NCBI GenBank assembly: GCA_963700285.1
Contig: CAVOXA010000006.1
Location: 128,001 to 192,000, forward strand
Direction: 5' to 3'
From: an uncultured Chloroflexia bacterium
GTDB taxonomy: Bacteria; Chloroflexota; Anaerolineae; JAAYZQ01
Length of the DNA stretch: 64,000 bases
Positions 1 through 64,000 of the stretch are shown here, in pieces. Position numbers and translations under genes: made by a program. The notes beneath the pieces were generated by a model that did not search any database, was not told where the DNA came from, and was given only the letters and a program-made list of their open reading frames with translations. The stretch's first letter is position 1. Every line of letters begins with the position of its first letter.

Positions 1-921
1 TGCATGAACCATACCATCTATCTGGGCGGCAGCATGATCTTGATCCCGAATCCGCGGGTGATGGACCACGTCCTCAAATCGATCAACAAGCACAAACCCA
101 CCCTCTATCCCGGTGTTCCGGCCATGTACGTGGCGGTTACCAACCATCCAGATGTGAGCAAGTACGATGTATCCTCCATCCGGGCCTGTCTCAGCGGCGC
201 CGCCGGGCTGCCTCCCGAAGTGCAGGAAGCCTTCGAACGGCTCACGGGCGCCAAGCTGGTCGAGGGCTATGGCCTGAGCGAGGCGACTCCCGTCACCCAC
301 TGCAACCCCATCTATGGCAAGCGCAAGGCGGGCAGTTGGATCGGCTTACCGTTCCCTGACACAGAGGCGGCCATCATGGACCTGGACACCGGGACACAGG
401 AACTTGAAGCCGGCGAGATCGGGGAATTGTGCATCCGTGGCCCGCAAGTGATGAAGGGCTACTGGGGCATGCCCACCGAGACCGCCAACTCGCTGCTGGA
501 TGGCTGGCTGCACACGGGCGATATCGCCCGCATGGACACCGACGGATTCTTTCAGATCGTCGATCGCAAGAAGGACATGATCCTTGGCTCGGGAGGCTTT
601 AACATCTATCCCCGCGAGGTCGAGGACGTGCTCTACGAGCACCCCAAGGTCCTGGAGGCAGCCGTGGCTGGCGTTCCGGTCGCCGCGGAGCAGGGCGAAC
701 GCGTTAAGGCCTACATCGTGCTCAAGCCCGGGGAAAGCGCCACTGAGGACGAGATCATTGCCTACTGCCGCGAGAATCTGGCTTACTACAAAGTGCCCAA
801 ATTTGTCGAGTTCCGCGATGACCTGCCCAAGACGATGGTGGGCAAGATCCTGCGGCGCGTCCTGGTGGAGAATGAGGTAAAACAGGCCGAGCAGAGCGAT
901 CCCGACCGACAAGATGCGTGA
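1..921 (+). CDS. fadD: Long-chain fatty-acid--CoA ligase (AMP-binding), 5'-truncated by the window edge
   Basis: Motifs EGYGLSEA, GWLHTGDIA, IVDRKKDMI, NIYPREVEDVL and LPKTMVGKILRR of the adenylate-forming family. Confidence 0.85.
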   Translation, partial: CMNHTIYLGGSMILIPNPRVMDHVLKSINKHKPTLYPGVPAMYVAVTNHPDVSKYDVSSIRACLSGAAGLPPEVQEAFERLTGAKLVEGYGLSEATPVTHCNPIYGKRKAGSWIGLPFPDTEAAIMDLDTGTQELEAGEIGELCIRGPQVMKGYWGMPTETANSLLDGWLHTGDIARMDTDGFFQIVDRKKDMILGSGGFNIYPREVEDVLYEHPKVLEAAVAGVPVAAEQGERVKAYIVLKPGESATEDEIIAYCRENLAYYKVPKFVEFRDDLPKTMVGKILRRVLVENEVKQAEQSDPDRQDA

Positions 922-1043
922 CAGGTTCTCTGCGATTGTACAGTCGGGAGGCTACTCTGTCTATCGGGACATGCGCGCAGAGCGAAATCTGGCAGAACCT
1001 GTCCGGTCTGGCCACGTTTAGGAATGCGTCAAGGTCAATTTTG

Positions 1044-1077
1044 GCAATTTGACAAATTGCGCGCTCTCTTGTATAAT
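1044..1077 (+). promoter_or_regulatory. Sigma70 promoter of the liv operon with an overlapping palindromic operator
   Basis: TTGACA (1049-1054), 17 bp spacer, TATAAT (1072-1077); palindrome GCAATTTG-A-CAAATTGC (1044-1060) covers the -35 box. Confidence 0.8.
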
Positions 1078-1253
1078 CCAAGACTGTTCGCTGTCCAGAA
1101 CAATCAGATCCGTGTTCAGAATAGTCAGTGGTAAGACTCTGATCCAGGCTTGTTCATGTAGATTCAGAAGGAGGTATGCCTATAAACTTGGCCTTTCGAC
1201 GGTATGTTCCAAGATCGCAGAATACAAACAAAATTGAGGGAGGAGACTCAAAG

Positions 1254-2462
1254 ATGAAAAGGACATTTGCCATCCTTACCGTTCTGCTGCTGCTGAGCAC
1301 AGTGCTGGCAGCCTGCGACATCGGCGGATCAAAGTACGAGTGCACCGATCCCTTGGGCTGTGTCACCTACGCCAAGGACGAGCCGATCCGCATCGCCAGC
1401 TCGCTGGTCATTAGCGGGCCCAATACCGAACTGGGCATGGACTCCCAGCATGGCGTCGACATCGCCGGCGAATTCCGCGGCGAGGTTGCTCGGCCATACG
1501 GTCGAATTCCAGCACGAGGACGACCTCTGCAGCGCAGAGGGTGGGCAGACCTCGGCGCAAAAGATCGTTTCCGACCCCACCATCGTGGGCATGATCGGCA
1601 CAAGCTGCTCCGGCGCCGGCGTGCCTGCCGCCAAGATCATCTCTGACGCTGGCATGGTGATGATCTCACCATCCAACACATCCCCAGCCCTGACCGATCC
1701 GGCACAGCACCAGGCAGGGTACCTGCGCACGGCCCACAACGATACCGTGCAGGGTGCGGCCATGGCCAAGTTCGCCCTGGAGGAATTGGGTGTAACCAAA
1801 GCCGCCGCCATCCACGACGGCGACCCCTACACCGAGGGCCTGGCCACCGTGTTCGCCGACTCGTTCAAAGAGATGGGCGGCGAGATCGTAGCCTTTGAGG
1901 CCGTCGGCAAGGGCGACACCGACATGCGCCCCGCGCTCAAGAGCGTGGCCGAGGCCGGCCCGCCCGAGTTCATCTACTACCCCATCTTTATCGCCGAGGG
2001 TGCAGCCATCACCACCCAGGCCCGTGAAGTTGCCGGCCTGGAAGAACGCCATTCTCTCCGGTGCCGACGGCATCCAGTCGCCCTCCTTCCTGGAGGCCGC
2101 TGGAGAGGCCGTCCGAGGGCATGTACGTCTCCGGCCCGGACCTGAGCTTCTCCAACGCGCTGTACCAGGACTTTCTGGCCACGTACCAGGAGAACTATGG
2201 CACCGCGCCCACGGCCCCCTTCCACGCCCACGCCTTTGATGCCACCAACATGATCCTTGATGCCATCGAAAAGGTCGCCGTGGTCGAGGACAATGGCACG
2301 ATCCATATCCCGCGGCAGGCTCTGCGCGACGCCCTCTTTGCCACCTCAGGGATGGAAGGCATCACCGGCACCATCACCTGTGATGAGAACGGCGACTGCG
2401 CAGACCCCAAGATCGCGGTTAGCCAGGTCGAGAACGCCGAGTTTGTGAGGATTTGGCCCTAG
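1254..2462 (+). CDS. livK: Branched-chain amino acid ABC transporter substrate-binding lipoprotein (frameshifted in the assembly)
   Basis: GGAGGAG RBS, lipobox LAAC, IGTSCSGA, VMISPSNT, RTAHND..QG and HAFDATN spread over three frames. Confidence 0.85.
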
Positions 2463-2544
2463 CGCCTTGCGGTAACTGTGACGCAGGCGTCTCGCTAAAC
2501 AACTGTTAGACCCAGACGTCTCGCGGATCAACACAAACGGAATA

Positions 2545-2568
2545 GGCCCGGGGCGTACGCCCCGGGCC
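2545..2568 (+). other. GC-rich hairpin after the binding-protein gene (mRNA stabiliser or partial terminator)
   Basis: GGCCCGGGGC-GTAC-GCCCCGGGCC inverted repeat with no U-tract. Confidence 0.5.
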
Positions 2569-2599
2569 CATCGTCCGAAACCCCAGCCTGGAGAATGCT

Positions 2600-3675
2600 A
2601 TGCGAGCAACGCTTGAGGGACATCGACTGGATAGGCGCTCGTTCTGTGGGTCTTTAGGGCCGTCATCATCATCGCCATGATCTGGGGCGCGGCAGCCACC
2701 ATCCTCAGACAAGGAAAACCCCCTATCCCTGAACGAGTTCCTGGGTTATCTGGTGGACGGCATCTCACAGGGCAGCCTCTACGCCCTGATCGCCCTGGGC
2801 TACACCCTGGTCTACGGCGTCCTGTTCATGATCAACTTTGCCCATGGCGAGTTCTTTATGTCGGGAGCCATGACGGCGACCATCTTTGTGGCCATCCCCC
2901 TGAGCGAATCCGGCTTTCTGGACGCGTATCCCGTCCCGGGACTGCATCATCTGCGGTCTGGTGGCGGCGGTCATCTCGGTTGGCGTCGCCCTCCTGACGG
3001 AGCGTATCGCCTACCGGCCGCTGCGCAAGGCGCCCCGCCTCATCCCCCTGATCACGGCCATCGGCGCATCTTTCTTCTGGCAGTACTTTTTCCGGGGCCT
3101 GTATGGCGGTCAGATCGTGGCCTTTCCCCGAGATCGAGCCCCTGACCGGGTCTGGTCCAGGTTCTTTGGCATCGAGATCCTCAAGAAACAGATCGTCGTC
3201 ATCGGCGCCGCAGCCATCTTGCTGCTCGGCCTCAATTACTTTGTGTACCGTACCAAGACAGGCAAGTCCATGCGGGCTGTCGCCGAGGACAAGGACGTCG
3301 CCGCCCTGATGGGCATCGACGTCGATCGGGTGATCACCATCACCTTTGCCGTAGGCGCGGCCATGGCCGGGGCAGCCGGAGTCCTATACGGCCTGCTCTT
3401 TCGCCAGACGCACTTTTTCATGGGTTTTATCCCCGGGATCAAGGCCTTCACCGCCGCCGTTCTGGGCGGCATCGGCAGCGTACCTGGGGCGGCCCTGGGC
3501 GGCCTGCTCCTGGGCATCTTTGAGTCGGTGGGCCCGCGGCTCGTACTACAGGGCCTGGGCATCCCGGCCAGTCTACCAGCTCCGGGACGTCATCGCCTTC
3601 CTCATGCTGGTCCTGGTGCTCATCTTCCGGCCGCAGGGCATCCTGGGCGAGCGTCTGACCGAGAAGAAAGCGTGA
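2600..3675 (+). CDS. livH: Branched-chain amino acid ABC permease (frameshifted)
   Basis: GSLYALIALGYTLVYG..INFAHGE, TKTGKSMRAVAED and KAFTAAVLGGIGS. Confidence 0.85.
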
Positions 3676-3687
3676 GGAGGAGGAGCC

Positions 3688-5426
3688 ATGTTTGAATCCA
3701 CTCGTTTCGACTGGGGTCATCCCATCCGCTTCGGCCTCATCTCCGGCATCATCGCCCTGAGCCTCAGCGCCATCGGCATGGTCGAGGCCTTTGGCACCCG
3801 GGATCTGATCACCAACGTGCTGAGCCTGGGCTACGTGCTGCTCTTTGCAGCACCGGCCGGTGCCGGCTACCTCTCGGCCCAGGCCAATGAAGGCGGTCGC
3901 AAGTGGCAACTGGTTGCCGGTGGTCTCATCGCCGGGCTGATCTCCGCCATCCCCCTCATCGGCCTGATCATCCTGGCCAGCCAGGTGAACCTCCGCGAGC
4001 TGGGGCTGGTCAACATTTCCCCGGCTCTCATTGAGATGCTGACCTTCGACCTGGGCCTTGCCGCCGGCTCTCTGGTACTGGCCGTGTTGATGGGTCTGGT
4101 GGGCATGGCAGGCGCGGCGATAGAGATCATGCCCGGCCGCATCCGCCGCCCGGTCCTGATTGCCCTGCTGATGGTCTTTGCCGTGGGCATGTTCTCCGAG
4201 ATCGTCATCCGCGTCATGCGCAAGCTCGTTGGTGTTGGCTTTGCCAACCTCTTTTTCAGCGGCAAGGCACTCAAGCTTTGGTCCGCAATCGTCCTCTTTG
4301 TCCTGACCATCGTCTTTGTGATCTGGTGGGATGCGCGCAGTGCCAAAAGACAGAAACGAGTCAGCACACGCACCCCTGTTCAGCAGAAGCGGGCCCGAAC
4401 CATCGCCCTCGTTGGCGGTGTCATCCTAATGCTGGCCCTGCCGATCTTTATGGACCCCTATCTGGCCGAAGTGGTCGACCAGGTGGGCCTCTATGTCCTC
4501 ATGGGCCTGGGTCTGAACATCGTGGTCGGTTTTGCCGGCCTGCTGGACCTGGGCTACGTGGCCTTTTTCGCCATCGGCGCCTATACCATGGGCGTGCTCA
4601 CCTCCGACAGCGCCCTGGGCATCGGCGGCATGTCCTTTTGGGTGGCGCTGCCTCTCTGCGTCGGCGCGGCAGCAGTGGCCGGCCTCCTCCTGGGTGTCCC
4701 TGTATTGCGGATGCGCGGTGATTATCTGGCCATCGTGACGCTGGGCTTTGGCGAGATCATCCGTATCCTGGTTCTGTCCGACGTGGCCAAACCCGTGCTC
4801 GGCGGCGCCCAGGGCATCCTGCTGATCCCCAAACCCAAGCATCTGGGGATTTGAACTGGTGGGACCTAGCAGAGTTCTACTATCTCATTGTCGCTGGCTG
4901 TCTGCTGGCCGCCTTTGTGTCGTGGCGCCTGCGCGACGCGCGGCTCGGCCGCCAATGGATGGCCATGCGCGAGGACGAGGACGTGGCCGAGGCGGTGGGC
5001 ATCAAGCTGGTCAACACCAAGCTGCTGGCCTTTGCTATTGGCGCCGCCTTTTCCGGGCTGTCGGGCGCCATCTTTGCCACCCGCTTGAGCTCCATCTTTC
5101 CCCACAGCTTCAACCTGCTGGTCTCCATCAACGTGCTCTGTCTCATCATCGTCGGCGGCATGGGCAGCCTGCCCGGCGTGGTCGTAGGCGCCCTGGTGCT
5201 GGTGGGCATGCCCGAACTACTGCGCGAGTTCGCCGAGTACCGGCTCATGATCTATGGCGCGCTGCTCATCGTCATGATGCTCGTCCGCCCGGAAGGACTC
5301 TGGCCCTCGCCCGATCCGCAAGCGCGAGCTTCACGCCCACGAGGAGCACTCGAGGGACCTGGCATAGCTATCCGGCTGCCGGACGCTGATGTTCAGACCC
5401 AGCAACATCCCATCGTGAGGGTATGA
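3688..5426 (+). CDS. livM: Branched-chain amino acid ABC permease with a long N-terminal membrane extension (frameshifted; 3' end approximate)
   Basis: GLNIVVGFAGLLDLGYVAF, LRMRGDYLAIVTLGFGEII and GRQWMAMREDE. Confidence 0.85.
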
Positions 5427-5429
5427 CAA

Positions 5430-6220
5430 ATGGCTGAGACTCCAAACTCGATCATCCTGGATGCCCAAAGTGTCACAAAGCGCTTCGGCGGCTTGACGGC
5501 GGTCAGCCAGTTCGACGTACGAACTGAACGAGGGTACGATTGCCAGCATCATCGGCCCCAACGGTGCGGGAAAGACGACCTTTTTCAACTGCGTCACCGG
5601 TTTCTACCAGCAATGACGAGGGGACCATCACTTTCAACGACCACGTGATCAACGGGCCGGTCGCCGGACCAGATCACGCGCACCGGCATTGCCCGCACCT
5701 ACCAGAACATCCGCCTCTTTTCCAACATGACGGCCATGGAGAACATCCTGGTGGGCATGGAACCACAGCTCAAGGCCGGGTGGCTGGGCGCCATCTTTGG
5801 TACACGGCGTACTCGAAAAGAGGAGGCCGAGGCGGTACAGGAAGCCGACAAGGTGCTCGATTTGTTGGCCTCCGGGGCCAGGGCGACCTCCTGGCCAAGA
5901 ACCTGCCCTACGGCGCCCAACGCCGGCTGGAGATCGGCCGGGCCCTGGCCGGAAAGCCCAAGCTGCTCTTGCTGGACGAGCCGACGGCGGGCATGAACCC
6001 CTCGGAGACAGTGGAGGTCATTGGCTTTATCCGCCATTTGCGCGACGAGCTGGGCATCACCATCCTGCTGATCGAGCATGATATGCGCGTGGTCATGAGT
6101 ATCTCGGAGCAGGTGACGGTCCTGGACTATGGTGAAAAGATCGCCGAAGGAACACCGGCCGAGATCCAAAGCAACCCGAGGGTGATCGAAGCCTATCTGG
6201 GAAGGGGGGCTGCGGACTAA
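5430..6220 (+). CDS. livG: ABC transporter ATP-binding protein (frameshifted)
   Basis: [40 protein letters not shown] and VIEAYLG. Confidence 0.88.
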
Positions 6221-6221
6221 T

Positions 6222-6936
6222 ATGGCACTGCTCGAAGTCAACGACATCCACACCTATTATGGCGCCATCCACGCCCTAAAGGGCATCTCGATCCAGGTCG
6301 ACGAAGGCGAGATTGTGACCCTCATCGGCGCCAACGGCGCCGGCAAGAGTACCACGCTGAATACCATTTGCGGCATCCTGCGCCCGCGGCAAGGCAGCAT
6401 CTACCTGGAGGGCGAGGCCATCAACGAGCTGCGCGCCCACGAAATCGTCCTGCGCGGCGTGTCCCAGTCCCCAGAGGGTCGCCGGGTCTTTAGCCGGCTG
6501 ACGGTGACCGAGAATCTGGAGATGGGCGCCTTTGCCAGGAAGGATAAGGACGGCGTGAAGGCCAGTATGGAGCGGGTCTTTACGCTCTTTCCCCGGCTGA
6601 AGGAGCGGCACAAACAGGTGTCCGGTACCCTGTCTGGCGGCGAGCAGCAGATGCTGTCCATCGGCCGGGCCATAATGGCCAATCCGCGCCTGCTCCTCCT
6701 GGACGAACCCTCTATGGGGCTGGCGCCGATCCTGGTCGAGGCGATTTTCGACACCGTACGCGAGATCAACGAACAGGGCACCACCATCCTGCTCGTCGAG
6801 CAGAACGCGCTGATGGCTTTCTCGGTAGCACAGCCGGGGTTATGTCATGCAAACTGGAGAGATCGTCCTGCACGACACGGCCGAGGCGCTGCAGGAGAAC
6901 GAAATGGTGCGCAAGGCCTACCTGGGCGGAGAATAG
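6222..6936 (+). CDS. livF: ABC transporter ATP-binding protein (frameshift near the 3' end)
   Basis: IGANGAGKST, LSGGEQQML, LLLDEPSMGLAP, LLVEQN; ends VRKAYLGGE* in the shifted frame. Confidence 0.9.
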
Positions 6937-6974
6937 GACTGGGGGCAGCCAGCCAGGACAACACGACAGAACAG

Positions 6975-7005
6975 GAGGCGGCTCTTGGAGCCGCCTCTCT
7001 CCTTT
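6975..7005 (+). terminator. Putative intrinsic terminator of the liv operon
   Basis: GAGGCGGCTC-TTG-GAGCCGCCTC followed by a pyrimidine run. Confidence 0.55.
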
Positions 7006-8643
7006 GCAGCCAACCGTTCATAGTGCGCGCTTCAGCGCGCTTTCTCTGCCCTGCCCCAAGACTCAAACCACGGCGCTGAAGCGCCGACTACCAACCGGGG
7101 CTACCCAAGCAACCTCCTGTTCGTAGTGCGCGCTTCAGCGCGCCTTCTCTGCCCAGCCCCAAGACTCAAACCACGGCGCTGAAGCGCCGACTACCAACCG
7201 GGGCTACCCAAGCAGCCAACCGTTCGTAGTGCGCGCTTCAGCGCGCCTTCTCTGCCCTGCCCCAAGACTCAAACCACGGCGCTGAAGCGCCGACTACCAA
7301 CCGGGGCTACCCAAGCAGCCTACCTGTTCGTAGTGCGCGCTTCAGCGCGCCTTCTCTGCCCTGCCCCAGGACTCAAACCACGGCGCTGAAGCGCCGACTA
7401 CCAACCGGGGCTACCCAAGCGGCCTCCTGTTCGTAGTGCGCGCTTCAGCGCGCTTTCTCTGCCCTGCCCCAAGACTCAAACCACGGCGCTGAAGCGCCGG
7501 CTACGAACCGGGGCTACCCAAGCAGCCTCCTGTTCGTAGTGCGCGCTTCAGCGCGCTTTCTCTGCCCAGCCCCAAGACTCAAACCACGGCGCTGAAGCGC
7601 CGACTACCAACCGGGGCTACCCAAGCGGCCTCCCGTTCGTAGTGCGCGCTTCAGCGCGCTTTCTCTGCCCTGCCCCAAGACTCAAACCACGGCGCTGAAG
7701 CGCCGACTACGAACCGGGGCTACCCAAGCGGCCAACCGTTCGTAGTGCGCGCTTCAGCGCGCCTTCTCTGCCCTGCCCCAAGACTCAAACCACGGCGCTG
7801 AAGCGCCGACTACGAACCGGGGCTACCCAAGCGGCCTCCTGTTCGTAGTGCGCGCTTCAGCGCGCTTTCTCTGCCCTGCCCCAAGACTCAAACCACGGCG
7901 CTGAAGCGCCGACTACGAACCGGGGCTACCCAAGCGGCCAACCGTTCGTAGTGCGCGCTTCAGCGCGCTTTCTCTGCCCTGCCCCAAGACTCAAACCACG
8001 GCGCTGAAGCGCCGACTACGAACCGGGGCTACCCAAGCGGCCTACCGTTCGTAGTGCGCGCTTCAGCGCGCCTTCTCTGCCCAGCCCCAAGACTCAAACC
8101 ACGGCGCTGAAGCGCCGACTACGAACCGGGGCTACCCAAGCGGCCAACCGTTCGTAGTGCGCGCTTCAGCGCGCCTTCTCTGCCCAGCCCCAAGACTCAA
8201 ACCACGGCGCTGAAGCGCCGGCTACGAACCGGGGCTACCCAAGCGGCCTCCTGTTCGTAGTGCGCGCTTCAGCGCGCTTTCTCTGCCCTGCCCCAAGACT
8301 CAAACCACGGCGCTGAAGCGCCGGCTACCAACCGGGGCTACCCAAGCGGCCAACCGTTCGTAGTGCGCGCTTCAGCGCGCTTTCTCTGCCCTGCCCCAAG
8401 ACTCAAACCACGGCGCTGAAGCGCCGGCTACGAACCGGGGCTACCCATGCGGCCAACCGTTCGTAGTGCGCGCTTCAGCGCGCCTTTCTCTGCCCTGCCC
8501 CAAGACTCAAACCACGGCGCTGAAGCGCCGGCTACGAACCGGGGCTACCCATGCGGCCAACCGTTCATAGTGCGCGCTTCAGCGCGCTTTCTCTGCCCTG
8601 CCCCAAGACTCAAACCACGGCGCTGAAGCGCCGACTACGAACC
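7006..8643. repeat. Tandem array of 16 copies of a 103-bp unit, each an inverted pair of GTAG-type REP palindromes (REPIN/BIME-like)
   Basis: TAGTGCGCGC recurs at 7021, 7124, 7227 ... 8568 (period 103-104). Unit contains GTTCGTAGTGCGCGCTTCAGCGCGC ... GGCGCTGAAGCGCCGACTACGAAC. No unique spacers. Confidence 0.95.
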
Positions 8644-9203
8644 TAGGGCCCTTCCTGCACAAGCCAGGGGTAGTTGGTGAAGGTAGTCGCTCGAAAGCCA
8701 TCTGCGCACTCATCCTCAATGACCTCCAGTGAGAGCCCTCCCCCATCCAGCGTCCACCTGTAGCTGCCGGTAACCTCCATACAATGCGGGTCGTTAAACA
8801 GATGGAGCCGGTCCCCGGAAACAGCAAAGGAGCCCAGGGACCGCCAGCCGCTCAGCGAACGCGTGGAGAATATCCGGTAGATGCCAGCGTCCAGGCGCAG
8901 CAACCACAAACCACCCTCGGCCGGGTAGGGCATGCAGCGCCGGCAAAACGGCCGGACTCCCTCTCGAGGGTCCAATTTGCCGTAGGTACCGTCCAAAACG
9001 GTCTCCCGATGGGGAGGCAAGGGGGTGGTATAGGGGTAGGGCCTCTGTTCCTGCAACCGCGCCCACAAGTCAGGCCAGGCCGGGGTGCCCTCCGGGGCAG
9101 GTGGTTGGGTGGGCGTAGCGTCCGGCGGCGAGCAGGCCGTCGCCAGGACAGCCAAACAAAAGAACACCACAATACGCTGGTACCAGCGCCCGCTTCGCAG
9201 CAC
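8643..9203 (-). CDS. Hypothetical lipoprotein with a CxxC motif
   Basis: GGAGG RBS before GTG 9203; lipobox LATAC; Pro-rich linker; FCRRC plus two further Cys. Confidence 0.7.
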   Translation of the reverse strand: MLRSGRWYQRIVVFFCLAVLATACSPPDATPTQPPAPEGTPAWPDLWARLQEQRPYPYTTPLPPHRETVLDGTYGKLDPREGVRPFCRRCMPYPAEGGLWLLRLDAGIYRIFSTRSLSGWRSLGSFAVSGDRLHLFNDPHCMEVTGSYRWTLDGGGLSLEVIEDECADGFRATTFTNYPWLVQEGP

Positions 9204-9239
9204 GGGTACCTCCATCGTCAAGGGGTAGACGTGTGCACT

Positions 9240-9273
9240 AGACTTCCGAAGTCTAGCAAGACTTTGGAAGTCT
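9240..9273. repeat. Dispersed palindromic REP-like doublet (AGACTTCCGAAGTCT family)
   Basis: AGACTTCCGAAGTCT-AGCA-AGACTTTGGAAGTCT; about 10 more copies in intergenic gaps of this window. Confidence 0.8.
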
Positions 9274-9281
9274 GGGCCTGT

Positions 9282-9713
9282 TCATAAACTGGCCCCATCG
9301 AGGACATCCATCAGGATGCCCGCCGCGTTGGCGACCAAAGGGGCGCAGGTGCCCGGGCCGCCAGGAGCTTCGATGGCCGCCCGCAGCGGGGCACACTGGG
9401 TGTTGCCCATCTCGGCCAGAAAACGCGTCCTGAACTCTTTGCAGAGCGCATAGGCATCGTCGTCATTGGCGTCGGGGTCCTGGCGGCCCAGCAGCCCGCC
9501 GATGGCCAGCACGCCGCCGCTCAAGGCCCCGCAGACCTCCTCCCGGGTACCCCCTATGCCGCCGCCGAGCCCGGTGGACAGCCTCAGAACCCTGGGATCC
9601 CAATCGTCCCACGTGTGCTCGCCCACGGCGAGCAAGACCGCCTCCGATCAGTGATAGCCTCTCTCGATCAGCGCTCCGGCCCTCGCGGCCACCAAATCCC
9701 GCGCGTTCGCCAT
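9282..9713 (-). CDS. C_GCAxxG_C_C family redox protein, probable selenoprotein (in-frame TGA at 9648-9650)
   Basis: GGAGG RBS and ATG 9713; MANARDLVAARAGALIERGYH-U-SEAVL continues in frame into GLGGGIGG..EVCGALSGG..TQC..TC. Confidence 0.85.
9619..9650 (-). promoter_or_regulatory. Bacterial SECIS-like hairpin
   Basis: UGA, 13 nt, then UGCUCGCC-GUG-GGCGAGCA: an 8-bp stem with a G-first loop 21 nt after the UGA. Confidence 0.7.
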
Positions 9714-9816
9714 TGACACGCCTCCATGCAAGTACAGTGATGCCGCTAGTATACCACCAAGCTTCCCAAAAGACCACCTCTGGAGCTGTGATGACAGAAA
9801 CAGGAATTCTCAAAGA

Positions 9817-9846
9817 TTGACACCTTCCGTAGCGTCATGGTACAGT
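9817..9846 (+). promoter_or_regulatory. Putative sigma70 promoter of the kinase gene; a divergent extended -10 (TGGTATACT, 9748-9756, minus strand) serves the selenoprotein gene
   Basis: TTGACA, 18 bp spacer ending in TGG, then TACAGT. Confidence 0.5.
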
Positions 9847-10068
9847 TGAGACAATCGTGGGCTAGTCCAATCTCGGCCGGAATCTTTAACCGATTATTAA
9901 CCGTTCTGTTACCTGGCTTATACCTTTAGGCAGTAGAATGCCAGAGTGGGATATGCCGACCCCTACACATCAATGGGGCAGGTACAGGAGTGGGACAATC
10001 TGTCAAGAACGGCAATCGACCTATGATAGGCTCCATGCCACGATTTCACGGTTGGAGGCCCATCCAGA

Positions 10069-13000
10069 ATGAGTGACGATCGCTTCGATGTTGAGGTGAA
10101 TGCCGCTCGCGAGCGATTGGATTGGCTGTCGCAGCGTGTTGGCGACTTGCCAGCGTCCGAGCGGGCGCTGGCGGGAGAGATGTTGGAGGCCTTTGCAGTC
10201 AGCGTAGAGGGACTCCAGGCGGCAGGAGAGGTATTGCAGCAAAAGAACCAAGAGCTGCCGGACATGACCGAGGCCGTGCAGGCAAACTTGGAACGAATGC
10301 GCACCCTGCAGCAGATCAGCCAACAGAATCAATTTCTGCAGACCGTACTGGATTCCTTGGCGCACCCCTTCTACGTCATCAACGTTGCGGACTATACCGT
10401 AGAAGTGGCCAACAATGCAGCCCGCGCAGACCAATTGCAGGGGAAAGCTACCTGTTTTGCCCTGCTGCACGGACGCAGCCGGCCGTGCGAGACTGATAAT
10501 TATCCCTGCCCTCTCCAGGAGCTCCTGAACACGAAAGAGTCCACGGTAGTCGAACATGTGCATTTCGAAAAGGATGGCCACCACCAGTACGTCGAGATCC
10601 ATGCCTTTCCCATTGCCGACTCGGAAGGCAAAGTAACCAAGATGATCGAGTACACCCTGGACATCACCGAGCGCAAGGAAGCCGAGTTGGCTTTGCGCGA
10701 ATCAGAATCACGCTGGCGCTCACTGACCCAGACCTCACCCGACCACATTCTGATGCTGGACACAGACCTAACCGTCCGATTCGCAAACTATGCTTCGCCG
10801 GGTTTAACGATCGACGAACTCGTCGGCAAACCCCTTTACACCTTGGTAGATGAGTTCAGGCAGTCTGAAATCAAAGCCATTCTGGAAGAGGTGCTGCGGA
10901 CCGGAGTCCCGGCCCGCTATGAAACAGTCTATCCTTCCCCCGATGATGGTGACCTCCACTACGAGTCACACGTAGCTCGCCGGATACTCCCTGACACAGA
11001 CCAAGTCGTCGGCCTGACGCTCAGCGCCCGGGACATTACCGAGCGCAAGAGGACCGAGCAGGCGCTGCGCGATAGCGAGGCGAAACTGCGCGCGCTGTTC
11101 GAGATCCTGCCCATCGGGCTCTCCGTCCTGGATCATACCCGCAACATCAAACTCGCGAACCCGGCCCTGGCGGAAATCCTGCGGCTTTCTCACGATGAGG
11201 TGACGAACGGCGCGTATGAGATGCGTACCTACCTCCAGGCTGATGGTAGGGAGATGCAGCCCGGCGACTTTCCCAGCATTCGGGCCGTTCGTGAGCAGCG
11301 GCCTGTCCGCAACGTAGAGATCGGCATGGTGAAGGAGGATGGCGAGCAGATCTGGACCAGCGTCAGCGCCGCCCCGCTGCCCTTTGATGACTGGCGGGTC
11401 ATCGTCGCCACAGCGGATATCACCGGCCTGAAGAGAGCCGAAGTAGATCTGGAGCAGGCGCGCGACGAACTGGAACTGCGCGTCGACAGAACGAACAGCC
11501 GAGTTGCTGCAGCTCAACCAGGTGCTGCGGGCCGAGATTACCGAGCGCCAGCAGGTGGAGGCGGATCTGCGGAGAAGCGAGGAGCGCTTTCGCCAGCTTG
11601 CGGAGCACATCAGCCACGTCTTCTGGATCACCGACTTGGCCGACAATCGATTCTTGTACATCAGTCCCGCCTACGAGGATCTGTGGGCCCAGGCGCGACA
11701 GGCTGGCCTACGAGCAGCCCACCGCTTTTCTCGATGCCGGTGCATCCGGAGGACCGCCAGCGCATGGCGTCAATCCTGGAGATGGGCAGGTGGGAAGAAC
11801 AGATGGGCAGCTTCGGCTCGTGCGGCCTGACGGCTCGCTCGTCTGGGTGCGGGTTCGCGCCTTCCCTGTCCAGGACGAGCACGGCCGGACCTATCGAGTG
11901 GCCGGGATCGCGGAGGAGATCACTGAGCAGGTCCAGGCCGTCCAACTGCTGGAACAGCGCGTAGAAGAACGCACCCGCCAGCTTTCGACGCTGCTGCAGA
12001 TTGCGCAGCAGCATGACCCTGACTCTGGAGCTGGGTCCGCTGCTGGACATGATCCTCGACGGGCTCGATGACGTTGCTGCGTACGATTGCGCCATCATCT
12101 ATGAGCTGGAGAGCGAGGAGCTGGTTGCTCTGGCTCATCGCGGGATCGGCAGCATAGGGAACGCGAGGCACGGAGCTCATCCCACTGGCAGAGTCAGGCC
12201 GTGGCGCAGACGGATCGTTGCCGATCAGGGGCCGGTCCTGATCTCCGATATTCGCGGCCGGACGGACGATAGCCTGCTTGCTCCCCATGTCCGATTGGGC
12301 TTGCTGTGGAATGGCCGTCCCGCTTCGGCTTCGACAGAAGGTGGTGGGGTTATTGATCCTCTATTCGTCCCAGCCGCAGTCCTATTCGTGGCAGCAGACC
12401 GGGTTGCTGCTGGCCCTGGCCAACCAGGCGGCCGTCGGCATTGAGAATGCCCAGTTGTACGAGCGAACGCGCAGCCCTGGCCGCGGTAGAGGAACGACAG
12501 CGTCTGGCTCGCGACCTGCACGACGCGGTCAGCCAGACTCTCTTTTCGGCCAATATCATCGCCGAAGCGTTGCCCCGCCTTTGGGATCGGGATCCGGAAA
12601 GCGTGCGCAGGCGTCTGCCGCAATTGCACCACTTGACCTCTGGGGCGCTGGCCGAGATGCGCACCTTGCTGCTAGAGCTGCGGCCGAACGCGCCTGGTCG
12701 ATGTGAAACTGAGCGAGCTGCTGCAACAAGCCGTCGATGCCTTCTCCGGCCGGACTCGCAGACCGTCGTATCTCTGACGCTGTCAGGCCAGCGGCGCCTG
12801 CCGGCAGAGGTCCAGGTTGCCCTGTACCGCATTGCCCAGGAAGCATTGAACAACGTGGCCAAACACGCCAAGCGCCGCAGAGGTCGACGATTCATCTCCA
12901 GATGCGAGCCGGACCGGGTCGAACTGCGCGTCCGGGACGATGGACAGGGCTTTGATCCCGACTAGCGTCTCCTCCGCGTGCATGGGGCTCAATATCCTGC

Positions 13001-13095
13001 GCGAGCGAGCCAGAGGCAATCGGCGCGAACTGGAGGTCTCGAGCCGGCCGGGCGACGGCACCGAGATCGTGGTCGTCTGGACCGAGACGCCCTGA
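10069..13095 (+). CDS. Cytoplasmic multi-PAS/GAF sensor histidine kinase, HisKA_3 (NarX-like); frameshifted
   Basis: Repeated DITERK PAS ends, GAF end ALANQAAVGIENAQLYE, EERQRLARDLHDAVSQ, RIAQEALNNVAKHA and DDGQGFD. Confidence 0.88.
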
Positions 13096-13113
13096 AGGAG
13101 AAGGAAGAGATCG

Positions 13114-13785
13114 ATGTCACAACCAAACTCCCACGCGGGTGATGATCGTGGATGACCACGACATGGTACGCAGCGGATTGGCCGTCTTTATCGACACCTT
13201 TGACGACCTGGTTCTGGTTGGCGAAGCCTCGGACGGTGCCGAAGCGGTCCGACCTCTGCGCAGAGGTCCAACCGCACGTGATCCTCATGGACCTGTTGAT
13301 GCCCAGGATGGATGGCGTCGCCGCCACGCGCGCCATCCGCCAGGCCTCACCCGGATATCCAGGTCATTGCCCTCACCAGCTTTCAGCGACCGCGACCTGG
13401 TACAGGGCGCCCTGCAGGCGGGCGCGCTGGGGTACCTGCTCAAGACTGCTTCGATCGACGAACTCGCGGAGGCGATCCGCAACGCGCGCCGGGGCCGGCC
13501 CAGTCTCGCCCCCGAAGCGCTGCAGATCCTCGGTCAGCGCCACCAGCCAGCCACATCAGCCAGGACATGACCTGACCGATCGCGAGCGCGAGGTACTGGC
13601 CCTGATGGCAGAGGGCCTGAGCAATCCTGATATCGCCCGCGCGGCTGACGGTCGAACTGTCCACGGTCAAGACCCACGTCAGCAACATCTTGTCCAAACT
13701 GGAAGTCTCCAACCGCATGGAAGCCGCCGCCTTCGCCCGGGAGCACAAGCTAGTCAATGGGAGGAGCGCGGCCTCCTCCCATTGA
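13114..13785 (+). CDS. NarL/LuxR-family response regulator (frameshifted)
   Basis: MIVDDHDMVR, ILMDLLMPRMDG, GYLLK; HTH LTDREREVL..GLSN..TVKTHVSNILSKL. Confidence 0.88.
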
Positions 13786-13815
13786 CCGAGTCCAAAATCC
13801 ATCTACTGGCGGACG

Positions 13816-13856
13816 AAAAACCCCTCGGGTGCCCGATGCACCCGAGGGGTTTTTGT
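13816..13856 (+). terminator. Intrinsic terminator, probably bidirectional
   Basis: AAAAACCCCTCGGGTG-loop-CACCCGAGGGGTTTTT. Confidence 0.8.
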
Positions 13857-14053
13857 TGTATTCTGAGGATGGCGTAATGCGCTACTCACGCGAATGCTGA
13901 GATCGGATGACGCCCAGAGACCGGTGCTGCTCTGCCAGGTGCTGCAACGCGATCCAGGTGGGGAGAGAATGCGCGGTCCAGGCCCCAATTCTGATGGAGA
14001 GAGCCGGTCTCAAGACCCCTGCCCGAAGCATTGGGCGGAGGAAAGAGGGGAAG

Positions 14054-14599
14054 ATGGTGGATCCGCGCATTCGGGTGATGATCGTCGACGACCACGAGAT
14101 GGTTCGCAATGGACTGAGCATCCTCATCGAGGCTTTCGATGACCTTGACCTGGTGGGTACGGCAACGAATGGACAGGAAGCGATCGAATTGTGTGACAGG
14201 ATCGAGACGGACGTCGTGCTGATGGACCTGGTCATGCCCAAGATGGACGGCATCACCGCCATCCGGATCCTTCGCCAGAGCCATCCGCAGATCCAGCTCG
14301 TGGCCTTGACAAGTTTTGGCGACGAGGAATTCCTGGAGGCAGTAATGAAAGCGGGCGCAGCCAGCTACGTACTCAAGAGCGCCCCAATAGACCAGGTTGC
14401 CAGGGCCATCCGCGCCGCCGCTCGCGCTTCGGCCCCCCTTCTGGATATGGTCCCGCAGGGGGCGGCCCCTGCCTCTGTCAGTCACAAGCCAGGCGGCGGC
14501 CAGTTCAATGAGCGCAGCAAAGTCCCACAGGTCCGAACGGGCATGGACCGGGGGAGATTTCCCACGCCTTCACTTGAGATCAGTTGGAGGCGAATCTGA
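14054..14599 (+). CDS. Response regulator receiver protein with no recognisable HTH
   Basis: VMIVDDHEMVR, VLMDLVMPKMDG, ALTS and YVLK; C-terminal tail does not resemble LuxR. Confidence 0.75.
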   Translation: MVDPRIRVMIVDDHEMVRNGLSILIEAFDDLDLVGTATNGQEAIELCDRIETDVVLMDLVMPKMDGITAIRILRQSHPQIQLVALTSFGDEEFLEAVMKAGAASYVLKSAPIDQVARAIRAAARASAPLLDMVPQGAAPASVSHKPGGGQFNERSKVPQVRTGMDRGRFPTPSLEISWRRI

Positions 14600-14688
14600 C
14601 CTGGCCGGCAAAGAGGCCAGCGAATCTGTACGCGGCTGTACGATGATGGATCCTTTCAAGAGAAGAGAAGGAAAAAAGGAGAGATGCC

Positions 14689-17600
14689 ATGCTCACGCGC
14701 AAGTTGCTCGACCGATTACTCGTCGTCTTGATGCTCACTTCCCTGGTGCTGAGTGGCAGCGTGCCCGCGCTCGGGCAAGAGCCAGGCCAGGCATCTGGCA
14801 GCAAGAAGGAAATCAAACAATGGTACAAACAAAAGATGAAAAAGGAGAAGGAAAAGAAGGAGAAGCGGATCACGCCTGCTGACCGGCAGGCCGCGGCCGA
14901 GCGCGCCGCGGCCGGTGGCTTCACGCTTGAAGCGATGTTGGCAGCGGCACCCGCCCTGCCGGGCGAGACGCCCCGCTACTTCAGCCACCCCAACTATGCC
15001 AATAGTCCGCTGCCGGCGGTCACCGGGCACTGCTCCGTGACTACCGCTACGGCCTGTAGCGCCTATACGGACTGCCCGGCAGGCGAATCCTGCGTGGTTG
15101 ATGCCGTCTCCGGCGGCATCCGCAAGTTCGTGGACGGGCTGCCGGGCCTCAATGCCCCAAACAACCTCGGCCAGTACATCCCGGTCGCCGTCCCCGACAC
15201 GACCACCTACCCCGGCTCGGATTACTACGAGATCGCGGTCGTCCAGTACCGGGAGCAGATGCACTCGCGACCTGCCGGGCGACGGGGAACGCTGCTGCGC
15301 GGCTACGTGCAGCTCTCGACGAGCGCCTGCGCGCGCGGGAACCGTTCCAGCTGTCCAACGAGATGCTGGACGGGACATCGGTGCCCACGGGCTACAGCGG
15401 CGTGACCGCGCCCCACTACCTGGGGCCGACGATCGTCGCCACCAAGGACCGGCCCGTGCGCATCCTGTTCCGCAACCTGCTGCCCACGGGCCTGGACGGC
15501 AACCTGTTCATCCCGACCGACGTGACGGTCATGGGCTCGGGCATGGGGCCTGACGTTGGGCGGCATGATCGAGGACACGGCCGGCCAGGGATCCCATGTG
15601 CGGCCAGATCGATCCCGCCACCAGCCTAAAGCCGGTCGGCTGCTTCACCGAGAACCGCGCCACCCTGCACCTGCACGGCGGCATCTCGCCCTGGATCAGC
15701 GACGGCACGCCGCACCAGTGGATCACCCCGGCGGCGAGAGGCCGTACCCCGATGCCGCGGCCGGGGAGAACAAGGGCGTCAGCGTGGCCTACGTGCCCGA
15801 TATGTGGTTCGACGCGCAGCGGCGATACGATTGCCAGTTGCGCGGGCAGCACGACCTGCGCGTGGCCGGCGCCACGAACGATCCGGGCGACGGCGCGCAG
15901 ACCTACTACTACACCAACCAGCAGAGCGCCCGGCTGATGTTCTACCACGACCACGCCTGGGGCATCACCCGCCTGAACGTCTATGCCGGCGAGGCCGCGC
16001 CCTACGTCATCACCGACGACACCGAGCAGGCGCTGGTCGACCGCGGGGCTCATCCCCGGCCCTGCCGACACGATCCCGCTGGTCGTCCAGGACAAGACCT
16101 TTGTGCCGAGCGCCGAGCAGCTCGCCGTGTCAGGACTCGACCTGGGACTATAGCCGCTGGGGCGGCGAGGGCAACCTGTGGCTGCCGCACGTCTACTCGC
16201 CGGCGCAGAACCCGGGCGACGCTTCGGGCGTCAACCAGTTCGGCCGCTGGGCCTACGGGCCGTGGTTCTGGCCGCCTACCCAGAACATCCTCTACCGGGC
16301 CGCTCGCCAACCCGTACTATGACCCGAGCTGCGACCCTGACCACGCGATGGTGCGAGCCGCAGATGATGCCCGGCACGCCCTTCAACTCCATGGGCATGG
16401 AGGCCTTCAACGACACGCCGGTCGTCAACGGCACCGCCTACCCGACGATCACGCTGGAGCCCGAAGGCGTACCGCCTCCGCATCCTGAACGCGGCCAACG
16501 ACCGCTTCTTCAACCTCAGCTTCTATCAGGCCGTCGACGCCAACGGCATCCTGTGCGATGGCACCAACCACTCCGGCGCCGAGAGTCACCGGGGTGGCCT
16601 GCACCGAGGTCGCCCTGAATCCCGCCGAGGTGGCGGCAGCGCTGGACGACCCGCACCGGCGTCTTCCCGACCCCATTGGCCGGCACCGAGGGCCCGAGCT
16701 GGATCCAGATCGGCACCGAGGGCGGCTTCCTGCCGGCTCCGGTGGTCATCCCAGCCCAGCCGACCACCTGGGTCGACCGACCCGACCGTGTTCAACGCCG
16801 GCAACGTGGACCAGCACTCGCTGCTGCTCGGCCCGGCCGAGCGGGCGGACGTGATCGTCGACTTTTCCGCAGTACGCCGGCCAGACGCTGATCCTGTACA
16901 ACGACGCCCCGGCGGCCTTCCCGGCGCGCGACCCGCGCTACGACTACTACACCGGCAACGCCGACCTGACGGACACGGGCGGCGCGCCTCCGACGCTGCC
17001 CGGCTACGGCCCGAACACCCGGACCGTCATGCAGATCAAGGTGAGACGCGGCACCCAGCCCCTGCCTTCGACCTGGCCACCGCTCGAGGCAGCCTTCGCC
17101 CACCAACCCGATGGCTCGGGCGTCTTCGAGTCGGGGCAGCACCCGATCATCGTCGGGCAGGCCGCCTACAACTCGGCCTATGGCACCACCTTCGATCAGC
17201 GGCCGGCAATCCGGATGGGTTCGCGCGGATCACCGACTTTTCGATGACCTTCAAGACGCTGTCCGGCGCAGCAGATGATCGACTTCCCGTTCCAGCCCAA
17301 GGCGATCCAGGACGAGATGGGCGAGGCCTTCGACCGCGAGTACGGCCGCATGAGCGGCAACCTGGGCCTCGAGGTGCCGCTGACGGGCAGCCGGGGTCGC
17401 GCAGAACCTGATCCTGTACCCGTACTCGAACCCGGCCAGCGAGCTGATCGACGCGACCAATCTGCCGATGGCGCTGGATCCCGACGACCCGACCGTACAA
17501 GGTCCGCCGATCTCCGACGGCCAACGACGGGACGCAGATCTGGAAGATCACGCACAACGGCGTGGACACGCACCCCATCCACTTCCACCTGTACGACGTG

Positions 17601-19700
17601 CAGCTGATCAACCGGGTCGGCTGGGACGGGATCATCCGCCCGCCCGACGCCAACGAGCTCGGCTGGAAGGACACGGTGCGCATCAGCCCGCTGGAGGACA
17701 CCATCGTGGCCCTGCGGCCGGTCAGGCCGGTGCTGCCTTGGGACCTGCCCAACAGCGTCCGGCCGCTCAACCCGGCGATGCCGGAGGGCTCGACCGTGGC
17801 GTTCAACAGCACGGATGCGAACGCCAACCCGACCGCTGCCCATCATCGAACCAGATGACGAACTTTGGCTGGGAGTACGTCTGGCACTGCCACATCCTCA
17901 GCCACGAAGAGATGGACATGATGCGGCCCCAGATGGTGGCCGAGCCGCCGCCCGCGGTGACCGACCTGGCGGGGATGTGGGTGAATGACGGTAAAGGCTA
18001 CCAACGGGAATCGGCTGACTTGGACGGACAATTCGATACACGAGACCGGCTTTGACGGTCCGGAGAGGGCTATCTGCAAACGTGCGGACGGTCCCTGGAC
18101 GTGATGCCTTTGGCCACAGTGGGCGCCGACGTCAACGACATACACAGATACGAGCGCCAAAACAGCCGACCGACGTCTACTTCTATCAGGTATTCGCCAT
18201 CAACACGGTCGGCTTTACAGGCGTGCCCGGCTACAAGAACTTGACGGCGACGAGTGTAGGCTCCAACATCGTTGGGATGCCTGGAGGTGTGACTGCCAGC
18301 CGTTCCGGCGGCTCCGACCAACCTGACGGCGCGGTTCAGACTGGCCCCCAGGTCCGGCTGGATTGGACCGATAACGCCAACAACGAGACCAGCTTTGTCA
18401 TCCAACGGGCGGTCGGCGCGGGCGCGTTCTCCGTCCTGGCCTCAGTCGGTGCGAATACCACCACCTACACCGACCTGACCGTGGTGCCCGGCAACACCTA
18501 TAGCTACCGGGTGGCGGCCGTGAATGCGGGGGCCAGTCCGCCTACTCGAACACGGCGTCCGTGGCCGTTAACCCGGTTTCGACGGGCCCGAGCGGCCTGG
18601 TGGCAGCGATTCAGGCTGGACCCAAAGTCCGGCTGGATTGGACCGACAACTCCACCAACGAGACCAGCTTCCTCATCCACCGGGATGACAACGGGGGCGG
18701 CTTCTTCTTCCTTGCCTCAGTCGGTCCGAACATCACCACCTTCACCGACCTGACCGTGGCGCCCGGCAACACCTATACCTACCACGTGGCGGCCGTGAGC
18801 TCGGCGGGCCAGTCTGCCTGGTCGAACGATGCGACCGCGGATGTCTTGGTGCCGGCGGACCCGAGCACCCTGACCGCAACGCTTCAGGCCGGACCCCAGG
18901 TCCTGCTGGATTGGACCGATAACGCCACCAACGAGGATAGCTTTGTCATCCAACGGTCTGACAACGGGGGCGCCTTCGGCACCCTGGCCACTCTCGGTGC
19001 GAATGTCACCACCTACACCGACACGACCGTTGTGGTCGGCAATACCTACGACTACCAGGTGGCGGCCGTGAACGTGGTCGGCTCTTCGAACTATGCTGGA
19101 CCGGCGAACGTGGTCGTGACGGGTGCCCCGCCTGTGCCGGCCGACCCGAGCGGCCTGGGGACAACGGTTCAGGCTGGACCCCAGGTCCTGCTCAACTGGA
19201 CCGATAACGCCAACAACGAGGATAGCTTTGTCATCGAACGGGATAGCGGGGTCGGCTTCTCCGTCCTGACCTCGGTCGGTGCGAATGTCACCACCTACAC
19301 CGACACCTCCGTAGCGGCTGGCGGTAGCTACAACTACCGCGTAGCGGCCGTGAACCTGGGGGGTCAGTCCGGCTGGTCGAACGTGGCGAACGCGGTGGTA
19401 CCGGCGCCCCCGGGCGGCCCGGCCGCCCCGTCGAACGTGACCGCCCAACGCTCGAATCGCCGTGTCTGGATCCGCTGGACCGACAACGCCAACGATGAGA
19501 CCGGCTTTGTCATCCAGCGAGCCAACGATGCCGGCTTCACGGTCAACGTGGTGCCCTACAATGTGCCTGCCAACGACACGAGGTACAGGACGCCCGGCAA
19601 GCTGTCGAACGGCGTGTACTACTTTAGGATACAGGCGGTCAACGGCTCCGGTGCATCTGCATGGGTGACCTCCACGCCGCCCTCCATCACCATAGATTAA
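14689..19700 (+). CDS. Large secreted multicopper oxidase with about 6 C-terminal FN3-like repeats (OmpB/MofA-like); multiple frameshifts
   Basis: Signal peptide; Cu motifs LHLHGG (~15665), FYHDH (~15945), HPIHFH (~17571) and WHCHILSHEEMDMM (~17882); repeats WTDNxxNEtsF at 18.0-19.5 kb. Confidence 0.85.
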
Positions 19701-19711
19701 GCTCCACAGTC

Positions 19712-19752
19712 GCAGCGGGGGAGGGAGCCATCCCTCCCCCGCTGCATGTTTC
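19712..19752 (+). terminator. Intrinsic terminator after the oxidase gene
   Basis: GCAGCGGGGGAGGGA-GCCA-TCCCTCCCCCGCTGC followed by ATGTTTC. Confidence 0.7.
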
Positions 19753-19971
19753 AGACATGCATGCCACTCACTGTCATTCGCTCGGCGCCGCTGCCCCCGG
19801 GATAGAGCCACGAAGGATCACTCGCTTTTGAGAACAGAATCCCTGCTACTGCACTGTGGACGGACGCCCACAGAGTTCAAGATCCTACGGGTGCAAAGAC
19901 CCAGGGAGGCGTCTCTGATTGAGTCGCGATATGGGCAGACCTGACAGGTTCTTGGCTCATGGTTGCGTGAG

Positions 19972-20001
19972 TTGACTCTGATCTCTAATGTGAGGTATAA
20001 T
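19972..20001 (+). promoter_or_regulatory. Sigma70 promoter of the DUF4418/ABC operon
   Basis: TTGACT, 18 bp spacer, TATAAT. Confidence 0.65.
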
Positions 20002-20073
20002 GAAATTCAGCCTAGTCAGCGATCTGTTTCGGAGAGGACACACAAATCCCCTCCATTCTTGGGCCCAGGAGGC

Positions 20074-21287
20074 ATGATGCTCTCCAGAATCCTGCGAATA
20101 GCGGCTCTATTGCTGTTTACGTCCGGCATCTCGTGCGGCTGCGCGGACTCGACAGTGCAGGCGCCGCTCCTCACGTCTCCGTCTGTGCCAGTCGCTGTTA
20201 CCCCGGCGCCGGACGCTACAGCGTCCGCAGGCACCGCCGCGACCGCGACTCCTACAGACGCAGCGGCGTCCACAAAGGTCGCTGCCGACGCGACTGCAAG
20301 TCCGACTTTCACGGACGCAGCGGCGTCGACCGACTCCGGTGCCTCTGAACTGACAACAATCGTCGTCTACAGCCAGCCGCCCAGCCCCGATGGTGGATTC
20401 CTTCATTCTTCCTTGCGCGACCCGGACGGCAGCGAAACCGACCAGTGGACCTGGGACAGTTTCGCCTTCGATAGGGCTCGGACCATCACCGAGTTGCGCT
20501 GGCAAGGAGGCTACGACCCTGACAGACGCGACTCCGGCGGTCCGGTGCGCGATTTCACGGTAGAGATCTATGCTTCCATCCCGTCCGGCATCGAACCGGA
20601 CATCACCAAGCCCCCTCTGGTGCACTATGAGGTGGAGGGCAACGCCGGCGAGACGCCGGCCGACGTGCTGGGCGGCGTGCAGACCTATGATTACCAGTTT
20701 GTCCTGCCGGCCCCCTTCGAGGCCGACGCCTGGACGCAGTACTGGATCCAGATCGAGGCGCTCCAATCCGGCGCGCCGGACTGGGGGCTGGCCAAAGGCA
20801 CCAGTGGCGACCTCCAGTATTTCCGCAGAATCCCAGGTCAGGGCTATAATTACTGGACGGCTCAAGGCGACGCGGCCTTCGAGATGCTGGGGCCGGGCCT
20901 TGAAGCTGACGCGCCTGTCCCTGAGGTCACGAAATCGCCGGAGGAGATCGCCGCGCTGGTGGAGGAGCTGCCACCGGTCGAGGAGATCCCCGTGAATGCA
21001 GAGGGCGTCCAGGAGATCGTCCTGGTCGTCTCGCGCAGCGGCTATACGCCGGGCCATTTCGCCGTCAAGGCCGGTGTCCCGGTCCGCCTGACCTTCCGGC
21101 AACTGGGCTATGTCCCTGGTGGCAACATCCTGCTCATCTACTGGGACTCGCAGGACAGAGATACCCCTGATCCTCACCTCGCCGGGGGACGCAGAGGTGA
21201 TCGAATTCACGCCGCACGGAGCCGGGCGATTACCGGTTCAGCTGCCCGCATGACTGGTACGAGGGTGTGATGACGGTGCAGGAATGA
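20074..21287 (+). CDS. Exported (lipo)protein: Ala/Thr linker, unknown beta-rich domain and C-terminal cupredoxin-like domain (frameshift near the 3' end)
   Basis: AGGAGG RBS, signal peptide; GYTPGHFAVKAGVPVRLTF ... EFTP..GDYRFSCPHDWYEGVMTV. Confidence 0.7.
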
Positions 21288-21324
21288 CTTCCGGTTACAG
21301 CAAGCTTCTTTCCTGGAGGAAAAG

Positions 21325-21759
21325 ATGAAAACGGTTCTGGGTGTCGTCATGATCGTCCTGGCGTTGGTTATGGCCATCGCGCCGGTTTTCACCGATTGCG
21401 AGTCGCAGGGTAAGATGCTGACGACCGCTGACGGGAGGAGTGTATCCATGAAGTGCCACTGGGCGGGCATCGCCGAAGTCGCGGCGGCCATCCCCCTGGC
21501 CCTGGCAGGCATCTGGGCGCTGCGCAGCCGGCGCAAGGAAACGACGCGCTTTGCGGCCATTGTCGGCGTGGCGGCCGGAGCGACGGCCATCCTGTTGCCG
21601 ACCGCGCTGATCGGGACGTGCGGGAATCCCATGATGGTCTGCAACCTGATGATGCGGCCGATCCTGCTCGCGTCGGGCATCCTGGCAATTGCGGCCAGCA
21701 TCGCCCTGTTTGTCATTGCGCGGGAGCATGAGCTCCCGGCCGCCCCGGCTGCCGCATGA
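21325..21759 (+). CDS. DUF4418-family membrane protein
   Basis: FTDC...MKCHWA...LIGTCGNPMMVCN pattern with 4 TM segments. Confidence 0.8.
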   Translation: MKTVLGVVMIVLALVMAIAPVFTDCESQGKMLTTADGRSVSMKCHWAGIAEVAAAIPLALAGIWALRSRRKETTRFAAIVGVAAGATAILLPTALIGTCGNPMMVCNLMMRPILLASGILAIAASIALFVIAREHELPAAPAAA

Positions 21760-22954
21760 GCCTGCTGCGGCTTGCCTGGAGGAACATTGCCGGCAACGGG
21801 CTGCGCAGTTGGGTCGTGGCGCTCTGCGCCCTGGTGGTGGCTGCCTTTGCGTTGTTCGCGACGCTTCTCCTGCGCGGGACAGCCACCAGCCTGGAGCTGG
21901 CGGCAGACCGGTTGGGCGCCGATATCGTCGTGGTGCCGGAGGGCGCCCAGACCGAGATGGAAGGCGCGCTGCTGATGGGCGTCCCGGTCGCAGTTCTGGA
22001 TGCCGGCGGAGAATGTGGAGAAACTGGCGGCCATCCCCGGCGTCGAGGCCGTCTCCCCGCAGATCTACCTTGCCACGTTGGTGGACGCCTCGTGCTGTTC
22101 GGTCTCTGAGATGTTCATGGTCGCCTACGATCCCCAGACCGACTTTACGGTGCGGCCCTGGCTGGAGGAAAGGCACTCTCCGCCGGGTTGGGGCTCGGCG
22201 AGGTGATCGGCGGCGACTATATCTTTGCCACGGAAGGGCGAGGATGGCATCCTGGTGTACGGCGACCTGGTGAGGCTCAAGGGCAACCTCGAGCCGACCG
22301 GCACCGGGCTGGATCAGAGCCTCTTTTTCACCCTGGATACGGCGCGCGACATGGCCCGCGTCTCCGAGACCGAGGCGGAGGAGCCTCTGGTCATCCCGCC
22401 GGATCAGGTCTCGGCTGTTCTGCTCAAGACGAAACCAGGCGCGGATACCGAGCCGATCGCGGTGGAGATCTACCGGACCGTGCCAGGGGTCTATCCCATC
22501 CAGAGCGCCAGTCTGTTCCAGTCATCGCGCACGCAGTTGAAGAGCTTGCTCAACACGGTGGTGATCGTGATGGCATTGATCTGGCCGCTGGCCGTCGTGC
22601 TGATCGGCATGATCTACCTGATGGCCGCCAACGAGCGCCGCCGCGAACTCGGGGTGTTGCGGGCGCTCGGGCGCCACGCGCCGCTTTGTCGCCGAGTCGT
22701 TGCTGGTCGAGGCCAGCCTGCTGGCTCTCTGTGGCGCGTCGGTTGGGGTCTTTTTGGCGGTGCTGGCGATCTACCTCTTCAGAAGGTTGATCATGGTCTC
22801 GCTGGGCGTGCCCTTCCTCTTGCCGTCGCCGGGTTCGCTGGCGCTTCAGATCGGGATTGGGCTGCTGTTGGCCATGTTCAGCGTTTTCCTGGCCGCCCTG
22901 CTGCCGGCCATCAAGATCAGCCGGCAGGATCCGGCCATCGCCATGCGGGAGTAG
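21756..22954 (+). CDS. FtsX/MacB-type ABC permease (frameshifted)
   Basis: [37 protein letters not shown] and DPAIAMRE. Confidence 0.85.
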
Positions 22955-22959
22955 CGGCC

Positions 22960-23664
22960 ATGATCAAGCTGGAAGACGTAACCAAGGTCTACGACCTGGG
23001 AAAAGGGAGTTCCGTCACCGCGGTGCGCGGGGTAAGCCTGGAGATCGGATCGGGCGAGTTTGCCGCCATCGTCGGTCGCTCGGGATCGGGCAAGACCACG
23101 CTCCTCAACCTGGCCGCCGGGTTGACCCGGCCGACGTCGGGCCGGGTGACGCTCGACGGCGTCGAGCTGTGGAAACTGACGCGACAAGCAGCAGTCACGC
23201 TTGCGGAGTCGAAAGATTGGGTTCGTCTTTCAGTTTCCAAGCCTGCTGCCGACGCTGACGGTGTACGAAAACGTGATCTTGCCTACCATCTTTGGGTCGG
23301 ACGGAGCACGGGCCGGATGCGCGCGAGCGGGCCGAAGCCATGCTGCACAAGGTCGGCCTGTCCGATAAGCTGACCGCCTATCCGCGCCAACTGTCGGCGG
23401 GCCAGCAGCAGCGCGTGGTCATCGCTCGATCGCTCATCAACCAACCCCAGTTGTTGCTGGCCGATGAGCCCACCAGCAATCTGGATGAGAAGACAGAGAT
23501 GGAGATCATGGGCTTGTTTCGTGATCTTCACGCCAGCCTGGGGCTGACGGTTGTGCTTGTCACGCACACGCGCCAGCTCATCTCGCCGGGGATGCGCTGC
23601 GATCGAAATGGCCGAGGGCCGGATCGTAGGTACGACCACGGCAGGGGCACAGGGAATCACATGA
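22960..23664 (+). CDS. LolD/MacB-type ABC ATP-binding protein (frameshifted)
   Basis: [32 protein letters not shown] and VLVTH. Confidence 0.88.
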
Positions 23665-24419
23665 GATCACTTCGGATCTGGATCCTGGTAGTCACGACCT
23701 CCCTCCTCTGTGGAGGGGTGACTGCCGGCGCAGGGACTGAGCAGTCGATTCATGCAAACCGCAACGCTGTCTCCGCGCCGCCGCTCGTCATCCTCTACAG
23801 CCAGGCGCCCAGCCCATCCGGGGGGCTGCTGCAATCTTCCCTGCGCGACCCCGACGGCAGCGCCAGCGACCAATGGGCCTGGGATGGATTCACACTCGGC
23901 TCGACTCACGCTATCAGCGAAGTGCAGTGGCGCGGCGGCTATGACCCTGTCCGGCTCGGCTCTGGTGGCCCGGTGGCCGATTTCACGGTCTCAATTTACG
24001 CTTCCATCCCGTCCGGCATCCAACCGGACATCTCCCAGCCTCCCCTGGTCCACTACAAAGTAGGCGGCAACGCCAACGAGGCGCCGGTTGAGGTGCTGGG
24101 CGGCGTGCAGACCTACGACTACCGGTATGCCCTGCCAGCTCCCTTCCAGGCCGCCGCAGGGACCAAGTATTGGATCCAGATCGAAGCCTATCAGCCCGGC
24201 GCGCCCGACTGGGGGCTCGCGGCAGCCACCGGGGGGGATGGGCAGTATTTTCGAAGGCTTGAGGGTGATGGCTTCAACTACCAGATCGCCCGCGGCGACG
24301 CAGCTTTTGCGCTGGTAGGGACGGGCGCGGACGGCTATCGGCTGTACCTGCCAGGTGTGTCACGCACACATACCGCAAACGGTCCGGCGGTGAGCTTAAC
24401 CGGGCGGACGCGCAGGTGA
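23661..24419 (+). CDS. Secreted protein paralogous to the middle domain of the 20074 protein, with a C-terminal YLP motif
   Basis: Signal peptide; SSLRDPDGS..DQW.WD.F, IYASIPSGI.PDI and VLGGVQTYDY shared with 20360-20890. Confidence 0.7.
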   Translation: MRSLRIWILVVTTSLLCGGVTAGAGTEQSIHANRNAVSAPPLVILYSQAPSPSGGLLQSSLRDPDGSASDQWAWDGFTLGSTHAISEVQWRGGYDPVRLGSGGPVADFTVSIYASIPSGIQPDISQPPLVHYKVGGNANEAPVEVLGGVQTYDYRYALPAPFQAAAGTKYWIQIEAYQPGAPDWGLAAATGGDGQYFRRLEGDGFNYQIARGDAAFALVGTGADGYRLYLPGVSRTHTANGPAVSLTGRTRR

Positions 24420-24482
24420 GCGCCAGCGGTGCCCTCTAGCCAGGGCAATCAGGAACCCCTAAGGAAAGGAAGCCGATTGCGT

Positions 24483-24938
24483 ATGAAAGTCATAGGAGTC
24501 ATTCTGATCGCCCTGGCCCTGGTTATCGGCATTGTGCCCCAGTTCACCGACTGTCTGGCCCAGGGCAGCGCCATGAAGATGCCGAATGGCAATCTCGTGC
24601 CCATGCGTTGCCATTGGACGCGGCAGGCTGAGGTCGCGGTGGCACTGCCACTGGCGATCGTGGGCATTCTGGTGTTGCTCAGTCGCCGCAGGCAGACGCT
24701 ACGTGCCCTTTTGCTGGTCGGCATGGCTCTGGGCCTGGCCGCGATCCTGCTGCCCACCTACCTGATCGGGGTCTGCGCCAGCGACGACATGATCTGCAGC
24801 ATGCTCATGAAACCCACCCTACTGTTTGCCGGTGTGCTTACAGTGGCCACCTGCCTGGTCGGGGTGGTCTACTTGCGCGGCGAGGGTGACGATTACACCG
24901 AAACCGATCCGATCGTTGGCGAGGAGGCAGGCACATGA
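24483..24938 (+). CDS. DUF4418-family membrane protein (second copy)
   Basis: FTDC...MRCHWT...LIGVCASDDMICS. Confidence 0.8.
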   Translation: MKVIGVILIALALVIGIVPQFTDCLAQGSAMKMPNGNLVPMRCHWTRQAEVAVALPLAIVGILVLLSRRRQTLRALLLVGMALGLAAILLPTYLIGVCASDDMICSMLMKPTLLFAGVLTVATCLVGVVYLRGEGDDYTETDPIVGEEAGT

Positions 24939-25546
24939 GAAGAGACAACCAAATGGGCACTGGCTCTGCTGGGCCTGGCCTTTGCCGTCGGCTTTGGCCT
25001 GTGGGCCCAATCGCTCTTTGTCACGTCCGAGCTGGTACACTTTTCGGTCAACTTTCCCTCCGATGGCCGGGCGGAAACGATGTCGTGCTGCGATCTGGGC
25101 GGGCCCTGGGCACGAGATCGCGATCCCGAGTGGAATGATTATGCCGCCGGGGGGTGCTGGTCTACGGCGAGGAGGGCGCCGTCGTGATCGATGCCGGGCG
25201 GCAAGGGTTGTTGAAGCGCACCTTGCAGCCCAACTATCTGAGCATTTCCAGCCACTGGGTGAGGAACGTGGGCACCCAACCCTACCAGATCCGGCTGGAC
25301 ATGGACATGTGCGGCTGGGACCTGAAATGGGTGACCTTTGAGCGGGATTGGGACCCCGAGGCCAAGATGACTACCCGGTTCATCGATCCCGGGCAGAGCT
25401 TTAACATGGACTGGTTCTTTACCATCCCCACGAAACAACGGGACCAGGCAACTATCTGCGAGGGGCAGCTCGACGTCTATGACGCCGAGACCGACGACCT
25501 GCTGACCGAACTGCCGATCGTGATCGTCAACTCGAAAGCCAACTGA
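24935..25546 (+). CDS. Hypothetical membrane-anchored protein (frameshifted)
   Basis: ATGA overlap with the upstream stop; N-terminal TM WALALLGLAFAVGFGLW; clean coding frame 25154-25546. Confidence 0.6.
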
Positions 25547-25563
25547 AACCCAGGAGAAGCGCC

Positions 25564-26466
25564 ATGTCCGTGTATCCCACCACCTACCGAACGCTGCGCC
25601 GCCATTGGTTCCATCGCTTTCTCTTCTTTCTGCTGGGGATCGTATTGCTGTATGCGCCCTTTGCCCTGTTCACGCGTCTCGTCCTGTGGCTGTCAGGCAG
25701 CCCCCTGCTGCCGGATGCGCACCGCATCTGTCTGCGCATGCCAATCCAATGGCTGGCCCAACCCTGGATGTACGGGACCATGATCCAGCAACCGGCCTAC
25801 TTGGTGGCCATCCTGGTCCTGCCCGGAATCGCCCTATTTGTTGGACCGGTGTTCTGTGGCTGGATGTGCCCGGCCGGCGGGATGACAGAATACCTGAGCC
25901 GGCTGGTTCCCCCGCGCTTTCAGATGGACCTGGGGGGCAAGGTCAACCCGGTTCCGATCCGCTACGGCTTTACGGTGGGCATGATGGTCGCCTCGTTCAT
26001 CGGCGGCAACGTCTGCTGCTCGTTCTGCAACTTTACCCACACCCAGAACATCATCAGCGCCGTGTTCGGCGACTTTACGGGGATCACCTACTGGGCCTCT
26101 TTCATGGTCATCAGCTTTGTGCTGTGGTTCGTTGTCCTGGGACTGTTTACCAAAGGCGGGCGCGGCTGGTGTAACCTTCTGTGTCCCGCCGGCGCGCTTC
26201 AGGGTCTGACCCATTCGCTGGGCCGCTGGCTGCGCCTGGGCCACTCGGTTCAGATCCAGCAGAACCAGTGCCGCGGCTGCAAGACCTGTGTCTCGACTTG
26301 CCCCACCTGGGCCATCTCGGTAAAAGAGGACAGGATGCAGATCAATTCCCACGCATGCAACGTCTGCATGGACTGCAGCAAGGTCTGCAGCCGTAATGCC
26401 ATCGCCTTCCGCCGGAACCGTGGTACCGCTAGTCAAGCCGCGTCAGAGCCAGTCCAGGCCAGCTAA
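25564..26466 (+). CDS. Membrane-bound 4Fe-4S protein (NapH/MauN-like polyferredoxin)
   Basis: FCGWMCPAG, CCSFC, WCNLLCPAG and two CxxCxxCxxxC motifs. Confidence 0.88.
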   Translation: MSVYPTTYRTLRRHWFHRFLFFLLGIVLLYAPFALFTRLVLWLSGSPLLPDAHRICLRMPIQWLAQPWMYGTMIQQPAYLVAILVLPGIALFVGPVFCGWMCPAGGMTEYLSRLVPPRFQMDLGGKVNPVPIRYGFTVGMMVASFIGGNVCCSFCNFTHTQNIISAVFGDFTGITYWASFMVISFVLWFVVLGLFTKGGRGWCNLLCPAGALQGLTHSLGRWLRLGHSVQIQQNQCRGCKTCVSTCPTWAISVKEDRMQINSHACNVCMDCSKVCSRNAIAFRRNRGTASQAASEPVQAS

Positions 26467-26503
26467 ACAAGCGCAGAGAACCTGGCCCATCAGGAGGTAT
26501 AAC

Positions 26504-26749
26504 ATGTTACGTAAACTGAGCGAGAAGCTGCGCAAGCTGAGCAACAGGCTCCATTCGTTCACCCTGGGGACGACGACTAGCCCTGTTCGCCGTGCTCTTG
26601 AGCCAGGCCGGCCAGAGCTGCGCCCTCACGGGCCAGTGAACGACTTGCGGAGCCTGCGTGCCCAGGCTGCTGCCCATCCTGGCCCTGCCACTCCTGGCGG
26701 ATGGCCTATTAACCGTGACCGGCAAGGTATTGAGCACCGTGACCGGTAG
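26504..26749 (+). CDS. Small basic hypothetical protein
   Basis: AGGAGG RBS 6-7 nt before ATG; 81 aa. Confidence 0.4.
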   Translation: MLRKLSEKLRKLSNRLHSFTLGTTTSPVRRALEPGRPELRPHGPVNDLRSLRAQAAAHPGPATPGGWPINRDRQGIEHRDR

Positions 26750-26860
26750 AGAATAGAATTAGGACTAGATAGAGCAAATGGACCCCGTGCATGTCGTTGC
26801 GAGTTTATCCATGGCGCGGGGCACCACTCTATGTCTCAGAACCTCGTTCCTCGGGAGGCC

Positions 26861-27038
26861 GTCATCCTGAGCGCCAGCGAAGGATCTCTTTTATGCATAG
26901 CCGAGATTCTTCACTTCGTTCAGAATGACGAACTATCGGCTCCTTGGTCGGAGCGGAGCGATGAAGCAATCCCCCCTTGTGCCAGGCAGTCGGTTTCTTA
27001 CGAGTACGTGGAGATTGCTTCGCTGCGCTCGCAATGAC
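26861..27038. repeat. GTCAT-type palindromic repeat elements between convergent operons
   Basis: GTCATCCTGAGCGCCAGCGAAGGATCT...AGATTCTTCACTTCGTTCAGAATGAC, and GAAGCAATC...GATTGCTTCGCTGCGCTCGCAATGAC. Confidence 0.7.
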
Positions 27039-27067
27039 AGATCTGTCATTTCCGCCTTGAATAGGTA

Positions 27068-28061
27068 CTAGGTTCGGGGCAGTCGCAGCCCCAGGTCCAG
27101 CGACAACGCCCGGCGGTAGATCTCGGGCAGGATGGCCGCATATTCGCCCCAGATGCCCAAGGCCAGGTAGACGATCACCTCTTCCGCCGACTCGCGGCCC
27201 GCCTTTCGCCCGGCAACGATGTCGGGCCACTGGGCATACACGTCCTCGGGGCCAAACAGCCCCAGTTCGTCGAGCATGCCCAATTCCGGTATGCGGGGCC
27301 GGACGTAGCGCCAGTTGTCCACGACGACCTTGTCCGCTTCCGTGAGCACCTCCAGGGCGATCTCCTGGTAGGAGCCCATGCGACCGACAAAGGCGCCGGG
27401 CTTGAGCCAATCCCGCTCAACCAGGGGCTGGTCGCCGGTGGTCACGGTAAAGACAATGTCCGAAGCGCGAACAGCCCGCTCGCGTTCCGCCAGCGGCACA
27501 GCAGTCACCGGAATGCCCACCTCCGGAGCCAGCTCCTCAGCATAGGCCACCGCGGCAGCGGGAAGGATGTCGATGATGTAGGCCTGGCGCAGATCAAAGC
27601 GGTGGCAAAGGGCGCGCAGATGCATCCGGCCCAGCGTTCCCAGCGCCAAAGATGGTGACCACCTCGGCCCCCGGCAGCGCCAGATAGGCCGCCGTCACCG
27701 CGCTGGAGGCGCCCGTCTTGAGGGCGGTCACATAGCCGCCCTCCATGATGCAGGCCGGCAGTCCGGTCTCCGCGTCAAAGAGTAGCACCATGGAGGAGGT
27801 GGTCAGGGTTCCAAAGCGTTCAGGGTTGCCAGGAAAGTAGCTAAAGGTCTTGACAAAGGCCAGTTCTTCGCCCTGCATATAGCCGGAAAAGGGCTTGACG
27901 AAACCGGCCGGGGCGACGTCCATATAGAATTTGTCCCCAGCCACCCGGCCCGCGGCGTCGGCGCGGATCCCGATCTCGGCCAGATCCACCGTTTCGGCCA
28001 TGGTGAGGGTCTGCTGCACGTCCGATTCCGTCAGATAGAGAATCGATTCTGGTACCGGCAT
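27068..28061 (-). CDS. Ornithine cyclodeaminase/mu-crystallin family protein (one frameshift near 27645)
   Basis: LFDAETGLP..YVTALKTGA, TIFGAG, DIVFTVT, WLKPGA and GRESAEE. Confidence 0.85.
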
Positions 28062-28185
28062 GTCGTCTCCTCTTACGCTGAAGACCTGACAGGGCAGATG
28101 TGAAACAGCCGTGTCCGATCGGCAGCATGGTGCATTTATGTCACCTTCGGGCAGCGCAATTCTCGCAACCCAGGCCAGAAACCCG

Positions 28186-29517
28186 TCAGATCTGCAAGCT
28201 GGCGTCCGCGATGTCCAGGGCGCCATCGATCACGGCCAAACCTTCGGCAATCTGATCAGCATCGATGCACAGGGGCGGCACGGCAAAGATCCAGTTCCAC
28301 TTGACAAAGGTGTAGAGCCCCTTTTCGCAAAGATAGCGCGCGACCTCGGGCATGGGGCCGAGCTCAGAGGACTTGGCGTTCCAGGGGGCCAGCGGTTCGC
28401 GCGTCTCCCGGTCCTTGACCAGCTCCAGGATCCAAAAGAGCCCGATGCCCCGCACATCGCCGACACTGGGATGCCGTGCCTTGAGGTCGGCCAGCCCCTC
28501 AGCCATCACCGCGCCCATCCGCCGCGCATTCTCCAGCAGATTGTCTTCCTGGTAGACCTGGAGCGCAGCAATGCCTGCCGCGCAGGACATGGGGTGGCCA
28601 CTGTAGGTCAGCCCACCCCAGAAGACCTGGTCCTCAAAGTACCGGGCGATCTTGTCCGAGACGATGACGGCCCCCAGCGGCAGATAGCCCGAGGTGATGC
28701 CCTTGGCCGTGGTGATGATGTCGGGCACGACGCCCCAGTTGTCAACGGCGAACCACTGGCCGGTCCGCCCAAAGCCGCTCATCACCTCGTCGGCGATGAG
28801 CAGGATGCCATAGCGGTCGCAGAGATCGCGCAGGCGAGGCCAATAGTCGTCGGGCGGCACGATGATGCCGTTGGTGCCGGTCACTCCCTCGGCCAGGATG
28901 GCGGCCACGTTCTCTGGTCCTTCAAACTGTACCACCTGCTCGATGTGGCTGATGCACTCGCGGGCGCAGGTCTCTGGCTCCTGGCCAAAGACGCAGCGGT
29001 AGCAGTGGGGGTCAAAGACACGCACGATGCCGGGGATGCCCGGTTCGATGGGCAGGCGGCGCGGGTCACCGCTGGCACTCATGGCCCCGTAGGTCGCGCC
29101 GTGGTAGGAGCGATAGCGGGTGATGATCTTGTTGCGGCCGGTAGCCAGGCGGGCGATCTTGATGGCGTTTTCTGTGGCCTCCGCCCCGCCCAGCGTGAAA
29201 AAGGTCTTGTTCAGGTCACCGGGCGCGATCTCGGCCAGCATCATGCCCAGCTCGCCCCGAGGTTGCGTGGCGAAGGACGGCGCCACGTAGGTCAGTTTGT
29301 CGGCCTGCGCCTTGATGGCTTCCACCACCCTGGCATTGCCGTGGCCGATGTTGACGTTCATCAACTGGGCCGAAAAGTCCAGGTAGCGCTTGCCATCGGC
29401 ATCCCAGAGATAGACGCCCTCCGCCCGGTCAATGGGAATGGGGTTCACCGCCCCCTGGCTCGCCCAGGCAAAAAACGTGTATTCCCGGTTCATACAAATA
29501 ATCTCTGCGTTGTCCAT
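28186..29517 (-). CDS. Class III aminotransferase (omega-amine, taurine/beta-alanine type)
   Basis: YLDFSAQL, GGAEATE, SYHG, IADEVMSGFGRTG and TTAKG. Confidence 0.9.
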   Translation of the reverse strand: MDNAEIICMNREYTFFAWASQGAVNPIPIDRAEGVYLWDADGKRYLDFSAQLMNVNIGHGNARVVEAIKAQADKLTYVAPSFATQPRGELGMMLAEIAPGDLNKTFFTLGGAEATENAIKIARLATGRNKIITRYRSYHGATYGAMSASGDPRRLPIEPGIPGIVRVFDPHCYRCVFGQEPETCARECISHIEQVVQFEGPENVAAILAEGVTGTNGIIVPPDDYWPRLRDLCDRYGILLIADEVMSGFGRTGQWFAVDNWGVVPDIITTAKGITSGYLPLGAVIVSDKIARYFEDQVFWGGLTYSGHPMSCAAGIAALQVYQEDNLLENARRMGAVMAEGLADLKARHPSVGDVRGIGLFWILELVKDRETREPLAPWNAKSSELGPMPEVARYLCEKGLYTFVKWNWIFAVPPLCIDADQIAEGLAVIDGALDIADASLQI

Positions 29518-29683
29518 TTGTAGCTCTCTTCTAACTCAGTAAGATCCTCCCGCGGGTTGCGTGCATTCGGCTTGGCACAAAATTGTGCGGGATCTGCCCA
29601 TAGCCACGCAGTTTCCACGGCAAACCCGCGGGAGGATCGCTCCTTCATTTGTCAAGACCACTTGCTGCCGCCTGCCAGCCAGG

Positions 29684-30859
29684 TCACACTTTCCTGGTCA
29701 CCGAGACCTGGGTCGCGATGCCTCGCGCCTCCAGCTCGGCAAAGAAGGCATTGGGGTCTACGGACATCTCCGGCGGGAAGACGCCAGGGCCTGGTACGCG
29801 GCCGGCTGCCAGCCATTGGGCCACGATGGACGGACCCACGCCCGTAGGCAGCGAGCCAACCGGCGTCAGCGTGCCCAGCCGGTAGGTCACCTCTTGCCCA
29901 TCCTTTGTACCGGCTATCTCTGTGACGATTTCTTTGGTCCACCGAGTAGGATCCACAGCTTCCTGCAGGAAAGCATCCAGCGGCGGAACATAGTCGGCCA
30001 TGAGTTCCACCAGCAGCTCGCGCGGGTAGACCGGCGCACCCCGCAGTTGGACGGGTTCCGAACTGGCAAAACCCAGATCGGCCAGCAGCCGGACCTTGGC
30101 AAAGGCATCGGGGCTCATGCCCCAGTAGTTGATCTTGAAAAAGCACTCGCGCAGCCCCTTGTCAGCAAAAGAAATCGGCAGGGTGGCCACTTCCGAATGC
30201 AGCGAGAGGTGGCAGCGGAGCAGGCCAACCGGAGGCGTAAACCAGTAGTCCTCTTCGCCGGAGAGGGGCTCCTCCTCTACAAATTCGCCGCCGCGAAAGA
30301 CCATGGGCGGCATGATCAGCTCGTCGATGATGGTCGGGATGGCATAACCAAAGCGAATATCATCGCCCGGCGGAGGCAGGATACCATCGTAGATGCGGAT
30401 AGAATCCACCGTATCCAGGCGGTCGGCGGCATAGCGGGAGTGGACGTTGGGCACGCCCGGCGCGCTGCCCATGCCCAGCACCGCCGTCAGCCCCGCCGCA
30501 GCAAAGTCGTCGTGCAAGGCCAACTGCTTGCGGGTGTTGAAAAAGAGGCCGCCCATGTCCGTATAGTGCGTCCCGGCCTCCAGGCACGCTTGCATCACCT
30601 CCAGGTTGAAATAGTAGTGCACGGCGTTGAGCACGGCGTCCGCGCCACGCAGCACCGCGACCAGTCCATCCCGGTCAGTTACGTCAACTTCCTTGACCGA
30701 CACTTTGCCCCGTCCCACGGGCAGCAACGCCACCACCTTGTTTGCCAGCCCGGTATCGCGGTCGGCGATGATCACCTGCTCGACGCCATCACTGGCGGCC
30801 AGGTCCTTGACGGCGATGCGTCCCATCAGGCCCGCACCACCCAGCACGACGATCTTCAT
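29684..30859 (-). CDS. Saccharopine dehydrogenase family protein (lysine 6-dehydrogenase / carboxyspermidine dehydrogenase-like)
   Basis: LGGAGLMG, HYTDMGG, GMGSAPG, HSEVATLP and PGVFPPE. Confidence 0.85.
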   Translation of the reverse strand: MKIVVLGGAGLMGRIAVKDLAASDGVEQVIIADRDTGLANKVVALLPVGRGKVSVKEVDVTDRDGLVAVLRGADAVLNAVHYYFNLEVMQACLEAGTHYTDMGGLFFNTRKQLALHDDFAAAGLTAVLGMGSAPGVPNVHSRYAADRLDTVDSIRIYDGILPPPGDDIRFGYAIPTIIDELIMPPMVFRGGEFVEEEPLSGEEDYWFTPPVGLLRCHLSLHSEVATLPISFADKGLRECFFKINYWGMSPDAFAKVRLLADLGFASSEPVQLRGAPVYPRELLVELMADYVPPLDAFLQEAVDPTRWTKEIVTEIAGTKDGQEVTYRLGTLTPVGSLPTGVGPSIVAQWLAAGRVPGPGVFPPEMSVDPNAFFAELEARGIATQVSVTRKV

Positions 30860-30897
30860 GAGTTGTTTCCTCCTTGTCTCATCTGTCTAGTGCTATT

Positions 30898-31809
30898 TCA
30901 CATCACTTTGTCCTGCAACACACCCCACACCTCATAGATCACCTTCAGCGCCGCAAACGAGGTGGCGTCCGATTGATCCAGGGGTGGCGATATCTCTACG
31001 ACGTCCATGGCCCGCACCGGCAGCTCCTGGGTGACGATGCGCATCAGCTCCAGCAGATCCCTCGTGCTGGGGCCGCCGCCTTCAGGGGTGCCGGTTCCGG
31101 GCGCGTAGGCTGGATCCAGACCATCGATGTCCAGCGTCACATAGACAGCCGGAACACCCCGCAGCCGCGCCACTACCTCTTTGGCAATGGCTTCGATGCC
31201 CCGGAGGTAGCACTGGCGGGCGGTATGGTAGGTCATGCCCGGGTACGCGGCCATCGACTCGCGGTCCTCCGGGCAGAAGCAGCGCACCCCGACAAAGACC
31301 ATGCGCCAGGGATCTGACCCGGCAAGTTCCAAGGCTCGCCGCTCCGAACAAGCGTGGGACCAAGGATTCCCATCATAAGTATCCCACAGGTCAAAGTGAG
31401 CGTCAAAATGCAGGATGCCAAAGGGTCCATCGACAACCCGGTCAAAGGCCCGCATCAGCGGGATGGTCACCGAGTGATCCCCGCCCAGGAACAGGGCAAG
31501 GGGGTGCTGCAGCGCCTCCACGGCTCGCTCTTCGACCATCGGCAGGTCCCGGGGCCAGGCCAGGTCGGACGGCACGTCGCCATAGTCCCGCACCCGTACC
31601 CGCAGTGGTTCTCCTTCTTCGGCGCTGGGCGCGAGCTGCAGCGTCAATTCGCGCAGCTTTGCAGGAGCTTGAGCCGCGCCAAGACGGTGCTGGGCTGCCC
31701 CATCGAATGGGATGCCCAGCACGCCGACCTCAGCGCCCGGATCCTCGCTGGCCAGCCCGCTCCACACGTCGTGGTGGTCATGAGCGACTGGTGCAGTCGC
31801 CTCTGTCAT
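30898..31809 (-). CDS. speB: Agmatinase (ureohydrolase family)
   Basis: GGDHS, HFDAHFD and LDIDGLDPAYAPGTGTP. Confidence 0.85.
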   Translation of the reverse strand: MTEATAPVAHDHHDVWSGLASEDPGAEVGVLGIPFDGAAQHRLGAAQAPAKLRELTLQLAPSAEEGEPLRVRVRDYGDVPSDLAWPRDLPMVEERAVEALQHPLALFLGGDHSVTIPLMRAFDRVVDGPFGILHFDAHFDLWDTYDGNPWSHACSERRALELAGSDPWRMVFVGVRCFCPEDRESMAAYPGMTYHTARQCYLRGIEAIAKEVVARLRGVPAVYVTLDIDGLDPAYAPGTGTPEGGGPSTRDLLELMRIVTQELPVRAMDVVEISPPLDQSDATSFAALKVIYEVWGVLQDKVM

Positions 31810-31937
31810 TTGTCCCCCCTTCGCGCAATCCAGACCTCGGAGGTGTGGTTTCGAGGTCAGGACCGCGACGATGCGCAGGCTCCAACCGGTGCAAGCAAAG
31901 CGCCTGCAACAGAGACCTCCGAGGTCTCGGGTTTCGC

Positions 31938-33077
31938 CTACAATTCTTCTACCTTCTCATGGATCTGGATCCCGCGCCGGGCCAGTTCCCGAAAAAAGAT
32001 CTCGGGATCGATGGCCGTCTCTGGCGGGACGACGCCCCGCACCTGGACGTCGCCGCGGGTGATCATCTGGACGCCGATGCTGAGCGGAATGGCAATGTTC
32101 TTGTAGTAGGCCGCCTTGCCGCCCCACTCGTCCATGCCCGGGTGGCGGTTCCAGTAGGTGTACTTGCGATCGCGCCCATCCACCTTGCCCATGACCTCCA
32201 CCACGAGGCCGTAGGCCCAGAGCGGCGTCTCTTTGCTGTCAGGGAGCGCCAACAGAACCTCGTACATCATCTCAAAGGCCGTGGTCTCTATGCCCTTGAC
32301 TGTAATCGGCTGCTCGCTGTAGAGGCCCGATTCCAGCATCGACTTGGCCAGCCGCATGGCGTGGGGCGGGAAGCAGCCGCGCACCGATACCGCGCGGGCG
32401 CCCAGGCTCTTGGGCATGGTGCGCACCTCGGGATGGGGGATGTAGCACACCTCCTGCTCGCCAATGGGGCCAGGAAAGGTCATCTTTTGCACGCCCTCAA
32501 AGGGCCCCACCCGGTGGTAGACGCCATCCTCGTAGTAGAGCCGGTCGTCCAGCTCGGGGTGGAACTCCCACAGGAAGGTGACGAGCAGCCCGGGGGACGG
32601 GGCTGGGCAGCGAAAGGCGGCAAAGTAGATCTTGATCTCGTCCACCTCATCCAGTTGGTCTGCCCCGCGCCGGGCCATGGCATTGGTAATGCCCGGCGTG
32701 GCGCCCATACCCGGGATGAACACCATGTCCTTGTCCACCGCTGCGGCGTGATAGCTCCACTGATCCTCCTCGGTGGAGACGTCGAGCCCGTTCACGCCGA
32801 CCTCAACGCAGGCCCTGGTCACGGCCAGATCATACTTCCACGGCAGGCCGTTGAGGATGACGTCATAGTTGGAAAAGGTCCTCACCAGCTCATCGTGGTC
32901 CTCCGCGTTCACCTGGACCACCCGCAGACGTGGATCGCCGATTTCGGCGGCCAGCTTTTCCGCAGCGGCGACGTCATAGTCGCCGATGACAATCTCGTCA
33001 AAGTCCGAGAACTGGGCCAGGTCGCGGGTGGCATGCTGGCAGACGGCGCCCGCGCCGCCCAAAGATAGTACTTTCAC
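31938..33077 (-). CDS. Saccharopine dehydrogenase family protein (second copy)
   Basis: LGGAGAV, GMGATPGITN, HPEVRTMP and GVVPPE. Confidence 0.85.
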   Translation of the reverse strand: MKVLSLGGAGAVCQHATRDLAQFSDFDEIVIGDYDVAAAEKLAAEIGDPRLRVVQVNAEDHDELVRTFSNYDVILNGLPWKYDLAVTRACVEVGVNGLDVSTEEDQWSYHAAAVDKDMVFIPGMGATPGITNAMARRGADQLDEVDEIKIYFAAFRCPAPSPGLLVTFLWEFHPELDDRLYYEDGVYHRVGPFEGVQKMTFPGPIGEQEVCYIPHPEVRTMPKSLGARAVSVRGCFPPHAMRLAKSMLESGLYSEQPITVKGIETTAFEMMYEVLLALPDSKETPLWAYGLVVEVMGKVDGRDRKYTYWNRHPGMDEWGGKAAYYKNIAIPLSIGVQMITRGDVQVRGVVPPETAIDPEIFFRELARRGIQIHEKVEEL

Positions 33078-33317
33078 GATTGCCCTCCATGATTCTTGGT
33101 TTTGATGTCGACACCTGACAGGGCGGAACTTGCGCGCGGCGCATCCGTTGGCAAATCTGCTCAGGTCTTTTCACTCCACTCCCGCCAGGCCTGTCGCTGA
33201 GACTCAGTCGAAGCGTCCGTGACCTGGCGGCTCCGGCTCACGTCGGTGCTCATGCCGCTGGTCACGGACCAGCAGCGAGCAACAGAGAGCCAGCGACACT
33301 TGGACCAATAGACCGGA

Positions 33318-34629
33318 CTAGCCCTTGGCTTCCTTGACCGATTCCTCAAAGTAGGTCAATGTGTCGGCCACATCCTGTTCCGACAGCGCGGCGCACAGGA
33401 ACCAGGGCTCCTCACCGTCGGGCTCAGGCATCGCTCCCCGGACCACCATTCCGGCGACGACTTTATCGTACAGCTCGGAGTCGACGCGCTGCCAGGAACG
33501 AAAGTCGATCGGCTCTTCCTCGCCGAAGGAGATGCCAAACATCGCTGGGACGCCCAGCATACTGTGGGGGATGTCCTGGTCGGTCAGGATGCCGTGGATG
33601 CCCGTCATCAGCGCCTCGCCCCGGGCCTTGACCGTATCCAGTACCCCTACCTCGGCAATGATCTCCAGGGTGGCGTCAGCCGCGGCGGTGCCCACGACGT
33701 TGCCGCAGTAGGTGCCGCCGTGCGCGGTGCGGCCCGGCCCGACGCTGGCCATGACCTCCTTCTTGCCGCCAATGGCGGCGATGGGGTAGCCGTTGCCCAT
33801 GGCCTTGGCGTAGGTGGACCAGGTCGCCCTGGATGCCAAACAACTCCTGCGCGCCGCCGGGCGCGACCCGGAAGCCGGTCTTGACTTCGTCGATGATCAT
33901 GACGATGCCATACTCGTCGCAGAGCTCGCGGATCAGCTCCAGCCAGCCCGGCTGGGGCATGATGCCGCCCAGGTTGCCCATGATCGGCTCGACGATGATG
34001 GCCGCCACGTCGCCCCACGCCTGCCTGACCGTGCGCTCCAGCGTCTCAAGGTCGTTGTAGGGCAGCGAGATCACCAGCTCCTGGATGACCCTGGGAATGC
34101 CTGAGGTCATTGTCACCGGGATCGGGCTGCGGCTGTTGCCCATGGCCGAGACCGGCGAGGAGGCGGTGGAAAAGAGCATATAGTCGTACATGCCGTGGTA
34201 CTGGCCCTCGAATTTGATGATCTTTTCCCGGCCCGTGTGGCTACGGGCGATGCGCAGGGCGTGCATGGTCGCCTCGGTGCCCGAGTTGGCATAGCGTACC
34301 ATGTCCACGCCGGGGCACATGGCCACGATCCGCTCGGCGACCTTGACCTCCAGCTCGTGCGTGAGGGCAAAGACCGTGCCGCTGTTGATCGCCTCGGCCA
34401 CACGCTCGACGACGGTCGGGTGGCCGTGCCCCAGGATGACCGGACCATAGCCCAGCCGGTAGTCGATGTAGCGGTTGCCGTCGAAATCCCAGATGTAGGT
34501 CCCCTGGGCACGGGCCACCCCGATATTCTTCCCTTCGCCATAGTAGCGAAAGTTCGAGGTTACGCCAAAGGGCATCACCTTTTCGGCGCGCTTTTGAAAA
34601 GCATTGTTCTTTTCCATACTGTACGTCAT
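33318..34629 (-). CDS. Class III aminotransferase, glutamate-1-semialdehyde aminomutase-like (one frameshift near 33815)
   Basis: NSGTEATM, FEGQYHG, IIDEVKTGFR and YAKAMGNGYPI. Confidence 0.85.
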
Positions 34630-34731
34630 GTTTTCCTCCCTAGTCTTGGTCCAGTTTTCATTGCGTGCGTCAGCTTGTCTTACTCTCGGGCTTGCAAAGT
34701 CTCGGAAGGCTTTGGAAGTCTAGATCCGAGG

Positions 34732-35595
34732 TCACGGAATGTCAACATCTGAGACCGGCCTGACAAGGCGCCCGTAGGTGTCGGGTCGCCTGCGCCGGTA
34801 AAACCCGAATGTACTCCGCCAGCGATGCAAGAGGTCCGCATCGAGGTCAGCCACAATGACTTCGGTCTGGTCCCGGCTGGCTTGAGCCAGGATCTTGCCC
34901 ATGGGATTGCAGATGAAACTGCTGCCATAAAACGTCACGGCCTCCTCGCCAGTTCGGTTGGCGGCCGCGACGTAGACCTGGCTGGTGACGGCCTGCCCGC
35001 ACATGGCTGTCCGCCAGGCTTCCATCGAGTCCATCTCTGGCTGGCCCGGCTCGGAACCGATGGCCGTGGGATAGAAAATAAACTCGGCGCCGTTCAGGGC
35101 GCAGATCCTCGACACCTCGGGGAACCATTGGTCGTAGCAGGTGGGCGCCGAGAGCTTGACCTTGCCCAGGTCGTGGACCGGGTACTCGCCGGCCCCAGAA
35201 AAGTAGTAGGTTTCACGGTATCCCTCGCCGTCTGGGATATGCACCTTGCGGCTGGAACCCGCCAGCGCCCCCCGGGAATCATGGAGTGTGGCCGTGTCGT
35301 AATAGCAGCCATCCGCCGCTTTCTCAAAGATGCTGCCCACCAGCCACAGCTCGTGGTCCCTGGCCAGCGCACCCAGGAACCTGTCCGATGGCCCACCGCG
35401 CAGGGGTTCCGCCCAGGTAAAGCCCGCGTCATCCATGGCGCTGGCAAAATAGGGCGAGAGGGTGAATTCTTGGAGGCAAACCAGCTCAGCGCCGCGGCCG
35501 GCCGCCTGGCCCACCAGGTCGCGATAGGTATCCATCATCGCCGTCCGGTCACCCGGCCAGTGCGTCTGCGCGACGGCAACCCGTATGGTCTCCAC
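34732..35595 (-). CDS. Carbon-nitrogen hydrolase (N-carbamoylputrescine amidase / ureidopropionase-like)
   Basis: E-K-C triad: CLQEF, RKVHIP and CYDQWFPE; YPTAIGSEP. Confidence 0.88.
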   Translation of the reverse strand: METIRVAVAQTHWPGDRTAMMDTYRDLVGQAAGRGAELVCLQEFTLSPYFASAMDDAGFTWAEPLRGGPSDRFLGALARDHELWLVGSIFEKAADGCYYDTATLHDSRGALAGSSRKVHIPDGEGYRETYYFSGAGEYPVHDLGKVKLSAPTCYDQWFPEVSRICALNGAEFIFYPTAIGSEPGQPEMDSMEAWRTAMCGQAVTSQVYVAAANRTGEEAVTFYGSSFICNPMGKILAQASRDQTEVIVADLDADLLHRWRSTFGFYRRRRPDTYGRLVRPVSDVDIP

Positions 35596-35685
35596 ATACC
35601 CTCCCTTGAAGCTCGTCCCCTAGACCCCGGAGGTTGCGAACCAATCGGTTCGTCGAAAACCCCCGAGGTCCATCCCTTCAACCAG

Positions 35686-36264
35686 CTAGGCCCCGGCCGC
35701 CAGCTTCCGGCCAAGCTCGTAGGCCTTGGCCATCAGATCCCTGTTTTCCGCAACCGCGCCTTCGCCGGAGGCGTAGCCGTAGACCATGCCCACGATCTCT
35801 GCCGGGATATAGTTGAAGGTGTCCTGGAACATGCGTATGGCATTGATGGCCCCCGAATCAAAAGGATCGTCGCCGCCGTAGGTCAGAATCACGCCGACCT
35901 TCTTGCCCGCCAGGCCATGCTCTTTGACCGTATCCCCTCCCAACGCGTAGCAGCGATCCATGAAGGCCTTGAGCTGGGCCGTGATCGTGAACCAGTAGAT
36001 GGGGCTGGCATAGACGATGCCGTCGGCGTCACGGATGATGGGATAGAGGAGCTGCATGTCATCCTCGATGACACATCGAGCATCCGACGATCCGCGGCAG
36101 ACTTCGCAGGCGTCACAGGGCCTGATGTCCATCCCATGCAGGTAGTAGCTCTCGACCTGCGCGCCGGCTGACTCGGCGCCCGCGGCTACCTGGCCGGCCA
36201 GCATCGCGCTGTTGCCAATCTCTCTGGGACTCCCCTTCACGATCAAGACTTTGGGTTTTGACAT
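35686..36264 (-). CDS. Iron-sulfur flavoprotein / NADPH-dependent FMN reductase family
   Basis: GSPR..GNS, PCDACEVC......RC and ASPIYW..QLKAFMDR. Confidence 0.85.
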   Translation of the reverse strand: MSKPKVLIVKGSPREIGNSAMLAGQVAAGAESAGAQVESYYLHGMDIRPCDACEVCRGSSDARCVIEDDMQLLYPIIRDADGIVYASPIYWFTITAQLKAFMDRCYALGGDTVKEHGLAGKKVGVILTYGGDDPFDSGAINAIRMFQDTFNYIPAEIVGMVYGYASGEGAVAENRDLMAKAYELGRKLAAGA

Positions 36265-36468
36265 TGATAAAATGCCTCCTTGACAAGTTTTTGGTCTCGC
36301 CGGGTTCAAAAGTCACCCCCGCTCTAGCCAGGTCCGTAAATTCTCCCCCGCCCTGGCCAGGTCCGTGACCTGGCGTACTGCGACAGAGTCGCAACCTGAC
36401 TGCCGGTCGCGGTGCGGCAGCGAGCAGGTGAGATTGTCTCCTGGTGACGAGCAGGCATCGTCGCCTGC

Positions 36469-37794
36469 TTAGGTACTGGCGGCCCCGGCCTCTCTGGCCG
36501 CGAGCCGATGCCTGGGTTCTTCCAGGGTCAGCGACAGCGCAATAGACACCAGTCCTGCCGCCAGGGCCACGAGGAACAGCGCCACAAAACCCAGGTTGTC
36601 CACGATGGCCGCTCCGACAGGCGACATGAAAAAGACCATGCCCAACACGCCATGGGCCACCCCGATGTACAGGACGCGCTCGATGGACGCCGTCTGCTCC
36701 AGCAAGTAGTTGGTCCCACCGATGACCCGGGCGCTGACCTGTATCCCCTGCAGGATAAAGACCAGGCCAAAGGCCATGGGCCTGGCCGGACCCAGGCCGG
36801 GAGCAAAGGCCACCAACAGGGCCGCGGCCGGTGTCAGCATGGCCGTCAGGGCGGCCAGGCGCATGACAAGCCGGTTGCCATGGCGGTCGCTGATCCGGGC
36901 AAAGACCAGGTTCGACAGCACGCCGGCCAGCGTCATGCCCAGCAGGTAGGTGCCGACCATGTTCTCTGGCGCATCCAGCACCCGCCGGGCATAGACCGCA
37001 TAGAAGGGCAGGGCCAGCGCCGCCACGACGATGGCCACCCGCGTTCCCAGATAGCGGCCAAAATTGCCGTCCCGGAAAGGGAGCTTGACCGCACGCCGGA
37101 CCTGCTCCCTGAGCGCGACCCCCCGGGTATCCACTGCCTCCGCCGGCTCGACAACCAGGCCAAAGGAGATGACCTGCATGGTCGTGACCGCGGTCCCCAG
37201 GACGATGAGCCAGCCATAGTTGTCAGGGAAGCTCAGTCCCGAGTCCGCAGACAGGATGGCCCTGACCACAAAGCCAGCCCCAATCCCAAACAGGCCACCG
37301 GCGAAGCGGCGCCAGCCAAAATACTGGCCTCGCCGCCCAGGCGGTATCGTCTTGGCCACGATGTTCATAAAAGGCAGGGCCGCAACGCCGCCCATCAGGG
37401 CATTGATGCTAAAGAACAACAGAAAGGCTACGATCAGCACGCGTGGATCGGTGATGGTGAAAGCCGATACGGCCAGCAGGCCAAGGGCCACGACCCGGAT
37501 CCCCCCTGTGATCCGGTAGAGCGGCATGGTGAGCGGCTTGCGTTCCACATAGCCCGACAGCAAAAGCTGCAAAAAGTACCAGCTCCCCATCTCAATGGGT
37601 ATCAGCAAGCTGATGAGCAGGTTCGAGTCGGTCAGCTCGGTCAAGAACCAGGTCATCACCAACTCGGTGCTGAGAAAGACGACGTAGAGGTTGTAGCCAA
37701 TGCCGCTGACGACGCCCAGCCAAAAGTTGCGCTGCAGATGCTCCGTAACCGCTGGTACGCCCAGCGGCCTCACCGGCTGCGTAGAGACTTTCAT
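36469..37794 (-). CDS. MFS transporter
   Basis: About 12 TM segments; IPPGRRGQYFG and RISDRHGNR. Confidence 0.8.
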   Translation of the reverse strand: MKVSTQPVRPLGVPAVTEHLQRNFWLGVVSGIGYNLYVVFLSTELVMTWFLTELTDSNLLISLLIPIEMGSWYFLQLLLSGYVERKPLTMPLYRITGGIRVVALGLLAVSAFTITDPRVLIVAFLLFFSINALMGGVAALPFMNIVAKTIPPGRRGQYFGWRRFAGGLFGIGAGFVVRAILSADSGLSFPDNYGWLIVLGTAVTTMQVISFGLVVEPAEAVDTRGVALREQVRRAVKLPFRDGNFGRYLGTRVAIVVAALALPFYAVYARRVLDAPENMVGTYLLGMTLAGVLSNLVFARISDRHGNRLVMRLAALTAMLTPAAALLVAFAPGLGPARPMAFGLVFILQGIQVSARVIGGTNYLLEQTASIERVLYIGVAHGVLGMVFFMSPVGAAIVDNLGFVALFLVALAAGLVSIALSLTLEEPRHRLAAREAGAAST

Positions 37795-37832
37795 GTTACG
37801 CCCCCGGCCCTGAGGACCTGGCCCCGGCCAGA

Positions 37833-39377
37833 TCAACTAGACAGTTTGTAGACAACCTTGCCTCCGATGACCGTCATCTCGACGGGAATCTCTACGATGC
37901 GGTCCGGCTCGACGGCAAAGGGGTCTCTGGCCAGGACGACCAGATCTCCCAACTTGCCCGGTTCCAGCGAACCCTTTTCCGCTTCCTCAAAGGCGATGCG
38001 CGCCGCGTTGATGGTGTACAGCGCCAGGGCATCCTGGACGCCGATCCGCTCCGCGGGATTGGAATGGTTGACCGCCGCGTGCACCCCGATCATGGGCCCC
38101 AAAGGCGTGACCGTGCTGTCGGAGCCACCGGCCAGCAATAGGCCCGGGCGCAACAGGCTGCGCACGGGGTCGGCCTTCGAGGCCCGCTCCTCACCCAGGG
38201 TCGGGACATACTCGTCGTGGGGCCAGTAATAGTTAAAGGGCGGCTGGATGGCCAGCGCCACGCCCAGGCGCTGGGCGCGTTGGATCTGCTCCTCGCGGAT
38301 CACCTCGCAGTGCTCGATGCGATGGCGGTGGTCCTCGCGGGGTGAATCGGTCAGGGCCGCCTCATAGGCATCCAGGGCCTGCTCCACCGCGGCATCGCCG
38401 ACGGCGTGCATGGCCACCTGCAGGCCGGCCTTGTGCGCCTTGAGCACAAAGGCGTCGATCTGCTCCTGGCTGTAATAGAGCGTGCCGCAGCTACCAGGCT
38501 GGTCCACGTAGGGCTCGGACAGGGCCGCGGTATGAGGGCCCACGTCGCCATCCAGGAGGATACAACCACCAATGCGGGGCAGGTCCAGGCCCAGCACGCG
38601 ATCCACGTCGAGGATCTGAAAGTAGAGCACAAAGCGCAGGGGAAGCTCGGGAATGGCCTCCAGAAGCCGCTCCACGGCGGCATTGTCGCTGATGGAGCCA
38701 CCTTCCAGCGCGTGTAGCGTGGTGATGCCGACTGAATGGGCTTTCTCGATGGCGCCGGCGACCAGCTCGCCGGCCCTTTCATCGGCGCCAAACAGTTTCC
38801 CAAAGTGGTCCATTGCCCGGGTATTGGCCGCATCCGCCAGCAGGCCAAGGGGCTTGCCATTCGCATCGGCCATCACACCCGGTGTGCCCTCGGCCAACGC
38901 CAGCGACTCCAGGGCAAGGCTGTTGACGGCCGAACTGTGGCCGGTGATACCGGTCAGGTAGACCGGATTCTCCGGGGCCGCCGCGTCCAGCGCCTCGATG
39001 ATGGGGCCGTGCGTCGCGGTGTCCAGGGCGTACTCGCTGTAGCCCATGCCAAAGATCAGATCCCCCGGCGCGGCCACGGCCGCCGCCTGGCGAACGATGT
39101 CCTGCAGCGCCTCGTGGTCGTCGGCGCCGCTGGCGTCCAGCGCCGCCAGGCTCAGGGCTGTCCACAGGAAATGGGCGTGGGTGTCGATCAGGCCGGGCAG
39201 CACCGTCTTGCCCGCCAGATCCAGCACGGCCAGATCCCGGGCAGCGGGCGCCACGTCTTCCCAGGCTCCCAGTGCAGCAATTCGCCCTCCGCGCACGACC
39301 AGGGCATCGGCCCGGGGCTGGTCCGGGTTCATGGTGATGATGTTGGCGTTGCGTATTGCAAGATCGCTTTGGAACAT
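37833..39377 (-). CDS. Amidohydrolase_3 (YtcJ/NfdA-like) metallo-amidohydrolase
   Basis: PGLIDTHAH, MHAVGD, HRIEH, GGSD and GSLEPGKLGD. Confidence 0.88.
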   Translation of the reverse strand: MFQSDLAIRNANIITMNPDQPRADALVVRGGRIAALGAWEDVAPAARDLAVLDLAGKTVLPGLIDTHAHFLWTALSLAALDASGADDHEALQDIVRQAAAVAAPGDLIFGMGYSEYALDTATHGPIIEALDAAAPENPVYLTGITGHSSAVNSLALESLALAEGTPGVMADANGKPLGLLADAANTRAMDHFGKLFGADERAGELVAGAIEKAHSVGITTLHALEGGSISDNAAVERLLEAIPELPLRFVLYFQILDVDRVLGLDLPRIGGCILLDGDVGPHTAALSEPYVDQPGSCGTLYYSQEQIDAFVLKAHKAGLQVAMHAVGDAAVEQALDAYEAALTDSPREDHRHRIEHCEVIREEQIQRAQRLGVALAIQPPFNYYWPHDEYVPTLGEERASKADPVRSLLRPGLLLAGGSDSTVTPLGPMIGVHAAVNHSNPAERIGVQDALALYTINAARIAFEEAEKGSLEPGKLGDLVVLARDPFAVEPDRIVEIPVEMTVIGGKVVYKLSS

Positions 39378-39494
39378 GGTTCCTCCCCAGACGTCAGTAT
39401 ATCCAGACTCGCTCTAGCCTGGCTCTAAACCGTCTCCAGACCTCGGAGGCAACGAACCTTCGGTCCGTTGAAAACCCGCGAGGTCAGACTGGTG

Positions 39495-39770
39495 TTAGCC
39501 CCAGCGGTAGCGGACGCCGTAGCCACCGCGTGGATAGCGCCAGGTGATGGCCTCCCGGTCGCAGACGACTTTGCACGTGCCGCACTCCAGGCAGCCTTCG
39601 CAGTTAAAGACCATCTGGCCCCCCTCCCAGATAAAGAGCCGGGCAGGGCACGACACGATGCAGGGCCGCACGGCACACTGGGTGCAGAGTTCGGCCTGAA
39701 GGACGATATGTGGCTCCGGATCGGCATTGAAGGCCAGCGTTGCCAGTTTCAGGTCCAGTTGGTTTTCCAT
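39495..39770 (-). CDS. fixX: Ferredoxin-like protein FixX
   Basis: PCIVSCPA, GCLECGTC and WRYPRGGYGV. Confidence 0.85.
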   Translation of the reverse strand: MENQLDLKLATLAFNADPEPHIVLQAELCTQCAVRPCIVSCPARLFIWEGGQMVFNCEGCLECGTCKVVCDREAITWRYPRGGYGVRYRWG

Positions 39771-39772
39771 TG

Positions 39773-41137
39773 CTAGTCCCCTCCTGCGCCGCGCTTGCGT
39801 GCCTGCCTGCGCTGCCAGCGGCGGTTGTCGACCCAGGCAGCCAGCCCCAGCGGCCAGCGCAGGTACCAGGGATCCGCTGGCCTGACCAACTCATGGTATG
39901 CTTCGCTCAGGAGCGAGCGATCATAGGTCTGCCGTTCGGGCAGCCAGCCCTCATAGTAACGCTTGGCCAGGCGGACGATGCCCTTGGGGTTCCGCGACAG
40001 GAAGTCCGGACTGCGGCCGCGCTCGCTCCAATCCTCCCGCGCCTCGCGCTGCGTGTCGGCCAAACCCTCTTCTGCCAAATAGTCCTGATAGACGGCCAGA
40101 ACCGGCTTGCTGCTGTCTCCCTCCTCGCAGGCACGTTTCACGGCCCGGGCCGCGGCCACACCGCTGGCCATCGCCGGCCAGGAGCCAACTCCATCCACCG
40201 TCGTGAACCAACCGGCGTCACCGGCCAGCAACACACCATCGCCAAACAGCCTGTCCAGATTCCCAACACCGCCGTAGGGGATCAGGTGCGCCTGGTACTC
40301 GCGCAGGGTCGTCCCCTCCAGCAGCCGCGAAATGTAGGGGTGGTGCTCGCGCTCTGCCAGCACGTCATAGACCGGCACACCCGAGGCCTGCAGCGAGTCC
40401 AACTGGATCTCTACCGTAAAGGAGAGAGAATCCTGGTTGGTGTACAGCTCCGAATAATACATGCCACTGCTCTCCAACGCACCGGACGCCGTCCCGTAAA
40501 AGAGGCACAGGACCCCCTCGCCCGGGCGCAGGGCAAAGCGCTCCTCGATGCGCTCAGCAGGCAGGTCCAGTATCTCGCGCACGATGAGCGAGACGTTGTC
40601 TGGCTCAGCCTCCCGGCCCAGCCCGGCCTTTTCGGCCACGGTAGAGTTCACGCCGTCCGCCCCCACGACCACCCGCGCCCGCAGGTCGCCGCGTTGGGTA
40701 TGGACGCCGGCCACGCGGCCCTCCTCCCAGATCAGATCCTCGACCAGGGTCTCGGTGAACATCTCCGCGCCGGCCGCTTCCGCCTCGGCGGCGAACCAGG
40801 CATCGAATTTGGAGCGAAAGACGGTAAAGGGCGGATCAAGCTGGTCACCCCGGCTAAAGTCGCGTAGCGATGGCAGCCGCAGCAGCTCGTTCTCGCCGAG
40901 GACATACAGCTCGTAGCCGCCGGTGATGCAGCGCTCCAGGGGCGCCCGCCGGCGGTAGTCGGGGACCAAGGAGGCCAGCCTGAAGGTGGGCAGCACGCCG
41001 CTCATCACATTCTTTTCGCCGGGCACACGCCCCCGCTCCAACAGCACGACGTCCAGCCCGTCCCGCGCCATCTGCAGCGCGGCCGCCGAGCCGGCCGGGC
41101 CCGCGCCTACGACAATGCAGTCGTGGACATGCTCCAC
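39773..41137 (-). CDS. fixC: FixC-like FAD-dependent ETF oxidoreductase
   Basis: VGAGPAG, ERG..PGEKN, RSKFDAW, EYQAHLIP and LAGDAG. Confidence 0.8.
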   Translation of the reverse strand: MEHVHDCIVVGAGPAGSAAALQMARDGLDVVLLERGRVPGEKNVMSGVLPTFRLASLVPDYRRRAPLERCITGGYELYVLGENELLRLPSLRDFSRGDQLDPPFTVFRSKFDAWFAAEAEAAGAEMFTETLVEDLIWEEGRVAGVHTQRGDLRARVVVGADGVNSTVAEKAGLGREAEPDNVSLIVREILDLPAERIEERFALRPGEGVLCLFYGTASGALESSGMYYSELYTNQDSLSFTVEIQLDSLQASGVPVYDVLAEREHHPYISRLLEGTTLREYQAHLIPYGGVGNLDRLFGDGVLLAGDAGWFTTVDGVGSWPAMASGVAAARAVKRACEEGDSSKPVLAVYQDYLAEEGLADTQREAREDWSERGRSPDFLSRNPKGIVRLAKRYYEGWLPERQTYDRSLLSEAYHELVRPADPWYLRWPLGLAAWVDNRRWQRRQARKRGAGGD

Positions 41138-41140
41138 GGC

Positions 41141-42574
41141 CTAAGCCTCCTCGCCCGCCCGCTGCTGGATGCGGTCCAGCTCGCGCTCCGCGTCCTGGCC
41201 CAGGGGCAGGGGCTCGTGGGTCGCCAGGATCTCGTCGACCTTCTGGCGCATCTCCTCCAGGAGATGGGGCCGGCCGCTGGCCTCCCAGGCTTCAAAGGTA
41301 TCGTGCAGGCCGATCTGGGGCAAGTACCACTCGCCGCCGCGGATGCCGGCCACCGTGGAACGGTCGTCCAGAAAGCCACCGCCGGGGCCGATGCGCTGGA
41401 TCACCTCATCCAGCCACAGGCCATCTTTGACGTCGATGCCCTGCCGTGCCCGCTTGAACATGCAAAAGACCTCGGCGTCGATGAGCAACTGCTCCAGGCA
41501 GAGGATCATCGACCCGCCCAGCAGTCCGGGGCCGACCAGGATGTCGGGCCAGGAAAGGGCCGGCAGCATGCCGCCTGCAGCGCGCTCGTAGGCGGTTTGG
41601 ATGCCGGGCACGTGGTGGTCGGTGCCCATGCCCGAGGCCTCCACGGGCAGGCCATAATAGCGGCCCATCTCGGTCACCGCCGCCCCCAGCAGCGCGTGCT
41701 CGATGGCGCCGGCGCCGTAGCGGCCGGAGCGAGGGTCGATGACGGCCAGGGCCGGGGCATAGATCAAGGGCGTCCCCGGCGCCGCCGCCTGTAGCAGGCA
41801 GAGCATGGCCAGCACCTCGCAGTTGCCCACCACCGCGGTGGCGATCAGGCTGCCGGGGGCCGTGGCCCCCATGAGCGGCATGGGCATGACCGCCAGGGGG
41901 ATGTCCCAGCCCAGGAGCGACAGGTAGGCATCCGTATACGGTCCCTCGATGACCAGCGGCGACTGGGGGCAGAGTAGGAAGGACAGGGGGTGCTTTTCGC
42001 GCAGCGCCTGCCTGTCGCCAAAGATGACCTGCAGAACTTCCAGGAGCCAGGGCGCTTGCTCGGGGCTGGAAATACCGTCCTGTACGTGTTTGGAAAAGTT
42101 GCCGAAAAGGGCCCGCAGGTAGCCGACATAGTCGGCCATCGTCTCGCCGCGGTCGCTGGCCTCCAGCATGGCCCAATACAGGCCGACCTCGTCCACGGCG
42201 TCGATGAGCCGGGTTGCCTCCAGCCAGTCCTGCACCGTCCCCAGGCGGCGCTCGCCCGTGTTCCGGTCCAGGACAAACATCGCCTCGCCGTCCATGAGCA
42301 GCGTGCAGTCGCCGCCATTCATGAGCAGGTCCCAACCCGGCCGCCGGGCGCCCAGCGAGAACTCTTGTGGTGCCAGCCGCAGCGACTCTTCCACCAGCCG
42401 TCGTGGAAAGCGGACAATGCGGCTGCCCTCGTCCACCTCTGCCCCGGCGTTCTCGAGGTAGCGCCGCCCCTGGGCCGTGTCAACCCGCACCCCGGTCTTG
42501 GCCAGAATGTCCAGGCTATGCTCGTGGATCTGGTCGCGCTCCTCCTCTGAAAGCACCTGTACCAGCGTCTGCAT
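41141..42574 (-). CDS. MttB-superfamily methyltransferase 1 (non-pyrrolysine)
   Basis: IHEHSLDILAKTGV, GATAPGSL, GRYYGLP, EQLLID and GPGGGFL. Confidence 0.88.
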   Translation of the reverse strand: MQTLVQVLSEEERDQIHEHSLDILAKTGVRVDTAQGRRYLENAGAEVDEGSRIVRFPRRLVEESLRLAPQEFSLGARRPGWDLLMNGGDCTLLMDGEAMFVLDRNTGERRLGTVQDWLEATRLIDAVDEVGLYWAMLEASDRGETMADYVGYLRALFGNFSKHVQDGISSPEQAPWLLEVLQVIFGDRQALREKHPLSFLLCPQSPLVIEGPYTDAYLSLLGWDIPLAVMPMPLMGATAPGSLIATAVVGNCEVLAMLCLLQAAAPGTPLIYAPALAVIDPRSGRYGAGAIEHALLGAAVTEMGRYYGLPVEASGMGTDHHVPGIQTAYERAAGGMLPALSWPDILVGPGLLGGSMILCLEQLLIDAEVFCMFKRARQGIDVKDGLWLDEVIQRIGPGGGFLDDRSTVAGIRGGEWYLPQIGLHDTFEAWEASGRPHLLEEMRQKVDEILATHEPLPLGQDAERELDRIQQRAGEEA

Positions 42575-42584
42575 GTTTGCTCCT

Positions 42585-44033
42585 CTATTCGAACTCCCTG
42601 TCCGCCGCTCGCAGGATGCGGGCCAGCTCCGCCCTCTGTTCGTCCGGCAGCGGCTCGGGCTGATGGTTCGCCAGGATCCAATCGGTCTTCTCCCGGGCGA
42701 CCTCGATGGGGTCGCGAAAGCCCCCGCCCTCCTTGGGCTGGCCGCTCAGCTCCGACCACTCCAGCTCGCGGAACTTTTGGCGGGTGTGCTCCTGGAACAA
42801 AAAGTGCCCCCGAGGCCCCACGGCCTTGATGACGTCCAGGGCCATCGCCTCCCGGCTGGTGTCGAGGGCGGCCACCTCCGCGCGTACGGTGTGGTAGATC
42901 TCGGAATCCAGGACCAATGCCTCCGGCGTGAGCAGCGTACAGACCTCCCGCAGGCCCAGGCCGCTGGCGGTCTCTGCCCCACAGAGCGCGCACAGGAGCA
43001 TGCTGGAGGCGATGCCATGCGCCGACTCCCAACCCGAGGTCGCCGCCTCGGTGCCGGCGCCGGCCAGCGTGGGCACGCCCCACATGTGGGCCAGTTCTAC
43101 GCCGCCCGAGAAAAAGATGTCGGCCTGCCGGGCCGAGCCCACAAAGTCGCCGGTACGGGGATGCATGATGCCCGGCATCAACGAGTGGTAGGTCGGCGCG
43201 CCGGGATAGGCCATCTGAATGAGGACCATGGCGGCCACGATCTCGGCGTCGCCGATGACCATGGTGCCGGCGATGGTGGCCGGCGCTGTCAGGGCGGTGG
43301 CGGCCATGGACATGAAACCCACGGGCAGCCCTGCCTCGGCAAAGACCAGGGCCGACTCCATGCCCCCATCGTCCAGAACCAGGGGCGCGATGGTGCATAC
43401 CAGCAGCGACAATGGCGGTCGCTGGACCATGGTCGCCTCGTCACCGGCGATGACCCTGGCCATCTCGACGGCATAGCGCCCCATTCTGTCGCCCATGACC
43501 GTCTCGGACTGGACGTGCTTGATGGTGTTGTTGAAAGAGGCGTCGATCTCGTGCAAGGGCGCGGTACGCGGATGGTCCGTAGCGCTGACCATGGGCCAGT
43601 AGAAGGCTATCGACGACATATAGTCCGCCAGGCGCGCCGTCCTGGCCACGTCCTCCTTGACCGACTTGCGACGCTGGCCGGTCTGCAAGTCGATGGTCGT
43701 CAGCCCACAGCCGTCGGTCGCCATGTACATCGCCGTGCCATCCAGCACCAGGTCAAAGGCCGGAGAGCGCGCGCCCATGGTATAGTAGCGCGGCGCGTGG
43801 GACATGGCCTCCACCACGACCTCGGGTGGAATGCGAACGATCTGGCTGGCCTCGTCCACCATGGCCCCGTGCTCGGAATAGATCTTGCGTGCCTTGTCCG
43901 AAGGGCAGTGAACGCCCACCTCCTCCAGGATCTCGAGCGTCGCCGACTTGAAGTCGGACAACTGCTCGTCGGTCAGAATACGAAGGTGGAAGGCCGGTCT
44001 GATGGGCTGCAAAGGTGCAGTCTCAGTAATCAT
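42585..44033 (-). CDS. MttB-superfamily methyltransferase 2 (non-pyrrolysine)
   Basis: TLEILEEVGV, ATDGCG, KHVQSET, TAPATIAG, GPRGHFL and HQPEPL. Confidence 0.88.
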   Translation of the reverse strand: MITETAPLQPIRPAFHLRILTDEQLSDFKSATLEILEEVGVHCPSDKARKIYSEHGAMVDEASQIVRIPPEVVVEAMSHAPRYYTMGARSPAFDLVLDGTAMYMATDGCGLTTIDLQTGQRRKSVKEDVARTARLADYMSSIAFYWPMVSATDHPRTAPLHEIDASFNNTIKHVQSETVMGDRMGRYAVEMARVIAGDEATMVQRPPLSLLVCTIAPLVLDDGGMESALVFAEAGLPVGFMSMAATALTAPATIAGTMVIGDAEIVAAMVLIQMAYPGAPTYHSLMPGIMHPRTGDFVGSARQADIFFSGGVELAHMWGVPTLAGAGTEAATSGWESAHGIASSMLLCALCGAETASGLGLREVCTLLTPEALVLDSEIYHTVRAEVAALDTSREAMALDVIKAVGPRGHFLFQEHTRQKFRELEWSELSGQPKEGGGFRDPIEVAREKTDWILANHQPEPLPDEQRAELARILRAADREFE

Positions 44034-44136
44034 TCTCAGCTCCCCTCTTTGGCCGGATCAGGTTGGCCACGCTGCTCCGGCCGGTCCGTCCTACCCAATC
44101 GCCGATGGGTTCCGTCAGAGAGCATCTTGCCTGCCG

Positions 44137-45588
44137 CTACGCAAACTCTCCCTCCGCTGCCGCGAGGATGCGCGCCAGTTCCGCTGTCTGCTCCTCCTCC
44201 AGCGGCTGCGGATGATGGTTCTCCAGGATCCAGTCCGCCTTTTCTCTGGCCACCTGAATGGGATCCCGGATGCCGCCCCCTGGCGCGGGTTGCCGCGTGA
44301 TGTCTGAGAACTGGCGCTGGCGCAGGTTGCGGCGCGTGTGCCGGTGCCCAAGAAAGTGCCCTCGCGGCCCGATCTCCTTGATCACGTCCAGGGCCAGCGC
44401 CTCGCGACTGGTATCCAGTCCCGCGGCATTGATGCGGATCTGGTGATAGATGTCGGTGTCCAGCAGCAGCGCCTCCGGGTACAGTACCGTGCAACCCTCC
44501 AGCAAGCCCATGCCGCTGCCGGTCTCGGCCCCACATAGCGCGCACATCAACAGGTTGGAGGCGCTGGCCTTGGCTGACTCCCAGCCGGGGGCCTCGGCGT
44601 CGGGGCCATAGATGCCGGCCAGGGTGGGCACGCCCCACATGTGGGCCAGCTCGACGCCCACCGGGTAGGGCAGCTCGGCCTCCCACACCTGGCCGAGGTA
44701 GCCGCCCGTGCGAGGGTGCATGATGCCCGGCATCAGGGAGTGAAAGACCGCCGCGCCGGGGTGGGCCATCTGGACAAGAACCAGGGCCGCCACGATCTCG
44801 GCGTCGGCCAGGACCACCGTCCCACCGATGGTTGCCGGCGCCGTCGACCCGGTATTGGCCATAGACATGAAGCCAACCGGCAGCCCCGCCCCGGCAAAGA
44901 CCAGGGCCGCCTCCATGCCGCCCTTGTCCAGAGCCAGAGGCGCGATGCAGCACACCAGCAGGGACAGGGGCGGCCGGTCGTGGAGAATGCCCCCATCCCC
45001 GGCCACTACCTGGGCCATCTCGAGGGCATAGCGCGCCATTCCTTCGTCCATCACCGTCTCGGACTGGACGTGCTTGACCGTATTGGCAAAGGATGCCTCC
45101 AGCTCGTGCAAGGGCGCCGTGGCCGGATGGTCGTGGGCGGTCACCATGGGCCAATAAAAGCCGATCGAGCTGAGATAGTCGGAGACACGCGCCATCTTGC
45201 CCACGTCCTCCTTGACGCTGTGGCGCCGCTCTCGCGTGTGAAAATCTACCGTCTCGGTGCCGCAGCCGTCGGTGGCACAGTACATGGCCGTTCCGTCGAG
45301 GTTGAGATCAAAGGCCCCATCCCGCGCGCCCATGGTGTAAAAGCGCGGCGCGCGCGACATCGCTTCCAGGACAACAGCCGGCGGCAGCTTGACCGCGCGG
45401 CGCTCAAAATCTACCAGCGCGCCATGCTCGGCATAGATGGCCAGCGCCTTCTCGGAGGGACAATGAACACCGACCTCCTCCAGGATCTCCAGGGTCGCCG
45501 CCTTGAGCTGGAGCAGTTGCTCATCGCCGAGAATGCGAAGGCGGTAGGCGGGTTTGATAGGCTGTAACTGCTGCGTTTGGCTATTCAT
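44137..45588 (-). CDS. MttB-superfamily methyltransferase 3 (non-pyrrolysine)
   Basis: Close paralogue of copy 2, with the same motifs. Confidence 0.88.
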   Translation of the reverse strand: MNSQTQQLQPIKPAYRLRILGDEQLLQLKAATLEILEEVGVHCPSEKALAIYAEHGALVDFERRAVKLPPAVVLEAMSRAPRFYTMGARDGAFDLNLDGTAMYCATDGCGTETVDFHTRERRHSVKEDVGKMARVSDYLSSIGFYWPMVTAHDHPATAPLHELEASFANTVKHVQSETVMDEGMARYALEMAQVVAGDGGILHDRPPLSLLVCCIAPLALDKGGMEAALVFAGAGLPVGFMSMANTGSTAPATIGGTVVLADAEIVAALVLVQMAHPGAAVFHSLMPGIMHPRTGGYLGQVWEAELPYPVGVELAHMWGVPTLAGIYGPDAEAPGWESAKASASNLLMCALCGAETGSGMGLLEGCTVLYPEALLLDTDIYHQIRINAAGLDTSREALALDVIKEIGPRGHFLGHRHTRRNLRQRQFSDITRQPAPGGGIRDPIQVAREKADWILENHHPQPLEEEQTAELARILAAAEGEFA

Positions 45589-45718
45589 ACGCTACCTCTT
45601 TTTTGAGCTTGGGCACCCTCTCCACATCTGCTCCCGGCAGGTCCGTGACCTGCCGGTCCTTGAACAGGTGTAGCCCCGGACTCAGGCCCGGCTGGTCGCT
45701 GGTCGCGGTTCGGCCTGG

Positions 45719-46543
45719 TCATGGACCAGGCCGGAGCAGGGAATCTTGGCTCCCTTCGCCGAACAGGTCACGCTGTCGAAAGCGGGCGGTCAGAAAGCGG
45801 CCCATAATCTTGGAACGGCTCAGCCAGGCGATGCGCGCCCCGTTCTTGTCGTTGGCCAGCACCTGCTCGACCAGCCAGGGCGCGACCGTCTCGACCCGGT
45901 CGGCCAAGATGCTAAAGATTTTTTTGGCGTCCTCCCAGTCCTCCTGGCGATCCCGGTACTGGTCGGTGATAAGACCGGTGATGAGCATGCCCGGCGCGAT
46001 GGCGCCGACAATCAAGCCGCTGCCCTCCACCTCCTTGGCCAGCGACTCGTCCAGGTAGCGGAGCGCGTACTTGGTCGTGGCATAGAGCGTCAAGCCCTCG
46101 ACCCAACGCCCATCGCTCCCCAGCCCCTCCATGTTGTACACGGCGCCAGAGCCCTGGCCCCTCATCCCTCGCAGGGCCACCTGGCAGCCGTACATGGTCC
46201 CCACCAAGTTGGTATCAACCACAGCCTCTGTCGCTCCGGGTGTGTGGTTCCAGAAGTCCATTTGCGGCTGGCTGATACCGGCGTTGTTGATCCAGATATC
46301 GACCCGGCCAAAGCGCGCCACCGCCGCGTCCCACAGCGCCTGCACCTGGGCAAAGACGGTCACGTCGCAGGGCTGGCCGGACACGCGGGAGGCCCCGTGC
46401 AGTTCCGCCAGTTCGCCTGCGACCTCGTCGACGCTCTCCCGAACGCGCCCACTGACCATCACCGCGCAGCCATTGGCCAAAAACGAAGCAGCCAACCCCC
46501 GGCCAATGCCACGCGTGCTGCCCGTTATGACAACTATCTTCAT
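45719..46543 (-). CDS. Short-chain dehydrogenase/reductase (NOL/NYC1-like subfamily)
   Basis: TGSTRGIG, WINNAG, YNMEG.GSDGR and YATTK. Confidence 0.8.
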   Translation of the reverse strand: MKIVVITGSTRGIGRGLAASFLANGCAVMVSGRVRESVDEVAGELAELHGASRVSGQPCDVTVFAQVQALWDAAVARFGRVDIWINNAGISQPQMDFWNHTPGATEAVVDTNLVGTMYGCQVALRGMRGQGSGAVYNMEGLGSDGRWVEGLTLYATTKYALRYLDESLAKEVEGSGLIVGAIAPGMLITGLITDQYRDRQEDWEDAKKIFSILADRVETVAPWLVEQVLANDKNGARIAWLSRSKIMGRFLTARFRQRDLFGEGSQDSLLRPGP

Positions 46544-46619
46544 GAACCCTCCCCAACGAGATCCGCGATCTAGGCTTCCTGGACTTCCAAAGTCTTCTGA
46601 GACTTCGGAAGTCCCCCCC

Positions 46620-47517
46620 TCAATCCAAATACAGCCTTGCCAGCCCTCCATAGGCGTCCACCCTTCTGTCACGGAAGGGGAAGGACCAACCATTTCTCAT
46701 TTCGCTGACCTGGTCCAGGTCGATCTGGCAGACAAGCACTTCCTCCTGATCTGGCGCGGCCTGGGCCACCACCCGGCCAAAGGGATCGGCCACAAAGCTC
46801 TGTCCCCAGAAGTTGATGCCGTCCACACCATTGGGGCTCTGTTCCACACCAACGCGGTTGACAGCCGCATAGAAGCAGGCATTGGCCACCGCGTGTCCGA
46901 ACTGGACCGTCTGCCAGGCGTGGCTGTAGCCGGAATCGCGCATCGCCACGTCCTCTGGCAGCTTGTGACCGATGGCCGTTGGCACCAAGATCAGCTCAGC
47001 GCCGGCCAGGGCCAGGAGCCGGGCCGATTCGGGAAACCACTGATCCCAACAGATCAGAACGCCGATAGCGGCAAACTTGGTCCGGAATACCCGAAACCCC
47101 AGGTCGCCGGGCGTAAAATAGAACTTTTCATAGTATCCCGGATCATCGGGGATGTGCATCTTGCGGTACTTGCCGAGATAGCTGCCATCGGCGTCAAAGA
47201 CGGCGGCAACATTGTGGTACAAGACCCATCGCCCGCTTCTCGAACAGACCGGCCACCAGAACCACCCCAAGCTCCGCCGCCAGGAGCCCCAGATCGCGCA
47301 TGGTTCCTTTGCTCGCGTCCAGCTCTTCGGCCAGGCCGAAGCGCGTGTGGTCTTCGACCTGTGGAAAATACCTGGACTTGAACAGCTCCTGCAGGCAGAT
47401 GATGTTGGCCCCCTGGGCCGCCGCCTGCCGGACATGCCCTATTGCTTTGTCATCGTTCTCGGCGACGTCGTCGCCGCAGCTCATCTGAACCAGGCCAAGT
47501 TTTACCTCTTTCACCAT
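46620..47517 (-). CDS. aguB: N-carbamoylputrescine amidase (one frameshift near 47235)
   Basis: ICLQELF, KYRKMHIPDDPGYYEKFYFTPGDLG and ICWDQWFPE. Confidence 0.85.
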
Positions 47518-47580
47518 GACAAACTCCTCTCACTCCAGCCCGGAGGTCTTCCGAAACCTCCGAGGTCGGGGTGTTGGCGC

Positions 47581-49041
47581 TCAGCTTGCGATCCCTCGGG
47601 CTTGACGTTCGGCGGCGGCGAGCAAACGATCGAGCTCGGCCAGAACCGGATCCGGCAGTGGCTGGGGCCGGTGCGTATCATAGATGCGCTTGAACTCCTC
47701 CAGGGCCACCTCACGCGGGTCGCGTACCGCGTTGTCCGCCGCCCGCTGGCGCAGGATGCGGGACAGGCGAAAGTCGCGGATGTGCTGGCGGGTATGGCGC
47801 TGCCTCAGAAAATGGCTGCCCGGTCCCACGTCGGCGATTACGTCCAGGGCCATGTCCGCCTCGTCGAACTCGAAGGCATGCAGCACCTCGTAGGCATGCA
47901 GGCAGACCTCGTGCTCCAGGATCAGTTGTTCCGGATAGAGTATCATCGAGCCGCCCACCAGACCGAGGTAACCACAGACCTCGCCGCCGTAGGCCGAAGT
48001 CAGGGCCGAGCCAAAACCGGCATCCACGCCCGACTCCCAGCCGACGTGATCCGCGTCGCTGGACACGCTGCTTCCGCCCAGGCTGGGCACCCCCCAGGCG
48101 TGGGCCATTTCTACGGCCATTTTCGACACGGGTGCCGGGCCATGGCTGATATAGCCGCCCGTCCGCGGGTCCATCAGCGAAACGAGGACCGAATGAAAGA
48201 CCGGCGCACCGGGGAAGGCCAGTTGGATCAGAACCATGCCGCTGACCACCTCCGCGTCGCCCTGAACCAGGGCGCCCAATACTGTCGCCGGGGCCGTGGA
48301 GCCCATGGTGGTCATGGCCATAAAGCTCATTGGGATGCCAGCCTCGGCATAGACCAGCGCCGTGTCGATGCTGTGCCCGTCCTGGGCCAGGGGCGCGATG
48401 GTACAAAAGTTGGCGCAGATGGGAGAGCGTCGCCGCAGTTCTGCCGCCCCCCCTGCCACGGTGGTGGCCATATCGACCACGTAGGGTGCCAGCTCGGGGT
48501 AGACCGTCATCCCGCCACGCACATGCTTGAGGGTGTTCGTCAACCCGGCATGGCATTGGTGCAGCGGCGCCGTGAGGCCATAGTCCTGGGCGCTGACCGG
48601 CGGCCAAAAGAAGCCAATGAGCGGCAGCGCGTCGGAAACTCGGGCCATCATGGCCACGTCCTCCTTACGCGAGGGGCGCATCTGGCGGGTCTCCAGGTCC
48701 ACCACGTGCACGCCGGTCCCGTCCGTGCAGAGGTATGAGCGCGCGCCATCCAGGACCAGGTCCAGGCGCTCTTCCCGCCCGCCCAGCGTGAAAGAGCGGG
48801 GGGCCGCGGACATGGCCCTGAGTACCAGGTCCGGCGGCAAACGCACAATCTGGGTCCCGTGGTCCACCCTTGCCCCGTGATCGGCAAAGATGGCCAGGGC
48901 CCTGCGTGACGGAAAGTGGACCCCCACCTCGTCCAGCAACTGCAGCGTGCCGCCCTTGAGCGTCGCAAGCTGCGCCGGTGTCAGGAACTCTTGCTTGAGG
49001 GTCGTGGGAAAAGGTATGATATCAGGCGTAATGCTATGCAT
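47581..49041 (-). CDS. MttB-superfamily methyltransferase 4 (non-pyrrolysine)
   Basis: LDEVGVHFPS, GSTAPATVLG, EQLILE and GPGSHFL. Confidence 0.88.
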   Translation of the reverse strand: MHSITPDIIPFPTTLKQEFLTPAQLATLKGGTLQLLDEVGVHFPSRRALAIFADHGARVDHGTQIVRLPPDLVLRAMSAAPRSFTLGGREERLDLVLDGARSYLCTDGTGVHVVDLETRQMRPSRKEDVAMMARVSDALPLIGFFWPPVSAQDYGLTAPLHQCHAGLTNTLKHVRGGMTVYPELAPYVVDMATTVAGGAAELRRRSPICANFCTIAPLAQDGHSIDTALVYAEAGIPMSFMAMTTMGSTAPATVLGALVQGDAEVVSGMVLIQLAFPGAPVFHSVLVSLMDPRTGGYISHGPAPVSKMAVEMAHAWGVPSLGGSSVSSDADHVGWESGVDAGFGSALTSAYGGEVCGYLGLVGGSMILYPEQLILEHEVCLHAYEVLHAFEFDEADMALDVIADVGPGSHFLRQRHTRQHIRDFRLSRILRQRAADNAVRDPREVALEEFKRIYDTHRPQPLPDPVLAELDRLLAAAERQARGIAS

Positions 49042-49106
49042 AGATCTCCTGGCTCCTTGCTCGCGATAATGGACAAAGGTCTCCTGACCGAGCCCAAGGC
49101 GTGCGG

Positions 49107-50189
49107 CTATCGAACCGCGGGTTGCTGCTGGGTGACACAGTGCATCATGCCCCCCAGTTCGGCCACCACCTGCACAGGGATACTAACGATCTCCCGGCCC
49201 GGGTAGTGCTCGGCGATGATGCCCTTTGCCACCGCATCGTTGGCATCGCCATAGACCGGCACCAGGACTACCCCGTTGGCCACGTAATAGTTGGCATAGA
49301 CCGCCACCGCAAGTTTGGACAAAAAAGGTGGCCTCGTAGCTGGGTCCTCGGTCGAGTACAGCATCTTGTCCGGGATGGGCAGCGGAATCACCGTGAGCGA
49401 TTTGCCCGATTCCGTCGTCGCGGCTTCAAGCTCGTGGCGGTGGCGCTCCAGGTAGGAAAAGGCCGGGTTGGCCCTGTCTGGCGTCCAACTATGCAGCACC
49501 GTGGCGTCGCCCACAAAACGCGTGTCACCGTCGACGTGCAGGTCGGTATCATCCCCGATATAGTCGCAGTACTCACGTCCCGCGCCCGTGAGCCAGATGA
49601 TCTGCTGCAATCCCAGATAGGCCTTCATCGCCGCTTCGACCTCGTCCTGGCCTACCCCCCGATTCCGGTTGTCGTTGAGGATGGAGCTGCGCGTGGCGAT
49701 GAGCGTCCCCTGGCCGTTGACCTCGATGCCACCGCCCTCCAGCGTGATGGGCGCCTGGTAGAATGGGACCCCCAGCAGTTCCGAGATCCTGGCCGGGACC
49801 ATCCGGTCCACCTTGTAGGGATAGCGCTGGCCCCACCCGTTAAAGTTCCAGCCCGTGACGGCCAGGTTGCCCTGGCCATCCACCACAAAGATGGGACCGT
49901 TGTCCCTGGCCCAGACGTCGTCGGTGGGGATGAGCTGCAGGTCAATGTTGCCAAGGTCAAAGCCATAGTAGGCCAGGAGGTGCTGGACGTGCTCGGCCCG
50001 GCGCTCGTCCTGGACGGCAATGTGCAGCACCTCGTGCTGGTGCAGCGGCATGGCCATGGCCAGCCAGAAATGCTCGATGCGCATCTGGTGGTCGGGAAAG
50101 GTATCGTCGTGGGGCCATTGGAGCCACGTCCCTTCGTGCTCTTCCCACTCGGCGGGCATGTGGAATCCGTCTTCGACTGGTGATGTCAT
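49107..50189 (-). CDS. aguA: Agmatine deiminase
   Basis: MPAEWE.H, WARDNGP, LEGGGI, DTDLHVDG and GGMMHCVTQQQP (catalytic Cys). Confidence 0.9.
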   Translation of the reverse strand: MTSPVEDGFHMPAEWEEHEGTWLQWPHDDTFPDHQMRIEHFWLAMAMPLHQHEVLHIAVQDERRAEHVQHLLAYYGFDLGNIDLQLIPTDDVWARDNGPIFVVDGQGNLAVTGWNFNGWGQRYPYKVDRMVPARISELLGVPFYQAPITLEGGGIEVNGQGTLIATRSSILNDNRNRGVGQDEVEAAMKAYLGLQQIIWLTGAGREYCDYIGDDTDLHVDGDTRFVGDATVLHSWTPDRANPAFSYLERHRHELEAATTESGKSLTVIPLPIPDKMLYSTEDPATRPPFLSKLAVAVYANYYVANGVVLVPVYGDANDAVAKGIIAEHYPGREIVSIPVQVVAELGGMMHCVTQQQPAVR

Positions 50190-50244
50190 GGTACGGCCTC
50201 GTTCTCCAGGCCAGACTTCCGAAGTTTCGGAAAGCTTCGGAAGG

Positions 50245-51639
50245 CTAGTGCATTAGCGCTCGATCCGCGGCGGCGACGATGGATGCGACCTTGGCAGCGG
50301 CTCCGGCGGGCAGGGCGGGCGGCTGGTGGTTGTGCAGGATGTCCAGGGCCTCTTGGTGGACGGTTTCCAGCAGTGAGTCGTGTACGGCCGGCCAGACGGG
50401 CACATACTCTTGCCGGGTGAAGGCACGCGTCTCCCGCTGCCCCAGGTAGTGCCCGCCGATGCCCACCCGCTCGATCAGATCCGCCTGCAGGTGCTCCTCG
50501 TCCACCAGGATGGGCCGGACCATCAGGTCGATCTGGCGGGCCAGATGGTTGTCCAGCACCATCTTGTCCAGGGAAAGGATCTGGGCGCTGCCCAGCAGGC
50601 CCATGCTATAGATTTCGTCGGCGCCCGCCAGCCGGGCCAGCAGGCCCTGCACCGTGGCTTCGTAGCCATACAGCGCGTCCAGGCTCTCCGACTGCGGTCG
50701 ACAGGCCCCACAGATTGACCGGCAGATGGTAGAAGCGGGCCAGATCACACAGCGCCAGCCTCATGCCGTGCCCGTCGGCGCTGCCCCCAAAGCGGCCGGT
50801 CTGCATGTCCAACTGCGAGGCGCCGGTGCCATAGATGATGGGCGTGCCGGGATTGACCACCTGATACAGGACCAGCCCGCTGAGGAACTCGACGTTGTGC
50901 AGCAGGATCGTGCCGGCCAGCGTCACCGGCGAGGTGCCGCCCGCCAGCGGCATGGGATAGACCATGATCGGCACGCCCAGCCGGGCCAGCTCGATGCAGG
51001 CTTCGGTCATCGGCCCATCGTGCATCAGCGGCGAGATGGTGCAGTCGACCACCGAAAAGATGGGGCGAAACTCGTCCGCCGCGGTGACGGCCTTGACCAT
51101 CTCGACCAGAAAGGGCACTTCGCCGGCGTGCAATACGCCGGTGCGGACGTGCTTGCTGGTCTGGGAAAAGGCCAGGGCAAAGTGCTGGATGGTACGCAGG
51201 TGGGCGGGCACGTCGCGTAGCGGCCGACCATCACGTTGACGATCTCGATCTGGTCCAGGGCATCGGCAAAGAGCAGGCCGCGCCGCAGATCCTCGGCCGT
51301 CAGAATCGCGCCGCTCGCCGCTCTCCAGGTCGATGGCCTCGGTGCCCTGGCTGTCGCAGGTGTGGTGCGAGCGGCGGCCGTCCAGCACCACGTCGCGGGC
51401 CGGGTCGCGGGCGCAGAGCCGCACGACGCGCGGCGCCTGCTCCAGGGCCCACTCGACCAGGTCCCGCGGCAGGCTGGCCCAGGTACGCTCATAGTCCACC
51501 GGGCAGCCGGCCTCCTCGAGCACGTCCAGCGCCCGCGGCGTCTTGAAATCGATCCCCACCCGCTCCAGCAGGTCCAGGCTCTGTTCGTGGATCTCTCGAT
51601 ATCATCCTGCGCAAGCGCAGGCTCAAGCGTCAGTGACAT
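50245..51639 (-). CDS. MttB-superfamily methyltransferase 5 (frameshifted)
   Basis: SLDLLERVG, GGTSPVTLAG, DKMVLD and GIGGHYL. Confidence 0.82.
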
Positions 51640-51732
51640 GCGTCCTCTTGTTCACAAATTGCCAGGTCGCGGACCTGGCTCGAGCGGCGAAAGGTTAAGG
51701 TTGAGTTGCAGGTCCTGGCCCTTCCCTAGGCC

Positions 51733-53195
51733 TTAGCCTCTCTCCAATTCGCCATCGGCGGCGGCGAGGATCCTGGTCAGCTCGGCCCGCTTGGCTTCTT
51801 CCAGCGGCTCCGGCCGGTAGTTCTCCAGGATCCAGGCCACCTTCTCGCGGGCCACATCCAGCGGATCGCGGTAGTTGCCGGCCGTCGTCCCGGTTGTGGG
51901 TGATGGCCGGCACCATGGCCGTGCGCATGTGCTTGCGGGTGTGCTTCTGGCGCAGGAAATGGCCGCCAGGCCCCACGGCCGCGATGGCGTCCAGGGCCAG
52001 GGTCTCGGGACTGACCTCCATGGCCGACAGCGCGTACCGCGCCCGGTGGTATAGGTCGTCGTCCAGGATGATGGCCTCGGGGTAGAGCAGAGTAAAGGTC
52101 CGGTTCAGCCCCATGCCGGTCACCCACTCGGCCCCGGCCAGCCCGATCAGGAGCGGGTCCAGCGCCACATCGGCGGCCGCCTGCCAGGTGCCCGGCACGG
52201 GGCTTTCGGTGCCAAAGGCGCCGCCAAAGGAGGACATGCCCCAGTGGTGGGCCATGGTCACCGACGCATAGCGGCAGCGGGCATCCAGGGGATAGGGCAC
52301 ATACTCGCCGGTGCGCGGGTCGGCCCAGGCGTGCATGACCGAGTGGGACACCGGCGCGCCGGGGCTGGCCAGTTGCAGCAGCACGGTACCGCTGATGATC
52401 TCGGCGTCGGCCACGGCCAGCGCCCCGGCCAGGGTGGCCGGGGCGGTGGTGCCCAACGTGGGCATGGCCAGGAATACCGACCGGGATGCCAGCCTCGGCC
52501 AGGACCAGCGCGCCCTCGATGCCCTCCTTGTCCTGAACCAGCGGGGCGATGGTACACAGCACCAGCGAAAAGAGGGGGCGCCGGCGCAGCTCCTCGCGGC
52601 TGCCGGCCATCACCGTCGCCATCTCGACGGCGTAGCGGGCGGGCGCCTCACCCATCAGCGTCTCAGCTCTGGACGTGCTTGACGGTATTGTTCCACGAGG
52701 CGTCCAGTTCGTGGAGCGGCGCGGTCTCGCCATAGTCCTGGGCGCTGACCATGGGCCAGTAGAAGGCCATGGACGACAAATAGTCAGCCACGCGGGCCAT
52801 ATGGCCCACGTCCGCCTTGCACGAGGGGCGGAGCTGGCGCGTCTCGGCGTCGATGGTCTCCACGCCACAGCCGTCGGTGGTAAAGTAGGTGACGCCCTCT
52901 TGCAAGGTGAAAATCGCAGGCCGGATCGCGGGCTCCCACGTCAAAATAGCGGGGCACGGTGGACATGGCCTTGAACACCAGGTCCCTGGGAATCCTGACG
53001 ATCTGGCTCTGCTGGTCCACCTGGGCGCCGTGGTCGGCAAAGATGGCCAGCGCCTTTTCCGAAGGGAACTTGACGCCCACCGTCTCCAGGATCTGGAGCG
53101 TGGCCTCCTGCATGTCGGTCCAGTTGCGGATCGCTCAGGTACTGGACGCGAAAAGCGGAACGGATAGGCTCGATTGCGGGTCGTTCGGTGGTCAT
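51733..53195 (-). CDS. MttB-superfamily methyltransferase 6 (frameshifted)
   Basis: TLQILETVGV, TTDGCG, GTTAPATLAG and GPGGHFL. Confidence 0.82.
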
Positions 53196-53280
53196 GGGTA
53201 TTCTTCCCTTTCCGGTATCAGGCATTGGAGGCAACGAACCGTTCGGTCCGTTGAAAACCTCCGAGGTCTTGTTCTAATGC

Positions 53281-54230
53281 TCAAGTGGTCCTGGGCTCTC
53301 CGGCCCCCTCCAGGACCTTGTAGGGGTCAAAGGCGTCGCGGAGCCCATCGCCGATATAGTTGATGGAGATGATGGTCAGAAAAATCATCAGTCCCGGGAA
53401 AATGGCCAGCCACGGGTGCTTGAGCATGTGCTCCAGCGCGTTGCTAAGCAGGTTGCCCCAACTCGGCGTGGGAGGCTGGATGCCAAAACCCAGAAAAGAG
53501 AGGCCCGCCTCCTCCATGATGGCGTATCCCATCTCCAGCGTGGCCTCGACGATGATGGGACCAATGGCCATGGGCAGGATGTGGCGGCTCATGATGCGCA
53601 GGTTGCCCGCCCCCACACAGTTGGCCGCGGTCACAAACTCCTTCTCGCGGATCGTCAGGTAGGTGGCCCGTACCAGGCGCGCGACCGACATCCAGGAGAG
53701 GATGCCGATGACCAGGGCAATGGTCAGCACGTTGTTGTTTTCGAACAAGGGCACCTCGACCTCGCGCAGGATCGCGCTGAGCAGGATAAGCACCAGGAGC
53801 GACGGCAGGGCCAGCATGGCATCGGTGATGCGCATCAGCACATTGTCGATCCAGCCCCCAAAATAGCCTGCCACCGACCCCAATGGGGATGCCAATGACC
53901 ATGGTGATCATCACCACCAGAAAGCCAACCGTCAGGGAGACCCGCCCACCATAGAGGCAGCGGGTCAGCAGGTCGCGGCCCAATTGATCGGTACCAAAGG
54001 GATGCTGCAGGGAGGGTGGCTGCAGCGTCTCCGACATGTTGGACGCCACGGGGCTATAGGGTGACAAGGGAGCCAGGAGAACAGCCAGCAGGATGAGTCC
54101 CAGAATGATCATGCCGGCGATGGCGCCGGGATGGCGCCGGAAGCGGCGCCAGACCAGGCTGGTCATGGTCTCGTGCTCCCGCGCAATGTCTTCCCACTGG
54201 GCAACTTTTGGTTCTGCTGGTGTCGGTCAT
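53281..54230 (-). CDS. Peptide/Ni-type ABC permease, OppC/DppC-like (frameshifted)
   Basis: HPFGTDQLGRD, GGRVSL, EAGLSFLGFG and GDGLRDAFDP. Confidence 0.85.
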
Positions 54231-54243
54231 GATTGGCCCCTGA

Positions 54244-55281
54244 CTAACTGTAGCGGACCCGCGGGTCCAAGAGCCCGTAGGCAATGTCGGCCAACAGGTT
54301 GGCCGAGACGGTGAAAACGGAGGCAATGATCAGAATAGCCATCAACAAGGGATAGTCCCGCCCCGTCGCGGCCTGGTAGTAGAGGCGGCCCATCCCCGGC
54401 CAGGAGAACATCAGTTCGACGTACAGCGAGCCGGCAAAGATATAGGGGATGTCCAGGGCAAAGATGGTCACCAAGGGGATCAGGGCATTCTTGAGCGCGT
54501 GCCTGAACATCACCGCCCTTTCCGAAAAGCCCTTGGCCCGCGCCGTGCGGATATAGTCCTGGTGGATCACGTCCAGCATGCCGGCTCGCAAGAAGCGCGA
54601 ATACCAGGCTACCCAGCCCACGGCGCCCATCGTCACGGGCAGGATCAGGTACTTGAGCCGGTCCCGGATGGAAAAGCCAGCCCCCAGCGTTTTCATGCCC
54701 CCGGCGGGCAGCAGCGGTTCGCCGGTGACAGGGTTGTTGAGCAGGGAATAGAAAACGATGATCAGGATCATGCCCAGCCAGAATTCGGGGATCGCTTGGC
54801 CCATGAAAGACAGGGTGGTTACGGTGATGTCAAATAGGGAGTACTGTTTGACGGCGGAGAGGACGCCGATAGGGATGGCAATGATAAAAACGATGACCAG
54901 GGTGATGCTCATCAAGTAGACGGTGTTGCCCAGGCGGTCCAGGATCTCGTCTAGCACCGGCTTGCGCGTCTTGTAGGAGAAGCCAAAATCACCCCGCAGG
55001 ATGCCCTTGCGCTCGCCGCGGCTCTCGGTGATCCCATCGCCATCGGCGTCGATCTTCATCCAGTCGTTGCCGATGAGCCAGACCACGTACTGGACGGGAA
55101 GGGATTGGTCCAGGCCAAGCTGGCGCCTGAGTCTCTCGCGCACCTGAGGCCTGGGACGCTGCCCGCTCATTGCCGCCACCGGATCTCCCGGGGCAACGCT
55201 GACCAACACGAACAGCCCCACACTCAGCAGCAGCAACATTGGAATGGCTTGAAGCAAGCGTCTAGCTATGTAGCGGCCCAC
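54244..55281 (-). CDS. Peptide/Ni-type ABC permease, OppB/DppB-like
   Basis: APGDP, GLDQSL, DYIRTARAKG, HALKNA and LLDPRV. Confidence 0.9.
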   Translation of the reverse strand: MGRYIARRLLQAIPMLLLLSVGLFVLVSVAPGDPVAAMSGQRPRPQVRERLRRQLGLDQSLPVQYVVWLIGNDWMKIDADGDGITESRGERKGILRGDFGFSYKTRKPVLDEILDRLGNTVYLMSITLVIVFIIAIPIGVLSAVKQYSLFDITVTTLSFMGQAIPEFWLGMILIIVFYSLLNNPVTGEPLLPAGGMKTLGAGFSIRDRLKYLILPVTMGAVGWVAWYSRFLRAGMLDVIHQDYIRTARAKGFSERAVMFRHALKNALIPLVTIFALDIPYIFAGSLYVELMFSWPGMGRLYYQAATGRDYPLLMAILIIASVFTVSANLLADIAYGLLDPRVRYS

Positions 55282-55572
55282 GTTGCCCACCCTCCTCGAA
55301 AACCTTCAGTGCAGCAGGCATTCTCACCAGTCCTTGCCTCCCTCGCTCGAGATCGTGCGAAAGAGCTCGTGCTGGACCCGATCCCCGCACTTTGGGGACA
55401 CAGCCCAGCACCTGCGCGCACAGACCGGCGGACTGTGGTCCGCCTGGAGCTGTTTGGCAAGTTTTGACACAGTCTTGCTCCTGGCAGTTCCGACCCAACA
55501 GACGCCGGCCCCTTCCAGGTATCGTACCATCTCCGACGACCGGTTTCGGAAAATCTGTCAGGTCTGGTCTTG

Positions 55573-57000
55573 TCACAACGACGGGCGCCAGGTCGGATCG
55601 CCGAACCAGGGACGGACGCGCTCCAACGCCGCGGCCACCCGGAACACACGCTCATCGTCATAGGTGGGTCCCACGATCTGCACCCCGGTCGGCAGCCCAC
55701 CACTGGCCAGCCCCGAGGGCACGGCCAGCACCGGACAGCGGCTGGCTATGTTAAAGGGAATGGTCAGAATCGTATCAAAGTAGTCATCCAGCACCACACC
55801 GTCGACCATGACCTTGGTCTCCACATAGTCGTCACCGGCCAGCAGCGCCGGGATTCCCGCTGTCGGGCAGATCAGGGCGTCGTAGCGTTCCAGGATCTGA
55901 CCCAGCTCGGCATAAAGCCGGCCCTCGATCTCCAGGCCCTCCAGGAAGCTGATCTCGCGACTGGCCGCCTCAGCGCCGTCGATAAAGGCCCGGGTATAGG
56001 GCATGAGCAGATCCGTGTGTTCACCCGAGCTGTCCCCACTCGCGGCCGCAAAGATGGCGCCATAGTGGGCCCAGCTCGCCCGGGAGATGTCCGCGCGCTT
56101 CCAGGAAAACTCGACCTCCTCGACCACGGCGCCCGCCTCGCAAAGCGCCTCGGCTGCGGCCCGGGTATTGGACTCGACCTCCGCCCCAATGGCATAGTCG
56201 CCCAGGTGGATGGACAGCGCTATCTTGCTCCCGTCAATGCCACCCAGCTCCTGCGGGATCCGCACCGCCGGGCGCAGCGAGACCACGTCCAGGGGATGAG
56301 GCCCTGCGATCACATTCTGCAGCAGTGCGCAGTCGGCTACCGTTCGAGCCAGCGGCCCGTCGTGGCAATAGTGGTCCAGGTTAAAGGGCGGCAGGGCCGG
56401 CACCCGGCCGTAGGGCGGCTTGAAACCCACCACCCCACTGAAGGATGCCGGGATGCGGATCGAGCCGCCGATGTCCGAGCCGGTGGCCAGGACCGCCGTT
56501 CCGGCCGCCAGTGCGGCCCCCGAGCCCCCCGAAGACCCTCCGGGAGAGTATTCCAGGTTCCACGGATTGCGGGTCACGCCCCACAGCCTGGTGTGGGTAA
56601 AGCCGGCGCAGCAGAACTCGGGCGTGGTCGTGCGGGCATGGACGATGCCGCCAGCAGCGACGATCCGTTCGACGATGGGGTGCGTGATTTCGGCCACGTT
56701 GTCCTTGTACAGCAGCGAGCCCTCAGTCGCGGTATGCCCGGCGATGGGATGTTCCTCCTTGATCGCGACGGGCAGGCCTTCCAGCGCCCGGGGAGGCGCG
56801 CCGCTCCCGGCATAGCGGGCCTCCGCGGCGCGGGCCTGCTCCAGCGCCTCATCGAACAGCCGCTCGGCGAAGGCATTGATCTTGGGCTCGACAGCTTCGG
56901 CCCGCTCAATCACCGCTACCATCAGCTCGACGGGCGACAACTGGCGCGCGCGAAACAGCCGCAGTAGTTCCGTCGCCGGTAGATAGATCAAATCCTGCAT
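55573..57000 (-). CDS. Amidase-signature family amidase
   Basis: GLPVAIKE, SPGGSSGGS and GSDIGGSIRIPAS. Confidence 0.9.
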   Translation of the reverse strand: MQDLIYLPATELLRLFRARQLSPVELMVAVIERAEAVEPKINAFAERLFDEALEQARAAEARYAGSGAPPRALEGLPVAIKEEHPIAGHTATEGSLLYKDNVAEITHPIVERIVAAGGIVHARTTTPEFCCAGFTHTRLWGVTRNPWNLEYSPGGSSGGSGAALAAGTAVLATGSDIGGSIRIPASFSGVVGFKPPYGRVPALPPFNLDHYCHDGPLARTVADCALLQNVIAGPHPLDVVSLRPAVRIPQELGGIDGSKIALSIHLGDYAIGAEVESNTRAAAEALCEAGAVVEEVEFSWKRADISRASWAHYGAIFAAASGDSSGEHTDLLMPYTRAFIDGAEAASREISFLEGLEIEGRLYAELGQILERYDALICPTAGIPALLAGDDYVETKVMVDGVVLDDYFDTILTIPFNIASRCPVLAVPSGLASGGLPTGVQIVGPTYDDERVFRVAAALERVRPWFGDPTWRPSL

Positions 57001-57175
57001 GAGCATCCTCCTCGGGCCGCCAGGCTCACGGGCCCGATTCCTTTTCCGCAGGCCGCAGGATCCTCGCGGCTTCGGCTTTCTGTTGAACCTCCGGTGGCAG
57101 GACAGACTTCCAAAGCCAGGGACGAACCTCAGGTTCACGACTTTGGAAGTCTGGTTGCCGGCGATTCACAGGCGG

Positions 57176-58969
57176 TTATTCTGCGATCTCCCAGTCCGCG
57201 ATGTTCCAGGTGATCATATCATTGGCATTGTCGACAATGCCCTTGATCCGCGGGTTATAGCCCGCAGCTTCGATGGAGACAAACAGCGGGATATTGGACA
57301 GGTCTTTATCCAGGATCTCGGCGATCTGGCAAAAGACCTCTTTCCGGTACTCTTCGTCCAGCGTATAGGTCTCGTCCAGCAAGGCATCAAAGTCCTCGTT
57401 CGACCAGCGGGTTACGTTCCAGCCCATGTCTGGTTCCATGGCGTCGGTGTGGTAGTAGACCCACAGGAAATCGGTGAGCTGGTTGCCGGCGTAGCCGTCG
57501 TCCCACAGGTCAAGGTCAAAGTTACCGTTCTGCTCGATACCCCCGTCGTCGTAGGTGCCCCATAGCTGGCTGCCCTCGACCATGCCCAGCTCGGTGCCCA
57601 TGCCGAGATCATTCAGATCCTCGGCGATGAGCTGGTGGGCCAGCTCCAGCGTCTCACCCCATTCCGAGTAGACCAGGAACTCGGTCACCATCTCATAGCC
57701 CTCGGGCGCGCCGGTGGTGCAGCCGTGGCACTCACGAATGCCGTCCCCGTCGGTGTCGGTCCAGCCGGCCTCCTCCAGCAGCGCCTTGGCGCCTTCGAGG
57801 TCGTATTCCGGCTTGGGGACGTCGCACGTATAGGGCTCGCGGTAGAACTCGGTCCACTGCACGGTCATCATACCTGTGTCGCCCCAGACCCCCGCCAGGA
57901 TCTCGTCGGCGTTGACGGCCATGCGCATGGCCTGGCGGACGCGCAGGTCACTAAAGATGGGGTGCGGATCGGCCTCCGCATCGATAGAGCCCCTGGCCGC
58001 CAGGTTGGGCCACATACGCACCAGCCAGCGGCCAAACTCGGCCCTACTGACCTCCACGGCATCCGTCTCGTTGTAGGCGTTCATAACGGTCTCTATGATC
58101 CAGAAATCCACGTCGCCATCGCCGCCCAACATCATCTCCTGGCGGACCGTCGCCTCGGGTACAATCTGGACAAAGACCTTGTCGATGCTGGGTTTGCCTT
58201 CTTCATAGTAGTTGGGATTGCGGACAAAGGTCAGGTGATCGCCAGAGTCCCACTCTTCGAGAAGGTAGGGACCACTGCTCAGCGGATCCCGGTTGCAGTC
58301 CCACGAGCCGATGCCCCCATCCCCGGTGCAATAGTGCTCGGGCCAGATGGCGCCATAGAATCCGCCGAGCTGCTCCAGGTAATCGGGGTAAACGCCGTTA
58401 TAGTGGACCACAAAGGTATAGTCGTCTATCTTTTCAATACTGTCCGTATAGTCCATACCCGGCACCCACATGCCGGTCTCGGGATCGGCGAGGGCGTCCC
58501 AGGTAAAGATCACGTCGTCGGCCGTAACCGGCTCGCCATCCGACCAAAAGACGTCGTCCCGCATCGTCCAGGTGACGTCCATAGTCCACGCATCCTCGTC
58601 GATGACCACACCACCGTTTTCGATGGTGGGCAGCTCTGCGGCCAACTCGGGAAAGATCTCGCTGTTCGGGCCGATGTCAGCCATGGCCAGCAGGGTCATC
58701 TCGGCCACGAGGTTCTCGTAGCCGGTATCGGTCAAAAAGTGGTTAAAGCTGGGCGGATCCTCCATGGAGAGGATGACGACGCTCGTTTCCTCAGCTTCAG
58801 ACTCCTCAGGCTCGGGCGCCATGGTCGGTTCAGCCTCAGCCGCCATGGTCGGCTCGGCCTGGGCAGGCGGCGCCGGCTCCTGGGTGGCCCCACAACTCAG
58901 CAAGCCGGCCACAAGGACCGCGCACACCAATGCCAGCGCCAACAGCTTGATCGTTCGCTTTTCCATCAT
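57176..58969 (-). CDS. Family 5 ABC substrate-binding lipoprotein
   Basis: Lipobox LLSC, WSDGEPVTADDVIFTW, SGPY and LLEEAGWTDTDGDG. Confidence 0.9.
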   Translation of the reverse strand: MMEKRTIKLLALALVCAVLVAGLLSCGATQEPAPPAQAEPTMAAEAEPTMAPEPEESEAEETSVVILSMEDPPSFNHFLTDTGYENLVAEMTLLAMADIGPNSEIFPELAAELPTIENGGVVIDEDAWTMDVTWTMRDDVFWSDGEPVTADDVIFTWDALADPETGMWVPGMDYTDSIEKIDDYTFVVHYNGVYPDYLEQLGGFYGAIWPEHYCTGDGGIGSWDCNRDPLSSGPYLLEEWDSGDHLTFVRNPNYYEEGKPSIDKVFVQIVPEATVRQEMMLGGDGDVDFWIIETVMNAYNETDAVEVSRAEFGRWLVRMWPNLAARGSIDAEADPHPIFSDLRVRQAMRMAVNADEILAGVWGDTGMMTVQWTEFYREPYTCDVPKPEYDLEGAKALLEEAGWTDTDGDGIRECHGCTTGAPEGYEMVTEFLVYSEWGETLELAHQLIAEDLNDLGMGTELGMVEGSQLWGTYDDGGIEQNGNFDLDLWDDGYAGNQLTDFLWVYYHTDAMEPDMGWNVTRWSNEDFDALLDETYTLDEEYRKEVFCQIAEILDKDLSNIPLFVSIEAAGYNPRIKGIVDNANDMITWNIADWEIAE

Positions 58970-59088
58970 TCTCTTCCTCCCTTTCTTCGGTGAGACAAAT
59001 TTCGCCTTCCTTCAACGTTCGCCCGCATGGAAACCGTGTGGAGAGCCGTCTTGACAGGCTTCTGACCACCCCCTTTCAGCTCGCTCGG

Positions 59089-59733
59089 CTAAAGGCTGGC
59101 CAACCTCTTGGCCTCGGCCACCGCTGAGATGGCGTCCTCCGCATAACCATCGGCCCCAATCTGTTCGGCCCAGGTTTCGGTCACCGGTGCGCCGCCGATC
59201 AAAACCTTGACCTGGTCGCGCAGGCCAGCTTCTTCCAGCGCATCGATGATCTTTTGCTGCTGCAGCATGGTCGTCGTCAGCAGCGCCGAAGCGCCGATCA
59301 GGGTCGCGCCCGCCTCTCTTACCGCGTCGATGAACTCGGCCGCCGTCTTGTCCACGCCGATATCGGTGACCTGAAACCCGTTGGCCGTGAGCATGGTGCC
59401 CACCAACGTCTTGCCGATCTCGTGCAGGTCGCCCTCCACCGTGCCCAGCACCACCCGGCCCAGGATCTCGCGCTCCTGGCCAGCGGCCAGGGCCGGCTCC
59501 AGGATGGTCAGCGCCGCCTTCATGGCATCACCGCCCATGATCAGGTCGGGCAAAAAGTACTCGCCCGTGGCGAAAAGCTCGCCCACGCGGTCAATGCCCG
59601 GGCTGAGCCCCTCGTTGATGCAGGCCAGGGGATCGAGGCCCTGCTCCAGCGCTTCCCTGGCCGCCTCCTCCGCGTCCTCAGGCTCGCCATCGACTACTGC
59701 CTGTGCCAACCTGCCATAGATCTCCTCCGACAT
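59089..59733 (-). CDS. Corrinoid (B12-binding) protein, MttC/MtbC-like
   Basis: GEYFLPDL, GTVEGDLHEIGK (DxHxxG), SALLTTTM, IGGAPV and IGADGY. Confidence 0.92.
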   Translation of the reverse strand: MSEEIYGRLAQAVVDGEPEDAEEAAREALEQGLDPLACINEGLSPGIDRVGELFATGEYFLPDLIMGGDAMKAALTILEPALAAGQEREILGRVVLGTVEGDLHEIGKTLVGTMLTANGFQVTDIGVDKTAAEFIDAVREAGATLIGASALLTTTMLQQQKIIDALEEAGLRDQVKVLIGGAPVTETWAEQIGADGYAEDAISAVAEAKRLASL

Positions 59734-59820
59734 TGGTGCCTCCTTCAGGTTATTCTGGATGTACCGAATTTCGGGGTAAGCCGCGGCCTGTGCGAAAAAC
59801 GCCAAGCGCCTCGCTGGCGC

Positions 59821-59849
59821 ATTATGCCACAGAACGCACTAGTACGCAA
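59821..59849 (-). promoter_or_regulatory. Putative internal promoter upstream of the corrinoid gene
   Basis: TTGCGT, 17 bp spacer ending in TGG, then CATAAT (minus strand). Confidence 0.4.
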
Positions 59850-59935
59850 CTCCCCCAATTCTGCCCTGGCGATTGCCACGGCGCAAACAGCGCGCCTCGC
59901 AATGACAGAGACCCAAGAGCAGGTCTTCCCCAGGT

Positions 59936-61389
59936 CTATCCAAACTGTACCTCAGCCGCAGCTATGATGGCCTGCAACTCAGCCCGCTGCGCAGCCTCCA
60001 ACGGCTCAGGTTCGTGCTCGGCCAGTATCCGGCCAAGCTCCATTCTCGCTCGCTGCCGGATCTCGGGCAGGCGGCTGCCGTCCAGCGGCGGCCGCGGATG
60101 TGAAAGCTCGGGGATCCAGATATCCCGCAGGTGCTGCCGGCTGTGCTCCTGGGCCAGGTAGTGACCCCTGGGTCCCACGGCTGCGATGACGTCCAGGGCC
60201 AGCGCATCTGCCCTCGTGTCCAGACCCTCGGCCAGGATCCGGTTGATGTGGTAGATCTCGTCGTCATAGATGATCTGCTCTGGGGCCAGCAGTGTTGAAG
60301 CCGCGCAGCATGCCGCCGCCGGTAGCGATATCGGCGCCGGCCAGCGGCACCATCAGGGCCGTATAGACGTGATCGCGGCCCATGCGCCACGTGTCCGGGT
60401 TGGTCGCCGTCCATGCCAAAGGCCCCGGCCAGGATGGGCACACCCCAGTCATGGGCGATCTGGACCGCCGCCGCGTTGCACAGGAACTTTTCGGGGATAC
60501 TGACGATATAGTCGGCGGTACGGGGATCCATCACCGAGCCCAGCAGGGAATAGAAAACGCTGGCCCCGGGTGCCACCAACTGCATCAGCACCAGAGCGCT
60601 GACCACCTCGGCGCTGCCCACGACCAACGCCCCACCGGGCGCGGCCGGCGCGGTGGCCCCCATGTTGGGCATGGCCATAAAGCCCACGGGAATGCCCGCC
60701 TCGGCGTAGACCATGCCGGCCTCGATGCCCTCCGGGTCCTGGCCCAGCGGCGCGATGGTACAGATCAGCACCGACATGGGCGGATTGGCCCTCATCCTCT
60801 CCCGATCTCCGGCGATCACCTCCGCCATGCGGACCGCGTACCGGGCCGGCTCGCCGCCCATCACCGTCTCTGTCTGCACGTGCTTGACGGTATTGTTAAA
60901 GCTGGCGTCCAGCTCGTGCAATGGGGCCAGGCGGCCATAGTCCTGGGCGCTGACCATCGGCCAGTAGAAAGAGACGGAGGACAAATAGTCGGCCACCCGC
61001 GCCATCATGGCCACGTCCTCCTTGCACGACCGCCGCTCCTCGTCCCGTGTCTGAAATCGAGGGTCCGCGTCCCGCAGCCATCGGTGCCAAAGTAGGTGGC
61101 CGTCCCGTCGAGCAGCAGGCCGGTCCCAGCCGATCTGCCCGGCGAGGGTGTAGGTGCGCGGGGCGTGGCTCATGGCCTCGACGACCAGGTCCGGCGTCAA
61201 GCGCACAACCTCGGTCTCCCAGTCCACCCGGGCGCCGTGCTCGGCAAAGACGCTCAGTGCACGCTGCGATGGAAAGTGTACGCCCACGTGCTCCAGCACG
61301 TGCAGCGTGGCGGCCTTGATCTCGCTCACCTGCCCCGCGCTCAATACCTCACAACGGCGGTTGGGCCGGATGGGCTTGATGTCTGGCAT
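59936..61389 (-). CDS. MttB-superfamily methyltransferase 7 (frameshifted)
   Basis: TLHVLEHVGV, KHVQTET, GATAPAAPGG and GPRGHYL. Confidence 0.82.
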
Positions 61390-61454
61390 ATTCTTCCTCC
61401 CCTCATCCAGACGTCCGAAGTTTCGGAAAACTTTGGAAGTCAACCCCAGTGTGT

Positions 61455-62898
61455 CTAGAGCGGCTCAAAGTGGAACTCGGGTCCCAGGTAGCGGCGCACG
61501 ATGCGCTCCAGCTCGGCCTCGACGCCAGCAGGCAGCGGCGGCGGGCTGTGCTGGGCCAGCAGGTCCTGGGCCCGTTCGCCGGCAGACATCCTCGATGGTC
61601 TCACCTCTGGCCAGCCAGGCGTCATAGGCTTCGCGGTTGAGGATATCTGGCAGCCAGTGCTGGCGAAAGGTGCGGCGCGTGTGTTTGGTCCGAAGAAAGT
61701 CACCGCGTGGCGTGTTGGCCTTGATCAGCGCCACCTCCTCATCCACGTCCGTGCAGCGGTGATGCCCTCCATCATGCGCCGCAGCCCGGCGATAAACTCA
61801 TTGTCCAGTACCATCTGCGTGTACGAGATGGACGCCCCGGCGTCGGTCGTGCCCACGCCATAGATGATGTCCGCACCCTCCAGCAGCAGGGGCACGGCCG
61901 TGACCGCCTTCTCAAAACCAGCCTGGGCGTCCAGCTCCTTGGCGTCGGAGGAGAGCCCGCCGCACATGGATGGCATGCCATAATAGCGCCCCATCAGCGC
62001 CGCACCGGCGTTGATCATGCCTCGTCTCCGGCGCGCCGAGCGGCAGCATCCCGGTGCGCATGTCCAGTACCGCCGAAACGCTGCCATAGAGCAGGGGCAG
62101 CCCCGGATACAGGATCTGGAGGACGACGATCCAGGCCAGGATGTCGGCGTTGATGACGACCAGCTCGCCCAGGAGCGTGGCCGGGGCCGAGGCGCCGCCC
62201 ATGGCCATGCTCAGCAGGGTGATGGGCACGCCGTGGGCCGGCCCAGCGCATCATGCAGCGCACGTTCTCTGGGGTAAAGTAGCCAGGGCTGATGGGGCAG
62301 TAGAGCGGTGGCAAAGTTGGGACGGGCACGAAAGGCGTCCTCGCCACCGGCCACGGCGGCCAGCATCTCAAAGGCAGCGTCCACCCGGTCGGGCGACAGG
62401 GTGCGGTGGACCACCGGCTTGCCGGTGCCGCGCAGCAGTTCTGCGATCTCGACCAGGTCGGAGCATTCCCCCTGGTCGGTGGCGGTGACGGTCGGCCGGA
62501 CAATGTCCACCTGGGGCAACGCATCCTGCAGGCGTCACCAGGTCGCGGACGTCCTGCCGGGTGGCCGGCCGCCGCCGGCCCGTCTCCAGATCAAGGACGT
62601 TGACCGGGGTCCCGGCGCCCATAAAGCTGGGCCTCTCATAGAAGGTCGCCGGTGTACCGCCTGCCCGGTCATACAGGCGCATGCGGCGCGGGAGGGTTCG
62701 CAGCGCTTCCCACACCAGTTCCGGGCTGGCGCGCACCATCTGCGCGTCCCAATCGACCTGGAAACCCGCTGCCTCCAGGCGGGCCAGGGCCTCGGCCTCG
62801 GGCACGCAAAAGCCCACTTCAGCCAAGATCTCCACAGTCTTGACGTGGATCCGTTCTGCAACTGATTCAGAAAGATAGCGTCCGGGCATCGTTTCCAT
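61455..62898 (-). CDS. MttB-superfamily methyltransferase 8 (frameshifted), closest to the canonical MttB motif
   Basis: IHVKTVEIL, GASAPATLLG and GRYYGMPSMCGGLSSDAKELDAQAGFEK. Confidence 0.82.
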
Positions 62899-62963
62899 CC
62901 TTGATGGTCCAGTCCTTGCCGGCTCCTGCACGGACCTTCGACCCCAGGCCTTCAGTTCAGAAC

Positions 62964-63489
62964 CTATCGGGCTCGCCCTGCACTCGCTGGCACAGCCTCT
63001 GCCGTCACAGGCTCAAGGGGCGCTGGCCTGGGCGCTTCCGCCTCGCCCCAGCGGTACGACAGCTTGTACATCTTTAGGATCATAAAGGTCTCGGTCCGCT
63101 CCACGCCGGGGACCCGCTGCAATCTGTCGCTGAGAAAGGTAACAAAATGATCCCTGTCGCGGCAATAGACCTCGACAAACAGGTCAAAACCGCCGGAGGC
63201 CATGAACAGGTAGGTGACTTCGGGGAACTGGGCAATGGCATCAGCCGCGGCCTGCAACCTGCCCGGCCTGGACCGTGACCCCGATCATGCCCGCCGAATT
63301 CCATTCCAGAAGCTGGGGCTCCACCACACCGACGATCTGGAGCACTCCCGCGTCGGTCATACGCTTGACGCGGCGGCGTACCGCGCCTTCCGTGAGGCCC
63401 AACTCGGCCGCGATCTCGGTATAGGGCATCCGCCCATCGTACTGCAGGTGGCCGACAATGGCCCGGTCGGTGTCATCCAGTTGCTTCAT
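62964..63489 (-). CDS. Lrp/AsnC-family transcriptional regulator (one frameshift)
   Basis: LDDTDRAIV..LQYDGRMPYTEIA..LGLTEGAVRRRV; C-terminal GGFDLFV..GVERTET. Confidence 0.9.
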
Positions 63490-63642
63490 CCGTACCCGCC
63501 TCCAGTCTTGCCTGGGGCACAGCCAATTCGGAAACATGACGCGTTCAGGAACAAAGCGTGTTCAGGAACATGGCGTGTTAGGAACACTGGCGTTGACAAT
63601 CCTGACATGTCCAAGAACACCGCGTGGTGTAGATTGCACGGC

Positions 63643-63671
63643 ATTATATACGAATTTCGTAGGAATGTCAA
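63643..63671 (-). promoter_or_regulatory. Sigma70 promoter heading the MttB cluster, with a palindrome in the spacer
   Basis: TTGACA, 17 bp, TATAAT on the minus strand; TACGAA-T-TTCGTA at 63649-63661. Confidence 0.8.
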
Positions 63672-63791
63672 GTTTTAGATCCGAAAATCGCATAGTGGCC
63701 GTGGGGTTTTCAGAGCACAGAAAAGACCTGGCAGGGTGGATGCCGCACATCCTTCGGACACCCTGTCAGGTCTGGCCAGTAGTTGGAGTTG

Positions 63792-64000
63792 TCAGCGTCG
63801 GGCAAGGTACCTTTTCGTCTCGACGGCGGCCATCGCCCCCACGCCGGCCATGACGCAAAAGATTATGAATCTAGGGAAGGACTGCTGAAAAGCATAGAGG
63901 AAGGCGAAATCTAAACCGAGGCTCAGGATCTCGGGTGCGGCGGACAGCAAAACGCCGCTAACAATCATCATCGCGACCAGGGCGGCCAGCCCGACGGCAT
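63792..64000 (-). CDS. C-terminal part of a hypothetical membrane protein (truncated by the window edge)
   Basis: Open hydrophobic frame AVGLAALVAMMIV...FIIFCVMAGVGAMAAVETKRYLARR*. Confidence 0.45.
   Translation of the reverse strand, partial: AVGLAALVAMMIVSGVLLSAAPEILSLGLDFAFLYAFQQSFPRFIIFCVMAGVGAMAAVETKRYLARR

Follow-up and report, generated by a model that had tools for sequence, protein, structure and literature searches.

The closest described relatives of the locus analyzed here are MttB-family systems that operate without pyrrolysine (Pyl), namely MtgB/MtgC/MtgA of Desulfitobacterium hafniense and the MtpB, MtcB, MtyB and MthB enzymes of Eubacterium limosum, which function with MtqC/MtqA or MthC/MthA. 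With these systems our locus shares an MttB-family methyltransferase, a cognate corrinoid protein, a THF methyltransferase, an activator and the Wood-Ljungdahl pathway as the methyl sink. Characterized non-Pyl MttBs use quaternary amines. To our knowledge, thousands of proteins of this type are without a known substrate, and the few that have been characterized all use acidic quaternary amines. Putrescine catabolism, in turn, proceeds through the PatA/PatD, Puu and Spu/Pau systems. E. limosum encodes 42 non-Pyl MttBs (PMC12155760). Arg312 is retained in all characterized quaternary-amine MttBs, whose substrates are all acidic, and the R312L change removes the activity of MtgB, for which TMA, DMA and MMA are not substrates (PMC13080624).

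The stretch of DNA analyzed (the window; 64,000 nucleotides) carries a cluster of co-oriented genes on its minus strand, extending from 63489 to 27068 with intergenic gaps of -4 to 282 bp (Table 1). An earlier note had counted 29 genes behind a consensus promoter, and this count holds when the Lrp gene, which is also the first gene in many related clusters, is included. The enzyme families listed in that note were all recovered by a Pfam scan, which finds eight MTTB loci, one B12-binding corrinoid protein, PAD_porph (AguA-like), two CN_hydrolase, Arginase, two Aminotran_3, two Sacchrp_dh, OCD_Mu_crystall, Amidase, Amidohydro_3, FixC/FixX-like proteins, SBP_bac_5 with two permeases, MFS, SDR, FMN reductase and Lrp/AsnC. 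The described interleaving is also real, with the order mttB(M4)-aguA-mttB(M5)-aguB. Frameshifts interrupt nine of the 29 genes in the assembly (Lrp, M1, M2, M3, M4, DppC, CN1, AT1 and OCD), most likely due to assembly error, and the break in M4 near 50700 is common to the window and genome G001.

Table 1. Features of the cluster, in order from its promoter (window coordinates).
Feature	Coordinates	Strand	Basis
Sigma-70-type promoter, TTGACA-17-TATAAT	63643..63671	-	consensus match 12/12
Lrp/AsnC regulator, one frameshift	62964..63489	-	Pfam HTH_AsnC-type + AsnC_trans_reg
MttB M1, separate lineage, four frameshifts	61465..62889	-	Pfam, alignment, tree
MttB M2, Asp clade, frameshifted	59939..61389	-	Pfam, orthologue grouping
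Cognate corrinoid protein	59089..59733	-	TIGR02370 227.6 > cut-off 215.3
Family 5 solute-binding protein	57176..58969	-	PF00496; best solved relative only E 6e-25, not close
Amidase, signature family	55573..57006	-	PF01425
DppB-like permease	54244..55290	-	Pfam
DppC-like permease, one frameshift, intact in G001	53281..54166	-	Pfam
MttB M3, Asp clade, several frameshifts, start approximate	51748..53240	-	Pfam, orthologue grouping
MttB M4, Asp clade, start approximate	50245..51680	-	Pfam, orthologue grouping
AguA-like deiminase, distinct subfamily	49107..50189	-	PF04371, alignments
MttB M5, intact	47581..49041	-	Pfam, alignment
CN1, AguB-like N-carbamoyl amidase, one frameshift, intact in G001	46620..47517	-	Pfam, motifs
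Short-chain dehydrogenase	45719..46543	-	Pfam
MttB M6, intact	44137..45588	-	Pfam, orthologue grouping
MttB M7, intact	42585..44033	-	Pfam, orthologue grouping
MttB M8, intact	41141..42574	-	Pfam, alignment, structure model
FixC-like flavoprotein	39773..41137	-	Pfam; below FixC cut-off
FixX-like ferredoxin	39495..39770	-	Pfam, NCBIfam
Amidohydro_3 metal-dependent amidohydrolase	37833..39377	-	Pfam
MFS transporter	36469..37836	-	Pfam
Flavodoxin-like FMN reductase	35686..36264	-	Pfam
CN2, second C-N hydrolase, AguB-like	34732..35595	-	Pfam, NCBIfam, motifs
AT1, class III aminotransferase, GntE-like, one frameshift	33318..34629	-	Pfam, NCBIfam
SDH1, CASDH/CAPADH-like dehydrogenase, His215, acidic recognition loop	31938..33077	-	solved-relative search, alignment
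Ureohydrolase, agmatinase/guanidino-acid hydrolase type	30898..31809	-	TIGR01230 174.6 vs cut-off 174.3
SDH2, saccharopine-dehydrogenase family, without acidic loop	29684..30859	-	solved-relative search, alignment
AT2, class III omega-aminotransferase	28186..29517	-	best solved relative taurine:2-oxoglutarate aminotransferase 6JIX
OCD/mu-crystallin-family imine reductase, one frameshift, intact in G001	27068..28061	-	Pfam

All eight MttB loci exceed the Pfam cut-off of 25 for PF06253, and strands and helices alternate in the structure model of M8 (pLDDT 92.5), as in the TIM barrel of the superfamily. Each MttB position in the cluster is a separate orthologous group, and M6 and M7 are a duplicate pair (67% identical). 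A phylogenetic tree unites seven of the eight proteins (M2 through M8) in one clade with support of 0.995, leaving M1 outside. The genome carries about 42 MttB loci and has an 11-gene MttB array at another site, and therefore a high number of MttBs is by itself ordinary for this organism.

The active sites of these proteins depart from that of MtgB, to which M5 is only distantly similar (143 bits). From pocket positions assigned by sequence alignment and predicted strands rather than by superposition, residue 312 is Leu, Asn, Glu or Met, such that the carboxylate-binding Arg312 is absent, and His348 is replaced by Gly, Ser, Thr, Val, Ile or Tyr. The Tyr97/Phe356 cation-pi pair is likewise missing: position 97 is Thr, Cys, Glu or Gln, position 356 is usually a small residue, and aromatic residues are instead paired at strand 2. 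In the M2 through M8 clade (the Asp clade), an Asp adjoins aromatic residues in the pocket. The barrel strand ends of M8 carry acidic D95, E97, D166 and E312 along with aromatic Y133, W134 and Y272, and this pocket is strongly acidic with no basic residue. The M1 pocket is basic (R146, H176 and R177 in M5 numbering). Nearly all other MttBs of the genome also have a residue other than Arg at position 312, and thus its loss is not specific to the cluster. As judged by these alignments, the cluster enzymes lack the signature for glycine betaine or acidic betaines.

The best solved relative of M5 is the Pyl-containing MttB of Methanosarcina (154 bits), which belongs to the same fold family. In contrast to that enzyme, none of the eight MttB genes has an amber codon at the Pyl position (M4 breaks there, and its intact orthologues have no stop), no PylS N-terminal protein was found in genome G000 (89% complete), and scores of 289 to 394 for TIGR02369, the sole NCBIfam match, fall below the cut-off of 525. 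On these grounds we rejected assignment as a Pyl TMA methyltransferase. The same observations would suit a scheme wherein methylated polyamines or guanidines are broken down by the hydrolases and dehydrogenases to yield mono- or dimethylamine, for which the MttBs would then serve as pyrrolysine-free demethylases, perhaps by using the Asp and aromatic residues to bind methylammonium. We consider this scheme very unlikely, given that three small amines would not call for as many as seven conserved orthologous groups whose pockets differ and that MtgB does not use such amines.

Other parts of a corrinoid demethylase system are present in trans to the clustered corrinoid protein, including RACo and pterin-binding genes, and G000 encodes ACS, a corrinoid activator and pterin methyltransferases. 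An MtqA-like gene resides inside one related cluster and has a 69% orthologue in G000, and Fhs adjoins M8 in another. Unlike the known non-Pyl systems, a single corrinoid gene accompanies eight paralogues, the THF methyltransferase is usually encoded in trans, and the MttBs are surrounded by enzymes for amidino, acyl and backbone breakdown.

Among those enzymes, the AguA-like protein and its full-length orthologues keep the catalytic Asp/His/Asp/Cys residues, and an acidic residue is retained before the His loop. Compared with known agmatine deiminases, however, they form a separate subfamily, with Leu or Met replacing Gly before the catalytic His and with a loop insertion. The Lys and Cys motifs of AguB are identical to those of AguA-linked amidases from unrelated loci. 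Catalytic residues and AguB motifs are as in the AguA/AguB/SpeB route, but the names given in the earlier note fall short at the equivalog level, where AguA scores 243 against 381.8 (TIGR03380) and intact AguB orthologues score 310 and 297 against 410 (TIGR03381). A second paralogue, AguA2, further distinguishes 10 of the 26 cluster loci from that route. The ureohydrolase keeps its metal motifs, and its best solved relatives, guanidinopropionase and guanidinobutyrase, are closer than agmatinase. The signature-family amidase was not seen in the Anaerolineae loci of our neighborhood survey.

MttB genes are present, in conserved order, at all 26 loci that carry this AguA subtype and at none of 54 other AguA loci. 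This co-localization is far beyond chance, although the counts are not independent because the carriers are related Chloroflexota. An MttB gene lies immediately upstream of AguA wherever there is room (23 of 23 loci), and M6/7 follows AguB in 21 of 24. When M8 serves as the anchor, contigs with a 4 kb flank have SDH1 downstream in 18 of 26 cases and M6/7 upstream in 18 of 25, and SDH1 occurs in 12 of 15 M8-bearing genomes versus 46 of 385 other genomes of the class. Only 5 of 25 contigs have AguA upstream of M8, and an amino-acid permease adjoins M8 instead in 11 contigs. AguA/AguB is therefore an optional module around a core of M6/7-M8-SDH1. Gene content otherwise varies widely among related clusters, some of which include peptidase-family genes (S15, M20, M24 and M28).

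The earlier note held that its reading would fail if co-localization did not recur or if the enzymes acted only on known substrates. The former does recur and the betaine signature is absent, so neither route that can be tested computationally refuted it. The interpretation in that note is partly supported, with AguA and AguB not at the fixed center of the cluster. An alternative is a loose amine-scavenging island, wherein an ordinary polyamine module shares a regulator with MttBs for unrelated substrates (other quaternary amines, sulfonium or O-methyl compounds). The variable gene content, the abundance of MttBs in the genome, and the 46 class genomes whose backbone module is without MttB are in keeping with this idea. 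It seems improbable, as the AguA subtype was found with MttB at all 26 loci and the genes are interleaved in fixed order; moreover, a second, small copy in G000 and G001 again joins M5, M6/7, SDH1 and an aminotransferase.

Among solved structures, CASDH and CAPADH (8DEB) are nearest to SDH1 and SDH2. The catalytic His (His228) is kept in both, and indeed in 67 of 67 SDH1 and 20 of 20 SDH2 matches, whereas the Glu107-type acidic loop for polyamine recognition is retained only in SDH1. The relationship is distant (83 bits): scores for the CASDH profile NF043000 are 39 to 44 against a cut-off of 800, Glu229 is replaced by Pro, Asp or Ser, no partner decarboxylase was found in G000 and the neighbors are catabolic. 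In genomes without M8, SDH1 orthologues are accompanied by PotA/PotB at 8 of 13 loci and by AT1 at 12 of 13, and the binding protein there matches PotD/PotF (E 1e-65). An intact AT1 orthologue scores 570, above the NF041362 cut-off of 525. As in the PatA/PatD, Puu and Spu/Pau systems, there is a class III aminotransferase, and related loci have aminobutyraldehyde-dehydrogenase-like, DAO-family and PotABCD genes. The differences are that no glutamylation genes were seen in these loci, that AFOR and CASDH-like enzymes are present, and that corrinoid demethylases are attached.

The main rival proposes that protein turnover supplies methylated lysines and arginines, which are imported as peptides and catabolized. 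Tri-, di- and monomethyl-lysine and methylarginines would be the MttB substrates, SDH1 would be a lysine 6-dehydrogenase, AguA/AguB would be an arginine deiminase and a citrullinase, and OCD would handle pipecolate or ornithine. The solute-binding protein of the window is indeed peptide-type, with no close PotD orthologue in G000, and many SDH1 homologues bear the JGI label lysine 6-dehydrogenase; both points count against a polyamine substrate. The peptidase genes and the permease beside M8 in related clusters also fit, a strand 3 Arg predicted in M4 and M5 could hold a carboxylate, and the Leu/Met before the AguA His is presumably ADI/DDAH-like. Yet CAPADH is a far better match for SDH1 (E 2e-22) than is the PH1688 entry (E 9e-5), which we take to be a lysine dehydrogenase, and the MttB-free context of SDH1 is PotABCD. 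The retained acidic residue of AguA, the canonical N-carbamoylputrescine amidase motifs of AguB and the lack of basic residues in the M8 pocket also argue against this proposal, which we judge unlikely. From the substrates suggested in the earlier note, the evidence favors polyamines and agmatine, and less so lysine or arginine derivatives.

Could the cluster instead be biosynthetic, with MttBs running in reverse to methylate newly made polyamines from methyl-corrinoid? AguA, AguB, a ureohydrolase and CASDH/CAPADH, all families represented here, are used in known spermidine synthesis (PMC13683441). Nevertheless, carboxyspermidine decarboxylase (TIGR01047) was not found in G000 (89% complete), no decarboxylase occurs among the annotated neighbors, and the importers, aminotransferases and aldehyde oxidoreductases suggest breakdown, leaving this explanation with hardly any likelihood.

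We infer, with a probability of roughly 0.55, that the cluster serves for anaerobic removal of methyl groups from N-methylated polyamines or agmatines by non-Pyl MttBs and a shared corrinoid protein, followed by oxidation of the backbone. The Dpp-type ABC and MFS transporters would import the substrates under Lrp control. From their family memberships, AguA with AguB and the ureohydrolase may take off amidino groups, and the amidase and amidohydrolase acyl groups. Each MttB orthologue would act on a different methylated amine, with M2 through M8 holding a cationic, non-acidic substrate on the Asp and aromatic pair, and M1 probably taking an N-methyl amino acid produced downstream. The corrinoid protein would accept the methyl groups on Co(I), an MtqA-like enzyme would hand them on to THF, and the Wood-Ljungdahl pathway would then take them up; genes for these last stages are present elsewhere in the genome, and their link to the cluster is putative. 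SDH1 and SDH2 could run the CASDH reaction oxidatively to cleave or deaminate C-N bonds, the aminotransferases and aldehyde oxidoreductases would complete backbone breakdown, and FixCX may transfer flavoprotein electrons to quinone. A pathway of this kind looks undescribed.

Natural N-methyl polyamines are mostly secondary or tertiary, and the preference of known non-Pyl MttBs for quaternary amines counts against polyamine substrates. A bolder and more tentative idea, which we hold to be possible but doubtful, is that M2 through M8 represent a large clade wherein an active-site Asp replaces pyrrolysine for demethylating protonated secondary or tertiary N-methyl amines of polyamines (e.g. N-methylputrescine, N-methylagmatine or algal long-chain polyamines). 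Together with CASDH-like oxidative cleavage, this would give Anaerolineae-type bacteria every step needed to turn methylated polyamines into acetyl-CoA without oxygen.

Through the cluster, seven MttB orthologous groups are linked with a single chemical family, and a short list of candidate substrates results. If our interpretation is true, cobalamin-dependent N-demethylation would extend to non-acidic and possibly non-quaternary amines, and saccharopine-dehydrogenase-family proteins would gain a catabolic role with polyamines, of which we found no example in the literature searched. An anaerobic sink for methylated polyamines would also then be named.

The cluster comprises 29 co-oriented genes behind a consensus promoter, just as the earlier note had read them, and Pfam assignments recover every enzyme family named in that reading. 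The order is Lrp, M1, M2, corrinoid protein, SBP5, amidase, DppB, DppC, M3, M4, AguA, M5, CN1, SDR, M6, M7, M8, FixC, FixX, amidohydrolase, MFS, FMN reductase, CN2, AT1, SDH1, ureohydrolase, SDH2, AT2 and OCD, where M1 through M8 are the MttB-superfamily genes, CN1 (AguB-like) and CN2 are C-N hydrolases, AT1 and AT2 are class III aminotransferases, and SDH1 and SDH2 belong to the saccharopine dehydrogenase family. Pfam searches of the long plus-strand ORFs overlapping these genes returned 0 matches, and terminator scans gave a signal no higher than that of shuffled sequence. Among the datasets listed as carrying the region, none is of RNA.

Frameshifts interrupt nine of the cluster's 29 genes. 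Assembly error is the most likely cause, because two of five housekeeping controls (LysRS and TypA) are also split in the assembly of the genome holding the window (G000), because the breaks in the sister genome (G001) fall elsewhere, in DppB, FixC and the corrinoid gene, and leave DppC, CN1 and OCD intact, and because, in related-strain contigs from four public runs of two studies, the extra base is missing at ten M1-M4 sites. On these same comparisons a pseudogene reading is rejected for most genes. The break in M4 may be real rather than an error.

Coordinates of the cluster, its surroundings and related regions of the genome
Feature	Location	Strand	Observations
Sigma-70 consensus	window 63671-63643		12/12 match, upstream of the 29-gene run
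29-gene run	window 63489-27068	minus	Lrp (start 63489) to OCD-family gene (end 27068); intergenic gaps of -4 to 282 bp
~90-bp element	window 55365-55454		between amidase and DppB; matches several other G001 sites; probably a dispersed repeat
M4 break	window 50640-50760 (near 50700)		shared by G000 and G001; coincides with the site of Pyl in MttB
Unrelated genes	window 1-27000		acyl-CoA ligase, branched-chain amino-acid ABC transporter, PAS kinase, response regulators, ABC ATPase, NapH-like ferredoxin; several also appear frameshifted
Small second copy, polyamine type	G000:C10:1269743-1278887 (L206); also on G001:C9 (L091)		GntR, M5-like, aminotransferase, SDH1, M6/7-like, GcvT/DAO
Larger MttB array	G000:C14:388994-430185		11 MttB genes, mostly of a different clade with a His-Asp motif; two corrinoid genes, OCD-like gene, class III aminotransferase, Opp/Dpp transporter
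Likely hub supplying other MttB arrays	G000:C1:297499-325888		four MttB genes, two corrinoid genes, RACo activator, MtqA-like methyltransferase

The earlier note had proposed that this neighborhood be sought in other genomes, and it does recur there. A search with AguA, taking one genome per species, yielded 308 related stretches, the best 80 of which were analyzed. Among these 80, MttB genes are present in all 26 loci of the AguA subtype (57-90% identity), in contrast to 0/54 of the remaining AguA loci, 45 of which span at least 8 kb; since the carrier genomes are kin, these counts measure conservation rather than independent events. Gene order is also retained within the best 80: the gene preceding AguA is M3, M4 or M5 in 23/23 loci uncut by a contig end, AguB is followed by the duplicate pair M6/7 in 21 of 24 loci, and a second AguA paralog lies downstream in 10 of the 26 subtype loci. 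The G001 stretch (L008) is one of these 26, and the cluster relatives are found in genomes labeled Anaerolineae, Anaerolineales, Chloroflexia or Chloroflexota; G000 itself probably belongs close to Anaerolineae.

Because counts anchored on AguA risk circularity, M8 was used as an independent anchor in metagenomes, considering the best 80 of 283 matches. Among these, the 25 contigs with at least 4 kb upstream carry M6/7 (18), AguB (7) and AguA (5), and the 26 with at least 4 kb downstream carry SDH1 (18), AT1 (10), AT2 (9), SDH2 (7) and ureohydrolase (5). Within 400 genomes of the class, M8 occurs in 15 and SDH1 in 58; SDH1 is found in 12 of the 15 M8-bearing genomes (on the same contig in eight) and in 46/385 of those without M8. 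An even sample of 400 other genomes of the phylum contained the AguA subtype in 0/400, with a best match of 43% identity. Together, the AguA-anchored, M8-anchored, class-wide and phylum-wide counts therefore describe an uncommon, recurrent, modular system whose core is M6/7-M8-SDH1 and to which AguA/AguB is frequently added. We consider it unlikely that the genes form a loose island.

G000 (7.05 Mb, 89% complete) has 59 matches to the MTTB profile, corresponding to about 42 loci, and MttB genes are present in 18/18 same-family genomes sampled. Eight MttB paralogs in a row are therefore typical for the lineage, and it is the neighbors of these genes, not their number, that distinguish the window cluster. 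The methyl sink is encoded in trans: corrinoid activators and pterin-binding methyltransferases are present in G000, and acetyl-CoA synthase is present in all five cluster-bearing genomes tested. Among related clusters, L158 includes an MtqA-like methyltransferase and L165 includes Fhs.

A tree built from 134 near-full-length MttBs resolves each gene position as a separate group, with M2, M3, M5 and M6/7 in a single radiation (support 1.0) and M6 and M7 (67% identical) as a local duplication. When 124 library representatives were added and the locus sequences were drawn from a subsample of five loci, M2-M8 fell in a single 84-member clade (support 0.995), where Asp dominates at M5 position 107, and M1 fell outside. 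According to a study of MtgB, a betaine-demethylating non-Pyl MttB, Y97, F356, R312 and H348 bind betaine, the R312L change abolishes activity, and R312 is conserved in MtcB, MtpB, MthB and MtyB, all of whose substrates are acidic (PMC13080624). In an M5-MtgB alignment, position 312 is occupied by Leu in M2, M5, M6/7 and most M3, by Asn in M4, by Glu in most M8 and by Met in M1; none of the cluster MttBs retains His348. Loss of Arg312 is not confined to the cluster, as nearly all other G000 MttBs also lack it. The cluster MttBs fail the substrate-binding signature of MtgB, MtpB, MtcB, MtyB and MthB, and the cluster is therefore not to be classed as a betaine demethylase.

No amber codon occurs at the Pyl site of the cluster MttBs, PylS was not found in G000 at its 89% completeness, and, judging from sequence, these proteins should not be filed as Pyl TMA methyltransferases. 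A route in which small methylamines are released and then demethylated is improbable. The predicted model of M8 (pLDDT 92.5) places D95, E97, Y133, W134, D166, Y272 and E312 at the C-terminal ends of the barrel strands, a putative acidic and aromatic pocket that would suit a di- or polycation. The corresponding pocket positions of M1 are Arg, His and Arg, which would suit an acid substrate.

Alignments reveal that AguA keeps the catalytic Asp, His, Asp and Cys, with Leu or Met replacing the usual Gly before His and with a loop insertion, and that the Lys and Cys motifs of AguB orthologs match those found in AguA-linked amidases from unrelated organisms. The nearest relatives of the ureohydrolase are guanidinopropionase and guanidinobutyrase, and an intact ortholog of AT1 scores above the cut-off for GntE, an enzyme whose substrate is a guanidine-bearing aldehyde/amine. 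Related clusters also carry deacetylase-like, C45, S15 and M20 hydrolases and dimethylglycine dehydrogenase-type GcvT/DAO enzymes. This last family includes 4-methylaminobutyrate oxidase, whose substrate derives from N-methylputrescine by oxidation; a search of largely open-access literature for that oxidase together with dimethylglycine dehydrogenase found no paper.

SDH1 and SDH2 are nearest to carboxyspermidine and carboxyaminopropylagmatine dehydrogenases (CASDH/CAPADH), for which one report assigns the role of base to H228 and that of amine binder to E107, which lies in an acidic loop (PMC13683441). SDH1 keeps H228 and the E107-type acidic loop, and SDH2 keeps the His only. An Atlas search with SDH1 returned no informative label. 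Carboxyspermidine decarboxylase was not found in G000 (89% complete), and a role of the cluster in biosynthesis is highly improbable.

The most telling clue for the backbone genes is the Pot-transporter context of SDH1 loci. Of the 46 SDH1 loci in genomes lacking an M8 match, 13 were picked for their long contigs and examined; PotA and PotB occur in eight of them and a PotD-like gene lies at the edge of a ninth, AT1 occurs in 12, and many also have SDH2, an aldehyde ferredoxin oxidoreductase (AFOR) and an aminobutyraldehyde dehydrogenase-like gene. The binding protein of the SDH1/Pot loci matches putrescine/spermidine-binding proteins (E 1e-65), and their PotA passes TIGR01187. A corrinoid gene or M1 fragment persists in two of the 13. 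The SDH1-AT1-SDH2-AFOR-aldehyde dehydrogenase-PotABCD module without M8 in L183-L186 and L189-L193 looks like a stand-alone anaerobic polyamine catabolic pathway. Separately, two loci without MttB, L034 and L033, carry an AguA of 51-52% identity; the L034 copy lies among carbamoyltransferases, AT1, AFOR and a transporter of the Pot type, a variant agmatine deiminase pathway.

Beside the established gene content, gene order, conservation, residue patterns and trans-encoded methyl sink, we propose a route to which we assign a probability of roughly 0.55. N-substituted polyamines would be imported, hydrolases would strip amidino and acyl groups, the MttBs would pass methyl groups onto the single corrinoid protein and from there via THF to acetyl-CoA synthase, and SDH1/2, aminotransferases and aldehyde oxidoreductases would oxidize the backbone. 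Methylated long-chain polyamines of silicifying algae are reported in sediments (PMC12206195), and our guess is that these could be a source of substrate.

The main rival holds that methyl-lysine and methylarginine peptides are the substrates. It draws on the peptide type of the transporter, on the JGI label of lysine 6-dehydrogenase given to SDH1 homologs, and on the permease context of some M8 contigs. Searches of PDB and Atlas for the ligand of the family 5 binding protein returned generic peptide-binding labels only. Eleven M8 contigs among the best 80 of 283 (L135, L139, L157, L180 and seven more) place M8 next to an APC amino-acid permease; M6/7 and SDH1 are absent from them, and some carry an OYE-type flavin oxidoreductase. 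We hold this rival to be a minority possibility, and the small-methylamine, loose-island and biosynthesis explanations are weaker.

For the preferred polyamine route, the working principle would be that of the MtgB, MtpB, MtcB, MtyB and MthB systems (PMC12155760 and PMC6855144). Judged by titles and opening abstract lines, the papers that related literature searches brought up do not deal with this cluster. Searches of largely open-access literature found no paper on MttB with agmatine deiminase, on trimethyllysine with an anaerobic corrinoid methyltransferase, or on anaerobic degradation of spermidine to putrescine with a saccharopine dehydrogenase. The cluster is real and conserved, and it represents known chemistry in a new form, with a putative substrate.
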